64,000 bases of DNA, taken from positions 8,556,001-8,620,000 of the forward strand of contig OZ004614.1 in the NCBI GenBank assembly GCA_963924565.1, given 5' to 3'. The translations under genes and the position numbers were made by a program. The notes beneath the pieces were generated by a model. That model was given only the letters and a program-made list of their open reading frames with translations. It did no database searches and was not told the origin of the DNA. The first letter of the stretch is position 1, and every line of letters starts with the position of its first letter. Below, in pieces: positions 1 through 64,000 of this stretch. This stretch comes from Ascidiella aspersa. Lineage: Eukaryota.

Positions 1-177
1 GTAAAGTATTATATTGATCGTTGTATAACATCATATTGTCTTCACATTCGTTTCGATAAGCTGTCAATCTAATTTTAGGTTGTCTAACATACATTCACTA
101 TGGGAATTTATGGATTAATTAATTCACCAGGTTATGTCACCAGGAAAAATTCAACTTTCTGCACCAATACTTTAAAT

Positions 178-365
178 CAGGGGTCGGCAACCTTTTCTTG
201 TCACGGGTAACAATCAAACTTAGAAAGGTCTCTGTGGGCCGTTTTTATAATATTTATTTTATGTAAAGCTCAGCGCCCCCCCAAATTAGAAACAGACCCA
301 AAACGACCCCTTGTAACTCGCCAACGCCCACAAGGGGGCGGTACCGCCCACGTTGGGAACCTCTG
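178..365. mobile_element. Short hAT-type MITE (chimeric or internally deleted)
   Basis: Left end CAGGGGTCGGCAACC (same as the 53855 element), right end GGGAACCTCTG; flanks ctttaaat/gtttaaat (7/8 TSD). Confidence 0.6.
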
Positions 366-2709
366 GTTTAAATTGACGATATCCGAAATTCATACTTATA
401 ACCGATCGCGATAATCTTTAAACACCTGTAGTTCGCACAGTTCAAATAGGGACTGGACGAAATTTTAGCAGGGCGTTTAAGCCAAGCGTTGGAGTACGGG
501 CATAAATAATATATAGATATTACTTGTTTATTATATTATTTGTAGATAATAAGGGTCCTATTGTATGAAAACCAACGGCATATTACAAACAAACAAAACC
601 AGATTTGCATATTAAAATGAACATTAAGTTATCTGAGGAACACTGTAGGATGCAAAAGTGTTGCCTGGAAAAACAATTGCTAATTCACCAGGCACCATCG
701 GTCGAGGATTTTTCCGAACAACCTTTCTGGCATGAGGTGTTTTATCGCCAAGAGAAAGGTGCTAAAATTTAAATATGATATACGATTTAATGCATAAGTT
801 TAACGCGTAAAACAACAAAATAGCATTCTTTATAGAAACTAACGCAGTAATTTATGAAATATATAATTGCATAGTTGATGTGTGGTAACTTAACGTCTTA
901 CTTCGTTTGAAGAATCCGAGTTTTTTCTCGATCTTTTGAAGGTCGAAACAAGGGCTCTGCAAGACAAACGGCCGCGTATGTCAGTTTTTAGGTTTATAAG
1001 GGTTCACCTACCGTATTTTTCAATACTTGTTAACAACGTCACTTGCCAAAAAAGATCGATGCAAAAATCATTTGATAATCTTAATATGCTACGTCACTGG
1101 CTGTGTCGTCAAGCTTGCTCACCTCGGGAGAAGGGGCTCCGGTAAGTTGGACTGCTGTCTCGACCAAGAGAGTTGACGCTAAATCACCATCAGCTTTCTG
1201 TTTGATGAAGTTTATAAAAGGTTTTAAAGAATATGAAAGATCGAATCATATTAACGCAGATGTGTTGCAGCACGACGAAAAATTATCCAGTAATGTGCGC
1301 CTCCGAAGGGAGAGTTTGTTGAAACGTGAATAGAGTGGACGCAAAATAACAAAAGCACATGTAATGAGGTTACCACTCATAAAATGCTGAGAATCACTAG
1401 CGTAAATTACTGTGGCAATGCATCACGTTTCCTTATAGGCTAAAATATTTTTCATTCAATCCAAATTTACTAATACGCGCAAGATGTATATTTATAATGT
1501 AGCATGCGGCTTAACTTACGTCGGAAAACAAAAGTCCGGAAGATTGGGAAACAATTTCGGCGGAAAATGGCAATGCAAAAGCAGCATCGGACAATTTCTG
1601 TTGAAAACACAAATAAGGCAACCACACTAATTAATTAATTATCATGAGCGCGGAAGCTTTACCCCAATTAACGTGGTTAAACAAAATGTAAGAAGTTTTT
1701 AAAACTGTCGCCCCTTGATCACTTTTAAATATTATGTTGTAGAATCCCTGTGTAGGTTTGCTGAATCACGTGTCACAATCTCTATAACTTATGTTCGCAA
1801 TTGGCCTGAAAAGTAATGCATGATTTTTTGGTCGGTTGATAGCTATTTTATCAGTTGCCCGGCCTAATATGAGCAAAAAAACAGTTGTAAATTTAGACTG
1901 AGTATGCGGTTGTTGTACATTTTGCCTGGGGGGTATAGTGCGGTACTACTGTATTTTACAATAGCGCAGTGCTGCTAAATTTTGTCAGAGTGGTATTAGG
2001 TAGTTAACTATATTCCTCCAACGGGTCTTGTTTGTCGTTTTCCATATGCTCCCAATAATATTTTCCGTTTCGATGATTTAGCAGGCAAATACGGACGTGG
2101 CCCGAAGTTGCGTGTCATTTTTGGGCATGGTGTTGCGACACAAAGAAGTTGCCAGTGGACTTTGTCAGAGAAGTTCATTAAAAATCTATTTATTTTTAAA
2201 TTTTTTAGCCACTATAAACCCCAAAAAATAGTTAAAATTCAATTTTGGCCTAGGTATTCGAACTGTGATCCATTATATAGCATTTACTAGTTGTGAACTG
2301 TGATCTATTGTATAGCATTTACTTTCAATGTAGCCGTGCAGTGCGACCTAATCATTTTTTCATTACTTGCAGATAACCTTTACCTGATCAAAATTGTGTG
2401 TCTATCAAATGTAATTGTGCTACAGACTAACGTGTAGTAATGCCAGGCACAGACATTCCGCCATTTCCTTAAATGCGTTAAGTTTTCAAATTTTCATATT
2501 ATCAGAAATAGCGCTATAGCCTCGGGCAAACTTTAGGTCAATGTCCTGGAACGTTTAGGATGAATTAGTATTTGGACAATGTTTTCGTTTGTTTTATTTG
2601 TACAGTTATCCATCACAATTTCTTGTGAAATAGCTTTAAACAGACGTTGTTTATTATTTGTAATATTATGTTGTATTACATATATTAGCAAACTGTGTTG
2701 TATTTAATT

Positions 2710-3210
2710 TAGGGTTCCTTTCCGGGAATGTTTCGACGGGAAATTCCCGGGATTTCCCGCAAAATTACGATCCCGAATCCCGGGAATTTTTTTTACAATC
2801 CCGGGTATTCGACAACATAGCGAAACTTAAAAAAATTGCCATTTTTGACTAATATAAAGAAAAATAATATTACCAAACCTGTTAAAGTTGTTGCCTGGGT
2901 TGCTTTATTTGCGCTTACCAGCGGAAAAATCCTAATTAAATTTATTTACCGATAAAATTGCACCTGCATGCGCGTTTTCTAAATAAAAGCAAATAATGGT
3001 CCAGCCTTTAATACGAAAAGGTCTTGTAAGATTGCAGAAGCAATACTACAGAACATAAATAAGCTTAAGTAAATATTTGGAGCTAATATAAAGTAATTTT
3101 AAACATCATGATGACGTAATTAGGACACGAAATTTTTTATTTCCCGGGAATTTTTATTTTGTAATCCCGTTTCCCGGGAGTGAAAAAATCCGGGAAAAAG
3201 AGGAACCCTA
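2710..3210. mobile_element. hAT-type MITE (its right part is duplicated at 6341-6711)
   Basis: TIR TAGGGTTCCT..AGGAACCCTA, perfect 8-bp TSD atttaatt, subterminal TTCCCGGGA repeats. Confidence 0.85.
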
Positions 3211-6200
3211 ATTTAATTGCTGTTTGCTGATTATAAACGGTATATTATGAGTATTTAACACCTTTGTTATGTCTTTTCTTGGCACATTAGCCGTGTTTCC
3301 ATTTTATTTGTAACCTCAACTATACAATATAATGAGTAGATTATATAGATTGTACCCAGTATTCTGCCTATGTTAGATAATTCTTATCACACACGACACA
3401 GGCCAAATCTTGTCTATTTGACTTTTTGAAAATTAATTTACTTCTATTTGGTGTTAATGTATTTTCTGGGTTTGCATTTCGTCTTACAAACGTGTTTATA
3501 CGGTGACCCGGTTGTTTTTTGGGCGTATAACTGATTTTTATGATTAGCTAAAACGAATAGAAGGCTTTAAGTCATACATGAAATATAATCCCCCTAGTCT
3601 GACCGGTACCGCTGTTTTGGCACCGGATTGTTTGCCCTGGTTGGGGTTCGAAATTGGGTTAGGGTTAAAATTATTAGGGGAGTTAGTAATGTACTTGGGG
3701 TGGTGGTTGGGATTAGGTAAAATGTTGTATAGGCCTGATTTTGGCCATTTGAAGTCTTATTCCGACGGGTTTAGGACTTATTCTCCGATTTAGACGGTAT
3801 TAGTACTATTAGGGTGTTACTCCTAGTTTGATCTTATTTCGAAGTGTGTTTTTTTAAGTTAATGTTGTTATTATAGTTCGGTCGTATGGCTATAAGTTTC
3901 TGATTGCTTGTAATATTTTGAACTTGGATAACTTAATTTAAGTAGATTACTTTAGTTTTATCGCCGTTGTAACAACAAAATTCCTTTTAAATCATTCAAT
4001 TAAGAATTCAAATATTATTTTGTTACCAAAAGTATCCACATATAGACCTATGATCCTTTGTGTATCAAGTTTTGGCCGATTCATATCACATTTTGCCAAA
4101 CGTGTAATTTTAAAATGTCCCAGTCAAGTCATTTTTAAAACAACTTGAGGCGAAGTCCAGTCTTTTTAAACAATAGCAAGTTAAGTCACAATTGGAGCAA
4201 GTCAAGTCCAGGTTAAAAAAAGTTACACGTTAAGTTAAGCTATTAAAATGGATAAACTCTTCCGATAATTAATGAGCAATAACTCAACTAAAAAAATCAA
4301 AAACGTACATTACAAAACGCAAATTGTTTTACGTAAAATAATTGGATTACATAACTCCATTTTACAACACAATTCTTAATGAAACACTGCATTTTGCTAT
4401 TTTGAAGTATAGCCCACTTCGATGTGCGCTATGTGTAGCCTACATATATGAATGTGTGCTGCAGCCTACCGAGAAATAGATTCATACCGGTATTTTTATG
4501 TATCTTAATTACCACACAACAAAGAAAATTTGGGTTTTTAGCATGCAAAATCAAGATAGTCCGGTAAACTTTGCACTCACTCCAAAAATTTGTTGATCTG
4601 GTCTTTAGCTGTCTCTACGAAAGAGTGTTAATCGCTTAAAAGACCCTATAACTGTATTAGTTGAATTGCCACGTGGTTAACGCTATATCAGAAACGACAG
4701 AACATTTAAGACCAGTTTCGCCACTTGACAACATACAATCAAGCCTGTGGGCAAAACGAGAATAAAGCGCTAAATGGAAAATCCCCATAATGACTGTTTC
4801 GCTTTGGAATGTTGTACAGCGCTACAGACAAACATATTTTGCTTCAGTTATTACTTTAAGGCACAATGTACAGGAAGGATTCATTTTTTGTGGAAATACT
4901 GCTCTTGATTTGTGTCTTCGCGCCTGGAACAAGCCAAGGTATATAGTTCTAATTGTGAACATTTATAAAAAATAACTAGGCCACATTTTATTACCTTAGT
5001 TTACTAATGGAAAAAATTATTTTTTATTAAATAAACACAATGTACGATGAAAATGGTTCTCAAATCATTAAATGGTTTTTATTGGCGCAATGTAACTCAA
5101 AGATTATATAATAAAGAGTTTAAAAATAGAAAAAAAAAATTGGGGCAAAAAGTGTTGATCACTGGTAATCCAAACGATTAATAAATTATTCGGAACGCAT
5201 TTTGTCCATTGTTTCCAACTGACCCAGTTGCATATGCGTGCGTGTGTGTGTTAGTGTGATGTATGTTTATTACCTACGTGCACACCAGTTTTGTATTTAG
5301 CACCAACCTACTTCATATTTTGTCAATCAAATGATTTGTGCAAACTTTACTTCAAACCTTTTTCATTTGATTTTACAGAAAAGTACAGTCAGTAAGTAGT
5401 CCAAACAAATGTTAGACATGCAACGTATAAACCAACACAGGTAGGCTACACTCGAGATTGCACAGCACGCAAAATATGCGACGTTAAAAGATTATCCAGC
5501 AAGTGATTAAACGTAATTAAACTCAGCGTCCAGACTAAAATACATTTTTCATCCACCCGAGGCCTTATTTTTTAACGTGTGTCGGCTACGATTCGTCATA
5601 TGTTGAAAATAGGCCCTGAAGTGTTTTCCTGTTTTTCGATGACGACTTTTTTCGCGTACTTTTGTTATTGAGTAAAAATGAATATCTGAAATAAGTAAAG
5701 GTTTCCGTTGCTGAGATAAAAAAATAAGACGAGCTAAAACTCAGCAAAGTGGCTATTTACTATCACTTTATCTGGCTTAAAACTATAAAATACAATGTCT
5801 ACATCAGCTATTAAGTGACCGCTCGGTTACACAACAGCCAAACACCCTACGACAATTTTTTTGAACTTTTTTTATAGTCCGCAACTTCGGGGATAGGCCC
5901 TACCGTAAATTTGATGCACATTTTTATTAAATTATAGGCTCTATAGTCAGGTATTCTTTCTATTACTGCTCACTCAATGTACTAAGCCGGAATAGAAAGT
6001 AATAATTTTATAAATTTATGTCAGATATTTTTTCGTCGGCACACAAGGCAACCTTATATAGTATAGCGCAGAGATTGGAAAACGCTGATTTATGCCATAG
6101 TTTTGTATTTCAAGTCATCTGCTATTTTTGGTTTGTCAATTCGTTTTCGTCATTCGTGGCAACTGGCAACTAGCAGCGTAAATTTATTGTTTGTTTCTGT

Positions 6201-9200
6201 CATGGGGCACTAGAAAAACGCCCACAGCGACTGACAGGCTAAAAATAGACATCTTTTACGCTATAAAGCACAGTAAACGTATTCGCGGTTTTCTATACCT
6301 TGTCTAAATAAAAAAAACGTCGCGCCCCCCAAATTAGAAACATTTTTGACTAATATAAAGAAAAATAATATTACCAAACCTGTTAAAGTTGTTGCCTGAG
6401 TTGCTTTATTTGCGCTTACCAGCGGAAAAATCCTAATTAAATTTATTTTACCGATAAAAATGCACCTGCATGCGCGTTTTCTAAATAAAAGCAAATAATG
6501 GTCCAGCCTTTAATACGAAAAGGTCTTGTAAGATTGCAGAAGCAATACTACAGAACATAATAAGCTTAAGTAAATATTTGGAGCTAATATAAAGTAATTT
6601 TAAACATCATGAGGACGTAATTAGGACACGAAATTTTTTATTTCCCGGGAATTTTTATTTTGTAATCCCGTTTCCCGGGAGTGAAAAAATCCGGGAAAAA
6701 GAGGAACCCTAATTTAATTGCTGTTTGCTGATTATAAACGGTATATTATGAGTATTTAACACCTTTGTTAAGTATTTTCTTGGCACATTAGCCGTGTTTC
6801 CATTTTATTTGTAACCTCAACTACACAATATAATGAGTAGGCTATACATTGTACCCAGTATTCTGCCTATGTTAGATAACTCTTATCACACACGACACAG
6901 GCCAAATCTTGTCTATTTGACTTTTTGAAAATTAATTTACTTCTATTTGGTGTTAATGTATTTTCTGGGTTTGCATTTCGTCTTACAAACGTGTTTATAC
7001 GGTGACCCGGTTGTTTTTTGGGCGTATAACTGATTTTTATGATTAGCTAAAACGAATAGAAGGCTTTAAGTCATACATGAAATATAATCCCCCTAGTCTG
7101 ACCGGTACCGCTGTTTTGGCACCGGATTGTTTGCCCTGGTTGGGGTTCGAAATTGGGTTAGGGTTAAAATTATTAGGGGAGTTAGTAATGTACTTGGGGT
7201 GGTGGTTGGGATTAGGTAAAATGTTGTATAGGCCTGATTTTGGCCATTTGAAGTCTTATTCCGACGGGTTTAGGACTTATTCTCCGATTTAGACGGTATT
7301 AGTACTATTAGGGTGTTACTCCTAGTTTGATCTTATTTCGAAGTGTGTTTTTTTAAGTTAATGTTTTTATTATAGTTCGGTCGTATGGCTATAAGTTTCT
7401 GATTGCTTGTAATATTTTGAACTTGGATAACTTAATTTAAGTAGATTACTTTAGTTTTATTACCGTTGTAACAACAAAATTCCTTTTAAATCATTCAATT
7501 AAGAATTCAAATATTATTTTGTTACCAAAAGTATCCACATAGACCTATGATCCTTTGTGTATCAAGTTTTGGCCGATTCATATCACATTTTGCCAAACGT
7601 GTAAATTTAAAATGTCCCAGTCAAGTCATTTTTAAAACAACTTAAGGCGAAGTCCAGTCTTTTTAAATAATAGCAAGTTAAGTCACAATTGGAGCAAGTC
7701 AAGTCCAGGTTAAAAAAAGTTACACGTAAAGTTAAGCTATTAAAATGGATAAACTCTTCCGATAATTAATGAGCAATAACTCAACTAAAAAAATCAAAAA
7801 CGTACAATACAAAACGCAAATTGTTTTACGTAAAATAATTGGATTACATAACTCCATTTTACAACACAATTCTTAATGAAACACTGCATTTTGCTATTTT
7901 GAAGTATAGCCCACTTCGATGTGCGCTATGTGTAGCCTACATATATGAATGTGTGCTGCAGCCTACCGAGAAATATATTCATACCGGTATTTTCATGAAT
8001 CTTAATTATCACACAACAAAGAAAATTTGGGTTTTTAGCTTGCAACATCAAGATAGTCCGGTAAACTTTGCACTCACTCCAAAAATTTGTTGATCTGGTC
8101 TTTAGCTGTCTCTACGAAAGAGTCTTAATCGCTCAAAAGACCCTATAACTGTATTAGTTGAATTGCCACGTGGTTAAAGCTATATCAGAAACGACAGTAC
8201 ATTTAAGACCGGCTTCGCCACTTGACAACATACAATCAAGCCTGTGGGCAAAACGACAATAAAGCGCTAAATGGAAAATCCCCATAATGACTGTTTCGCT
8301 TTGGAATGTTGTACAGCGCTACAGACAAACATATTTTGCTTCAGTTATTACTTTAAGGCACAATGTACAGGAAGGATTCATTTTTGTGGAAATACTGCTC
8401 TTAATTTGTGTCTTCGCGCCTGGAACAAGCCAAGGTTTATAGTTCTAATTGTAAACATTTTTAAAAAATAACTAGGCCACATTTTATTACCTTAGTTTAC
8501 TAATGGAAAAAATTATTTTTTATTAAATAAACACAATGTACGATGAAAATGGTTCTCAAATCATTAAATGGTTTTTATTGGCGCAATGTAACTCAAAGAT
8601 TATATAATAAAGAGTTTAAAAATAGAAAAAAAAATTGGAGCAAAAAAGTGTTGATCACTGGTAATCCAAACGATTAATAAATTATTCGGAACGCATTTTG
8701 TCTATTGTTTCCAACTGACCCAGTTGCATATGCGTGCGTGTGTGTGTTAGTGTGATGTATGTTTATTACCTACGTGCACACCAGTTTTGTATTTAGCACC
8801 AACCTACTTCATATTTTGTCAATCAAATGATTTGTGCAAACTTTACTTCAAACCTTTTTCATTTGATTTTACAGAAAAGTACAGTCAGTAAGTAGTCCAA
8901 ACAAATGTTAGACATGCAACGTATAAACCAACACAGGTAGGCTACACTCGAGATTGCACAGCACGCAAAATATGCGACGTTAAAAGATTATCCAGCAAGT
9001 GATTAAACGTAATTAAACTCAGCGTACAGACTAAAATACATTTTTCATCCACCCGAGGCCTTATTTGTTAACGTGCGTCGGCTATCGATTCGTCATATGT
9101 TGAAAATAGGCCCTGAAGTGTTTTCCTGTTTTTCGATGACGACTTTTTTCGCGTACTTTTGTTATTGAGTAAAAATGAATATCTGAAATAAGTAAAGGTT

Positions 9201-9814
9201 TCCGTTGCTGAGATAAAAAAATAAGACGAGCTAAAACTCAGCAAAGTGGCTATTTACTATCACTTTATCTGGCTTAAAACTATAAAATACAATGTCTACA
9301 TCAGCTATTAAGTGACCGCTCGGTTACACAACAGCCAAACACCCTACGACAATTTTTTTGAACTTTTTTTATAGTCCGCAACTTCGGGGATAGGCCCTAC
9401 CGTAAATTTGATGCACATTTTTATTAAATTATAGGCTCTATAGTCAGGTATTCTTTCTATTACTGCTCACTCAATGTACTAAGCCGGAATAGAAAGTAAT
9501 AATTTTATAAATTTATGTCAGATATTTTTTCGTCGGCACACAAGGCAACCTTATATAGTATAGCGCAGAGATTGGAAAACGCTGATTTATGCCATAGTTT
9601 TGTATTTCAAGTCATCTGCTATTTTTGGTTTGTCAATTCGTTTTCGTCATTCGTGGCAACTGGCAACTAGCAGCGTAAATTTATTGTTTGTTTCTGTCAT
9701 GGGGCACTAGAAAAACGCCCACAGCGACTGGCAGGCTAAAAATAGACATCTTTTACGCTATAAAGCACAGTAAACGTATTCGCGGTTTTCTATTCCTTGT
9801 CTAAATAAAAAAAC
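2840..9814. repeat. Recent 3.5-kb direct tandem duplication (copy 1 ~2840-6318, copy 2 ~6341-9814)
   Basis: Identical 71-aa ORFs at 3578 and 7077 (offset 3499); the whole blocks align with only scattered SNPs and 1-bp indels. Confidence 0.97.
3598..3900 (+). mobile_element. Dispersed repeat family, probably a non-autonomous Helitron/Helentron (copies ~7097-7400 +, ~21045-21295 -, ~49965-50290 +, ~53000-53228 +)
   Basis: Shared gccgctgttttggcacc hairpin, GGTTAGG-rich segment, aggcctgattttggcca, tcttattccga repeats and ggctgga end; no TIR or TSD. The family assignment is inference. Confidence 0.6.
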
Positions 9815-9929
9815 CTCTCTACAAAGACTAAATTATATCGTAAAATGGGCCTAACCCTTTTTTCTTGATGCCGATTCAATAACGTTATCACATACTAAAT
9901 TTCTTAAACAGTTTATTTTTCGTTTCTAG

Positions 9930-12900
9930 CATTTGCGTCGGAGACCACCGCAACATTTGCAAAAGGTAAGTATAACCTATAGGCATAAAACCTTTTGAAC
10001 TGCATGGTGAATATGAGGCCAAGTTACTTTTAAACACTTTAGATGATAGTGTCTCATAGATGTGTTATATAAACAAATTTTGTTTTAATTTTTTTATGTT
10101 TGAATGAGGTGGTAATCAATTATTTTATATCCCCCGTCCAAATACATATAAACGTATACTTTCTGTAATTTCTATTATATACCTTAACACCCTTAGTAGA
10201 AATCCGACTTGTGTGTAACCATTCATATTAACCTTTAAATCCATAAAATAGCCGCCCACAATTAATTACCTCTAAAGTTGTTAAAAAATCGTTGATTACA
10301 ATTTGTCATTTTTAAATCAAAATAAATCTTTTGCAAATATAAAATCCAGGGCTAAAAAGGTAATATTGTTAAAAGCAATCACTAACTATCCCACGTTAAA
10401 TTTACATACACGTGTGTTTGTTCGTAACTGGCATCAGTCACTTCTCTGTATCATTGCTAGGGGTCATTTTTATTTTGACCTAAAAAAAATCTTTACCGTA
10501 TTTTTTATGAAAATTTGACTTTATTTTAACCTAACGAAATTGCCTATTTGTAGAGGCCACAACTCTTCCTTAAATAATGCCAGTTACCCAAACATAATAT
10601 TTTGTCGAAAAGTCAAGGTGTTTCACAACTTATAAAACGTAGGCCTACGTCGTATTTTTTGGCGATAAATTTAGCTTGCTTAGGCATTTTGTATTACAGA
10701 ATGTCAGTAGTTACTGCTGATCCAAGTGGGCATTGTGACATATTTCCTACTTTTATGGGTTTATATCAGTGATTCTCAACCGCGGCTCTCAGAGCCGCAT
10801 GCGGCTCTCAACTGTACATTTTGCGGCTCTCACTAACGGAGTAAAAAAAATTAGTTAGCAGTAGCAGAATTGCAACAAAGGAAGTAAAAGAAAATAAAAG
10901 TGAATGCATTTGATCAGCAAGGATCCTGAGTACGAAGTACTAATTGTTCCCGGGAAGTACTTATGTTCCCCGGTACTTCCGTCCGGGTCTTTAAAATAAT
11001 TTTGTGGTTTGTGACGTCATAATATATTTAGTCTTGATCGACAAGCTATGGCAATAAGAAATAGCTGTTTCAACAGTGATAATTAGTTAGCCTAGGCTAG
11101 CGTAATGTATTTTTGTTGTTTTCTAGTTGCTTTCTTAATGTTTTTTTAATTATATGCCTACTGTTGTTTTTATGCGGCTCCTTGCAAACCTTAGGTTTGA
11201 AATGCGGCTCTGGCTCTATAAAAGGTTGAGAATCACTGGGTTATATGGTTTAATTGTGTCGCAGTTCCTGATTTACAATGCTTCCGCGACGATTTTTACA
11301 AAATATACTCTCAAGAAACACAAAAACTTTGTCAAAAGCCATAATTTAACAAAATTTTGCTTTATTTAAATTTTTGACTTTATTGAAAATTTTGACTTTA
11401 CATTGACATATAAACTTCTTAGAAGCAGTCCCCTAGGTGATTTGTGGCAAACGAGGACCTTATAAAATTTTGGCTTTATTGACTTTTGTTGGCTTAATCA
11501 TTACAACACCGGATTTCGTTTAAAAGCTTCATTTCGATATCGTAAAACAAAATGTTGTATTCGTGTGTTTTTTACACTTTGTTGCAAATTACTTTTAATG
11601 ATTTACGTTTCTGCAAATGTGAAACAATGACCCGCGCACACCGTTCAAAAGTTTAAATAAACCATGGCGAGATTTGCGGGTTGAATGTGTGAACTATTTT
11701 CATAATTACGACTGATATTATACTAACTATGCAATAGCGTTAGAAGCATCAGCTTTGACTGTACCGTGATTAATTACAGTAGGCTATTTTGGTGCCACAT
11801 CCTTCGGGGCTGGGTTATTACAATTTTGTAACGCGGAAATTCTACTTTTGTTTTGATTGCGTGGACCATGGTCGGCATGAATTTTTTAGAGATGACGTCA
11901 TAAAACTAATAAACTTAACTCACCTACTGTTTTTGTTTTAAAAATTGTGAAATGGAATCCGGAGTAAAATAACATTTAAGAAGAACGCACCAAAGCGTTT
12001 TGTTTTAATAATATGTATTAATAAAAAAAAACAATTTTAAGTCATACACTAATATTTTAGTTAGGCCTTCATGGACCCCCTTAAACTAGTCCACGCACCC
12101 CCAACGGGTCCACGGACCCCGGTTTAGAACCCCTTACTTACTCTGTCCAAAACTCTATTTTAAATAATAAACAAAAGGTATAACATATCTTTTAACAGAT
12201 GTCGTCGAGCGCCTTCGAAGCAACTCTGCTAATTTGACAGGGAACGTGGAAAACTTTAACTACTACAAGTTACCCTCACCTTGGAGAATTTACCGAATAT
12301 GGAAGGCCGGGCGAAGAGATGGAAACCATGTGAGCACAAATCTCAGACGCTTATTTATCTCGGCTATCTAATAGTAAACCATAAGATTAAATTTTAAACA
12401 AAATTTTGATTATTTATATCGGTGGTGTTCAAATGGCGGATCTCGATCTGCCATTTGTCAACTTCTTGTGCGCATCGTCCAATTTAGTTTCAAAAAAACT
12501 TTTTGCATTATTTCAGATTCAATGCAATTGTGAGTAGATCTAAACCAACTCATTATAAATATTTCTCACTGAAACAATCTTGCATACTTCACTTTTAACT
12601 TTTACAAGGTTATTAATATGTTGTAGGGTACATTAATAAAGCACACTAAAAATACCATGTCCAATATATTTGCTATTGTGTTTAGCGGATCATCATGTTG
12701 TCAGGTTTGACTGTGGCGGATCTTGACAGAAACCATTTCAACACATCTGATCTATGTTATTAATTATTAACTTTTTTAATATCGTTACCGGTACCTCAAA
12801 CAATTTTTTTTTTTTGAAATACTCTTTTCAGTGATTGAACAACACTAGAATGGCCTAATAAGTTGTATTTCTTACCCAAAAATGTTAAACAATCCCATAG

Positions 12901-15900
12901 GTTGGATACTACATTTTGCTTAACAGCCGTAACATATAGCAACATTATTCCATTGTCAAACTTCTATTTTTTATGTTTAAATTATGTTGTAATTGAATAA
13001 ACATTAAATAAATTAAAACAGAAAAGCTGTTTACTATATACTTTTTGAAATTTGAACTGCGGTTAAAAACAAACATTCTCACATTATGGATTACTTACTC
13101 CTTTGGTTAATTAAACCCCATTAGTCGTAACTCGTAATTATATCCCTATAGGATTAGGTTAACAAGAGCTGCCCGAACTAACTGCTAAAGAAAATGTTTC
13201 ATTAACCCATCGAACGCGTTTTCAGGTATCTTTCGAAGGAAAGAAAGGACCAAAACGTGCAATTTACAACAAAACTTACACGTGAGTTCAAAGGGAACGT
13301 CAGTATTTCGGTTGGCGCATCTGCCACAAATTAATTATCCCATGAGCGTGGCAAGTTCGGAAGAATCATGGAGGATAGTTAAACTGTGCCAAGCTTGCCT
13401 ATTTTTAATATAGCAACTATAGTGAGTTTATTCAGTCGTTTAAAAAGCGGTCGGATTCCATTGACTCTATAAGCTTGTTCTATTTATTTATACTTTCACC
13501 AGATTAGTAGGACGCTTTTAAAGGATGCCCCAAGTTTGGTTAATATATCGGAACCCGGCCTTTATATCAAAATGATCTGCAACATTTTTTATAGCCACGG
13601 GTCAATATTTGTGCGACCCTGAAGTAGCTTATATTCTTTATATTGCCTGACGTAATCAAAGTCAGGAATTTTGTAAGATTGAACGAGAAATGTATTTCGC
13701 TAATCTTTCTTTTATTTGTTGCCAAATATATCTCTCTGTAAGCGTAAATACAAACTGACTTTCATTTCTTATCAATTATCTTAATTATGTCACTTGCCGT
13801 ACCTGTAATACCTGTATTGGACATAACCACTTATCGCTTGGCTTGGAAATGGTTCGTTCCATATTAACTGGTTAGGACGTTGTATAAAACCGCATATATA
13901 ACATTTTTTAATTGGCTTTAGTAGATTATGAAAAGCATCGTTTAATCCAGTTCATTTCAGGGAACCTTTATTCACATTTACATCGTATGGTGTCACACCA
14001 TTCACAGCACTCTTTCTTCTCGGTGAAAAATCTGGTCCGGAAAAGTACGAAATAAAGGTCAGTGTTTATACTATTATGAAACATTGCTTCATGATTATTT
14101 TACGAAATTAGATTACGCATGCCATCACTGAAATAGTCCACTTAAACGCAATTTTGTGACCAGGTGCAGAGTTTCCCTACTTACATTAGCGTCGAAGAAG
14201 TCAAATTTGAGACTTTTGCGGGCTTGGTTTCAACGCGAAACTATACAATGCAATATGGAGGCGTGCAGGATTTCGCGCCCCAAGAACCAACGTTTTGCGA
14301 AGTTTACTTTTTTATGCCACTTTTTCCGGTAGGTATATGTGACAACTCGGATACCTTACTTTGACGGTTGTTAAAAATAGCAAATACATTAATTAATTGC
14401 AAGTGTAAAACATAGAAAAAAAGACTCGTTATTCCATGTACATTTTATTCAACATTTTTTCGCATTTATTAAGCTACACAAAAGATTGTTTTAATAATAC
14501 TTTAATTATAACTGCGGCGAAACGTCTGTCCAAATTTGTACCTGACGAATGCAGAGGGAACTCAAATACCATCTGGAACCACACCTTTTGATATAATTGT
14601 TTAATTGTTGAAAGTTTCATTCAAGAAAAAATAAATCTTTTGATATTTTCAACAGAACTCGAACCGTACTTTTGTTGTGTCGACGTCATATCACGATACT
14701 GGACGTCGTCCACGTTATAAAGATTATTCGAGAAACAGGGCTACGGTGAAGTCTGGTGGTGGTCAAGCTGTTCTTGGTTACATACTCTTGTCAAAGTAAG
14801 ATAGCTTTTAATAAATCTCGCAAAATACTAAAATTATAGTTTCTAAGCTCACGTAAAACTCGTTTGGTCAAAAAAGTGTCTAAGTCAAGTGGAAATGCGA
14901 AAGTATTCGTTTGCAAAATTAAAATAACCTAAATAGAGCTATTAGCTTTTTCTAAATTTTTCTATTTATAATTTCTACTTTCTTTTGCAGACCAACTGGT
15001 AAAACAATTTCGCAAAAAGAAATCAACGCAACAATGATGACGATGATGCATATCATATTGGATGGCGATCGAAGCGGTATGTCACGCATTGAGTGTTGCG
15101 AGTCGTAAGAAAGTTATCTCCCAGTGATGATCGTAGTTTACCCAATCTTTTACTCACACATGAGATATTTCAGTGGTTGCATGTCGATTTTTTGTTTAGT
15201 TTTACTTCTATACAGTGTAATTTATATGTCGACATATTCTAGGGCAGTGGTCGGCGGCCTTTTTCTAGTCGCGGGCCAAAACCAAACTTAGAAAGGTCTC
15301 CGCGGGACGCACAAATGTTAGCTAAGAATTGTGGTATTAAAATGTTAGAGCAACTGTCAATCAGGCGAACCTTGGACATTTTTTGCACTTAAAAACGTTT
15401 AATCACATTTACAGTGGCAGTAAATTGTTGACGCAAAGCGCGAAAAAAAGCGTTCGTTTGGTTAAAAATTCAAGTTCACACGTCGTCATCCTTGCTACTA
15501 ATGAAGAGTGTAATAAAACTACTTTCAGGGAACGCGATAACATTTAAAGTTAATCTTGCTCAGTGTTTGTTAACCGTTTTAAGTCAAGGCGCACCAGGTG
15601 AGCGAAGCGAGCGCGATTTTTTTTTGGCAAACAGATATTTCTGTTAAATTTTTTGCAAGCTTTTATTACATTGCCGAAAATAAAAAAATGTTAAAAAATA
15701 TATGTCCAATAATTTTGAATATGTTTTCCGTTTGTCTGCGACGCATTTGGCAGCCTTTTACGGCGCAACGGTAAAGAATCGCTGACCTAGTTAAAAAGGC
15801 AGCATCAATACGTGTACAAACCAAACATATAATGAACATTCGCGCGAAGCGCGAACATTTTTCGCAATTACGTAGTTAAATTAATCATAAAGTGTGTCAA

Positions 15901-18900
15901 ATAGACTCGTGTCTGGTTTGTCTAGGAGACGGCGGGCCGAATGGATTTCATCGGCGGGCCTGATCCGGCGCGCGGGCCGTAGGTTGCCGACCCCTGTTCT
16001 AGGGCGTCCACAAAGTTAAGCCAGGGCAGACATTTTAAGATTAATTCGGTTACGAATGACGTTTCAATTCTTTTTTTAACTTCCTTGTCAAATCATCGCA
16101 CGTAGTAATTTGGCCGACTTGCCACTTCACATTGTATCATTTGCATATAACCCGTAACGCTATACCAGTAAGGTAACTGCCCTGTTTAACGTGATCTCTT
16201 ATGGTCCGTTACTGATGTCGCTCAAGTGTGACCAATGCGCATGAGCTGGATGGGTAAAACGCATCACCACTCTAATACGTTATTCTAATGTATGCTTTGT
16301 TGACCGGAGTCGTTGAAAAATATCGTTTATGCTGTTGTATTCTGAGTATTTCGGATACGGTTGTAATTGTGATTGCATTAAACAGTGAGAATCAAATAAG
16401 TAAAGTGACGTTGCGTAGATCTCATTAAGTCGTTTCTGTACGGAATCCAAAACCCGATTTTTTAAGAGCCAGATGTATACGACGACCAGCCTTACCTCGT
16501 GTAAGAGACTTCAAGTTCCAATTGCCACATTATGGGTCCAATTGCCACATTTAAGTTTCGATTGCCACAGATTCGCTAAACGCTACAATATAAAGTCATT
16601 GCTTTCAATAGACATTTGAGTTTCCGAAAAGTACAATATTGGTTGTCCTTTGGTAAAAATGTTTCAAATAAATGGGCGAAATATTTTTCTTTATTAATCT
16701 ACAGAATTTCGCTATGGCTCTAGTTATTAAATGCTATTGACGAGGCTATTTTTATGTATATCTTGTTTTCAGAAATATTTCAGCGTATTCGGTCTAACAT
16801 TAGCAATCTTGCAAGGAAGGTCGACAACTTTTATTCTTACCCGATACCAGAACCTCCCGATGTATATTCGCTCACGTACAACAACATGTACTTTCCTGTT
16901 GGAAATCGAGTAAGAGCGTTTTAGCACTTGTAATATTTTACTTTAAAGCAAACAGATAATTTGCACGACAATGTAAGCTTTAAATGAACTGCTTTGAAAC
17001 AAGCTTCGAACCACAGTGAAATTTTGTGTTGTTTGTATTATATATACATATTTTTATACATGTTTTTATATTATCGTCACGCAAATTGTAAAAAAAAAAC
17101 TCGATTTGGGTCAAACTTGTATTCAGCTGTTATGCTTGTTTCAAAGTAGTACACGTAAAATATTTACTAATAGTTGTTTTTCCATAAAAATTACGACGTA
17201 TGAATAACACATAAAACAAGTTATGATTTCTTTCAGATCTATTATAAAGTTGGAAACACTTCCCGTGTGAGTGCAGCATACAACAAAACCTACACGTAAG
17301 TTAACACTCAATAAATCAGGTGTTTGTCAACGTGAACTATTATATTATCGTTCGGATATCACAAACTTGTGCTTACATCACAATTACACGTTTGCGATAA
17401 TTTTTTATCCACACTCATGAAACACCCGGTTGAGGTGTTTCAAATAGCGAGAAAATGACTTGAATTACTTAACACACATGTTAACAGACTCTTAAATAAA
17501 ATGATTGATCATGTAAAGCCAACGCGCATAAAAGAAATACAAATAATCTACACTTATGCGAGCTTTTTGGGGCCTTTTTCATTGTCTCTTGGTCGTTTCT
17601 CATATTTTCTCCGTTTTTCCATTTAATAAGAATGAGACACAAAACAGGTAATAGGTTATCGACTGTCCTTGGAATGGCCACGTAAACAGACTTTTTTTAG
17701 TCATTTATCGCTAATTAGTTTTTTAACTTTGAATACGATTGATAAACTGTAACACAGAACCTTGTGTAAACTTTTTAAGTCATTTATCTTTAATAGTTTT
17801 TTTAATATTGAGTAGCCTAAGATTGACAAACTGCAACACAAGACCTTAATAATCCGGTGAATCTCGTCTTCATTACTTTCAGGGGTCCGTCGTATATCTT
17901 TGCCATTGTCGCAATGCACCCCATGACAGCGATGTATTTTCTTGACGCCAATTCAGGCCCAGAAAGTTACTCGATAGAGGTCAGTGTATCTGTGATTTCT
18001 AACATAGTTTGTCTTATTGGTCTTACGATATGTAATTACCCGAATTTAAAACAAAAAAATTGCTTTTTGGAAACAGGTTGATTCCCGGCTGTCAATTGGC
18101 CGCTATGGGATTCTTCGGACTTTCAATGGTTCGGTTTCTTTGCGAAATTATACTCTTAAATACGAAGGCGTTCAAATTTACATGGGGCGGCGTTACTCCA
18201 GTGTTTGTGAGGTTTACTTTTATCTTCCCCTAACATCGGTAAGTGATATAGGATACATATGCGACTACATATGCTAGAAAACATTTTTTTTGCTTAATCC
18301 CACACAGGTAACCTTACGTTGTAGTTTAATTCAAGTTTACAATTTACTAAATATATAATTTGAGCACGTTTGGTCAAATTCAATTTACTCTCGTGAGTCA
18401 GTTTTTCCTGATGTTAACAAGCAGCTTTTCTTTGCAGAATTCAAACCGCAAGTTTTCAGTGCTAATACCAGATCGTGGGAGACAGAGTTTTAAAAACAAG
18501 GCGTCGGTCGAGTCCGGAAAAGGTGAAGCCGTCATCGGATACACACTTTTATCAAAGTGAGAAGAAAACAGTTTCCTATACTACTCTTCATCAACTTAAC
18601 GAATGACTAAGCGTGTTTAAAACAACATCTTTATTCTGGGTAAAATCGTGTGGCCAAATGTTTACTTAATGTTAGCAAACCAGTCGGGCGGTTTAAACGA
18701 TTTGTCTCCGATCTTTATAAAGTTATGGATTATCTGTTCACTTCACTAGATACCAACCACATCTATACTTCAGCATTGTTATAACTTAAATAACTTTGTT
18801 TAACGCAAAATATTTAAGCAACATATTTGGCTTAGCGGGATAAGTTAAATGGTAAGTTTGACGAAACCCGATCATTTTTGTTCTAGTAAAACAACCCCTC

Positions 18901-21900
18901 TTCCATTTTAACCAAATAGAAAATCAACAGTCTCGTATTATTTGCCGAATATAATCATGACATTACAGACAAAAAGCCGAACAAATATGGAATGAGGAAA
19001 TCAAGGCAATCATGCTGACAATGCTTCACATTATTTTGGGAGTTGACCAATCAGGTAAACCCATGGACGCCTCTGTTGTATTTAATAGTTCCAGTTACAG
19101 CTTTAAAAAACAATCGAGTTTCGGCTTAAAAAAAAGATAAACAAAACAAAACGAAATTCAAAACGTCACAAATTTTCTCTTAACCAGTTGTTGCACTTGT
19201 TGAAAAAATATAATTTCGACACTACATCTTATTCTGACATGCGTTGTTATAAAGTAGCCTATTACAAATTTGAAATATCAAAACACGGTTTTAAAGGCAA
19301 CCTATATTGGATCATTTAGAGCTTTATATTTTGCATTAGTCGCCAGTACTTGGACCACCTGGTCAGCTGATGGCTCAAGTTGTCGACAAAAGGGAACTCA
19401 GTCAAGAACCCGAAACTGCACCAGCGGACATTGCTTGAAAACGTCCAACATAGTTGAAGTGCAAAAACGACCATGTAGCGCACCGGCCTGGGTAGAAGGT
19501 AAGAGTGTTGGAAATAAGTTTTTGTCAAGATTAAGTTCCAAGTCGACTCATTTTCGAAAAAATGTTACGTCAGATCACGATCCAAGTCATTGGCCTAAAG
19601 TGAGATCCATGTCACGTCACATTCTAAATTATTTTTTATCTACAACATCGCTGAACAAGACCAATTCTGAGCAATAGTTTGCATCGCAAACACCAAGAAC
19701 AAAACAAATAGCAAGTTGCGACTATTAGTTGGCGAAAATAATCCAATAGTCAAACAAGTAATTTAAAACGTTGATTTAAGTGCACTTAACACTATAGGTA
19801 CGACTTTACGCAATAACCTTTGCGGTTCATGTACGAAGTTAGTTTCTTGATTAGGATTTATATATGTTTATTGTTATGGTATCCGAAACCTTTGAGAGTA
19901 GATTCCTGTTGTTCGATTATAAAGCTTGACTTACTGGTATTACGTAAGTAAAATGTAAAGTTAAAATACTCTTCTAAAACATACGATCAAATGTTTGATT
20001 AAATTTGAGGGAATATATACGTATCAACAACCTAATGTTTTTTGTATACCAGTAAAAGCGAACATTCAGATTAAATGCGCTGTTTTTTGTATATATCACG
20101 TTGTAGGAATCTTCAAGCGTGTTCGAGCCAACTCCCCCAAAATCGGGAGAAACGTCAAGCGGTTTTACGCCTATTTTTATGACAAAGAATCGTCGAATGT
20201 TATTTTAGAAAGTTCTCATATAGGGAGAGATTACGTGAGTATTGCCAAATCAACGGGATAAAAGTACAATGTTTTCCAAGTTGCTTCACGATTTTATAAG
20301 TTGTGTGTGTCCGATATAATTGCTTATTACTTAAAAATTGTACGTAAGAAATATTTTGTACGTAATGTATAAGGCCATAAAATTGTACGTAAAGTATTAG
20401 GCCCAAATCTTAATTTAAACTGCACGATGTTTAGAAAGACTACTATTAATTGGGCGGTGCATTTGTAGTGATTTGCATAGTCATAAATTCCTAGAAGAAT
20501 GCTCTGTGTAAACATAATCGCACTGTGTTCGCGTACACGAAAATACCAATTTGAATAGTATCATGGAATTTTCGTTGAGCAAAGAAATATTTAGGTAGCG
20601 TTATATATTGATGTCATCAACATATATACTTTAGAAGAAACCTGCTGTTTTTAGTCCAACAAAAATGGAACTCCAATGAAGTTTAACTATACATCAAGGA
20701 AATTCGACTTAGCTTTTTTTTAATGCACTCTTTTTTATTACGTTCTATTTGGCAAATAATATACTAAGTTGTTGATAGGTTTGGACCACCAAAAACTAGT
20801 TTACCTACCCCAGTTTATAAACCCCAACCCAGAATGGTATACGCTCCCAGAGTGCCCAAACCTGGTAATTTTGTTACTATATAGCAGTGTTTCGTAACCT
20901 TTTTACTTGGGGGCGCACCTATAGCTATTTTAAAACGTTGCGGCGCAAATTGCAAGCGAAGCAAATTTTTAAGGTGTATCTGTATTTCTCTTAAATTTCT
21001 TGCCATTTTTTATAATATAGGCTTTATAGATGCATATCTTTAAAGAGATCCAGCCTTGAGCCCAAAATGAGAACAACGTCAACTTCGGAATAATAGCATG
21101 TCGAAATCGGAATCAGACCTAAATGGCCAAAATAAGGCCAATACAACCTTTTATCTAACCCCAAACACAGCCCATAACTAACACCAACTCTCCGAATATT
21201 TTTAACCCTAGCCCAATTGCTAACACCACCATTTACCGCCTATAAGCCCAAACAGAGGTAAAAAATCCGGGGCCAAAACACGGCCAATGCCAGACATGTG
21301 TCCCCCAATCATCCTATACCCTTTGCTACAGTCCTGGGCGTAATTTTGGCTCATTGCGATTAATTTAGAGCTTAATTCGACATGTTTAGGTCTTATCAAG
21401 ACTATTTTAGATTTTATTCTGTCGTGGTCATTAATGCGAATTTTGCGTTATTATGTCGGTGGTCTTAGTACTTTGGTATTATAGATTATCTGTTTTAGAT
21501 ATTGTTGCTTTGTAGGTATTCTTGTGTTTTCTACTTGAAAGTACTGTGGAATCAATGAGCTAAGCCTAATCGAAAAGTAAAAACACATGTTTTATATATT
21601 AAACTACATTTTTCTTTTGCTCGCGGCGCATCTGGCAGCCTTCCATAGCGCACCGGTTGAGGAACGCTGCTATATAGTTTCAAAGAAAATAACCTCATTT
21701 CACGAACTATTTGTGATGAATAAAATTTCAGGTGTATTTTAAAGTGGGACAAGAGCCTCCGCGACGTGCAACGTACGATACAAGTTACTCGTAAGTACAG
21801 GGAAACAACGTAAAACCAAGAGCCTTAAATAGTGTATAACATCACTAATGGTATAAACATCTAAAATTTAATTTTGAAATTATAGCAATACTTGAGCCAG

Positions 21901-24900
21901 GGCTGCGGAGTCGGTAAAAAATAACTCGAGTCCGACACTGACTCTACAGCCAGTTTTCCGACAATTAACGTAACTAAATAAGGTGGATATTCAGCAATGC
22001 ACTTATAGGGGTGTCGCACGTCAGACTCGGGAATCGGGTAGTTTTACGTAGTCTTACTCGAGTCCCGATTCCGACTCCGACTCCGCAGCCCTGACTTAAG
22101 CTACTATAGCTTTTTTAAGCTTGCTTCATATGCTAATACTTTTACTACTGTTTGAAGCGGACAGTCGTATTTTTTCAAAACCTTTGCCATCCGTCCTTTT
22201 ACGGCAATGTTTGTCTTGGATGGCAATTCCGACAACAAAACCTACTCAATCGAGGTCAGTAAAAGTTTTCTTTGGGACTGTAAGTCGTAAGAAGTTTGTT
22301 TAGAATAATTGCTTATATTGTAGATAGGAATGTCTGATACTTGACAATTCTTTTCGATACTTAAAAAGTTCCTCTATCCGTTATTAAGTGACGTCAATAT
22401 TATCTTCAAACAGGCAAAATAGATGTACAGTAATTAAAACGTTTTTAGGTAATTTTAATTCGGTTATTTACAAGCCAAAATTTGATTCATCATTAAGAAA
22501 TTAAGTTACCGCCCGTTGTATAACAACAATTGGTTCCTAAATTTACATTTCAAGGTGACAACCGGTGGGTTGCATCGCAATAGTTGCTGAAATGCCTATA
22601 TTAGGTTGGTATTGGATCGGCAATGATGCCATCCCAGTATCGGACGAGTAGCAATGCTATCACAATATGAAATCGGCTATCGTCTCCTATCCGATATTAT
22701 CGGACATATTAAACGTATAGACACAATTTGTATACAATTTTTGTCTCGGCAGGTGAAGTCCGGACTTGAGAGTTCTGTAAACGGCAGAATTCGAACGCAT
22801 CAGGGTTCAGTGTCCCTTCGAAACTATACGCTTCAGTTTAAAGCAGCGCAGCATTACAACAACCTTGCGAAAACATTTTGTGAAGTTTACTACCTTCTGC
22901 CACTAACGTCGGTGAGTAAGTATAGAAAAAGAGTAAAACACTTTTTCTGAAAGGCTAAATGTTGTCCAATGCTACCCACCAACAACAGACAAAGTACAAA
23001 ACCTTAGACCAGTTAAAGATTTGAAGCTTTGATCTGTCAAAAATACATAATTTCGACTCAGCGGGTCAAGTGCATATGAAATACAACACTATAACCTGAG
23101 CTGAGATGGGTTAAAACAAAACAAGTTTCATAAGTGAACCGTAAACCTTTGAAAGATTAACCGGTCGTGAGTCCACTGCAGGCTAGTTGTTTTTCTAGCC
23201 TGTCCTGCTTGCATTTTTATCGACAGATTCGGTTAACCTGTCGAAGGTTGTACTATGATGCTATGATGCGTAAGCCGTGATCGTTTATCAAAAATGACTT
23301 AAGATAGGCTAGATCACAGTGTTTGTCCACCTGTGTGTTCCTTTCATTAAAGTATTTACTAAATTGCCTTATTACTATAAAAGAACAATAATTGAAATTG
23401 AAGTGAACTCATGAAGAACATCGATAATTGAATGAGCGAAATCATTTCTTACGTTTTGGTCAAGACTATACAACTGTCGAAAGTTAGATAAGAACGCATA
23501 TGTTGAGCATTTCAAGAATATTGGGCAATATTCCAAGTTACGAGAAATGCAAATTACTGTAAATACAACAAGTCCGTATTAACACTTTGGTTTATTTCAG
23601 GCATCTAACGACAAACTCGTCTTTCTAGCAAAGGATCATGAGAGAAGAAATTCGGAAAATAAGGCGTCGGTCCAGTCAGGAGGTGGCCCAGCTGTTTTTG
23701 GATACACACTTTTATCGAAGTGAGAATATGTTTCAAAACGAGTGCTTTGTTATTCAGTTTGCTTAGATCTATGTCAAACAATCGTGCCTTTACATTATGC
23801 TTTAATTTAGAAGAAAAATAGATGTTTTTTAACTAAACCTTTCTGCAAATAATTATGAAACAACAATCTACCTGTTTTCCCGTTCTTTTTTGAAGAATTT
23901 CTAAAATTTATACATACTACTAGGTGTTATGTACAAATTTCTTAGATCGTATAAAGATTCAAGTATATTCTGTGTTTAATTTAAAATTTTTGCTGTCTAA
24001 ATACTTTCCATGCCGCACGAATACATTTTTGGCGCTTATCTACTTTGCAGATACGAAGGAATTGAAATTACAATGGGCGAAATCAGAGATACGATGATGT
24101 CTATGATGCACCTTATTTTGGGAATTGACCAGCAAGGTATGAGCTGCCATAATATCAAGTCCAAGTGGGCGAAAGGGATTGCGATAAAAAAGGAACAACG
24201 TTACAAAACATTAAACTGACCCTTTATTAAAGTTGTAAAACATTTTTTTTCAATTTTTCGTAACTGATTAAAGATGTCAAAAGATTACAAGTTAGTCATA
24301 CGTGGTTATTGGATTATGGTTTGTTTTTCTTGCCACTGAGATTTAAACAAATGTAACAAAAATTGCAATATGTTTGAATACGTGAATCTAATTGGAGTGT
24401 TTTATTGCAACATATTTTCTGTTTTTAAATTTTGCTTTTTATTGAGTTTTGTTGGATTATTAGGAAAATCAAAATCTTGAATGTTTTCCACATTATGAAA
24501 TAGTATTTGCGACCAAACTAAAATACGTACGCCATGTATTAGGCTGCGCTTAATTGCAACACGTAGTCACATATAAGGTACGATGATTTGTCTTAAGTTT
24601 GGAGCCACTGGTCCCAGTGGTCATCTTGTCCCGACAACTGCCCTGGGCAACAAACACAAATAAGACTCCGTAGTTGCATTATTGGCCCCTGTCCACAAAA
24701 CAACAGCAGAGTTGAAAGGGAGACACGGCCGTGCAGCATCCCGGTTTGGGTGGCAGGTATGAATAACGTAAAATGTTGACGCTTTGGGTTTTTTACTTGG
24801 TTATAGAAAGTAAATTGGCTTTCAAACTGTTTGAGCAACTTTATTGGTGTCAAGTACTCGTGAAAATTTTCCAACTTTGTTTTTTTTGAAATTTTTAATA

Positions 24901-27900
24901 ATATGTTAAGTTTCGATGTCGATATATAATCTGGGTGAAAAAAGTGTGATTAGTTTTTTACTCATTTCGTTGGGGTCTTGTACTCTGACAAGACACATGT
25001 GACTGAAATTGACTTTTACACAAACCGTTTTAATCCTTTTAATTTTATTGGATGACAAGTAAACAACACAAACGTTTGCTGCCTTTTGCCACTATTCTAA
25101 CTTTTCCATATTCAGCTTGCTGTCTACCAATCAATATTATGGAAATTGCCTTTCTACAGAAATATTCGAGCGCTTTCTATCAGAACGTGGCATTCTTACA
25201 TGGCACGTCGAAAACTTTCACCGCTACTTGCTGCCAATTCCCAAGGAGGTGTCTCATTTTATCGACCATTTAGTGGAGAAACACAACAGACGAAACTATG
25301 TGAGTTTGATTAAACGACTTAAAAGATCTTTAACAAAAGCGGCTGAGGACGCATAGGTAATACACACAACTGCTAGTAGGTCCTTTTTTAACCTAAAGAA
25401 ATGCCAGTTAACATTAAACGGCAGACATTTTGCAATTTAAAGTGCATATAAGTGACACAAGTCACCGGTGCATTCCGAGAGCGTACATACATACTGGAAA
25501 TAAAAATAAGACATTTGCTTATTTGTCGGAACACACGTTTTCTCCGATCTATCGAATCACTTTTTTTTTAAACATTCTTCTATTATGTTTTGTCGCTCTA
25601 CATCAAATTGACGTACCATACTATGTTTAAACTTGTAAGATAATAGCAAAATATGCAATGCAGCTTGACAACAAAATGTAACCTAAACTGAAAATAGCGT
25701 ATAGTCAATTCGTAATAATTATTAACGTGGAATAAGCTTCGGTGTGCACCTTCGGCATGATCCGCATCTTTATAACTGGCAATGTAAAGCCACCATAAGA
25801 CGCATTAACAAATGATGAAATCCTATAATTTTACCTGTAATGAAGGATCGTCTCGGATATTTTAATTAGTTTTTATTCTTTCTAACCCTCCTATCGTATT
25901 TAACCTACCAGCTGAGTGTCTCAGTCCATCAGATCATAATTTAGGTTAGTTTATAGTACATGCGGTGAATCTGCCTAAAAATCACGAAATCTTCTATCTA
26001 CGTGCTACAGTCACCTGTTCAAAGCCAGTCAAGCAGGGCTATTGTGTACGAAAATATTTTCGTTCCAGGTATCATTCAAAGTGGGAGAAGCGCCATTTAA
26101 AACTGCTATTTACAACAGGAAATACACGTAAGTTAGTAAACGTAAAGCAGTTACACACACTGCATGTGTTTTTGGCCAATCAGGCGATTAACTTAAATAG
26201 AATGCATCATTGGACAATTTCTAATGTTATGTCTTTTAAGTGGGCCGTCGTATACCTTTACAACATTCGCAACACATCCTTTTGGAGCAATGTTTCTGCT
26301 TAAAAGCAATTCTAGCCTTGAACGTTACGTAATTTCGGTGAGCATACGATTTTATATTTTATTGGTTAAAATTTTTAACAGATTACTGAAAATGCTACAT
26401 TCTTAAAAGGTATATTCAGATTTCGCTAGATGTAGCAAGGTTGAAGATTTTCATGGATCTGTTACTTGGCTTAACTACACGATGAAATATGGAGGTGCGC
26501 AGACATTTTCCACCAGGACTTCAACGGCTTGTAAAATCCTATTTTTCTTACCGCTGACTACGGTAAGAAGTCTGGAATAATTATTTTGTGAGCCTTGGTA
26601 ATTCTCATTTTTTTTCTCCACTTTGAAAATTGCCCTAAACATGCAAAATAAACTTGACATGTTTTCATTAATTAGGCTATTCAATCAATTCAAAAATATC
26701 ATACAGGGTTAATGATATGTGATGTTCAAACTAAAATGCGCAGTAAACTTTACCTTTTGTAAAGAAGTTAAATAATGTGAATTTATTTTCGTTCTTGACC
26801 ATCTAAGACTGTTTATAAGACAGATACAGATAAAACATAAAATCATTTCTTAAATTTTTACAGAAATATATAGCCTATTTCGCCGACGAACTGACGATGC
26901 CTTATAGGCGAAAAATATAATTCTGTAAAATTTGTTTTTCTGTTTTAATAAACAGTCTTAGATCATCTGAATATTTTATTTACATTTTATTGTCTGCAGG
27001 AGATTCCTTACTTCCTAAAGTGTTTCAGTTTTCTTGACCACATTTTAGTCTTTTACAACAAAAATCATAATGGTTCTACAGAAACTCTTTTGAGAAGCAC
27101 TTAAATAGAAAGCTATCGAGAAGTGACCTTGTCAAATAAAATATTACTGGGTAAAAATACAAAGAAGTAGTAATAACTAACGCATATTTATTGTTAATAA
27201 CTGTGAAAATAATCATTTCCAATACAAGTTTCCTTCATAAAATTTAAATCACAATATTGGATGCAAATCATCAATTATTGGTAGAGGTATCAGCTTTTCT
27301 AAAGTAAATATAAAAATTCAAATTGAAGTCCATAATAAACATGCCTTGTCCATTCCGTTGATCCATTAGGGGAGGTGCGGGACCCATGGAACGGATTTGT
27401 TTTTTCCGTAATATCTTTCGAATTACAACTCAAAAACACTCGCTGTTATTTTCTTTGGAAAGCTTACAGCTATGGATACCTACAATCCCACATGGAAAAA
27501 ATAATTTAAATCTGACATATCCTTCTAAGTTAAAAAAAAACTTTTTTTTTCCATTGGTCCCACCCCACAGGACTTATGGGACCTATGGAACAGAGCATGA
27601 CTGCATCTCAAAAGACTGCGCTGAGTATTCGTGAAGTGTATAACTACTCTGTTAATGGTGTATTAATAGTGGCACAAGAAAATGTATTTGGAGAAATTAA
27701 ATAAAACACAGGGAAACAGGCACACAATGCTGAAATGATATTTTTTTTATTTCTGGTCTAATTTGCACCCCAGGTTTATTATATCAATTGTTTTTATTTT
27801 TTAGGAGAACATATCAAAATATAATAATAATAGTCAAATGTACGAATTTGTCGAGTACCGACTCTGACTCTACAGCCTGTATTCAGCCCAAATACGTAAC

Positions 27901-30900
27901 TAAATACGGTAGATGTTCAGCAATCCACTTATAGGGTTATCATATAATTCATCCACTCACAATAACTGGTTCGAAGATATCCACCATATTCTATTCCGCA
28001 TGTTACAAACTGCAATTGACGGCAATATTGGTTTTTGGTACTGCGCATGCGCACGTCGGACACGGGAATCTGTTAGTGTTACGTGGTCTGGTCTTACTCG
28101 AGTCTCGAGTCCGAATCCTTCGAGGCCCGAGTCCGACTCCGCACCCCTGGTCCTCAGTGAAACAACCCATTATTAGATGTTCTTGTCTTAAAAGTTGGCA
28201 TACTAATATCCTTAAAACCTAAAAATATGATTAAAAAATTTTCAAGAGACCAAGGGAACAAACTGTTCCAAGGGTCCTCTAATCGCCATTTTTAATAAAA
28301 ACACTCATGACTAGCCAGTACTCTGAACCAAATTAATTAAACTAACTTTCAACCTGTACCTAGATAACCCCTCTCTCCACAAAAAAATATTCACTGATTT
28401 ACAATTAACTTAAGACTATTAAAACAACTTACGAATGTCAAGCTACAAAGTACATTTTTCACTTTTTTTTTGTTTAGTACATTTTTCACCCACAAAAGTG
28501 AAAAATTGGATTAAATCACCCATTCCAAAAGCATGCTACAGAGTTTTTGGAAAAAGTTCTTAGCACAAAATCTCATCTCATTCCCTCAACCTAAATTTTA
28601 TTTAGTTCTGCCAACAGGGGGCGCAATATGCCATTGGTCCATTGGTCCCTATGTTCCATGGATCCAGCACTTCCCCTACGTGAAGGTTTCTATGTAATAT
28701 TAACAAATGATGCTCACGAGTGTCATATATCCCAGCCTTGGAAGTACGTTAATGAAAGATCAGCGATTGTTTTCTAACTTCTAGAAATCAAATCGCGAAT
28801 TCAATTTGTCGTACACTTTTCCAACACGACGGAGTGAAGCAGTTAATGCGTCGGTTTGGTCTGGCGATGGGGCTTCAGTGCTTGGATACACTCTCTTATC
28901 AAAGTAAGATTTGTCCGCATTACGCTTGACGAACTGATTTGCTCAATAAATATGTGATTATACATCTTCTTGTTTGACAAAATGTGAACATGTGTGAAGC
29001 TATCCTTATTTTGATCAACGGTGTTATACATACTTTTTATATTGGGATCCATAATGCAAACACATTAATATCCGGCTAATAATGTTTTAGATAGTAGGCC
29101 TACAGTTATAACTCTTGTCTTCTGAAGCAACTTTTATTGATTTAAACGAACTATGCAGACCCGTCGGAATAAAATGTTCAGAAGATGAAATTAAGACCGC
29201 AATGCGAACAATGATGCATATCATTTTGGGAGGTGATAAAGCAGGTAAATTAAGGTTTTGTATTTTAACATCTTTTAGTCCTACGTTCCACTTTTTCATT
29301 TAACGATGTGACTGAAAATCATTTTCGAATAAATTGTACGGCATATTTAAATCTAGTTAGAGAAGCAAAACAACTAAGTGTACAGAAAGCTTAAAACATT
29401 TCTGCGGATTTTACCAATAAATTCCTTGTAATTTGGCATTTTCGACAAACTGCCTCACTAATTACTTCACTCACGTGAATTTATTTCAAATTCCCAGTCT
29501 TTATATTATTTGATTTAGCTTAAATTAGACTAGGTCATATTGTCCAACATGGTTTACTGGAATGGAAAACCTTTTCCACTACGAAAACAACAAAGAAAAA
29601 ATCGTGTTCCATCGAATCTCCTGTTAAAGTTAATGAGAAACACCTCGGTTAATTCGCATTTATTTTTGGCTTTTTTGTCGATCCACCTCAAAAAAATTGA
29701 TGTAGATAAAAATGCCCTGCTTTTTTGTTGGGCGCTAAATTTTTAAAAGGAGTATTCTGTATCTTGTAAATTGCATGTTTTACTTTATTAAAGAAATCCT
29801 TGAGCGCGTTCGATCCAACTCGTGTAATCTCACAAGAGACGTCGCACATAATTACCCCTTCCCGTTGCCCACCCATTCTGAGGAAACCCTAATGAAAGAA
29901 GGTGGAAGATATTCAAAGGTGGAAAATGTATTCAAAACAGGAAATCAGGTGAGCCAAATACAACCACGAAATAATGCGCAGAGCCTGACATAAAAGCCCG
30001 TTTTTGGTTTACCAACATATTTTAGATCAGTTTTTCTTAATCGGGTGAATCGATCACCCCAGGGTGAATAAAATTTTTGCAGGGGTGAACCAACCAAATG
30101 GAGTGAATAAGGGTGTACTGTCAGAAATTGAGGATAATTCCAGGTGTTCTGCGGATATTCCGGGTGTTCTGTTATATATAGACGAGATAGTTTTATTGTA
30201 TACAAGGGTGAATGAAAAAGACAAGGGTGAATGAAATATGGAGATAAATGCTAGGGGTGAACAAAACTAAAAAAGTTTAAGAAGCACTGTTTTAGATCAT
30301 GTGAACTTAACTGCCGTCGAAATGCTGCACCAATATATTTATTCATTTTCAACTAAATTAAAAAATATGTAGATATACATTATTGTACAAATTATATACA
30401 ATGCGAAATATAATGAATTGTCAGGATTTTAACAAGTGCCCTACATTTTGTGTTATAAATTGTCACCACCAACACAGGCTAATGGTAATTTACCGTATCA
30501 AACCTTAGTTCAAGTCAAGTTAGTCATAAAACGAAATCAATAAAGTCAACGCAATTTAAATAGATGTTTTGCTTACAATTGCTTGAGACGTTACTCTTCT
30601 GCATTTCAGTTGTATTTCAAAATTGGTGACGAGCCTCGACAACTTGTTGTGTACAACAAAACTTACAGGTCAGTAAAATGTTGGCAAATAACGATACAAA
30701 TTGAATTGTCTCGACGAAAAACCAATCGCTCCGGAAGGAAAAGTCCATTGTGTATTTATTATGAGTTAACTGCAATTAATTTGGAGTTTGTTTAGAAAAG
30801 TGGCGTTGTCCTTTATTTGGATGATTTTGTCTTCAGCGGTATTATTTAAAGGTTTTGTTAGCTTTTGACTACCGCTGGTTTTCGTTAATCTATACCAAGA

Positions 30901-33900
30901 GTTCCTAAACTGTGGTCCATGAACCCCTTGGGGGTTCGCAAACTAGTTTTAGTGGACCCATAAGTACCTAATTGAAATATAGTGAATTATTAAGAAATAT
31001 TTAAAGTTTCAAATAAACAGTGTTGAATAAAAATTTAAACGTTTTAGAACTGACTGTATTTAGACTCTATTTTACTTTTACATTTTTGGACATAAATAAG
31101 TCTATCTATGAACTCTATTTGTATTGTGACGTCATTTTTGAAAAAAGTTTCGCCTAACGAAGCAAAACTAAATTTTAGGGGTCCGCAGCAAAAATGTTTA
31201 AGAAACCCTGATAAAAAAAATAAGTTTCTTAATTCTTTTTTTCAGAGGTCCATCGTATACATTTGCAACCTTTGCTGTACATCCGTTTACAGCAGTCTTT
31301 CTTCTAAATGAAAAATCGGGTCCTCAACATTACTCAATAGAGGTGTGCAAAACACGTTTTTCGATTGCATTTCATCATTTAGTCAACGTAGTCTTAGCGT
31401 TTACCTATTTCGTCTGGATGACTTTGTCAAATTTACAGGTGGTCTCCGAATTCGAAACAAAAGTCCGTGGCTTGTTTGAGACGTTCGAAGGCTCGGTTTT
31501 CTTTCAAAACTACACTCTCAAGTATCGAGGCACGCAACTGTCCTCCAAAAAGGATCCAACGGCTTGCGAAGTTTACTTTTTCCTGCCGCTCACTCCAGTA
31601 AGTGGTAGCTGGGCCCAACTAGGGATGTCTGATTAATTATTTTTTGCTACTCGGCAAGTTGGATAAAAAGTATCGCGATCTTATCCCATACCGAATAACT
31701 TCATTACTATTATCAAATAAGCGATATAGTTGAAAATGTAATAAGATTTCTTCCAGTTTTTTTTGTCATGATTTGCTTTTAGATAAGATGTTTTAGTTAC
31801 CTCCAGTCGCGAACCAACTTTTTTTAAAGTGCACCTTTCAAGGTTAAAATCGAGTACATTGCGGTTATAATTTTAATAGGCCAAACTTGGAGAGTATTCT
31901 GGATAGCTAACAGGAAAGGCTTTTGGGAAACACTTTTTGTTCCGCTTCAGAATTCAAACCGCACTCTCGTCCTGTGGCCAAAAGAGCGCGAAATTCCTTC
32001 GTATAAACATGGAAGGAAAACAGAAAATCTTGCTTTTGTCCGATCGGGAGGCGGCAAGGCCGTGTTCGGATATACTCTTCTTTCGAAGTAAGTTTCTCAT
32101 ATGTGACTAAAATTTAACGGTTCTAAGCGTTTTGTTGACAACAGTCCGTGTAAATAATTTTTCAGTCAAAATGGCTCTGCTCAGAAGGTAAGGGTGGTAA
32201 GAGTGGTAGGCTACGACGTCCGCAGCAGGCACAATAGGAAAACGCAGTTTCTTAAAAAAAGGATTTTTGTTAAGAAACAGGGGTAGCTATTTCATGAGAT
32301 TGAAGGGAACGGTAGTCGTGAAATATAATCTACAAGCTAAAGATAAACAAAATTTAATTTTCTCTTTAACCAAATTTAAATAAACTCACACAAAATGCAT
32401 TGTTACTCCTTGCTTATCTGTTCTTGAAAGCACCCAATTAAACATTTAAACAAAGTTATATCCATTCATAGCAGGTGCATTCATGTTACTCGTTTGTTTC
32501 TAAATAAGTGCTGTTACGTTGAGAAATAATGGTTGCTCGACCAACGATATATCAACTTCGCAGGCCTTCTGGTGAGAAAATAGCCATAAAAGAAATCAAT
32601 GAGACGATGTTTGCCATGATTCATATCCTTGTGGGAGCTGATTACTCAGGTAAAGTCGCTCGTGTTACGCTATACATATGTTTGTGTACAAGTTTTGACA
32701 ATCAGTCAATATATACGTGCTTTCATGTAATTACTTAGTTGCTAGATAATAATATATACCGGTGCATTGCTAGATAATACTGGTACACTTTAGCCGCGTG
32801 TCTACATTAATGGGTAAATTAAAATAAAAAAAGAATACAATCTACATTTAATTTACATTGCTACATGTCGTTTATTTGGTGTTTTTTATTTGAATTATTG
32901 CTTAGAATCGGACGAACCAATTTTAATGTAGTTTTGTTTTATTGTTATATCGGTGATTTGACTTTGAGTTGACTTGCTATAATAATAATGAATTGACTTG
33001 GACTTTATTTTGGAAACTGGTGACTTGGACTCCGATTTGACTACGAATTAAAGACCCGACTTGATCTTAAGGCATTTCACGAATGGCCTGACTGAGACTA
33101 TATTCAGTTTGAAATGACTTGTTTACAACTCTGTAGATTGAAAATCATATTTTTTGCACAATTATCCGCTACATCTTGAAATTAAAAATAAATGATCCAT
33201 ACTCTGCACATCTATAATTATAAACTAGGCCTATACCATATAAATTATCGCCTTAAAAGAGGCCAATTTTGTACACACATTGCAAATGGAATTTTACTTC
33301 AGCAAAGGAACACAAGATAACAAGGCAGATTATTTAGGAAATTCACAACATAAATATTGGATGTTTCCATTAATTTGTCAATGGCAAACATTCATAAAAA
33401 TTATGCCGAAAAATCGCACAGAAAATTTATTTCGTTAAAAAGACTAACAAGAAAACGCAAATTGCAAAACGATGACATTTTTTTTAGTGTCCTCCAAAGA
33501 CCATGCATTTTTTTGAAAAAGAGGACATATGTTATACCTATCATAGATAAACCTATGTGCAGTATACAATTTATTTATACAATTAGGTTTCATTTTGTTG
33601 AAGTTGGATTATTAAACTGGTTGCGAGATAACTATTGATTGTTGGTAAAATGTTATATCAAATTAAGTTTGGAGTCGTTGGACATCTTGGTCGGCCAGCC
33701 CTATCAGTTGTCGCGTGTACGGGATCCAAATAAGAAGCCGAAGTTGCACCAGCGGCCCATGTCTGCAAACTTCCATCACTTACCAAACCCAAAGTCGTCC
33801 ATTCAGTGGTTTAAAATGCGTCGCTAAAGGTATGCATTAGTTTATTCTGTGCAAATCGAACCATTTTGTTGGTGAACGATTATTGACAGATAATTTGTAC

Positions 33901-36489
33901 CTTTAAACTTCAGAGTTTTCAAGGAAGAAAACTATAGCATAATAAAATCAAGTCATTCAGTTTATTTCAAAGCTATCGTTTCCCCAAATGTGAAGCAAGG
34001 GTTGAAATATATTTGACATAGGAGTATCGTTACCAAAAATCGTATTGCTTTAGAATTGTTCGAGCGCTTTTTAAAGATGTCGTTCAGTCTTAGACGGCAA
34101 ATCGACAATTTTCACTTGTATGAGTTTCCGAGATTTCGGAGAGGATCAGCAACTGTAATATATGACGGAGGAAGGGATATGTTTGACGTAGGAAATAAGG
34201 CAAGTGCCGTGTTCTTATATAATGTGTGTGAGAAATACTGTTATAAAAAATGTTTTAGATTTTAGAGCATTTTTTAGTATGGCGTTTCGGGTTGCTTATT
34301 CTTACTGTTCTATGAAATAGGTATTATCGTGACTTCATAGTTAATTAAGGATAATCTAACTACCGTGCCGTACCAACCACCGGTTCAGCTTCTGCACTTC
34401 TGCACCAGAAAAAAGCCCCCACATTGCTAGACTCTGTTGTAAAATATATATGACTTCTAACATAATAGACCTGGTAGATTTTGATTTATAAATAGTACAG
34501 AGATAGTACTTTGTAGCTTTTTCTTTATCGTTTATTAATTGTTAATTTTTGACGATATAAAAATACAGCGTGTCCTAAAATAAATAGAATATTACATTTT
34601 AATACCAAAACAAAACTCGTTTAACTTGGTAACATTTTATGTGAGCTCATATAATGAAATCTTGAGTTCAACTGAGTTATGAAAAAGTTAGGGCTATAAA
34701 TGACTTTAGCTATAAATAACAGTAAGGAATCAAGACACGGGGTTCTAAACTAATAATTTGTATTTATTACTGCTAAAAACTGATTTTATACCTAACAAAA
34801 ATATCTTAACTGAATACTATTGTATATGGGAGCCACATACTAGAGTTTGTAGTGGACCCCAACTGGCGAAGATACGGCTCTGCCTAAGTCTGAGTTTTGA
34901 AATAAACGAACCGATATGATTCTGTGATGTTGTTGTCATAAATAAAATCCCCTCAGCAACCCATCTGCATGGTGCAACTGGGAGCTGTCTTGGACAGAAT
35001 ATATACATTAAATATGCAACAGATGCAATCAGGTATATTGTTACTGTTTTTTTTTTTCATTCTCTGTCCTCAATAACTTACACGAATATTAAATAACTCC
35101 GCGACATTTATCTATACTTTTGAAAAAATATATTCATATACAACTTTTAATGTTCAGCAATAAAGTTATATTTCCAGGTTTACTTCAAAGTGGGAAATGC
35201 GAGACGTCAACAAGCAATTTACGACAGAAGATACTCGTAAATATGTTAATTTTATTAGTGGTTGTCCCTTTAAAACATGTAGCATACCTTTTTTTTTTAA
35301 ATTATTATCAGAGGTGCATCGTACATTTTTGAAACCTTCACCGCACATCCGTTCACCGCATTTTTTGTTATTGATTTTGAAGCCGGGCCAGGGCAATACT
35401 CTATAGAGGTAACATTGATGAAGGAGAGATAAGGACTTTGTTCGAAAACGACCTTCTTAATTTAGCCTAAAAATAACGATTCTCTGCACTTTGAAAGGTA
35501 AATTCAAATCTCGGAGCTGATGGAAGGGGCAAGTTTGGTACTTTTGATGGTTTACTTATTTTCCAAAACATTATCTTGCAATATGGTGGCGCCCAAGTGT
35601 ATTCTGCCGGCGATGCAACAGTTTGCGAGGTGTACTTTTACCTGCCCCTCACTGGAGTAAGTATATTCGAATTCTTAGCCAATTGTTTAACGATGTTTTT
35701 TATCTGAAAAATTAAATCATAATGTCTGCTAATAATTTCTGAAAGCGACAAAAACTATTTGCCTATTCGGCAAATTTTCTAAATAATTTTAATTTCCCGT
35801 TAATAGGACCAATTAAGTTTGTCTATCAAAATTTTAATCCCAAATATATTGTGCTTTGAAAAAGTTCGGCCATGTTGATTATGCTTGATGATACTACAAA
35901 TTTAGTGTTTGATACCTGGTAGGCTACACCAGAATTTCAATAATTGGTATTTGTCATTAAATTAGCAGGCAAAAAGGCCAGACATTGGAGTAGTTAATGA
36001 TTTCGTTCCACTTCCTACCCTGGTGGGATATATTTTAAGTTGGTTAAATCATATTTAAACATTCCGTGAAAAACGCTGGTTTTGCTTTCAGGATACGAGC
36101 CCCAAACTAATTGTGTCAACACCTGATCGAAAGAAGTATTATATGAAAAACAAAGCGTCAGTTCAATCCAAAAGTGGTCTAGCTGTTCTCGGATACACTC
36201 TCTTGTCAAAGTGAGAATTGCACTTTAACAAATAAAATCAAACCAATAAAAAGTTGCATCAACTGAAGAACTTAATAAAAAAATGTCATCACTGTTTGTA
36301 TACCCTAATTACACTCAATACTAAATATATGCCACTCGTTTTCTAAGAAAAAGCCAAAGTACGTTCATTTGCTTGTCTATTTGGAATGTAACTCAAAACT
36401 TTATCCTTTGCAGAACTGATGGTGCTGAAATTTCCAAAGAAGAAATCAAGGCAACTATGTCTAAAATGATGAAAATTATTTTGATTTAG
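9930..36489 (+). CDS. Large multi-exon gene: six copies of an unnamed ~220-aa domain plus three TSR (thrombospondin type-1) modules; probably secreted; start codon not resolved
   Basis: Forty AG..GT(GC)-bounded exons splice into one open frame ending at TAG 36487-36489 (about 1,490 codons from 12199). A 36-nt phase 1-1 exon at 9930-9965 (xFASETTATFAK) precedes R1. Each repeat uses six exons with intron phases 1-0-2-0-0-2-1. The third exon is 97 nt in all six repeats; the last is 86 nt in five. Shared motifs: YNKTY, HPFTAxF, NYTLxYxG, CEVYFxLPLT, GYTLLSK, EIxxTMxxMxHIILG. Confidence 0.88.
10767..11238. mobile_element. hAT-type MITE
   Basis: TIR CAGTGATTCTCAACC..GGTTGAGAATCACTG, TSD gtttatat/ggttatat, GCGGCTC subterminal repeats. 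Confidence 0.85.
12199..15076 (+). CDS. Repeat module R1 of the + strand gene
   Basis: Exons 12199-12329, 13226-13281, 13961-14057, 14164-14328, 14656-14795, 14991-15076: DVVERLRSNSANLTGNVENF..AIYNKTYT..TPFTALFLL..NYTMQYGG..CEVYFFMPLFP..AVLGYILLSK..MMTMMHIILDGDRS. Confidence 0.85.
15245..15996. mobile_element. hAT (Buster/Charlie-like) non-autonomous element, same family as 53855-54586
   Basis: Ends CAGTGGTCGGC..GTTGCCGACCCCTG, perfect TSD ttctaggg, GCGGGCC subterminal repeats. Confidence 0.88.
16773..19054 (+). CDS. Repeat module R2
   Basis: Exons 16773-16909, 17237-17295, 17883-17979, 18077-18238, 18438-18556, 18969-19054: EIFQRIRSN..AYNKTYT..HPMTAMYFL..NYTLKYEG..CEVYFYLPLTS..AVIGYTLLSK..MLTMLHIILGVDQS. 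Confidence 0.85.
19340..19498 (+). CDS. TSR module T1 (single phase 1-1 exon)
   Basis: VASTWTTWSADGSSCRQKGTQSRTRNCTSGHCLKTSNIVEVQKRPCSAPAWVE: WxxW, QxRxRxC and a terminal Cys as in TSP1 repeats; flanked by ttag and gtaag. Confidence 0.85.
20107..24136 (+). CDS. Repeat module R3
   Basis: Exons 20107-20234, 21732-21790, 22158-22254, 22753-22911, 23601-23719, 24051-24136: GIFKRVRAN..VYFKVG..RPFTAMFVL..NYTLQF..CEVYYLLPLTS..AVFGYTLLSK..MMSMMHLILGIDQQ. Confidence 0.85.
20885..21669. mobile_element. hAT-type MITE with a nested Helitron-like repeat (21045-21295)
   Basis: Ends CAGTGTTTCGTAACC..GGTTGAGGAACGCTG, perfect TSD ctatatag. Confidence 0.75.
21898..22093. mobile_element. hAT-type MITE (related fragment at ~27850-28149)
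   Basis: TIR CAGGGCTGCGGAGTCGG..CCGACTCCGCAGCCCTG, TSD acttgagc/acttaagc. Confidence 0.85.
24598..24756 (+). CDS. TSR module T2 (single phase 1-1 exon)
   Basis: VWSHWSQWSSCPDNCPGQQTQIRLRSCIIGPCPQNNSRVERETRPCSIPVWVA: canonical WxxWxxWxxC...QxRxRxC...ExRxC. Confidence 0.9.
25160..29244 (+). CDS. Repeat module R4
   Basis: Exons 25160-25299, 26069-26127, 26241-26337, 26410-26562, 28785-28903, 29159-29244: EIFERFLS..AIYNRKYT..HPFGAMFLL..NYTMKYGG..CKILFFLPLTT..VLGYTLLSK..MRTMMHIILGGDKA. Confidence 0.85.
26801..26963 (+). repeat. Fold-back inverted repeat with a hammerhead-like core in its loop
   Basis: atctaagactgtttat..aaatttttacagaa..tatttcgcc pairs with ggcgaaaaata..ttctgtaaaattt..ataaacagtcttagat; CTGACGA-T-GCCT(TAT)AGGC-GAAA at 26891-26913. 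Confidence 0.6.
27369..28676. mobile_element. TIR element flanked by TA, containing a nested MITE fragment
   Basis: ta-GGGGAGGTGCGGGACCCATGGAAC .. GTTCCATGGATCCAGCACTTCCCC-ta. Confidence 0.7.
29794..32649 (+). CDS. Repeat module R5
   Basis: Exons 29794-29948, 30610-30668, 31246-31342, 31439-31597, 31951-32087, 32564-32649: EILERVRSN..VYNKTYR..HPFTAVFLL..NYTLKYRG..CEVYFFLPLTP..AVFGYTLLSK..MFAMIHILVGADYS. Confidence 0.85.
30028..30289. mobile_element. hAT-type MITE
   Basis: Ends CAGTTTTTCTTAA..TTAAGAAGCACTG, perfect TSD ttttagat, GGGTGAA repeats. Confidence 0.8.
33668..33829 (+). CDS. TSR module T3 (single phase 1-1 exon, divergent)
   Basis: VWSRWTSWSASPISCRVYGIQIRSRSCTSGPCLQTSITYQTQSRPFSGLKCVAK. 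Confidence 0.82.
34054..36489 (+). CDS. Repeat module R6 (C-terminal, ends at stop)
   Basis: Exons 34054-34199 (GC donor), 35178-35236, 35312-35408, 35498-35656, 36092-36210, 36414-36489: ..IYDGGRDMFDVGNK..HPFTAFF..SNLGADGRG..VYSAGDATVCEVYFYLPLTG..AVLGYTLLSK..MSKMMKIILI*. Confidence 0.85.
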
Positions 36490-38620
36490 GAGTAAGATAA
36501 CAATTGTGTACAAAATCTTAGCGTAGTAAACCAATCATTTTAAAATGCCTTAAGTCTCAAGTCTCGTCTTTATTCAAGTCTTTTTAAAAAAAATAACAAG
36601 TCTCTGTCCAAGGCAACCATTTGATTACGTCCCAGTCACCCCATTATTAGAGAAAAGTCCACTTCAAGTCCTTGCCATAAGAATACAAAGTTAAACTATT
36701 AAAATTTGCAAAATCATCTGTGTGAGCAATATATCAACTAAAAATAACCCATAAAAATCATACAGCAAGCAAATTGTTTATGTGTAAATGTTAAGATAAA
36801 ATTCCTCAACTTTATAAAAACTTGTTTAATCAAAATATCTTATTTCAACCTGTTTGTTGGAAAGATCCAGTCTGCAGGCTTACAACATGCCTTTTCACAT
36901 TGAAATTTATTTATACACACTGATAAATAGGCTTAAAACGACCATAAAACAACGTTTTAAGGTTTAACTAAACGGACTAATCACTGAAATAAAAATACTA
37001 ACAGTCATTTCAATTTTGCTTTAGCTTATGTGGTGTTTGTTTTGACTGAATTGATCTTCTAAACATAACTTTGTTTGTTTTTCTGAATTAAAGAAAGAAT
37101 ACGGTAACAATTAGGATTATAAAAAAATTGAATGCAAGTCAACCAACAAAGCTTCTTATTATGCTTATTGCTCGCGCTTACCATCCTTGTATTGCAGTAG
37201 TTTTGCGACATTTTGTTTTTATTGAATTTTGCTATAAACATGACAACCAAATGTCATGGATTCTCTGTATTTTAACACGAAGCAAAGTATATCGGACGAT
37301 GATGCAACAAAATGTTTGTGGTGAAAATTGAATCTATGTTTAACGGTTTATTAAAGAGTATGTTGAAAATCCCTTTATAAAGACAAAGAATTTTAAAACG
37401 TAGGCCTCCTTCGCACTTTTTGTACGAAATAGTTATGTAGCAAAAAACTAAATCTGTTAAGTACAATTTTGTTGTTCAAGGAGCTGCCAAAGCTTTCAAA
37501 AGTGAGTTTGGAATAATCTATTGCTATACTAGTTGGTACCAGCCCAAACTAGATTTTTTATGTTACTGTTTCGTAGGGGATTTTCGCAGTAACATACTTG
37601 AACTAGCTAAAACCGGTGATTTAACCTCAGTTTGGGTGCGCAAAGAAATTAGCAAATCTTAAAGAATGGTCAAGTTACCGGTACCATTTTTTACGATAGT
37701 CAACATTTTAAGTAGTATTAGTTTTAAATGGATATATTAAGAACCAAAATATTTTAGAGAATTTTAGTTATAATATTGTCTTAAAGGAAATAAATAAGCA
37801 AATACTTAAAAAAAATTTTTAAAAATGGATTTTTCAGCAGCAACACATTGGAAGTTAGTTGTTGTTGTCAACATTTTCCGAAAATAAGTTCCTGTGCAAG
37901 GTTTATTTTCCTAATATGTTAGAACCATCTCACATAGGATACAACAACTATTTAGGAAATGTAAAAGACATTACCAATTTTCGCGAATTCTGAAAAAACA
38001 CAGTTTTACGTTTTATCTAAAAAATATTATTAACTAATTTTAAAAATCATTTTTTTTAAAAAGCTTTTTAGGAAATGTTTGCCTCTTTTAGGCAAAACTT
38101 GTAAGCGCCTAAAACCAAAAGCCTAATTCCTTTTATTAGACTTGTTAGGTGCTGTTACAGAACTAAAAAATCTTTACATATATAAAACCTCTTGCAACAA
38201 AACTGATTCGTGCAAATCTGGATGAAGATAAAAGGCATACAGCTATACATAATTTGCGTGTAAAATGTATATTATAAATGAGATAACAGTACAAAATGAA
38301 TGATGCGTAGAGCCTACATGTAGAAAATACATCGGAATCATTAAAATGATTAGACGGCCGCCACAATATATACAAAAATATAACGAACAGGGCAACTATA
38401 ATTTAAAAACCATCAAATGTTCTTCACCTATAGTGTCATTACCCCTGAGGATTCATATTTTAAAAAATTATAACTATTTGACCTTGCAACTAACTATGCT
38501 AAACCTATGCCAATAAAATCGCCAAATTACTATATTATGCGAAATTATCTATATCAGCGATCCAATATAAACTGGGTGATTGTCAGGTTTCGGCGATGTT
38601 ATAAACCATTGTAACATAGC

Positions 38621-41600
38621 TTAACACACGTGAAGTGACACAACCAATACCAAAGTGTACAGATATGTATAGAAGAGACAAGTTGACACTTTATTTGAGC
38701 CCGAAGTGGTGGACTGTAAAGTTGGACATGAAGCTACATCAAGTATTAGAGGAAAGCCGCTCGACAGAGAAGAACAGTTGAGAGCCTCTGAAATGTAGGC
38801 ATGCTCAATCGATAAGGGCGGGTAGTCAGCTCGGTCAACCTGACAAAGAGCAAATAAAAAAATGTTAAAAATTAATGCCGCAATCACAATTCTATAGTTT
38901 TGGGTTAAATACTTATAAAATAAAACTTCTATTGAACTAAAAAATATGAGATTGCTGGTCAAAAATATTTAAAATTAATTTGGTACAATAAATCAATTTG
39001 TAATTGCAATAGAACCATTAGAGCAACAATTGAAATGATAAATGATCCTCTGTTAAAATGGGTAGGTTCCCAACAAAATAAGACTGTGTGGTATTTAAGT
39101 TGGTCTTCCATCAACATTATTTTCGGTGATACTTATTAGACACCTAAAGAAAATCCAGGCTATCCCGGGCATTTTAGTCTTAAGTTATCCAGTCTGAGGA
39201 CCACATGTTGCCCTTTAATTCTCTGAATTTTTTTTTTTTTTTGAAAATTTATTTCACAGATCTCATAATTGTTTTATCCTATCTGTAGTATAAGCTAATG
39301 ACAACTGGAATGCTACATTAAATTTGCCTAATACATCTTCCAGGTGAATAATAAACACAGAAAGTACAACCAACACGACGATTTTAATCCATCGCGCCAA
39401 TTTCATTAGTTAATTTTGCTTAAAACAACTATTGCAATGCAGTAATCTATCGTTATGGTAATTGGAGCCCACGGAGGAATTCGGCAAAAATAACTGAATC
39501 AATGAGCGAAAATTGTTAAATGTTTGGCAGGCATTGAGTAAATAGTTGGGGCAAACCTGCTCTATTCCGCTAGACTAGAGTATGTTGACTTACGTGGGGT
39601 GGATTTGGTAACGAAGGCATTGTGCACAGCTGAAACCTGTTCATTTTGCGCATCGCATCACTCAGTTCATTGCCGGAATCTTCGTTCCAAGTCATCTGCA
39701 AAATATACCGTTGATATTGATCGAAAGTTTTAAAGAATTATAACATTATAATGGCCAAAAAATAAATACTTAACCAATAGAAAAATAACTAAGGTACTTT
39801 TCAAGATGTTTTTTTCTCGGTTTTCTTGAAATATTGGGTTTCCTTCTTTTTAGGTAGTTTCTGAACAGGTAGCTACTTTTCAGGTATAAATGTATGTCAG
39901 CCCTGAAATAATTTGCAGAGGTAAAACGAGTTCAACTGCAATTCCTTCCCACTAAAAGTGTTAGGGCCTTGTTTTGTCAGACATAACGTTGTCCACTCAC
40001 TCACCTCATTAATATTTTGCAAGGCAGTCTTTCCGGCAAATTCCTCTGGCTCCAAGATCATTACGTCATCAAGGGTTATGTTCCAATAATAAGGCGGAAA
40101 TCTGTCAAAAGAACTGCAGATTAAAAGTAATATTCTTTTGTGTGCGTTATATATGTATGTAAACGAGTATTTTTGTTGTTGTCCGTGTATGCGAGATTGT
40201 GTATGTAACTGTTCGTGTGTACGTGTTTCTGTGAATGTGTGCGTGTGTGCTTGTGCGCATGAGTGCGTTTTTTGTTTGTTTGTAAGTTTGTTTGCTTGTT
40301 AGTTTGTGCGTTTGTTATTCTGCACTTGTGTTTGTGTAGTGATTTGTCCGTTTGTGCGCTTGCGTGCTTGTGAACTTATGTGCTTGTGCGTTAGTGCGTT
40401 AGGCGTTTTTTTCACTTGTGCGTTTGAATGCCTTTGTGTTTGTGTGTTACTCCATGAATCTAATACTTGTTCGTTTGTGTTGTGGGTAGGTGTGAGCAGG
40501 ACTAGGATAAATACTTACTCGTAGTCAGTAAAACCAAAGTATTTCATGAAAGGATCGAGCATAGGTGCAGTCTGACACCAGGTTACTGACAACGATGGAT
40601 AATAGAAGAGGGCTGCTTCGCACATTTCTTCGGAGGTCCTTAAGCCACTCTGGATAATAAATATAGCTTAGATTTAAAGCATGAGCATTTACAACTTTAG
40701 TTATCAAAATAGTAAATATTATTATACAGGCTACATACCACTGTTAATGCTAAACAAAATAGAGTTGTAGCCTACATTAGCGTTCTTTACTTGAATTAAC
40801 CCGAGATAACGGTAGATTCACATAAATTATGTTCAAGGGACAAACTCATCAGTTGGACCCGGGCCCGAATATCATAACAATATTTTACTTTATTCAATTT
40901 TCAGCTATTCACATATTGAACTATACAGGCCTATAGAATCTAGACAACACATTGTTGTCGACACGAAATATGCAACTTACTGTCACCCTCTGGTTAACAC
41001 CAACAAACCTTATACAGAGCATTTAGAGAGTTTACTTCATGTGTCAAGTTAAAAGTTTAGAAATAATTATTCTAAGAACTATACCAGATTCACAACAGGG
41101 CCGAGATTTTTGCTTTTCGGTATACACAAAATGTAACCAGTATTCTAGTCACGTAACAAAATCCAGGGGTGGCTTAAACTCAATTGATTTTTAAATCGCA
41201 CACACAAGAAGCAAGGATCTCACCAAAGAAACTCCGTCTCTGTCCATCGTGTTGTAGCTGCAGGTCACTTGCATTGCGTCCCCCTTCCTCACGATTCTTT
41301 CCTCGTGCAAGACTCTCGTCTCTTGGTAGTTGAAATCGTACGACAGGTCTTGGGCCAAATGCGGCAGTTCAGTTCCGTTTCTACAGGTACGTGCAATTGG
41401 AGGAAATCCGACAATCGTGAAGCTTACCTAGCCTACTGAATTATTGAAAAAGAATTTAAAGAAAACTGGATTAAAACTTGAAGAAAATCGAATAAGATAA
41501 AACAAACCGAAATTTCGCATTACAGCTAAATAAGGTCTACAGCCTATAGTCACCAAAATATGATCAACATCCTGTTATTTAACTGTAACTTTAGAAGATT

Positions 41601-44600
41601 TAAACCTTTTATCAAGCTTGCAAATCTGCTTTCAGTGCAATGCAAACAAATCCTAATTGTTCATGCTTATCATCACGCCCATGAACAAAGAGTACAGCAA
41701 AACAATCGCCTGATAAATAATGGGTTTAAAATATCCAAAAAAAAAAATGTAACACTTAATTAACTCTGATGGCCTACGGATCCATTATCGGGCGTTTGAG
41801 AATGTCCCTCTCCAAAATGTTGTTATGTATCTGGTAATTACTGGATATTTATCTATTTTAAATATCCACTACTTCCATAAAGCCCTGGTAAGTACTTTTC
41901 TAATTCACCAGCAATTTACAATTTATTCAACAAACATTTGTCTAAAGTCGGACTTTGCAAAAATTGATAAAATGTTCAATAATTAAATATAAACTATAGC
42001 CATTGACCCGTTATTGAAACCGAATATCACGATAATCATAGATCAAGTTTTTCGATTTTCATAGCAAACTATCATTTCTCTTAAAAAAAGTACCACATTG
42101 CTGCAATACCTGACGTGCTTCACAGTCATCTGTCGTCCCAGTAAATGACTGTGCAGCAATACTGCAAAAACTTTGATGTTGTCCATTTCGTGATGCTCCA
42201 TGGCCTAGAAGATTTTTTACATTTAAAAAATGTAGCCTATGAGACGGGGTGTGCTTCACAATAGCAAAAATGTAGCAAAACCAGAAAAACACATTAACGT
42301 TTCTATTGGTTTATCACACAACATCAGTTACTGGATATTAGCTACGAGTCACTGTTTAATATATAATTTTATAGAATATATTTGAGGCCCACATGAAACC
42401 AAGTTATATATGACGGGATTCGTTCATATAATCATATTGGTCATGCCTTGGACGTAAGTTATTTTGCATTTTTTTCACTTGGGTGGAATTACAAGCTCTG
42501 TTAACATCACTGATATGTACATTTGTACAATCGAAACGTATTTTTTACAAAAAAAGCACATATAAAACAGTTAAACGTTTAAAGTGGCCTGAAATAATTC
42601 CATATCTAGAGATAAATGTGGTGGAATTGTCGCACGGCGAGAACGAATCATGTTAACATTCGTTAAGAGAGTTTTTAAAGTTCATTTGCTTTATATGATA
42701 CTGATTTTCCATCAACTTGTCATAGTTTCAGAGAACTTTAATTGGAGGGTCCAAGTATTTGCAACCCAGGTAATGTTCATTTAAACAACCATACAGCGAG
42801 AACATAAAATGCTCCGAGATAATATAATTATATTTACCTTTTCCAGGCACTGGTCTGTGCATTCGCCATGATCGATGTACGACTCCATGCCAGGCGGAAA
42901 TGCCTTCAGAGCCCCGCTTACCAAAACACCCACCGTCATTATCGAGGCGTCGAACTGTCGTAGTTGGGGCGTGAAGGTGAAACGCAGGCCCGACGAGTCT
43001 ATGATGTCTAAAGCGGAAAAACACTGTAACGGAATCTTCTAACAAAACATAACACTTTACAGATGATCGTTGTTATCTAGACTAGACGAACGTTTATGTA
43101 AGTTAATTACGTACAAACTAGGATGAAAAATTCCTGCTAGTGTGCTCATCTCAACACACTATTGAGATCGCCCTACTACCAAGGAGGGAAGAAATAGACT
43201 TTTAGATTTCTCTATGTGTCACTGATATTGCACATGACACAATTTGTAAGAGGGTATCTGGTTATATATATATTAATACACCGCGATTGAAGTAATTCGA
43301 AAATTTTCTTCCAAAAGTATACTTTTAATATTGTTGCCAGTTTGTTTAACTGTGTGAATAGAAGCGCTTTTTTAACTTGATTTATTTTTTTATATGATTA
43401 GTTAAAATAAAAATTATCTTGGTAAATAGTAAGTCGGACAGATACATAAGTTTCGCTGTAATGGCAGGAAAGTATGAATAATTGCAAAAAAGATATACTA
43501 TATGTATTAGCGTTCCTATAGCGAATGTCAAAAAAGGAGTTTAAGAAAACACTGGACCGGTCGCTTTAGTTCAAGTTTGTGCATTTTTAGGACTATATTT
43601 GTCGCTGTTGTGTTTTATGTTTTTCAACCAAGGTTTTAGAATTTTTTTAAAATTTTCCCTAAAATGCATCTGGCGGCACAACCTATATACATGACCATAA
43701 TGAATACTGCTCTGGACAGATGAAATTAGCTTTACACATATAACTCATACCTGACATCAAATTTGGATTGTCGTAGTGAACTTCAAGTATTAGGTACTCG
43801 TGTGGCGTCGACGACTTAAGCGGGTAACCGACGTGGTCCGGGTAGTAGAATGCCTGTTTATTACAGTTAAACGCGCTTAACGTAACAAAATTCATTGCCG
43901 ACAACAGGCTAACAAACGAATTTCTAATTATTTTCAATTGGTAAACAACGTTTCCTCTATAACATTCTATATTAATGAAATTCTTTTTTAGGTGTGCATG
44001 ACTATTCCAAGTGACTTAGACAGTCCTAAATAAATTGCCAGCTTTATTTACGCACTTTTTCAACTTTATTTTTTTATCTTTATATAGGAAGGCAAATCGG
44101 CACCTATTCGTGAACAAAACTTTACTGCGCAAGTGGTAGGTGCGCCTTAGATGGATGATGGATAGTAAACTCTATAGGTAGTTGAGAGGTAATATCTCAC
44201 TAGACTCTAAAAGTTCATCCCGCATTACTTTCATCGTGTTTTCCCAGAAACATCAGCCGCTTTGAGCTTATTAGAATAGACCGATTAATAACCACAGTTG
44301 TTGACCGTATAATTCAAAGAAGTGCTTGTTAACAGTGTACAGCACCGACCATTCAATAATTCACCCACCGTCCCTCCCACAGCCCAGCTGTGAAGTACAT
44401 TACGGCAGCTATCGGTACCGGAAGGCATGTTGCTTCCGAGACACTCAGCATTATTTCCGTCGTCAGACACGTTCTGAAGAACAAAAAGTAATACGTTACT
44501 TTTAAGTTGGAAACAATGTTTCCGTACTAGTTTTACGTGGACAGATTGAAAGATCTTTATTTCTACATAAATTTCCTTTGTATAGATCAGTGATTCCCAA

Positions 44601-47600
44601 ACTGTGTGCCGCAGCACAAGCGGTTCATACTTAAATACGCACTACCCATTACAAATTATTCATATTGAGACATTTGCGTAAAGTTTGTCAGGGCGGTTGT
44701 AAAATGACTTTATTGTTGTTCTGTTAAAAGTTGGCCGCGAAGTATTTAAGATAGTTTTAGTGTGCCGCGAGCCAAAAAAGATTGGGAACCACTGGTAGGC
44801 CTATAGATTGTGAAGTAGCAAAGCTATCGCTGGCTTTTAATTTACATCTGTTTTGTTTGAAGATGCATTAAAGGACTATTAGACTAAAATAAAGGAAGTA
44901 AATCCTGTTTAGTATGATTGTAAATATGTAAAGTTTTTTTTTTTAATTTGCCTGTTAATCGAACAACAATAGCCGTTTAGCAGTGCACATATTGCGAACA
45001 CCTGTATGGATACTGCCTATCTGTCAATGCAAACAAATTTGTTTATCAGCTGTCGAACTAATAATGCTCATATAATTGTCCGCAAATTAACCTGTTATTA
45101 GTACTTTCCAACATTGTAATCATAGAATAGGTGCAAGAGGGCAACAAACGCTACAGTCCTAAAAATATTGGATGAATACGATACGTGGATGGTTTCCACT
45201 TTGATACGCTTTTATATGTAGAAGGTTGTACAGATGGTATATTTCTTACAATGTCTTCTGGAATTGAGCAGTGGTATATCAAAATGTGGTGAACAATCAG
45301 TTCATTTCCAGCCTGAATAATCGGTTCCACCTGTCGAGAAAAAAACAAAATATAGTGCACAAACAAAACCCTTGTTTTGCCATTATATTCATCGAAAATG
45401 TTCTTCTAAATGACACGAAAAAAACGATTTTCTTTGAAAGCGAAATGATTTAATGTTTGACAAATTAAAAATATTTCTTTGACGAGGAAGATATCTTCGT
45501 TTGTAGGCTAATGAGCACTTGGCGCAGTGTCGTAAAATTTGAAGAAGGCCTTAACAAATTTATTAGTTTCAAAATAATTATAGCCACTTGCCCACTTGGA
45601 CCAACTTCGGTCAGACTCTCCCAAAATGCACGTTCTGTCAATTAGGTAATAAGTTAATAACTGATGAATTTGCTGTTTGCGTTATAACATAACTGAGTAT
45701 AATCTCGTTTTTTTTTGAGCCCCCAAAGTAAATATCCCTGATCCGCCCTTAGTTAGGAATATGTATTTACCGTTCGCGAAATACCCTTCACTTAATTAGC
45801 ACAGATCAATAATAAAGTCTTCTAGGCCAGGCGGCCAGCAATTCCAAAATGTCGCTTACAAACGTTCGGTGAAAACGTAGCCTAATTATGCAATGACAAT
45901 TGTGACATACTTTAACTAGGTGATGCTTGTCGTCAAGTCGCGGCATTTTCAGCAGCCTGCAGTTGTAGTAGCTGTCCACCGACGGAACATGAAAGCGATC
46001 CATCAGGAAGTCGTAGGTGTCATGAGTTTCGCCCGGAGGAAAACTGGAATCGTCCAATCCGCTCGGATCAAGCAATATTAGACTTTTGGCGCCTTAAAAC
46101 AAAAAAAGTGTTAACGTAATGCAACATTGACACTTCTTTTATTAAGGGATATCCTATATTGTGTTTTATTCTCGTATCGATAACCGATATTTTGACCCGA
46201 ATGTATCGAGATTCGATCTAAATCCGAATTACCGCATTACTTGCGAAAATAAGCAAAATTGATCAATTTGCAAGAAAATTTTTGGCCCATATCTCATTTC
46301 GCTTGCAGAAACAAGCCAAGGGAAAGTACAACTTAATATATAACCAAAAACCAACAAACAAAAATGTAAGCAGTTGTTGAACAGAGCAATATAAAGTAAA
46401 ATACTTCACAGCAAATTCAGAACAATAACTAAAAAGTATAGCCGTAATACGTTTATATTGGCAAATTATCACAAAGGACAGAAGTAGCTCTTTTAGGCTA
46501 ATTAAATTATTGGACGTCGACAACTACCTACCTCTATTAGTTTCATGATAGTCGTTTGAATCTATATCGTCACCAACTGGATCGGAATTTCCCCAGGCAT
46601 ATATCACCTTCAACGTATCTCCCTTTACAACACATTATCATTTATACATATAAAATTAAAAAAAATTCTGACCAATGGATATAACATTAACATTAATCTA
46701 ACTTATTGGAGAGGCGTTTTTAGTGCAAAAAAGAGAAAGCCTACAGATGACAATGGCGAAATAAACCGCCAAAGACATAAAAAAAACAATGGCGCAAAAG
46801 ATATTTGCTTCTATTAGTTTTCAAACATTACCAAACGCTGAAACTTTAAGGCGCGAACGCGTCGTATCAGCAAACAATTTTTCGAACATCAGCCGAATAA
46901 GGGCGTTAGGCAGACGTGTTCAGTTTTTATGACAGGCCGATTTGTGAAAAACATGAGATGTAGTTTAACAAGAGAAATGACCTAAACGCAATTTGCTGGT
47001 TTTAACACAAAACTAATCACAATATGTTACAAATAAAAACTACTAGCAAAGATTGGAAACGCATGTTGTCTTCAAATGCAAAACATACATTTTAACTGTC
47101 TTTAAGGGAAGCAAAGCGGATTAAAGGTACCAAAAGGAATGTAAAGGTCGTGTAAAGGTCATGTAAAGGTCGTGTAAAGGTCGTGTAAAGGTCTCCATAT
47201 TGCGCAAGAGGAAAGCAAGAACAGATACATCAATTTTACGACCGGCTTTGCCACAAACAAAACACAGCCATAAAGTTGCGAAAATGTTTGCCATTTACTT
47301 GGCCAGAGCGTTTTTATTGTTTACAGCGCAATGTCTTTCACTTTAACCATCCGTTGCCTTGTCGTTAACGGAAGTTGGCTTAAAAATACGGTATTTTGTT
47401 ACGGAACAATAAAAGCATTTATACAACACTTCTGTTCAAAGTTTAAAATTTCAATAACGGACATATGGTTTATTTTCCACTTCCGTCCAATGTTACGTAG
47501 GCAAATATCAGTAATAAATTATGATAAATACGAAAGACCATGCAGTTATGTCCAGTCACAAGGAAAATAATGAAATGAATGCAGTAACAAAAAAACAACT

Positions 47601-50600
47601 CAGTATTGATAAACACTGCGTGCAAACAAATCTGTCACAATTTTACGTGTGGATAAGGGTTTCGTTTGGATACTGACGTGTACGAACGGAAAATGAGAAC
47701 CTTACTTCAGGATACCAAGACGTATCGCAAGTTAAAACGCAACCATACGCTTAAACTTGAACGGTCACTCAACAAATTTGTACATGTTCTGCATAAGACG
47801 AGACGATGCGTATCCGATGCTCATTTTCAATTATTGCACAGCACGGACGGTACTGCACCTCGAATCTACGGGTTACCGAAAATACACAAGGATGGTATAC
47901 CACTACGACCCATTGTGTCATTTGTTGGCAGCCCAACGTACCATCTTGCCAAATACTTGGCTAGGATTATTTCACCACTAGTCGGCAACACGGACAGAAC
48001 CGTCCGGAACTCACCCGAGTTCGTAGAAGCTATCACCAACGTTTTATTGTCGTCCGATGACACACTGGTGTCGTTCGATGTGGTGTCATTATTCACCAAC
48101 GTCCCCACTAATTTGGCAATGGAGGTGGCGTCCACTAGGCTGAAAAATGACCACAGTCTTAAAGATAGATCACAGTGGTTGCACGAGGACCTTGTGACAG
48201 GATTAAAGCTGTGTCTGGAAGCGACACACCTCACCTTCCGAGGTGATTATTACCAGCAGGTGTACGTTACAGCAATGGGTTCACCGGTGTCGGTCGTGAT
48301 CGCCAACCTAGTTATGGAGACGATCGAAGAGCAGGCGCTTTCCACCTTCGCTCACCCTCCAAGATTTTGGAAAAGGTATGTTGACGATGCTTGTGTCGTC
48401 ATGATCAATAAGCAAGTACTACCCTTCCTAGAGCACTTGAACGCGACGCACGGGACCATCAAGTTCACCCTGGAACCCGAAAAGGGCGGTTGCATACCGT
48501 TTCTCGACGCGTTGGTGGGACGTTTGGCGAATGGGCAGGTGAAAACACAGGTGTACCGTAAACCGACGAACACGGACAGGGTCTTGCACTTCACCTCGCA
48601 TCACCCACTTGGTCACAAACGTGCGGTCGTGCATACCTTGATAAATCGAGCAAGACGCCTCACAAGCGATCCGACGGACCTGGTCCACGAATTATCGCAC
48701 GTACGCGCAGCTCTACGCCGTAGTGGGTACCCCAAGTGGATGCTTAAAGAACCTCGTCGTAAATCAGAGACTGGACGCCAAACGGAAGGATTAGTAGTTA
48801 TACCGTACATTCCAAATTTAACAGAGGTCGTCCAGCGCATGTTACGCGATTTTGGCTTAACAGTGGCGGTAACACCATATCAGATTTCCCGACCCAAAGA
48901 CCCCGTGGATATATTTGACACAAAGGGGGTGGTTTATTGTATTCCCTGTGCAGAATGTTCCGCAGCAGTGTACATTAGGGAAACGGGACGAGCATTCAAT
49001 ACGAGAAGAAAGAACACCAACGAGATGTCCGGCAACAATATGCGTCGAAATCTGCTTTGTCCAGTCACGCGACAAAGCAACGTCATGACATCGACTTTGG
49101 ATGTGCTTCGATTGTAACTAAAGAACGTTAAGCAAGATACATTTCTTGCCCCTTCCTATCAATTTTTGTGCAGTAGCGGCCATTAGAAGGCTGCAGCCGG
49201 TTATCACGTTTTCACGTTATTCGCGCCTTGTTTCCTTTTTTCGCCTCGTTATGCCACCTTGTTTTTCGTCGTTTTGCTTCACTGTATATATACCTCTGCA
49301 AGGTTACAAGTTTATATGCCCTGATGAAGATTACCTGGATAGGTTATCGAAACGTCGGCACAGAATAAATAATTGTGGGAAGAACCCTCTTTATAATCAG
49401 TATTGATAATTAGGTAAAAAACAAGAACCGTTTTTAATGCCAGTTTTATTATTATTTGTAGTATTTTTTGTTTAGTGTAATTTATACATATCAAAGCCAC
49501 TGACAACACGATACAAAAAATACTTGAACCAACTTGTTCCCAATATGCTGGTTATTAGAATACATTGCCCTTGAAATTATGGCTAACTACAAAAACGAGC
49601 GCTATCCGCAGGTAGCCGTATTAGTTTTAGGCGATGCACACTTACAGTGATTTCCCTGTCGAAACTGGCTTCGCAAGCAGCAAGTTGCCTCGCAAATCTT
49701 ATAGTCGTGATTCCGTCGCATTCGGCTCCATCAATTAGAGCGATGTTTTGCCCAGCGTCCTTTGGTGGAAAACCCTGGTCTACTGACGGACCACGTCTGT
49801 CCTGAAACAAAAATAAATCTTGTCATAAATCGGGAACACACAATAAGACCTAAAAAGCAATAAGACCAAAAGCAGTACAACCTATAACACCACAGTATTA
49901 AAACCAACGACATAATAAAGCAAAACACGCCAAAACACGGCCTAATAGGCCAAAATAAGCCGTTAGGGCGCCGCTGTTTTGGCACCAGGTTTTTGGGCTG
50001 TTTGGGGTTATTGGTGGGGTTAGAGAATGGGTTGGGATTGAAATTATAAGGGGAGTTAGTGATGTAGGCTACTTAGGGATAGGGCTTGAGGTTATGTAAA
50101 ATATCGTATGAATGTTGTATAGACCTGATTTTGGCCACTTACGTGTTATTCCGACGGGTTTAGGTCTTAATCCGATTTTTTTGTTTTACGACTTTAAGGT
50201 ATTAGTGCCATTTTGGTCTTATTCCGAACTGTGTGTTGTATTCCGACGTTAATGTTGTTCTTATTTTGGTCTTATGGCTGGAGTCCTCTAAATCGTACAA
50301 AGTTTATTTCCACGTGTTGAAAGCTTTTGCATTACAACTGCTTTTCAGTAAAAGGAAAACGGTTTGTTCAGCAAGGTAATATGCAGAAAAAAGGCTTCGA
50401 ACGTTCTCTTTAAGATCCTATAATACAGCAATAAAATATGATACAAAATATTGCGATTTTAAAAACAACCAACCTAAAATCACCAATCAACCATCCAAGG
50501 AAGTACCTAATCACATATATTTTTTGAACGAGATGTTGCGACAAAATTTAAGTAACAAATTAAACAAAAAACTTTACTTTTAAGACATTTTAATAGTGAG

Positions 50601-51356
50601 TATATGCCAACTAACAGTGATGTAGGCTTCTCCGTTCTTCACCCATCCGACGTAGATATCGGCGTTTGCCATTGAACCACCAGATGATAACCCGATGCCT
50701 ATCCAACCCAGTGTTTTGGCCTCCATCTGACAAAAGTTTTAATAGATTTGTTTTGCCTTTAACCGAAACCACAAGCATTTATGTTTGTACTGATATTACC
50801 ACGTAATTTTTTCACAGTTTTACCGAGGCAAATACTATATATATACAAAAACATTAGACAATATATACCTGCAAGACTAACGGTTCTAGCAGCGAAAACA
50901 CAAAAGTTCATATGACGGTTAGTATGTAGTTTCTGTGTCTGTTTTACAACAGTGGTTTCCCAACCAGGATTTGAACTAAATTTGTCTTATGTGCAACACA
51001 CCAAAACTAAAGAGTCTCGCATGTTTTTTTAAACTGATGCGGGGCTTAAAGAGAAATAAAAGGTTGGGAACCACTATTTCCTAGCAACCAATATGTCTTG
51101 AAAAAGTCATCATACTGGTGTCGGCATGTCTTTCAATTGCAATTACTGTTTTTATGTAAATTTGGTAATTTACAATCAACCAAACTATTCCAACTGGTAG
51201 AAGCAATAATACTTCGAAAGTGATGTGGGTATCGTTGAAGTCCCAAGAGAGTGTAAAATCTCCATTTGCATCCAGTGGAGCTTTATGTGGAAGATTTTGC
51301 GCAAGTGAAACACCACTGCAGAACGCCAAGCAAAATATCACGCTGAATGTAGCCAT
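38621..51356 (-). CDS. MOXD1: DBH-like copper type II ascorbate-dependent monooxygenase (MOXD1-like): signal peptide, DOMON, Cu2 monooxygenase N and C domains, hydrophobic C-terminal tail; 15 exons, 647 aa
   Basis: Exons (high to low): 51356-51213, 50726-50616, 49801-49646, 46622-46532, 46092-45911, 45330-45250, 44473-44369, 43853-43751, 43007-42838, 42204-42110, 41380-41224, 40649-40519, 40101-40005, 39695-39594, 38839-38621. All are GT-AG, totalling 1944 nt in frame. Motifs: GWIGIGLS.GGSMANADIYVGW (DOMON), VHHILIY and EVHYDNP (CuH His), LLHSHLLG and EEMC (CuM His/Met), YDFNYQE. Confidence 0.93.
40200..40490. repeat. Degenerate GT-rich simple repeat in a MOXD1 intron
   Basis: tgtgcgtgtgtgcttgtgcg... 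low-complexity sequence. Confidence 0.8.
44588..44794. mobile_element. hAT-type MITE
   Basis: TIR CAGTGATTCCCAA..TTGGGAACCACTG; left TSD gtatagat, right copy interrupted (gta-ggccta-tagat). Confidence 0.75.
47140..47193. repeat. Minisatellite, (TGTAAAGGTCG) x ~5
   Basis: Direct 11-bp tandem repeat. Confidence 0.9.
47666..49117 (+). pseudogene. Penelope-like reverse transcriptase/GIY-YIG ORF remnant
   Basis: 483-aa ORF with PLE RT motifs; N-terminally truncated; G-to-V in the Q..G.AMGSP motif, G-to-R in YIG, frameshift in the endonuclease. Confidence 0.88.
49317..49360 (+). ncRNA. Minimal type I hammerhead ribozyme of the Penelope-like element
   Basis: TGCC-CTGATGA-A-GATTACCT(GGAT)AGGTTATC-GAAA-CGTC-GGCA: core CUGANGA and GAAA, stem I TGCC/GGCA, 8-bp stem II with one mismatch, short palindromic ACGT stem III, GUC cleavage triplet. 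Confidence 0.85.
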
Positions 51357-51797
51357 TTTGGAGAAACAAAGGCCTGAAGCTACAATAAAGCTTTGCTTAA
51401 CATATTAATTATAGAAATGTTACAAAAGATCCAAATATTTTGTTTTATATCGTGAATTATAGTTGTAGCACTATTTGGAATAAATGTTAGCTAAATATGC
51501 ATGAAATTCTGTTTTAACCACAATAAGCACAATGCAGCGAATACAGAATATGCCGTTACTTTGAGAAACGTGGGACTCCATTGTAGGGGCATTACTAGAT
51601 CCCGCATTGTTTTAGAAACAAAATGTAACATCTAAAATTTGCTGTGAATACCAGGAACCGGAAAAGTAGGTTTTTGTAATACGTGCTCACGAGCAGGACA
51701 ATTAATCGCCTTGTGCTTCCAAGATGTGTTACATTTCCACTATTTTAAAATATTTAACTTCATAAACTGAACCTGAATAAAACGGCGTGCTTTCGAC

Positions 51798-52332
51798 CAG
51801 ACTTGGACAACTAGATTTATTTTGGCTTTTGAAAATTAGATTAGAATTAAAATTAGAGCATTACAGTTTTTCCAAATTAGATTAGAATTAAAATTAGACC
51901 GTTTTGATTTTGTCAAATTAGATTGGAATTAGAACTACCAAATTTCTAAAAAACTTAAATTTCAACTAGAATTTGAACTAGAATCACATTTAGTTATTTA
52001 CAATCAATTTGATTTAATCGCAATTTATTCTTATAAGAACGCAAATGGTAAAAATGTGTGTGCTAATTTTTATGCCTTTTAATTCTTTTTAGACAGTAAA
52101 AATTACATACAAGTCGTTCAAACCAAAGGATCTAAATTGAAATTCTGTGTTTTAACTGAGAGACTAAAAATGTCGTTGGACAAAGTAGCATTTTTGGTAA
52201 AAATCAAAATTAGATTAGAACTAGAGTTAGAGAAAACAAGCAATTCGCAAATTAGATTAGAATTAGAATTAGCCATATTTTGCTCTAATTCAAAGAATTA
52301 CAAAACTAGAAATATCTAGTTGTCCAAGTCTG
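51798..52332. mobile_element. hAT-type MITE upstream of MOXD1
   Basis: 19-bp TIR CAGACTTGGACAACTAGAT, perfect TSD ctttcgac, internal AAATTAGATTAGAATTA repeats; absent from the duplicated region near 62475. Confidence 0.9.
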
Positions 52333-53854
52333 CTTTCGACCCTTTGCTAAAACGTGGTTCATTCTGGCCTGTACCATCAACTTTCCTTAAACCAGAACAA
52401 TCTCATTTTTATATTAATACTAAAACTTGTAAACAGTAACCTCATTTTGTCGAGTTTATGATTGCTGTTATCACTGGATATTATTTAAAAAAATATATAT
52501 GACGTCAATGAACCAACATTCAATAGGTTGTGTCGAATATAAATGTCTACGAAAGTTCGGATGTACATCGACTTCGCAGAAAAAGTTTTATCACCGAAGT
52601 TTGATTGTTTAGTGGAGTTTTACTGGTTTACGACTTCCGAGCCTAAACAAACAACGATTACCCTTTCCTTAAAGTTTTTATGAGTCTACTCCATCTTGTC
52701 TTGGACGGCATGTATGGTTGTATCTCTATTGTTCTATTGCTACAGCGGCAAATTTATTTTGATAAATGATACGGAAATGCAGCAATAACTTAAAAAAATA
52801 ACATCAGCGTCGGAATAAATCCAGTTTTGAAATAAGTCCAAAATAAAGAGATTTAAACCACCTAACCCAAAACACCCCCTCCTTAATTCACCACCAATGT
52901 CACCAAAAAATCCAATCCTTAAAAAAAGGTTTAAGAAACGTACTGACCTAAATAAACGGTACGTCAGAAATGTTTCTGACAAGATTCGGCTTGCTAGTTT
53001 GTACGGTGCCGCTCTTTTGGCACTTCATTGTTTGAACCTTTCAGGGGTTAGGGAAGTTAGTGACAAAAGTAGGAGTGGGGTTAGATAAAAGGTTGTTCAT
53101 AGGCCTTACTCTCAACATTTGGGTCGGTTCCAATTTAGAAGTTATCAAGACAATTGGTTTAGTCTGATTTAGAGATTTATTTCTACATTTATGTGTTTCT
53201 AAATTCGTTTTATAGGCTGGAGTACCTTTCAAGATATGCAACTATAAAGCCTGTGTTGTAAATTATTGCGAGAAATTTAAGAGAAATATACCCGAAAATA
53301 TTTTCGCTATAATGCAATTGGTAAACGCATTTTTTTCCTTATTGGTGTCTCATTTCTTTACTTTTTCTATCATTCCTTATTAGCAAAAGTTGAGGGAACC
53401 GCAAATTATTTATAGGCTGAATCTGAAAAACAAATTTGATTTGTTGTTTTTGTGTCTGTTTTTGTAACTTTTGTTTTGCTTTGGTTTTTGTAACTTTTGC
53501 CTGCAACCACCAAGGAAATGTCATCAAACTCAAACGTAACAATTCATCAACAAACTTAAACGTAACAATTCTACTTTCGTTTTATTTGCCGGAAAAAAAT
53601 GTCCTCTTTTTGGGTGCTGAAAATATGGTAGTCCTCCAAAGCAAGTTTATTTTTTTAATTGTTCTAACAAATCATAATCAATTGCTGTTTTTTTCGTAAT
53701 AATAAGTTCAAAAGCAGAAAAAAAGACTGTGCCACGCCCCTGGAAAATTGAAACGAGGCACTAAGTGACTAGGAAGTCGCGACGCACAGATGAGAACCTC
53801 TACAATGTGTTGCCCATAGCTCTTTAAGCTAATGTGCTATCAAACGTTTTAGAA

Positions 53855-54586
53855 CAGGGGTCGGCAACCTTTTTCTAGTCGCGGGCCAAAACCAAACTCA
53901 AAAAGGTCTCCTCGGGCCGCACAAAATGATAACTAAGAATTGTGTTATTTTCATGTTAGAATAACTGTGAATCAGCCGGGCCTCGGATCGTTTTTGCCCT
54001 TAAAATGTGTTTAATTACGTTTACGGAGGCAGTAAAGTTTTGGCGCTAAGTGCGAAAAAAAGCGTTGGTTTGATTTAAAATTCAAGTTCACACGTCGTCA
54101 TCCGTACTACTGATAAAAGTGTAATAAAAGTAATTTTAGGAAACGCGATAACATTTAAAGTTAATCTAGGTCGGTGTTTGTTAGTTTTTAAGTCAAGACC
54201 CACCTGGTAAGCGAAGCGAGCGGGTTTTCTTTTTTTTTCTTTTAATCTTCTTGCAAGTTTTTATTACGTTGCCGAAAATAAAAAAAATGGTAAAAAATAT
54301 ATCTCCAACATTTTGAATACGTTTTCCGTGACGCACTTAGCGGCCTTCCACGGCGCAACGGTAAAAAAGCGTTGATCTTGGTAAAAACACCGCAGCAAAA
54401 CGTGAACAAACAGGACGTAGAATGTTGGTTCGCGCTAAGCGCGAAAAATTTTTGCACTTACGTAGTTAAAATAGTCAAAAAGTATAAGAAATCGACTCGT
54501 TTCTAATTTGTCAAAGAGGTGGCGGGCCGGATGAATTACATCGGCGGGCCGGATCCGGCCCGCGGGCCGTAGGTTGCCGACCCCTG
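53855..54586. mobile_element. hAT (Buster/Charlie-like) non-autonomous element
   Basis: TIR CAGGGGTCGGCAACCT..AGGTTGCCGACCCCTG, perfect TSD ttttagaa; colinear with 15245-15996. Confidence 0.9.
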
Positions 54587-57500
54587 TTTTAGAACAACAT
54601 ATAAAAAGTTCGCCAGCACATCTCTCCTACCATGGAAAGTCTTTTTATTGAATCAGTCGTTCCCAATCTTTTTTAGTCGCAGACTCCTTTTAAACAATTT
54701 CAAGCTTAGGAATCCTTAACTTTTCCAATACCAATCCTAAACAATAACTTTGGAAACTATTTGACTACAAAGCGATCGTTAAACGCTATACTTCGGTCAA
54801 ATTAAATAAAAATTTCTAATACATTAAATTAAATGACACAGTTAACAAATATACCAATCTGACCTAACCCAAAACTCCCCTGCCTTAATTAACCACTATC
54901 TACATTCCACATTTGCAAAGAGACGAATTAAGCATGAACGAGTTTAGTATTTTAGCTATATTCATTATTGTTACAACCTGGTCCTTGAACAACTAATTTA
55001 ACGTTGTTATTATGACCAAGAAGAAATTGCTTGAAAAGCGTATTTTTAGTATGACCGAAAACGTACTTTAAGTATATGGGAGAGGCCATACATAAATTAT
55101 TTTTACTAAATTTTTTAAGAAAAAAGGAGATTTTTTTTCGAAAAAATTAATTGTTTTAATCTCTTATAATCGTTTGAACATTCGCCTTAACGTACTGAAA
55201 TCTAACGTATTTTGAATCATAAAATGGCACAGAGGTGACCTGCACGGGTTTTTTCTACTAACCATTTATAACCGATTTGATTGCCAAATTCTGAACACTA
55301 GTCAAATGTCCGATTTGCTACTGCTTCGCTTCAAAGCGGATCAATTTTCCCACCCCCCCGGAATCTTCTCACCGACCCCTTGGGGCCTCCTTGTGACGTC
55401 AATATTAAACTTTGTATTTAGATACCTCGCGACACATTTTCCTAGTTAAAAAGTAGCAAATGTAGAACACAGTAATTCAAATACGGCCATAGGTTAATCC
55501 TTCGGCCCTGTGGCATATTTTCATAATTAGGGTAAAATACAATATCAGGAGCCCTAAAGATTATCCGATTAGGTAATCGAAACGTAAGTGTTTTTTAAAA
55601 GCTTTTGCACTGTACCACTTTACTTGTTTAGAATTAACGTAACAAAAAAGTTAGCAGAATAATCAGATTCAAGTCGGTGAAATTCGACACAAAATTTTGG
55701 ATCTGATCCTTTGTTAAGAACTCTTCTGACACTTTGGGAATGACCTCTGTTCTAAATGCCAAAAAACTCCAATCTTAGCATTAACACACATACACCATAG
55801 AGTCTCTTTCAATTCTTGTATTTCATACTGCAAATAGGAATACGACGCTAAAGTTTCAACAATAAATTAGGTCATGCTAGTCGGGACGCAGGTTAAAATA
55901 AAGAGTCGAAAAATCAGCGAGTGAACATTTTGCAAGTGGCAACGAATGATAAATTTAAAACTCGGTAAGACTGGCGTGGTGCTTACAAAGTTTTAACCGT
56001 GTTATGCGACTTTGTAGTTTTATGTTTATGTAAGGTGATAGAAAATCGCAAAATTGTGTGCAGTTCATAATTACTTTGCAAACTCAGTAAAAGTTTTGCT
56101 CCAGAACAATCAACACGGGCAATAAACACTGGTGCAAGTTTAAATCACGTTTATAGTGGAAAGCGACACCGGCTTGTATCGGTATTTGTTAATCGCATGT
56201 TTTCTTCTCAATATCGTTGACGGCGTGCACTTTGTCAGGGTTTAAAACAGGTAAAATACGTGTTACATTGCACGAAAGTTCTCTGCTAAAAAGAGCTTCC
56301 GCTGAGGTAAGCCATTCGCAGCTACACTTACCAATCGGAAACATAGATATAAGATATATAGCGAAACAAAACGGTAAAAAACAAACGAAAGCTTTCAAAA
56401 TCATGAGAACAATACGGAAGGTTATAATCAAGTTTATATACTGTCGATCTACGGGAGTTGCACAGTGGCGAAATTGATTTAACAGCTAAACTCAAGTTTA
56501 TTTTTCAAACGTATGGCGGTTTGTTGTCATATGCCCTTGCGCCACATAGATATTTTTTTTGTTGTTGGTTAAAAAACCTAAAAACCAACAATAAACCTGG
56601 GCAACTGAAAGTGTGCAACGTGCTTTTTGTAATATGCAGCTACAAATGCGATAACAATAAGTAAGTAATATGACCAAATATGGGCGACAAAGGTTGGAAG
56701 TGGAACACAAAAACTAATTAAACGACAAAGCTCGTGTTTCGAACAAATTTGAAATAGAACGCGATAGTGCCTATTGCCGCTTTATCAAAATGCTGTTGTT
56801 TGTTGAAGTGCCACCGTTGTGGGACAGTTTTGCCTCCGGACAACGTAATGTTCAAACAGCCATTGTGGCTTCAGTGAAGATTCAAACTGTGCAACAAAAC
56901 ACCCGATTGTCTTTTGTTGGTTAAAGGAAGTTTTCGAGTTGGAACATTTTTTCTTTACTGGAGTATAATAGTTTTTAGCCAAATTGCCATTCTATGGTAA
57001 ATCAAAACTTTTGGGACACTTTTCGACAAATCCAATGTCTGTTTAAATTTACTATTTATCGTTTAAGGGCTTCGAAGTTCGCAAAAATTAATCAACAGTC
57101 AAAAATTTTGAAGAACTTTTCCGAGACGGCATGTTTTAACTGAAGGCCTATCCGTTTAAAAAAAATTTTTTCAGTTCAATTCTAGAAATTACGAAATGCG
57201 CAACATTGCAAACTAAATTCCGGCTTATTGTTTAGTTGTTTTTACTGCGCTACATTTTATTATTTTAATTTAACAAAAACATGTCATTTATAAAAATACT
57301 TTTTCGTGATGGCACTTTAACATTGTTCGACAAACGGATGGTATCACTTTCGATGTTTTTACCGCAACACAAGCCCGGTTAAACGTGTTAAATTTAATAA
57401 TGGCGAAAGCGCGACTCGCAACTCAAAAAAGGGTAAAAAGCGATGACGTCATGGCTGTTAAAGGTCAAATAGCAAAAGCTCAAAGGTTAGGCAAAGGTTG

Positions 57501-57934
57501 ACGCGAGCAAAGCAGGATATCCGTGACAAGAAAAACACTTTAGCGAACTGAAATCGTTGCGGCTATAAGAGCAGAAAAAATCGGGTACGGAATGTTTTTG
57601 CGGTCTCGGCGAACGGTTTAATTCCGTATTGGGTAAATTCTGTCCTTTAAAATAACCTGTTTGGCAGCAATTCATCAATTGAAAAAGTCGTCCATGAGCT
57701 ATTTAGCGATTAATCAATATGTTCACACAGACGAATTTTCTAAAATACATTGTCGTTAAAAAAATCTAGTTTCATTGTTCTAATTTGTACTATAAATTAG
57801 AAGTCTTAGAAAAAATGGGGTTAAAAAACTCCATGTCTAAACAAAAGATAAAGTACTCGGAAAAGTAATCGCTGTGGTCGAGCAAAAAAGATCACTTTTT
57901 AGTTTTTGCTGTGCCTTACTAATCACAGGGACTT

Positions 57935-58470
57935 GAATTTAACGAAAGAAAACGCAGCAACAGTCGACTTCTCGGCGAGTAAATTTACTCTTTACTCGCC
58001 CGACAAGGAAAAAATGCACGTAGGTTATTTTCTGCTGCGAGGCTTCTACAAAACGCACAGGCTTCACTTAAACGAATAAAAAAGCAGCAATAGCAGAGTA
58101 GTCGAGTAAACACTCGCTACTCGCCAGACAGGACGAGTCGAAAAAATGTAGTTGCTTAATTTTTGCTGCTGTGACACTTTTACAAAACGGAGAGAATTCA
58201 CTTAAACGTATAAGAAGCAGCAACGGTTAAGGTACTCGACGAGTATTTACTCGCTACTCGCCCGACGAGTAAAAAAATATATTTTGCTGCTATAGCCCTT
58301 TTAAAACCCACATAGAGTTCAGTTAAACGTAAGAAATAGCAACAGCAAAGATACTCGACGAGTAATTTCTCGCTACTCGTCCGAGTTGAAAATAATACCA
58401 TTTTGTTGCAAAAGCGCTTATAAAAACCGCACAGAGTTCGTTTAAACGAGAGGAAAAACAGCAGCAGCAT
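57935..58470. repeat. Diverged tandem array, ~4.3 units of 120-135 bp with internal palindromes
   Basis: Units start near 57935, 58067, 58201, 58322, 58441: ttaaacg..gcagcaa..ctcgacgagta..actcgctactcg..aaaaaa..ttttgctgc..caaaac.ca.agagttca. Confidence 0.85.
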
Positions 58471-58485
58471 CAACAGAAGCTGTAA

Positions 58486-58740
58486 TCAGGTACCGCTCGG
58501 CTTGACCTTCTTAGTGTTGTAGTGTCGTATAAGCTGCGACTGCGAGACGACGCCGCCCTCTTCTTGAGAGAAGGCAAAACCGTGGTTGGCGTCGGGCAGG
58601 GATCGAACCGACGAACTTCGAAGCCGCTCATCGTCCAGCCCGAAGTGCCGCGACACGTTGTCATCTTGCGAGTCTGAGCGGCTTGCCATGCCGAACATGT
58701 TCTTCAGAAGGTGCGCCTTCTCAGAAAGGCTGCGCACGAT
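58486..58740 (-). other. GC-rich orphan coding-like fragment of unknown origin
   Basis: 83-codon frame (RSLSEKAHLLKNMFGMASRSDSQDDNVSRHFGLDDERL..HYNTKKVKPSGT*) with GC-rich third positions in AT-rich surroundings; no family recognised. Confidence 0.4.
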
Positions 58741-60221
58741 TTTCGTTATTTTTTTTTAAAGAAGGGGAATATGCGTAAAAGGGTAAGGATTAAAAAATAT
58801 AAACAATTGGTTTTTTTAGTCATAAGTCATCAGGCTTAGGTGGGAAAATTGATCGGCTACAAATGCAGAAAAACACAAGTTTTAAAAAGGTATTACACAA
58901 ATTAAAAAATGGCGTAAATTTTTGAACAGTGTTAGAATGGTTTGGACAACACTTTGGCAACGATTCATAAAGAAAAATCCTTCATTTATAAGTTTTTGTT
59001 TTTAAACATCGTGCTTTATTTGTTATTAAATAAAGACAGCGTTTCAATAAAAAATGGTCTCAACAAACAACTTTACAGCACTAGTTTAGTTTGATTATGC
59101 TAAAAAATTAAGAGTTAGATTTGATTTTTTGCTATAGTTAGAACAGATTACTATTTTTATGGCTAAATGAAAAAAATAGATTTGTCATGCTTACAACAGT
59201 TAGGAATGATTTAGTATATAAATTTAAAACTATAAAATGAAAAAAAAAATTGTTGATATTTCAACGTAAATGTTTGATGAATTATAATGTAAAAACATAT
59301 TTGGGATCCAATTCCATCAGATTATAATAAATTCTGTTAAAGATAAAAACATGTTCCAATATAGCAGGCAAAACTTAAATAAAAAATTAAAAGTAATACT
59401 TTTATTCAAACAAAACCCTGGCCATGCAACTAAAAGCCAACTTCTAATTTAGCAAAATCACCTATTTGCCCATTAAATATCCGTTTCTTTGCAAATCACA
59501 GTTAAAGCTGTTTTATTCAATGCCAAAAACATGATTAAATAGCTTTAACCAAATTATATTTATTACTGCCAGCCATAGTTCTTATTCAATGAAAACTCAA
59601 ATTAAATTTTCAGACAAACTGATAGCAAAATAAAATATTGGCTACCATTTCTTCTTCATTCACTAAAACAAGTGCTCCACAAAAACTCCAATTGGACCAT
59701 AAACAAGTTTGTCGCGTTTCCTAGAACATAAAACAACGGGGACATACTAATAGTATAGAAATCAGGAGGCAATGTTAAACGACAATACAGTTCGTCGTTC
59801 AACGGAAGCACCTGATTTCCATATTTAGAATTATACAAATGCGGCTAAAACAAAGTTTATATACAGGGTTTATATTAAATTAAAACTTTCACTCGCCAAA
59901 AATGCGTTTTGGACATTTATGATAATTTGTCGCAAATCAACATAATGAGTCCAGTAGGTCTGATAACAACAACCTATTTTTGCTAAGGCACTTGCAGCCG
60001 GAGAGTTGTTGCTAATCACTTGGCCAGAGCGAATAGCACTCACATATGCAAGATACCAACCCTAATATCGTTTTTTAAACATATTTTTTTCTTACGTTTC
60101 AGTGTTTTGGGCAGTCCAACAAAATACACCATATCACACAAAAAAAAAATGATTACGAAGAGTCCGAACAATAAATTTTAAGAGTTTGATTTGTTAATCT
60201 AAATAAATTTTACAAATATTA

Positions 60222-60496
60222 AGGCCCGTTTACACTACAGCTGCACTGGGCGTGGAATTGTTTTCACTGCAGCTGCAGTGAGCTGCGCTGGGCGTAAATA
60301 TCGCGACAAAACGTAATGTTTTTCTATAGCTGCACTGGGCTTGAATTTAGCAAAGCGTGGAAATCGCTCCAAAGCGTATTTTTTTTCCAGCTGCACGGGG
60401 CTTGAGTTTAGCAAAGCGTGAAACGCTCGCCACAATAGACTTTAAATGCAAATTACGCCCAGCGCAGCTCAGTGCAGCTGTAGTGTAAACGGGCCT
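60222..60496. mobile_element. PIF/Harbinger-type (Tourist-like) MITE
   Basis: TIR AGGCCCGTTTACACTACAGCTGCACTG, 3-bp TSD TTA on both sides. Confidence 0.85.
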
Positions 60497-61194
60497 TTAC
60501 AGTTGTAAACTTGATTAGAAAATGCTACATTTCGAAAAAAAATAACAGCCTACAGTTGGTGATATAAAAGCAGCTGTAGGTATTCACTTTGTTACAAGTA
60601 ACACCAGAACCGAACTACTAAAAGCACCCTGGCTCTACAAATCTACTCAAAGGTGAATATATACCATCGATTTTTAATATCTGGAGGTTGTTGAGAACGA
60701 TCCAGGTGACTCCATGGTTACATACTTGTAATACACACTTAAGAAAATAAAAACAAGGATAAACCCCATAAAAAACTGAAGTATCAACCTAAATCTAATA
60801 AAACATATAAGAATCAACCCAATAAAGGCTCAGGGATAGAAATGACAATCCTAACATAAAACTGAAATGTACCACAGGTTTGCAATGCAATTTTAACAAC
60901 TCAAACCTGAATTAAAAATAAAAAAACTGAAAAAAAAATAGGTGTAAAAAATTAACAAAACAAAAACTCCACTCAAAAACTTACAAAAAGTTTAAACATT
61001 TGTTTGCATAGTTGGAACTACTTATTTTTATATGACTTTTAGTAATGAAAAAATGTCATAGTTTACGGTGTAAGAAAGTGCTGTATCGGGCATGAAAGAT
61101 TTTTTTTAAATATTATGTTTTATCGTCAGGTTGTTCTAACTATTAAAAATATAAAAAAATCATAAAACAGTGAAAAAACAAGATATCGTGTTTA

Positions 61195-63120
61195 TGTTAA
61201 AGCGCCTTTGCATTACAACCGATTTTCAGTAAGAGGAAAACGATTTGTTCAGCAAAGTGATAGCAGAAAAACGGGCTTCGAACATTCTCTTTAAGATCCG
61301 ATAATAGAGCAGTAAAGTATGATACGCTACTTTGTGAACAACCAGCCTAAAAAAATCACCAATCAATCATCCAAGGAAGTACACCTACTTTTTGAACGAG
61401 ATGTTGCGACATAATTCAAGCAAAAAAAATACAGAAAAAAAATAACATTTTTTAGGCTTTTTAATAGTGATGTATATTCCTACTAACAGTGATATAGGCT
61501 TCGCCGTTTTTCACCCATCCAACATAGATATCGGCGTTGACCATTGAACCACCAGATGATAACCCGATTTTAGCAGTAAAAAACACGTTCATGTGAAGGT
61601 TAGTATGGAGTTTGGGTCGTGTTTTGCAGCAGTGGTTCCCAACCCATGACTGGAATTCACTCTGGCTTATGTGAAACTAAATTGGAGAGTCGCATGTTTT
61701 TCGCAACAGATAAGTGCGTCAAAAGGACAAAAAAGTTAGAAACCCTATTTCACATCAACCATTATATGTCGTGAAAAAGTCATCATACTGGTATCAGCAT
61801 ACCGTTTAATTGCAATTGCTGTTTTTACATACATATAGTAACTTACAATCAACCAAACTATTCCAACTGACAGAAGCAATACCTCGAAAGTGATGTGGGT
61901 ATCGTTAAAGTCCCAGGAGAGTGTAAAAGCTCCATTTGCATCCAGCGGAGCTTTATGTGGAAGATTTATCGCAAGTGAAACACCTCCGAAGAACGCCAAG
62001 CAAAATATCACGCTGAATTGAGCCATTTTGGAACAGCAATTGCCCTAAGTCTGAAGCTACAATAAAGCCTTTCTTAACATATTAATTATATAAGTGTTAT
62101 AAAATATCCAAATATTGTGTTATGTTCGGTGAAGTATAGTTTAAGCACTATTTGAATTAAATGTAGCTCAATATGCATGATATATTTCAGTTTTAATCAC
62201 AATAAGCACAATGCAACAAATACAGAAAAGGCCTAAACTTTTTAAGAAATAAGAGACTCCGTTTTAGGCGGGCTTGCTAGAGTTAGCATTAATTTAAAAA
62301 CATAAAAATTCATCTCAAATTTTCTGTCAATATCAGGAAAAGAGGTAGATTGTTCTACGAGTTTACTACCAGCACAATCAATCTCCTTGTGCTTCCGAGA
62401 CGTGTTACATTGGCACTATTTTAAAATATTTACCTTAATAAATTGAACCTGAATAAAAGTGTGTACTTCTGTATTTCAACCTTTGCTGAAATCAGCTGGT
62501 TCATTCTGGCCTGTACCACTAACTTTACTTTAAACCAGAACCTATCTCACTGTTAAAGTAAGCCTAAAACTCCTAAACATTAAAACAACATTTTGTCGAA
62601 TTTATGATTGCTGTTATATCACTTGTTATTATTTTTTGAAGCATACATGACGTAAATGTACTTTGTGATGACACCGGACTAACATTCAATAAGTTGTGTT
62701 GCCTACAAAAGTTAGGATTTATATCGACTTTCCAGAAAAAAGTTTTATCACCGAAGTTTGATTGTTTAGTGACGTTTTACTGGTTTACGACTTCCGAGCC
62801 TAAACAAACGACGATCAACTTTTCTGAAAATATGTCGTTATTGTCCTGGACAGCCTGTTTATCTGTATCTTTATTGTTTTATTGCTACAGCGGCAAATTT
62901 GTTTTGATAATAACTTACAAAAACGCAGTAAACTTCGAAAAAATAACATTAAAATCGGAATAAACCCAGTTCAGAATAAAATCCAAATAAAAAAATTAAA
63001 CAACCTCTAACCTAACCCAAAGCTTCTCTCCTTAATTCACCACCACCAAAAATTCCAACCCTAAGTCTGCATGTTGGAAAAGGTTAAGAAACATACTGAG
63101 CTAAGTTGGAATTGTTTCTG
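61195..63120. repeat. Diverged segmental duplicate of ~50320-52980 (MOXD1 upstream region, exons 1-2, introns)
   Basis: Colinear similarity in non-coding DNA as well, e.g. ttgcattacaac..ttttcagtaa.aggaaaacg.tttgttcagcaa and aaaaagttttatcaccgaagtttgattgtttagtg occur in both. Confidence 0.85.
61488..62026 (-). pseudogene. Truncated paralogue of the MOXD1-like gene (exon 1 intact, exon 2 partly deleted, no further exons seen)
   Basis: Exon 1 at 62026-61883 (MAQFSVIFCLAFFGGVSLAINLPHKAPLDANGAFTLSWDFNDTHITFE) is nearly identical to 51356-51213. Only the 3' part of exon 2 remains (61488-61568, IGLSSGGSMVNADIYVGWVKNGEAYIT); its acceptor and first codons are deleted. Confidence 0.8.
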
Positions 63121-63553
63121 ACATGTCAGGATTTTTAATGTTACACATTGCTTCACAAAGTAATTTTTACTCAGGTGAATCAAGTTTGGTTAAAACAATT
63201 AAAAAGGGTCGTTTAGTTCCACAATTTAAAGCGACAAATCATTCCACAGTAGCCTACATTCTTTGTGCCGCTACATGTTGTGATCCAACCTGTCATGAAT
63301 GTGTCCGTCATTTTTGCCCGTTAAAAATGGCAACCCAGTCTAATTGCCACCTTAAATTTTAGCGCAATCGATCATTGAAGCGGGCATCAAATTGCAGAGT
63401 TGGAATGCTATTCGTTTGAAAGGAATTGATTTGGCTGGTTCCTCTGAACAAATAACAGGTTTTGTATTGTAATTTGGGAACACGAATATCTGTTACCGTA
63501 CTCAAAACAATGACTCAAAGCGTGTTAGGTTACGAGTTGCCTAGGGCCTAGGC

Positions 63554-63852
63554 CAGTGGTTCTTAACCAGGGTTCGATCGAACCCTTGGGGTTCGACGCA
63601 GCTGTTTCAAGGTTTCGGTCAGAACGTCCTCTGAAACATAAATTCGAATCTCTTTTATGCGCCAAGGTGTCACGTAAAGTTATTAATTGAAAGTTCCAAT
63701 TTAACCTATATAAATGCAAGTTTATAATTTGAATATGCCCAGTTTCAGCTGCTAGGAGGATAAAACGAAAATTGAGCAAATATTTGGAGTTCTACGAACG
63801 CTTGCAAAATAGCATAGGGGTTCGACAGGTTACCATAGGTTAAGAACCACTG
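63554..63852. mobile_element. hAT-type MITE
   Basis: TIR CAGTGGTTCTTAACC..GGTTAAGAACCACTG, perfect TSD gcctaggc, GGGTTCGA repeats. Confidence 0.88.
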
Positions 63853-64000
63853 GCCTAGGCGAAGAGATGTTAATCCCTATGCAAAAACAAAGTAGGACAA
63901 TATTCTTGCTTGTGATGTTTGTTGTGAGGTAAAGTCGTTTGTCTGTGCCTGTGAAACAACAACAAAAAATAAGGATGGTACAGTAGGCCTATTGTTAATG

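Follow-up and report, generated by a model that had tools for sequence, protein, structure and literature searches.

Thrombospondin-1, properdin, UNC5 and the apicomplexan TRAP/MIC2 carry thrombospondin repeats (TSRs) built on a W-x-x-W ladder and an R-x-R layer, with phase-1 introns around the TSR exons; the gene described here shares all of these traits. The other constituent of its product, a domain of ~210 residues, recurs in tunicate proteins, among them LOC104266555 of Ciona intestinalis (XP_078491493.1), a Phallusia mammillata protein (CAB3263223.1), LOC143469517, LOC143447129, LOC143447335 and LOC143453091 of Clavelina lepadiformis, and LOC120342439 and LOC120335290 of Styela clava. 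These relatives contain the same domain in 2–8 tandem copies (HMM E values of 1e-52 to 1e-82 per domain), together with the same motif set and extracellular partner domains. None has a described function, and a search of the literature on LOC104266555 or tunicate-specific domains yielded no description of the domain family. Many matrix proteins of tunicates, which form the sister group of vertebrates, have no domain that can be recognised. We read the product of the locus, with its six domain copies, as a multivalent protein that is secreted and binds glycan or matrix, and its gene as a member of a young, fast-evolving cluster; the functional part of this reading we infer, and taken as a whole we consider it somewhat better than an even bet.

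The window, by which we mean the whole 64-kb stretch of DNA analysed, positions 8556001–8620000 of contig C8, contains no N and has ~35% G+C. The preliminary description had proposed that 40 exons splice into one intact frame, a proposal borne out by the exon table, by RNA junctions and by four collinear paralogues. On the + strand between 9930 and 36489, an exon table drawn up from homologous splice sites comprises 40 exons with fitting phases and without an internal or split-codon stop; their summed coding length is 4,502 nt and the TAG stop occupies 36487–36489. Acceptors are AG in all 40 exons, donors are GT in 38 of the 40 and GC in A6 (AAG/GCAAGT, kept in the paralogues), and the last coding exon of the table closes with the stop codon. 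The locus carries an ordinary, intron-rich, unannotated-looking ascidian gene, transcribed from the + strand and spliced as had been proposed. Exons of the window gene entered searches and folds singly, with the split codons at the junctions checked by script.

A short exon, E0, precedes six cassettes (R1–R6) of six exons each (A–F), and TSR exons follow cassettes 2, 3 and 5. R1 (12199–15076) consists of A 12199–12329, B 13226–13281, C 13961–14057, D 14164–14328, E 14656–14795 and F 14991–15076; R2 (16773–19054) of A 16773–16909, B 17237–17295, C 17883–17979, D 18077–18238, E 18438–18556 and F 18969–19054; and R3 (20107–24136) of A 20107–20234, B 21732–21790, C 22158–22254, D 22753–22911, E 23601–23719 and F 24051–24136. 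In R4 (25160–29244) the exons are A 25160–25299, B 26069–26127, C 26241–26337, D 26410–26562, E 28785–28903 and F 29159–29244; in R5 (29794–32649), A 29794–29948, B 30610–30668, C 31246–31342, D 31439–31597, E 31951–32087 and F 32564–32649; and in R6 (34054–36491), A 34054–34199 (the exon with the GC donor), B 35178–35236, C 35312–35408, D 35498–35656, E 36092–36210 and F 36414–36491. Self-BLASTP of the stop-to-stop pieces of the + strand recovered families A to F with six copies each, in the same order, and a seventh family of three, that of the TSR exons. The phases run 1-0-2-0-0-2-1 in every cassette, and the module borders are symmetric phase-1. The sixfold recurrence of a six-exon cassette with these phases stands as first claimed, as do its near-invariant exon sizes of 59, 97 and 86 nt: exon B measures 59 nt except in R1 (56 nt), exon C measures 97 nt in all six cassettes, and exon F measures 86 nt in R1–R5. 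The predicted product of ~1,500 residues comprises six copies of a ~215-residue domain and three degenerate TSRs, which follow copies 2, 3 and 5.

Transcription was followed in one raw-read RNA run with the same species label, aligned to 31000–36900. The first mate always lay on the − strand, indicating + strand RNA as in a usual stranded library. When the proposed junctions were checked for spliced reads, ten found support, all in the last 5.9 kb of the gene. Seven GT..AG joints (31342/31439, 31597/31951, 32087/32564, 32649/33668, 35408/35498, 35656/36092 and 36210/36414) were each spanned by 5–17 reads, and the GC-AG joint 34199/35178 by one read and one contig; the B5/C5 joint was represented by loose read ends only (8 reads), and the T3 to A6 joint, 33829/34054, by the loose end of one contig from run X3, the library type of which is not on record. 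The joint 36210/36414 places the beginning of exon F6 at 36414. Eight reads continue past 36491 into letters that match 37086–37115 (+ strand) with 2 mismatches, where a downstream 3'UTR exon begins and 37115 marks the end of the read match; the stop therefore lies 2 nt ahead of a final intron that interrupts the 3'UTR. Of the 3' end as first described, the coding end at 36489 was retained, and exon F6 was redrawn as 36414 to 36491, spliced on to ~37086. The reference bases before 37086 are TG instead of AG.

The window gene belongs to a cluster of at least six young paralogues (dS ~0.05) on the same contig, and the reads mix window-type and paralogue-type alleles. At the sites that set the window apart from each of the four paralogues compared, the window-type base was present in 6 of 11, 1 of 6 and 3 of 11 reads, and at a fourth diagnostic site, scorable in three paralogues, in 8 of 13; the alternative base at the diagnostic sites is that of the paralogues. 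Because window-type bases are present in the reads at these sites, transcription from the window copy, or from an almost identical twin 411 kb away, accompanies that of the paralogues; the reads fit either twin.

The gene had been said to start at 9930. That position does open a true coding exon, E0 (9930–9965, + strand, 36 nt, phase 1 to 1), which encodes x-FASETTATFAK and is flanked by a conserved AG acceptor and the donor GTAAGT; the exon is, however, acceptor-bounded and without an ATG, so the 5' end of the gene is missing from the model. Against four paralogues E0 shows ~4 silent changes and one replacement, which marks it as a real coding exon, and its residues resemble the terminal part of a signal peptide; E0 is not the first exon. 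No in-frame ATG lies in or just before E0, and an upstream search found no ATG-bearing first exon. Upstream of E0 the reading frames differ between paralogues, and a 2-nt indel among the copies excludes a longer frame. Two candidate starts were considered: a conserved ATG 60 nt upstream of E0 meets a stop after four codons, and a block that holds a candidate ATG in three paralogues has ACG in the window, where it is disrupted; that ATG is absent also in paralogue B. A 3.5-kb tandem duplication (2840–6315 and 6341–9812) ends 118 nt before E0.

We considered whether the window copy is a decaying or non-productive duplicate that has lost its start, with expression coming from the paralogues. The unfound ATG-bearing exon, the ACG within a disrupted block where three paralogues have their candidate ATG, the duplication directly upstream, the TG for AG at the reference 3'UTR acceptor and the weak overall constraint all point that way. 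Yet the 4,502-nt frame is open across 40 exons with every splice site intact, window-specific bases occur in the reads at the diagnostic sites, and the candidate ATG, lacking in paralogue B too, may not be the start at all; we regard the loss of this copy as quite unlikely.

The extent of the gene family was gauged with a C+D exon profile, which gave at least 140 exon matches in the 308.6-Mb assembly, clustered at 8.52–9.0 and 10.0–10.2 Mb on C8 (the window's contig) and at 25.74–25.79 Mb on C2, and scattered on C1, C3 and C6. For pairwise comparison we used four − strand neighbours on the same contig. All four contain all 40 exons in order, nearly all of the same size and 84–100% identical, with no stops in the gap-free exons; A2, E5, A6 and F6 are the exons without a full-length, gap-free paralogue match. 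The exons of R1 are 88–100% identical in the paralogues, and introns have a median identity of 93%. Between copies, dN/dS is 0.63–0.73 overall, 0.13–0.32 in the TSR exons, 1.0–1.55 in the A exons and 0.8–1.6 in the D exons, values that derive from small counts and from pairwise comparisons that are not independent. The replacement excess is concentrated in R1–R3, and R3 is the repeat most diverged between paralogues (dN ~0.08). The TSR exons are under purifying selection; elsewhere, the overall ratio, and the values for the A exons and R1–R3, which reach or exceed ~1, show weak constraint, which is not by itself positive selection.

The main rival to our functional reading attaches to this pattern. 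It holds that the product is a fast-evolving recognition protein, in immunity, self/non-self discrimination or gamete interaction, in which R1–R3 contact the ligand, the paralogues constitute a repertoire, and any link of the fold to sugars is irrelevant. The six or more young paralogues and the further clusters would provide such a repertoire; the ratios in the A and D exons, raised mostly in R1–R3 and set against the low ratios of the TSR exons, would mark the contact surfaces; and many variant alleles are present among the reads. Identity between paralogues is moreover mosaic, with some exons at 100% and others at 85–90%, suggesting gene conversion combined with local divergence. On the other hand, dN/dS near 1 with 30–40 changes is equally expected from relaxed constraint on degenerate domains, the non-independence of the comparisons weakens the count, and WSC, a carbohydrate-binding domain, is the partner of the domain in one relative. 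The dN/dS data do not separate recognition from glycan or matrix binding, and we judge recognition unlikely, though it deserves to be taken seriously.

The presence of TSR modules, claimed in the preliminary description, was examined on three exons: T1 (19340–19498, + strand, 159 nt, phase 1 to 1), with WTTW, the R-x-R layer and 4 Cys; T2 (24598–24756, + strand, 159 nt), with WSHWSQWS and 5 Cys; and T3 (33668–33829, + strand, 162 nt), with WSRWTSWS and 4 Cys. Pfam TSP_1 (PF00090) scored T2 at 20.2 bits (E 7e-4) and T3 at 16.7 bits, below the gathering threshold of 21.6, and T1 drew weak matches to TSP1 variants only. In the alignment of T1–T3, W4, W7, R22, R24, C14 and C26 are invariant, and the cysteine counts of four, five and four compare with the six, paired in three disulfides, that are canonical in TSRs. 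A profile of the three exons searched against the PDB matched TSR proteins in 17 of 17 cases (best E 1.3e-4); although Pfam places them just under its threshold, these exclusive matches support the assignment.

The repeated domain had been described as matching no named domain, and our searches agree. Pfam has no family for it in ten single exons or in full-length relatives, and a PDB sequence search with relative P0009 gave no match. Searching 1.84 billion representative proteins with the C+D profile returned 21 proteins, the named ones exclusively from P. mammillata, C. intestinalis, C. lepadiformis and S. clava and all labelled "uncharacterized", the remainder being unnamed ORFs of metagenomic or transcriptomic origin in JGI, ENA and Logan assemblies. 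When P0014 and P0005 served as queries in word-based searches against 5.8 billion proteins, 2 and 5 proteins emerged, and those with names were again all tunicate. A metagenome scan detected no relative, nor did a scan of prokaryote genomes with P0009. Three weak profile hits, P0008, P0010 (from a Desulfobulbaceae MAG) and P0013, failed the full-domain HMM and were taken as chance. The best relative is only 26–52% identical to the window's exons, which implies that the window's species has no proteins in the collections searched. The domain thus belongs to a family without a Pfam model or a described function, whose named members are so far from tunicates only. Its partner domains in other tunicate proteins, as assigned by Pfam, are CUB, Sushi, Ig and WSC as well as VWD, C8, TIL and Trypsin; with the symmetric phase-1 borders, these extracellular partners support the earlier view of a mobile extracellular module.

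We built a domain HMM of 211 states from 80 instances in tunicate proteins and unnamed metagenome or transcriptome ORFs. Applied to the window, it matched exons A (model positions 5–58), C (60–97), D (91–146) and E (141–192), collinear in the repeats; D6 gave the best match (E 2e-15), and nothing outside the repeats matched elsewhere in the window. Five motifs characterize the family, DGGxDxYDxGN, HPF, GxDGxG, DPSxCE[VL]YF and GYxLLS, and in the relatives the majority of domains have the full set. In the window gene, only R6 keeps five of five, R5 three, R2 and R4 two each, and R1 and R3 one each, the sole family motif left in R1 being GYxLLS. Judged by homology, the predicted R1–R5 are members of the family, but degenerate. 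The conservation of motifs across all copies, as originally described, applies in full to G[YF][TI]LLS (6 of 6 repeats) and not to CEVY[FY] (5 of 6, R4 having CKILF in place of CEVYF), to HPF in its strict form (3 of 6) or to M.H[IL][IL][LV]G (4 of 6). N-x-S/T sequons number 21 in R1–R5 together, and R6 has none. In the paralogues, R6 keeps ISDGGRDMFDEGNK.

To model the domain, AF2 was run on natural relatives 25–50% identical to the window protein and not on that protein itself, the alignments also holding the window's exons as fragments. P0007, which combines a Sushi domain with two copies, was predicted with pLDDT 85–97 over both domains, and P0006, one domain without its first helix, with pTM 0.82. 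The modelled domain consists of an N-terminal helix (first half of exon A), a sandwich of ~12 strands and a C-terminal amphipathic helix (exon F); a terminal amphipathic helix had been forecast from the sequence, and the models of the relatives reproduce it. VIA-align against 48,161 chains produced, for both models, lists made up almost wholly of galactose-mutarotase-like supersandwich domains: the N-domains of GH65, GH94, GH116, GH15 and GH63, the C-domains of GH38 and polysaccharide lyases, aldose 1-epimerases and YidC P1. Foldseek, run on the single-domain model, placed 7fe3_A first (E 7.9e-4, probability 1.0). Its results for the whole two-domain model were unspecific tandem alignments, which were set aside in favour of the single-domain model. 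The ESM Atlas offered no usable match for P0009, and for P0007 it gave clusters of sialidase-like CBM, Laminin_G_3 and GH59_C with scores of at most 0.83, which we treat as a lead only.

On these models, the fold is likely that of a galactose-mutarotase-like supersandwich; we keep the assignment at likely, and not settled, because the scores exceed only moderately the level that the tool rates as common. Such scores leave room for a different account, in which the likeness reflects nothing beyond a common beta-sandwich arrangement and the domain is a protein–protein adhesion or scaffold module unrelated to carbohydrate. That VIA-align and Foldseek both rank 7fe3_A first, and that ~45 of the best 50 VIA-align rows in two independent models come from one fold class, make this account decidedly improbable.

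Taken together, a model emerges for the glycan- or matrix-binding protein that we favour. The protein is probably secreted, as suggested by the signal-peptide-like N-termini with which the relatives begin and by the lack of a membrane-like segment, no 19-residue stretch within any exon reaching a hydrophobicity of 1.6. The fold class, the WSC and TSR partners and the acidic, glycine-rich loops together suggest that it binds glycans or matrix. In the model, these loops lie in hairpins at what is presumed, from strand order only, to be a single edge of the sandwich. R6 retains them as DGGxDMFDxGN, GADGxG and D-A/P-S/T-x-CEVYF, and they may form a ligand or Ca2+ site. Domains 1–5, which would have lost the loops and gained N-glycan sequons, might serve as spacers or variable surfaces, and the TSRs as added, C-mannosylated modules that bind glycosaminoglycan or matrix. 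Labour would then be split between a canonical R6 and the degenerate, glycosylated R1–R5.

A further-reaching proposal concerns origin. To our knowledge, tunicates are the only animals that make cellulose, and the accepted view is that an early tunicate took up its cellulose synthase from a microbe. The domain might likewise be an innovation of tunicates linked to their cellulose tunic. It would be a module that binds glycan or cellulose without catalysis and derives from an accessory supersandwich domain in a carbohydrate-active enzyme of a microbe; an early tunicate would have gained it, and exon shuffling would have distributed it among CUB, Sushi, Ig, WSC and TSR proteins. We offer this as speculation and think it very unlikely to be correct.

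The analysis delineates a domain family for which Pfam has no model and no function has been described, apparently restricted to tunicates and represented by at least 140 exon copies in this one genome; the family now has a fold and a ligand class that can be put to the test. With one canonical domain beside five degenerate, glycosylated ones, and with a young, fast-diverging cluster, the locus offers a compact system for studying the decay or the new specificity of binding modules. Compared with its tunicate relatives, none of which contained TSRs among those scanned, the window gene has TSRs, and it keeps the five motifs only in its sixth domain where they keep them in most. From thrombospondin-1, properdin, UNC5 and TRAP/MIC2 it differs in TSRs that have four or five of the six cysteines and in the remainder of its protein, which is unrelated to theirs. 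To the supersandwich domains the tunicate domain has no sequence similarity (4–12% identity); unlike them it is smaller (~12 strands), has flanking helices, and occurs in an extracellular mosaic protein of an animal as a repeated, standalone module with no catalytic domain attached.

Within the A6–B6 intron, which separates exons A and B of the sixth repeat (R6) of the gene, a block at 34546–34939 is transcribed on the gene's strand at an RNA depth of 3–5. This block has no open frame. Sequences matching it over its full length are the homologous introns in the twin gene copy and in three paralogues, which rules out a dispersed repeat as its identity; the block may represent an exon, either alternative or terminal, or else an RNA of its own. 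The C5–D5 intron of the fifth repeat (31343–31438) is 96 nt long, a multiple of three, and contains no stop, either in the window or in five paralogues. RNA reads demonstrated that this intron is removed by splicing; its hypothetical translation would furnish a 32-residue hydrophobic insert. A dispersed repeat is present at 15237–16002 and 53847–54592 (80–88% identical), with one copy sitting within the F1–A2 intron.

A four-codon mini-ORF at 9868–9882 (ATG xCG ATT CAA stop), positioned ~60 nt 5' of the acceptor-bounded exon E0, is kept in the window and in four paralogues, and is possibly an upstream ORF. Further 5' lies a 3.5-kb tandem duplication, the copies of which (2840–6315 and 6341–9812) are 93–100% identical; 118 nt separate its end from the exon beginning at 9930. 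The duplication carries a TATAAAA block at ~9283, with its copy at ~5786; upstream of four paralogues this block shows strong conservation.

Elsewhere in the window, a diverged direct duplication (50323–52667 and 61204–62824; 80–93% identical, offset ~10.7 kb) bears in each copy a minus-strand ORF with a signal-peptide-like start, MA(T/Q)FSVIFCLAF; Pfam searches with these ORFs returned no family. The window's one G+C-richer stretch (46%) houses a plus-strand, 483-residue ORF (47666–49117) with a weak, below-threshold reverse transcriptase match (RVT_1, E 4.7e-6).

The whole gene possesses a near-identical twin 411 kb downstream on the same contig (G000:C8:8976677–9004099, contig coordinates), with ~100% identity to the window across test stretches. 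Another pair, of minus-strand paralogues, is duplicated at the same offset. The arrangement is explained by a recent segmental duplication or else by a haplotype that was left uncollapsed.

Follow-up and report, generated by a model that had tools for sequence, protein, structure and literature searches.

Gene structure and expression

The window, the whole 64,000-nucleotide stretch of the Ascidiella aspersa genome that was analysed, holds a spliced ascidian gene encoding a signal-like peptide, six repeats (R1 to R6) of about 220 amino acids in six exons each, and three TSP1-like exons (Table 1). The gene model is 1549 aa long. The candidate first exon is the upstream copy within a 3.5-kb tandem duplication. 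In the downstream copy the hydrophobic stretch is in frame solely if translation begins at an ATG lying 25 codons upstream of it. The TSP1-like exons lie between repeats and amend the gene view of the first-pass annotation. They carry a W-x-x-W and R-x-R-x-C pattern, the best PF00090 score falling below the gathering cut-off. In the gene model no transmembrane segment or long hydrophobic tail follows R6 exons e and f.

Four R6 joints were backed by RNA (14, 14, 17 and 18 reads), and 12 reads with a loose end joined the third TSP1-like exon to position 34054. The joint 34199-35178 was absent among the RNA joints listed. These reads came from one raw-read run without a tissue label and show that the family is expressed. 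R6 had been annotated as 34054..35656, which includes its motif exons, and was found to go on for two more exons. A read consensus before 35176 that would imply Asp-to-His changes in motif 1 was discarded because the sequence occurs in none of the paralogues compared.

Table 1. Features of the repeat gene (window positions)
Feature	Position	Strand	Remarks
Candidate first exon	4866..4938	+	24-aa signal-peptide-like stretch; start as in paralogues
Alternative first exon, downstream duplicate copy	8287..8434	+	Hydrophobic stretch as in 4866..4938
Second exon, 12 codons	9930..9965	+	Kept in paralogues
Repeat R1, six exons, site Asp 0/5	12199..15076	+	
Repeat R2, six exons, site Asp 0/5	16773..19054	+	Loops diverge strongly among paralogues
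TSP1-like exon, phase 1-1	19340..19498	+	Pfam E 0.13, weak
Repeat R3, six exons, site Asp 0/5	20107..24136	+	Strongest loop divergence among paralogues
TSP1-like exon, phase 1-1	24598..24756	+	PF00090 E 5.8e-4, 20.4 bits vs cut-off 21.6
Repeat R4, six exons, site Asp 0/5	25160..29244	+	
Repeat R5, six exons, site Asp 1/5 (DPT)	29794..32649	+	
TSP1-like exon joined to R6	33668..33829	+	12 RNA reads; PF00090 E 0.017
R6 exon a, motif 1 (D43 34164, D47 34176, D50 34185)	34054..34199	+	GC donor; RNA depth
R6 exons b and c, framework strands	35178-35236, 35312-35408	+	Joint 35236>35312, 14 reads
R6 exon d, motif 2 (D112 35519) and motif 3 (D143 35612)	35498..35656	+	
R6 exons e and f (stop codon in f)	36092-36210, 36414-36491	+	Joints 17, 18 reads

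The five-aspartate site

Motif 1, IYDGGRDMFDVGN, closes R6 exon a in frame before the GC donor, and SNLGADGRG and VYSAGDAT both lie in frame within exon d, as had been annotated. The five Asp residues of these motifs (D43, D47, D50, D112 and D143 in model numbering) were 83-94% conserved in an alignment of 462 domains, which bears out the earlier suggestion of a family signature. Only R6 has the full site (5/5), as the first-pass annotation had noted, and the core residues Y65, HP[FM], CE[VI] and GY.LLS are present in all or nearly all six repeats. The traces GNH, GNR, GNQ and DPT had also been listed for R1 to R5. DPT was found in R5, and in R3 and R4 even the GN trace is gone (RDY, RNY). The five Asp are lost jointly, two or fewer being kept in 48 of the 462 domains compared with 3.9 expected under independence.

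Predicted structure

With a domain from bacteria and an intelectin from Phallusia standing in for spliced R6, the AlphaFold2 model was a confident beta-sandwich (pLDDT 95.6) with the motifs in loops and strand ends. Across all 462 domains covariation linked D47-D143 (z 10.3), D47-D112 (8.0) and D112-D143 (7.5). In the 369 intact domains the covarying residues flank the motifs (N109-I146, z 15.4; N109-V138, 8.0; N56-T106, 7.4; G52-I146, 4.5). From covariation and topology the three motifs are predicted to adjoin one another, in line with the clustering proposed earlier. Conservation, joint loss and covariation group the acidic residues as one site, as in Ca2+-dependent lectin modules, their proximity being predicted.

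The best structural neighbours were beta-supersandwich domains of carbohydrate-active enzymes, led by 7fe3 (Z 9.3 over 176 aligned residues, with an rmsd of 4.6 A and 10% identity) against a background of Z 7-8. Neither a C-type lectin nor a PA14 fold was among the structural matches listed. Foldseek against the PDB gave no clear match (TM <=0.35), a PDB sequence search with the domain returned chance matches only, and two ESM Atlas queries gave no usable match.

The domain family

No Pfam, NCBIfam or PHROG family covers the repeat domain at the HMM threshold (Pfam including six single exons), and it has no PDB family. Homologues outside animals, which had been suggested in the first-pass annotation, were numerous. 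The domain was found in secreted proteins of many bacterial phyla, in phages, in giant viruses and in one choanoflagellate, Stephanoeca diplocostata, with two copies. Two queries of a cultured-phage collection gave no match. Viral domains lay 15 aa or less from the C-terminus in 43 of 52 cases. Neighbouring domains included LamG, F5/8-C, CUB, PKD, HYR and T9SS tails, and arrays of 7-11 intact copies occur.

The domain was also inserted in 11 tunicate intelectin sequences, where it separates the part that matches XEEL 49-170 from the one that matches 182-266, and insert-bearing genes are present in the Ascidiella aspersa genome. The insert is absent from human and Xenopus intelectins. No publication describing the domain or the insertion was found among titles and abstract openings; the insertion may be mentioned in Ciona intelectin papers behind a subscription. 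As far as this search reached, the domain is undescribed.

Paralogues and selection on the loops

The gene belongs to a clustered multigene family, with six copies at 8.52-9.00 Mb of contig C8, among them a 100% identical copy at 9.00 Mb that may not be genuine, and further genes at 10.02-10.21 Mb. Motif 1 was intact in 7 of the 61 motif-1 exons on this contig, all in repeats that are last by position. A relative on contig C2 had 11 of 12 repeats intact.

Selection was computed from NG86 counts between the window gene and copies A, B and C, which are near-identical and form one comparison. In the R1 to R5 loops dN was 0.12 against a gene-wide dS of 0.05 and an intron divergence of 0.042-0.049. 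The corresponding dN/dS was 2.4-2.7 (P about 1e-5), compared with 0.33-0.44 in the framework. The motif 2 and motif 3 loops of R6 had no amino-acid changes over their few sites. A second cluster (78 exon pairs) gave 2.11 in the loops (P 7.7e-5) and 0.64 in the framework. The intact C2 gene (19 pairs) gave 0.87 in the loops, no excess over few sites. The loop excess was concentrated in R1 to R3; R5 alone against copy D gave 0.95, and the fourth loop held 6 of 144 sites only. The loop test was not blind, because the loop hypothesis arose after paralogue variation had been seen.

In repeats without the site, its former loops change faster than neutral and the framework is under purifying selection. 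For these reasons R1 to R5, earlier termed degenerate, have not merely decayed. The site was lost from R6 too in copy C, and several genes at 10.04-10.21 Mb of contig C8 have no intact repeat. The constant site is therefore dispensable for some members.

Origin of the domain

In an unrooted tree the tunicate copies formed one clade (100/98) and grouped with phage and giant-virus copies (100/99), not with the choanoflagellate. The first-pass annotation had left the choice between an ancient and a horizontally acquired domain; the tree speaks for horizontal acquisition, without proof. The gene shows three features that PMC13390645 uses as HGT criteria. It lies on a 26.6-Mb chromosome-scale contig, has orthologues in Ciona, Phallusia, Clavelina and Styela, and has RNA support. 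Contamination as the source of the gene was ruled out by its introns, contig, orthologues and spliced reads.

Vertical descent from a holozoan ancestor, with the domain lost or missed in other animals, is possible though doubtful. It would suit the two choanoflagellate copies, and long branches could unite the tunicate and viral rows. Monophyly of tunicates and choanoflagellate was rejected, however (AU p=0.018), and the intelectins of human and Xenopus have no insert. Every named animal match was a tunicate among the matches listed, which were 150 of 1574 representative ones (7986 candidates scored), so that other animals are possible.

Discussion

On balance the gene probably encodes a secreted six-copy beta-sandwich protein in which the R6 site binds Ca2+ and sugar and the fast-evolving loops of R1 to R5 serve as variable recognition surfaces. 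The three Gly/Asp loops would come together at one sandwich end, where they would chelate Ca2+ ions, which would hold vicinal sugar hydroxyls, making a lectin-like module. R6 would give constant binding, perhaps to a common microbial glycan, mucus or tunic. R1 to R5 would be engaged in an arms race through binding that is variable and Ca2+-independent, the opponents most likely being microbes encountered by the filter feeder. A virus-associated lineage probably passed the domain horizontally to the tunicate stem. On this reading a putative Ca2+/glycan-binding module was reused as a variable recognition scaffold.

Other readings of the site and loops were weighed against this one. That R6 is the sole active binding domain, with R1 to R5 as structural spacers whose loops decayed under relaxed constraint, is unlikely. 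Arrays in which intact copies stand beside site-less ones are indeed common (42 of 91 multi-domain proteins, some solely via truncated ends, bacteria included), and the R4 and R5 loops vary little among paralogues. Relaxed constraint predicts dN close to dS, whereas in two clusters dN in the loops amounted to 2.1-2.7 times dS, with no rise in loop dS and an intron divergence of 4-5%. The Asp cluster might just as well have a catalytic or a structural role, and binding is predicted over catalysis because of domain context. A metal-dependent catalytic site (e.g. glycosidase or mutarotase-like), with R6 as sole enzyme and R1 to R5 as pseudoenzyme or substrate-binding copies, is improbable. Five conserved carboxylates and the enzymes among the top structural neighbours speak for catalysis, but those neighbours are mostly accessory N-terminal enzyme domains with Z near background. 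Binding is better suited by arrays with as many as 11 intact copies, by location at the ends of short phage proteins and by insertion in a lectin. There is a small chance that the variable loops were shaped by self/non-self recognition, whether in reproduction or in allorecognition (egg coat, sperm, tunic), instead of by microbes. Gene clusters and positive selection are typical of such systems too, and TSP1-like modules are frequent in matrix proteins. The variation seen here is among paralogues, however, and the domain also lies within tunicate intelectins; intelectins are reported to recognise bacterial glycans (PMC6321704).

Several known systems resemble the proposed recognition scaffold in part. 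Intelectins (X-type lectins; human ITLN1 4WMQ, XEEL 4WMO) are secreted and tunicate-expanded, and a tunicate subset carries the domain. The 1549-aa model lacks the GGGWTLV fibrinogen-like and C-terminal intelectin parts present in the insert-bearing relatives P0003 and P0004, and the solved vertebrate intelectins lack the domain. The galactose-mutarotase-like beta-supersandwich (GH65/GH94/GH15 N-terminal domains, PL4, YidC periplasmic domain) would resemble the domain in its twisted beta-sandwich with a helix after it (Z 7-9.3, near background; rmsd 3.4-4.6 A, 2-12% identity). The domain studied here is smaller and has an N-terminal helix, and no motif was shown to be common to the two.

PA14/Flo/Epa DcisD and LecB are lectin modules of microbes that depend on Ca2+ and have acidic loops. 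The likeness would lie in several Asp/Gly residues in loops at one beta-sandwich end and in the occurrence in adhesins and secreted proteins. There was no sequence match, and one viral PA14-annotated protein gave TM 0.49 (E 1e-4). VCBPs, snail FREPs and Botryllus fester are diversified invertebrate recognition families with clustered paralogues, modular exons and loop-focused positive selection. Unlike in these, the scaffold here belongs to none of the Ig, fibrinogen, sushi and C-type lectin types and is shared with bacteria and viruses; a predicted former metal site is reused for diversification, and the last repeat retains the site. Tunicate HGT genes (CesA and GH6-1, together with eight groups in PMC13390645) are likewise tunicate-wide, with non-animal nearest relatives, chromosome-size contigs, introns and expression. 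The present case differs in that it is not an enzyme but a shuffled domain and that its nearest relatives are viral, and it was not found among the eight groups in part of the text and one supplement.

Tentatively, tunicates may have captured a new-fold Ca2+-dependent glycan binder from phages or giant viruses and inserted it in intelectins and further secreted proteins, yielding here an antibody-like innate recognition scaffold of tandem copies with hypervariable old metal loops and a constant C-terminal lectin copy. Tunicates form the vertebrates' sister group and lack adaptive immunity. The domain adds an uncurated family with a five-Asp site spanning many bacterial phyla, phages and tunicates. 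It may represent a lectin module of a new kind and a gene transfer with a viral link that does not appear in the part of the 2026 Ciona HGT screen examined. Some tunicate intelectins bear a second, probably foreign domain, and the gene is a tangible example in which a conserved, putative ligand site has turned into positively selected variable loops.

The Acidic Site in the Repeats

Pairwise identity among the six repeats of the gene (R1 to R6) was 37-46%. Against repeats 2-8 of the homologue in Phallusia mammillata, R6 reached 36-44% identity and R1-R5 23-34%. An alignment of 472 domains was built, of which 10 were removed for coverage below 70%. In the remaining 462 the five Asp of the site (D43, D47 and D50 in motif 1, D112 in motif 2, D143 in motif 3) were conserved at 83-94%. 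R6 was the sole repeat with all three motifs and 5/5 Asp; R5 kept 1/5 and R1-R4 0/5. The restriction of the Gly/Asp motifs to the last repeat, reported in the first-pass annotation, is real, and the case is richer than was then described.

R1-R5 had also been suggested to be degenerate. This fits the loss of the site, but probably not mere decay of the loops. Loops were set by the R6 motifs and one variable exon-e loop, after paralogue variation had been seen. Between the window gene and its paralogue copy A, nonsynonymous changes numbered 64 in 564 sites of the R1-R5 loops and 36 in 1925 of the framework; the synonymous counts were 5 in 177 and 35 in 628. Loop dN over gene-wide dS was 2.40 (P 1.1e-5) and the framework ratio was 0.33. 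The loop ratio was 2.42 and 2.47 against copies B and C, which are near-copies of A, and 2.5-2.7 with indel-bearing exons left out. Intron divergence from the copies was 4.2-4.9%. Ratios in the R6 loops were 0.3-0.9, and motifs 2 and 3 were unchanged. In the 10-Mb cluster on contig C8 the ratios were 2.11 for loops (P 7.7e-5) and 0.64 for framework (78 nearest exon pairs; four more left out, their loop not being delimited). In the intact gene on contig C2 they were 0.87 and 0.38 (19 exon pairs, two left out). Site-less motif-1 loops were slightly richer than intact ones in basic and aromatic residues (K+R 0.15 vs 0.12, FWY 0.11 vs 0.08, D+E 0.10 vs 0.15).

Gene Structure and Paralogues

The window DNA is eukaryotic and AT-rich. 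The gene model has 41 exons in a single open frame of 1549 aa, and all introns are GT-AG except for a GC donor after 34199. The protein comprises a signal-peptide-like N-terminus, the six repeats (215-231 aa) and three TSP1-like exons (phase 1-1) positioned after R2, R3 and R5. Each repeat has six exons with the same phases, forming a phase 1-1 module. No membrane anchor was present downstream of R6 in the model, and the protein is probably secreted. The first exon is ambiguous, as a tandem duplication, either real or an assembly artefact, gives two candidates differing by one T. Four R6 exon joints were backed by 14, 14, 17 and 18 reads of a stranded RNA run and the TSP1-to-R6 joint by 12; reads were taken from 90% identity upward, so some stem from paralogues.

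Five further copies (A to E) lie on C8, one 100% identical across the 391 bases tested; D and E were covered in part. Copy E may be a very recent duplication or an assembly duplicate. Eleven of the 12 repeats of the C2 gene carry the site; in this the gene is like the Phallusia and Ciona proteins, and it is likely the ancestral form. Among the exons found on C8, 7/61 had an intact motif 1 and 7/65 intact motifs 2 and 3 (motif 3 displaced in one). Intact motif exons were without exception in last repeats by position. Copy C has lost the R6 site too, and several C8 genes have no intact repeat.

Features of the window and of the Ascidiella aspersa genome (G000; C2, C3, C6 and C8 are contigs)
Feature	Location	Strand	Remarks
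Window gene	window 8287-36491	+	
Tandem duplication copies	window 2840-6316 and 6341-9813		3.5 kb, 98.5% identical; candidate first exon in each
Upstream candidate first exon	window 4866-4938	+	24-aa start, matches paralogues
3' end of window gene	window 36414-36491 / 37060-37140		Stop a few codons before that of copies A, B, D; window gene lacks the AG acceptor which precedes their last exon
Exon-like pieces of another gene	window about 39600-46100	-	Downstream of window gene
Higher-GC stretch	window 48000-50000		GC 0.46; may be a mobile element
Five further copies	G000:C8 8.52-9.00 Mb		
Copy E	G000:C8:8996001-9006000		411 kb from the window gene, 99-100% identical to it in every exon compared
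Isolated R5-type exon d copies	G000:C8:8552588, 8735023, 8861627	+	Identical; inverted, directly upstream of copies A, B, C
Match similar to these	G000:C8 8963369		
Additional domain genes	G000:C8 10.02-10.21 Mb		
C2 gene	G000:C2 25.73-25.79 Mb		One gene
More domain gene clusters	G000:C6 near 0.96-0.99, 9.18, 20.9-21.0 Mb		
Intelectin gene	G000:C3:31778879-31788349	+	Intelectin part and inserted domain both matched
Intelectin gene	G000:C3:31735656-31742851	-	As above
Intelectin gene	G000:C3:6810451-6824208	+	As above

Distribution and Origin of the Domain

No family in Pfam, NCBIfam, PHROG or PDB sequences spans the domain. A profile search gave 1574 representatives (E up to 0.001), an upper bound because the profile included intelectin columns; all 150 listed contained the domain. 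Thirty matches looked up included 14 named tunicate proteins (Ciona, Clavelina, Styela), one choanoflagellate and one cyanobacterium, and no non-tunicate animal was named among the matches listed. The domain was found at 78 bacterial loci (best 80 of 107 confirmed), most of them in Bacteroidota and Verrucomicrobia, with others in Zixibacteria, Eisenbacteria, Marinimicrobia and further groups, and at 7 and 77 viral loci in two overlapping searches. The taxonomic spread extends well outside animals.

The bacterial proteins are large and secreted, with T9SS tails, Ig-like, HYR, PKD, CUB, LamG, F5/8-C or protease domains. On viral contigs 43/52 domains ended no more than 15 aa before the C-terminus. 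Among the viral loci L081-L158, many phage ORFs of about 280-390 aa are built from a short N-terminal stretch and the domain, and P0188 and P0189 couple it to a LamG-like domain; this architecture suggests swappable receptor-binding modules. Tunicate partners are CUB, VWD, sushi and trypsin. The domain is also inserted inside 11 tunicate intelectin sequences; the flanks in P0003 (residues 2-123 and 373-455) correspond to 49-170 and 182-266 of the Xenopus intelectin XEEL.

FastTree (462 domains) placed 48 tunicate rows in a single clade (support 0.80), joined (0.999) by 46 rows from viral contigs and 19 from metagenomes, the latter mostly virus-like. IQ-TREE (LG+C20, 60 chosen rows) gave 100/98 for tunicates and 100/99 for tunicates with virus-like rows, the choanoflagellate and bacteria falling on the opposite side. 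Tunicate and choanoflagellate monophyly was rejected (p-AU 0.018). The choanoflagellate protein (P0218, Stephanoeca diplocostata) has one intact and one site-less copy, groups with bacterial-type domains and was possibly acquired independently. Between the earlier alternatives of an ancient or a horizontally acquired domain, these groupings favour horizontal entry into the tunicate stem, with a virus-associated lineage as donor, and no more than favour it, since the tree has long branches and no root and R6 composition is deviant. The domain is missing from the eight HGT groups of PMC13390645 and from its supplement as searched; the screen described there used E below 1e-25 and a small database.

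Predicted Function

AlphaFold2 modelled a bacterial domain (97 sequences, pLDDT 95.6) as N-terminal helices, a multi-stranded beta-sandwich and a C-terminal helix. In the model of the Phallusia intelectin, the insert (residues 134-355, pLDDT mostly 63-93; 63.5 for the whole model) shows these elements in the same succession, and both models match the same three predicted viral proteins. Site Asp are lost jointly (48/462 keep two or fewer, vs 3.9 expected). Mean-field DCA coupled D47, D50, D112 and D143, and was rerun on 369 intact domains because joint loss by itself gives such coupling. N109-I146, N109-V138, N56-T106 and G52-I146 survived, so covariation would put the three motifs side by side, the clustering that the first-pass annotation had proposed to check.

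Site chemistry and domain context make a Ca2+-dependent carbohydrate-binding module a fairly probable reading. LecB and PA14 modules are analogues for Ca2+ and sugar binding through such chemistry. A rival is that the domain is catalytic rather than binding; among solved folds the nearest are supersandwich domains from carbohydrate-active enzymes, a weak match (Z at most 9.3, rmsd 4.6 A).

A multi-repeat gene would have been duplicated in this ascidian lineage. Most repeats would have lost the metal site, their loops becoming variable binding surfaces under diversifying selection, and the last repeat would usually serve as a constant anchor that retains the ancestral activity. This scheme as a whole is held with slightly more confidence than doubt. 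Its rival, that site-less repeats are relaxed spacers, is to be set beside the loop ratios; most of the change was in R1-R3, and R5 alone against copy D gave 0.95. Reproductive recognition or allorecognition is a rival driver of loop diversification. Microbial recognition is preferred because the domain occurs in intelectins, described in PMC6321704 as recognising bacterial glycans and numbering 22 in tunicates; PMC10980280 reports intelectin expression in the Styela endostyle.

The window gene belongs to none of the known diversified lectin-type recognition families testable here but resembles them in mode of working. Its repeats are copies of a widespread, undescribed domain that has a predicted acidic site and was probably acquired horizontally; here the domain has probably become a diversifying array.
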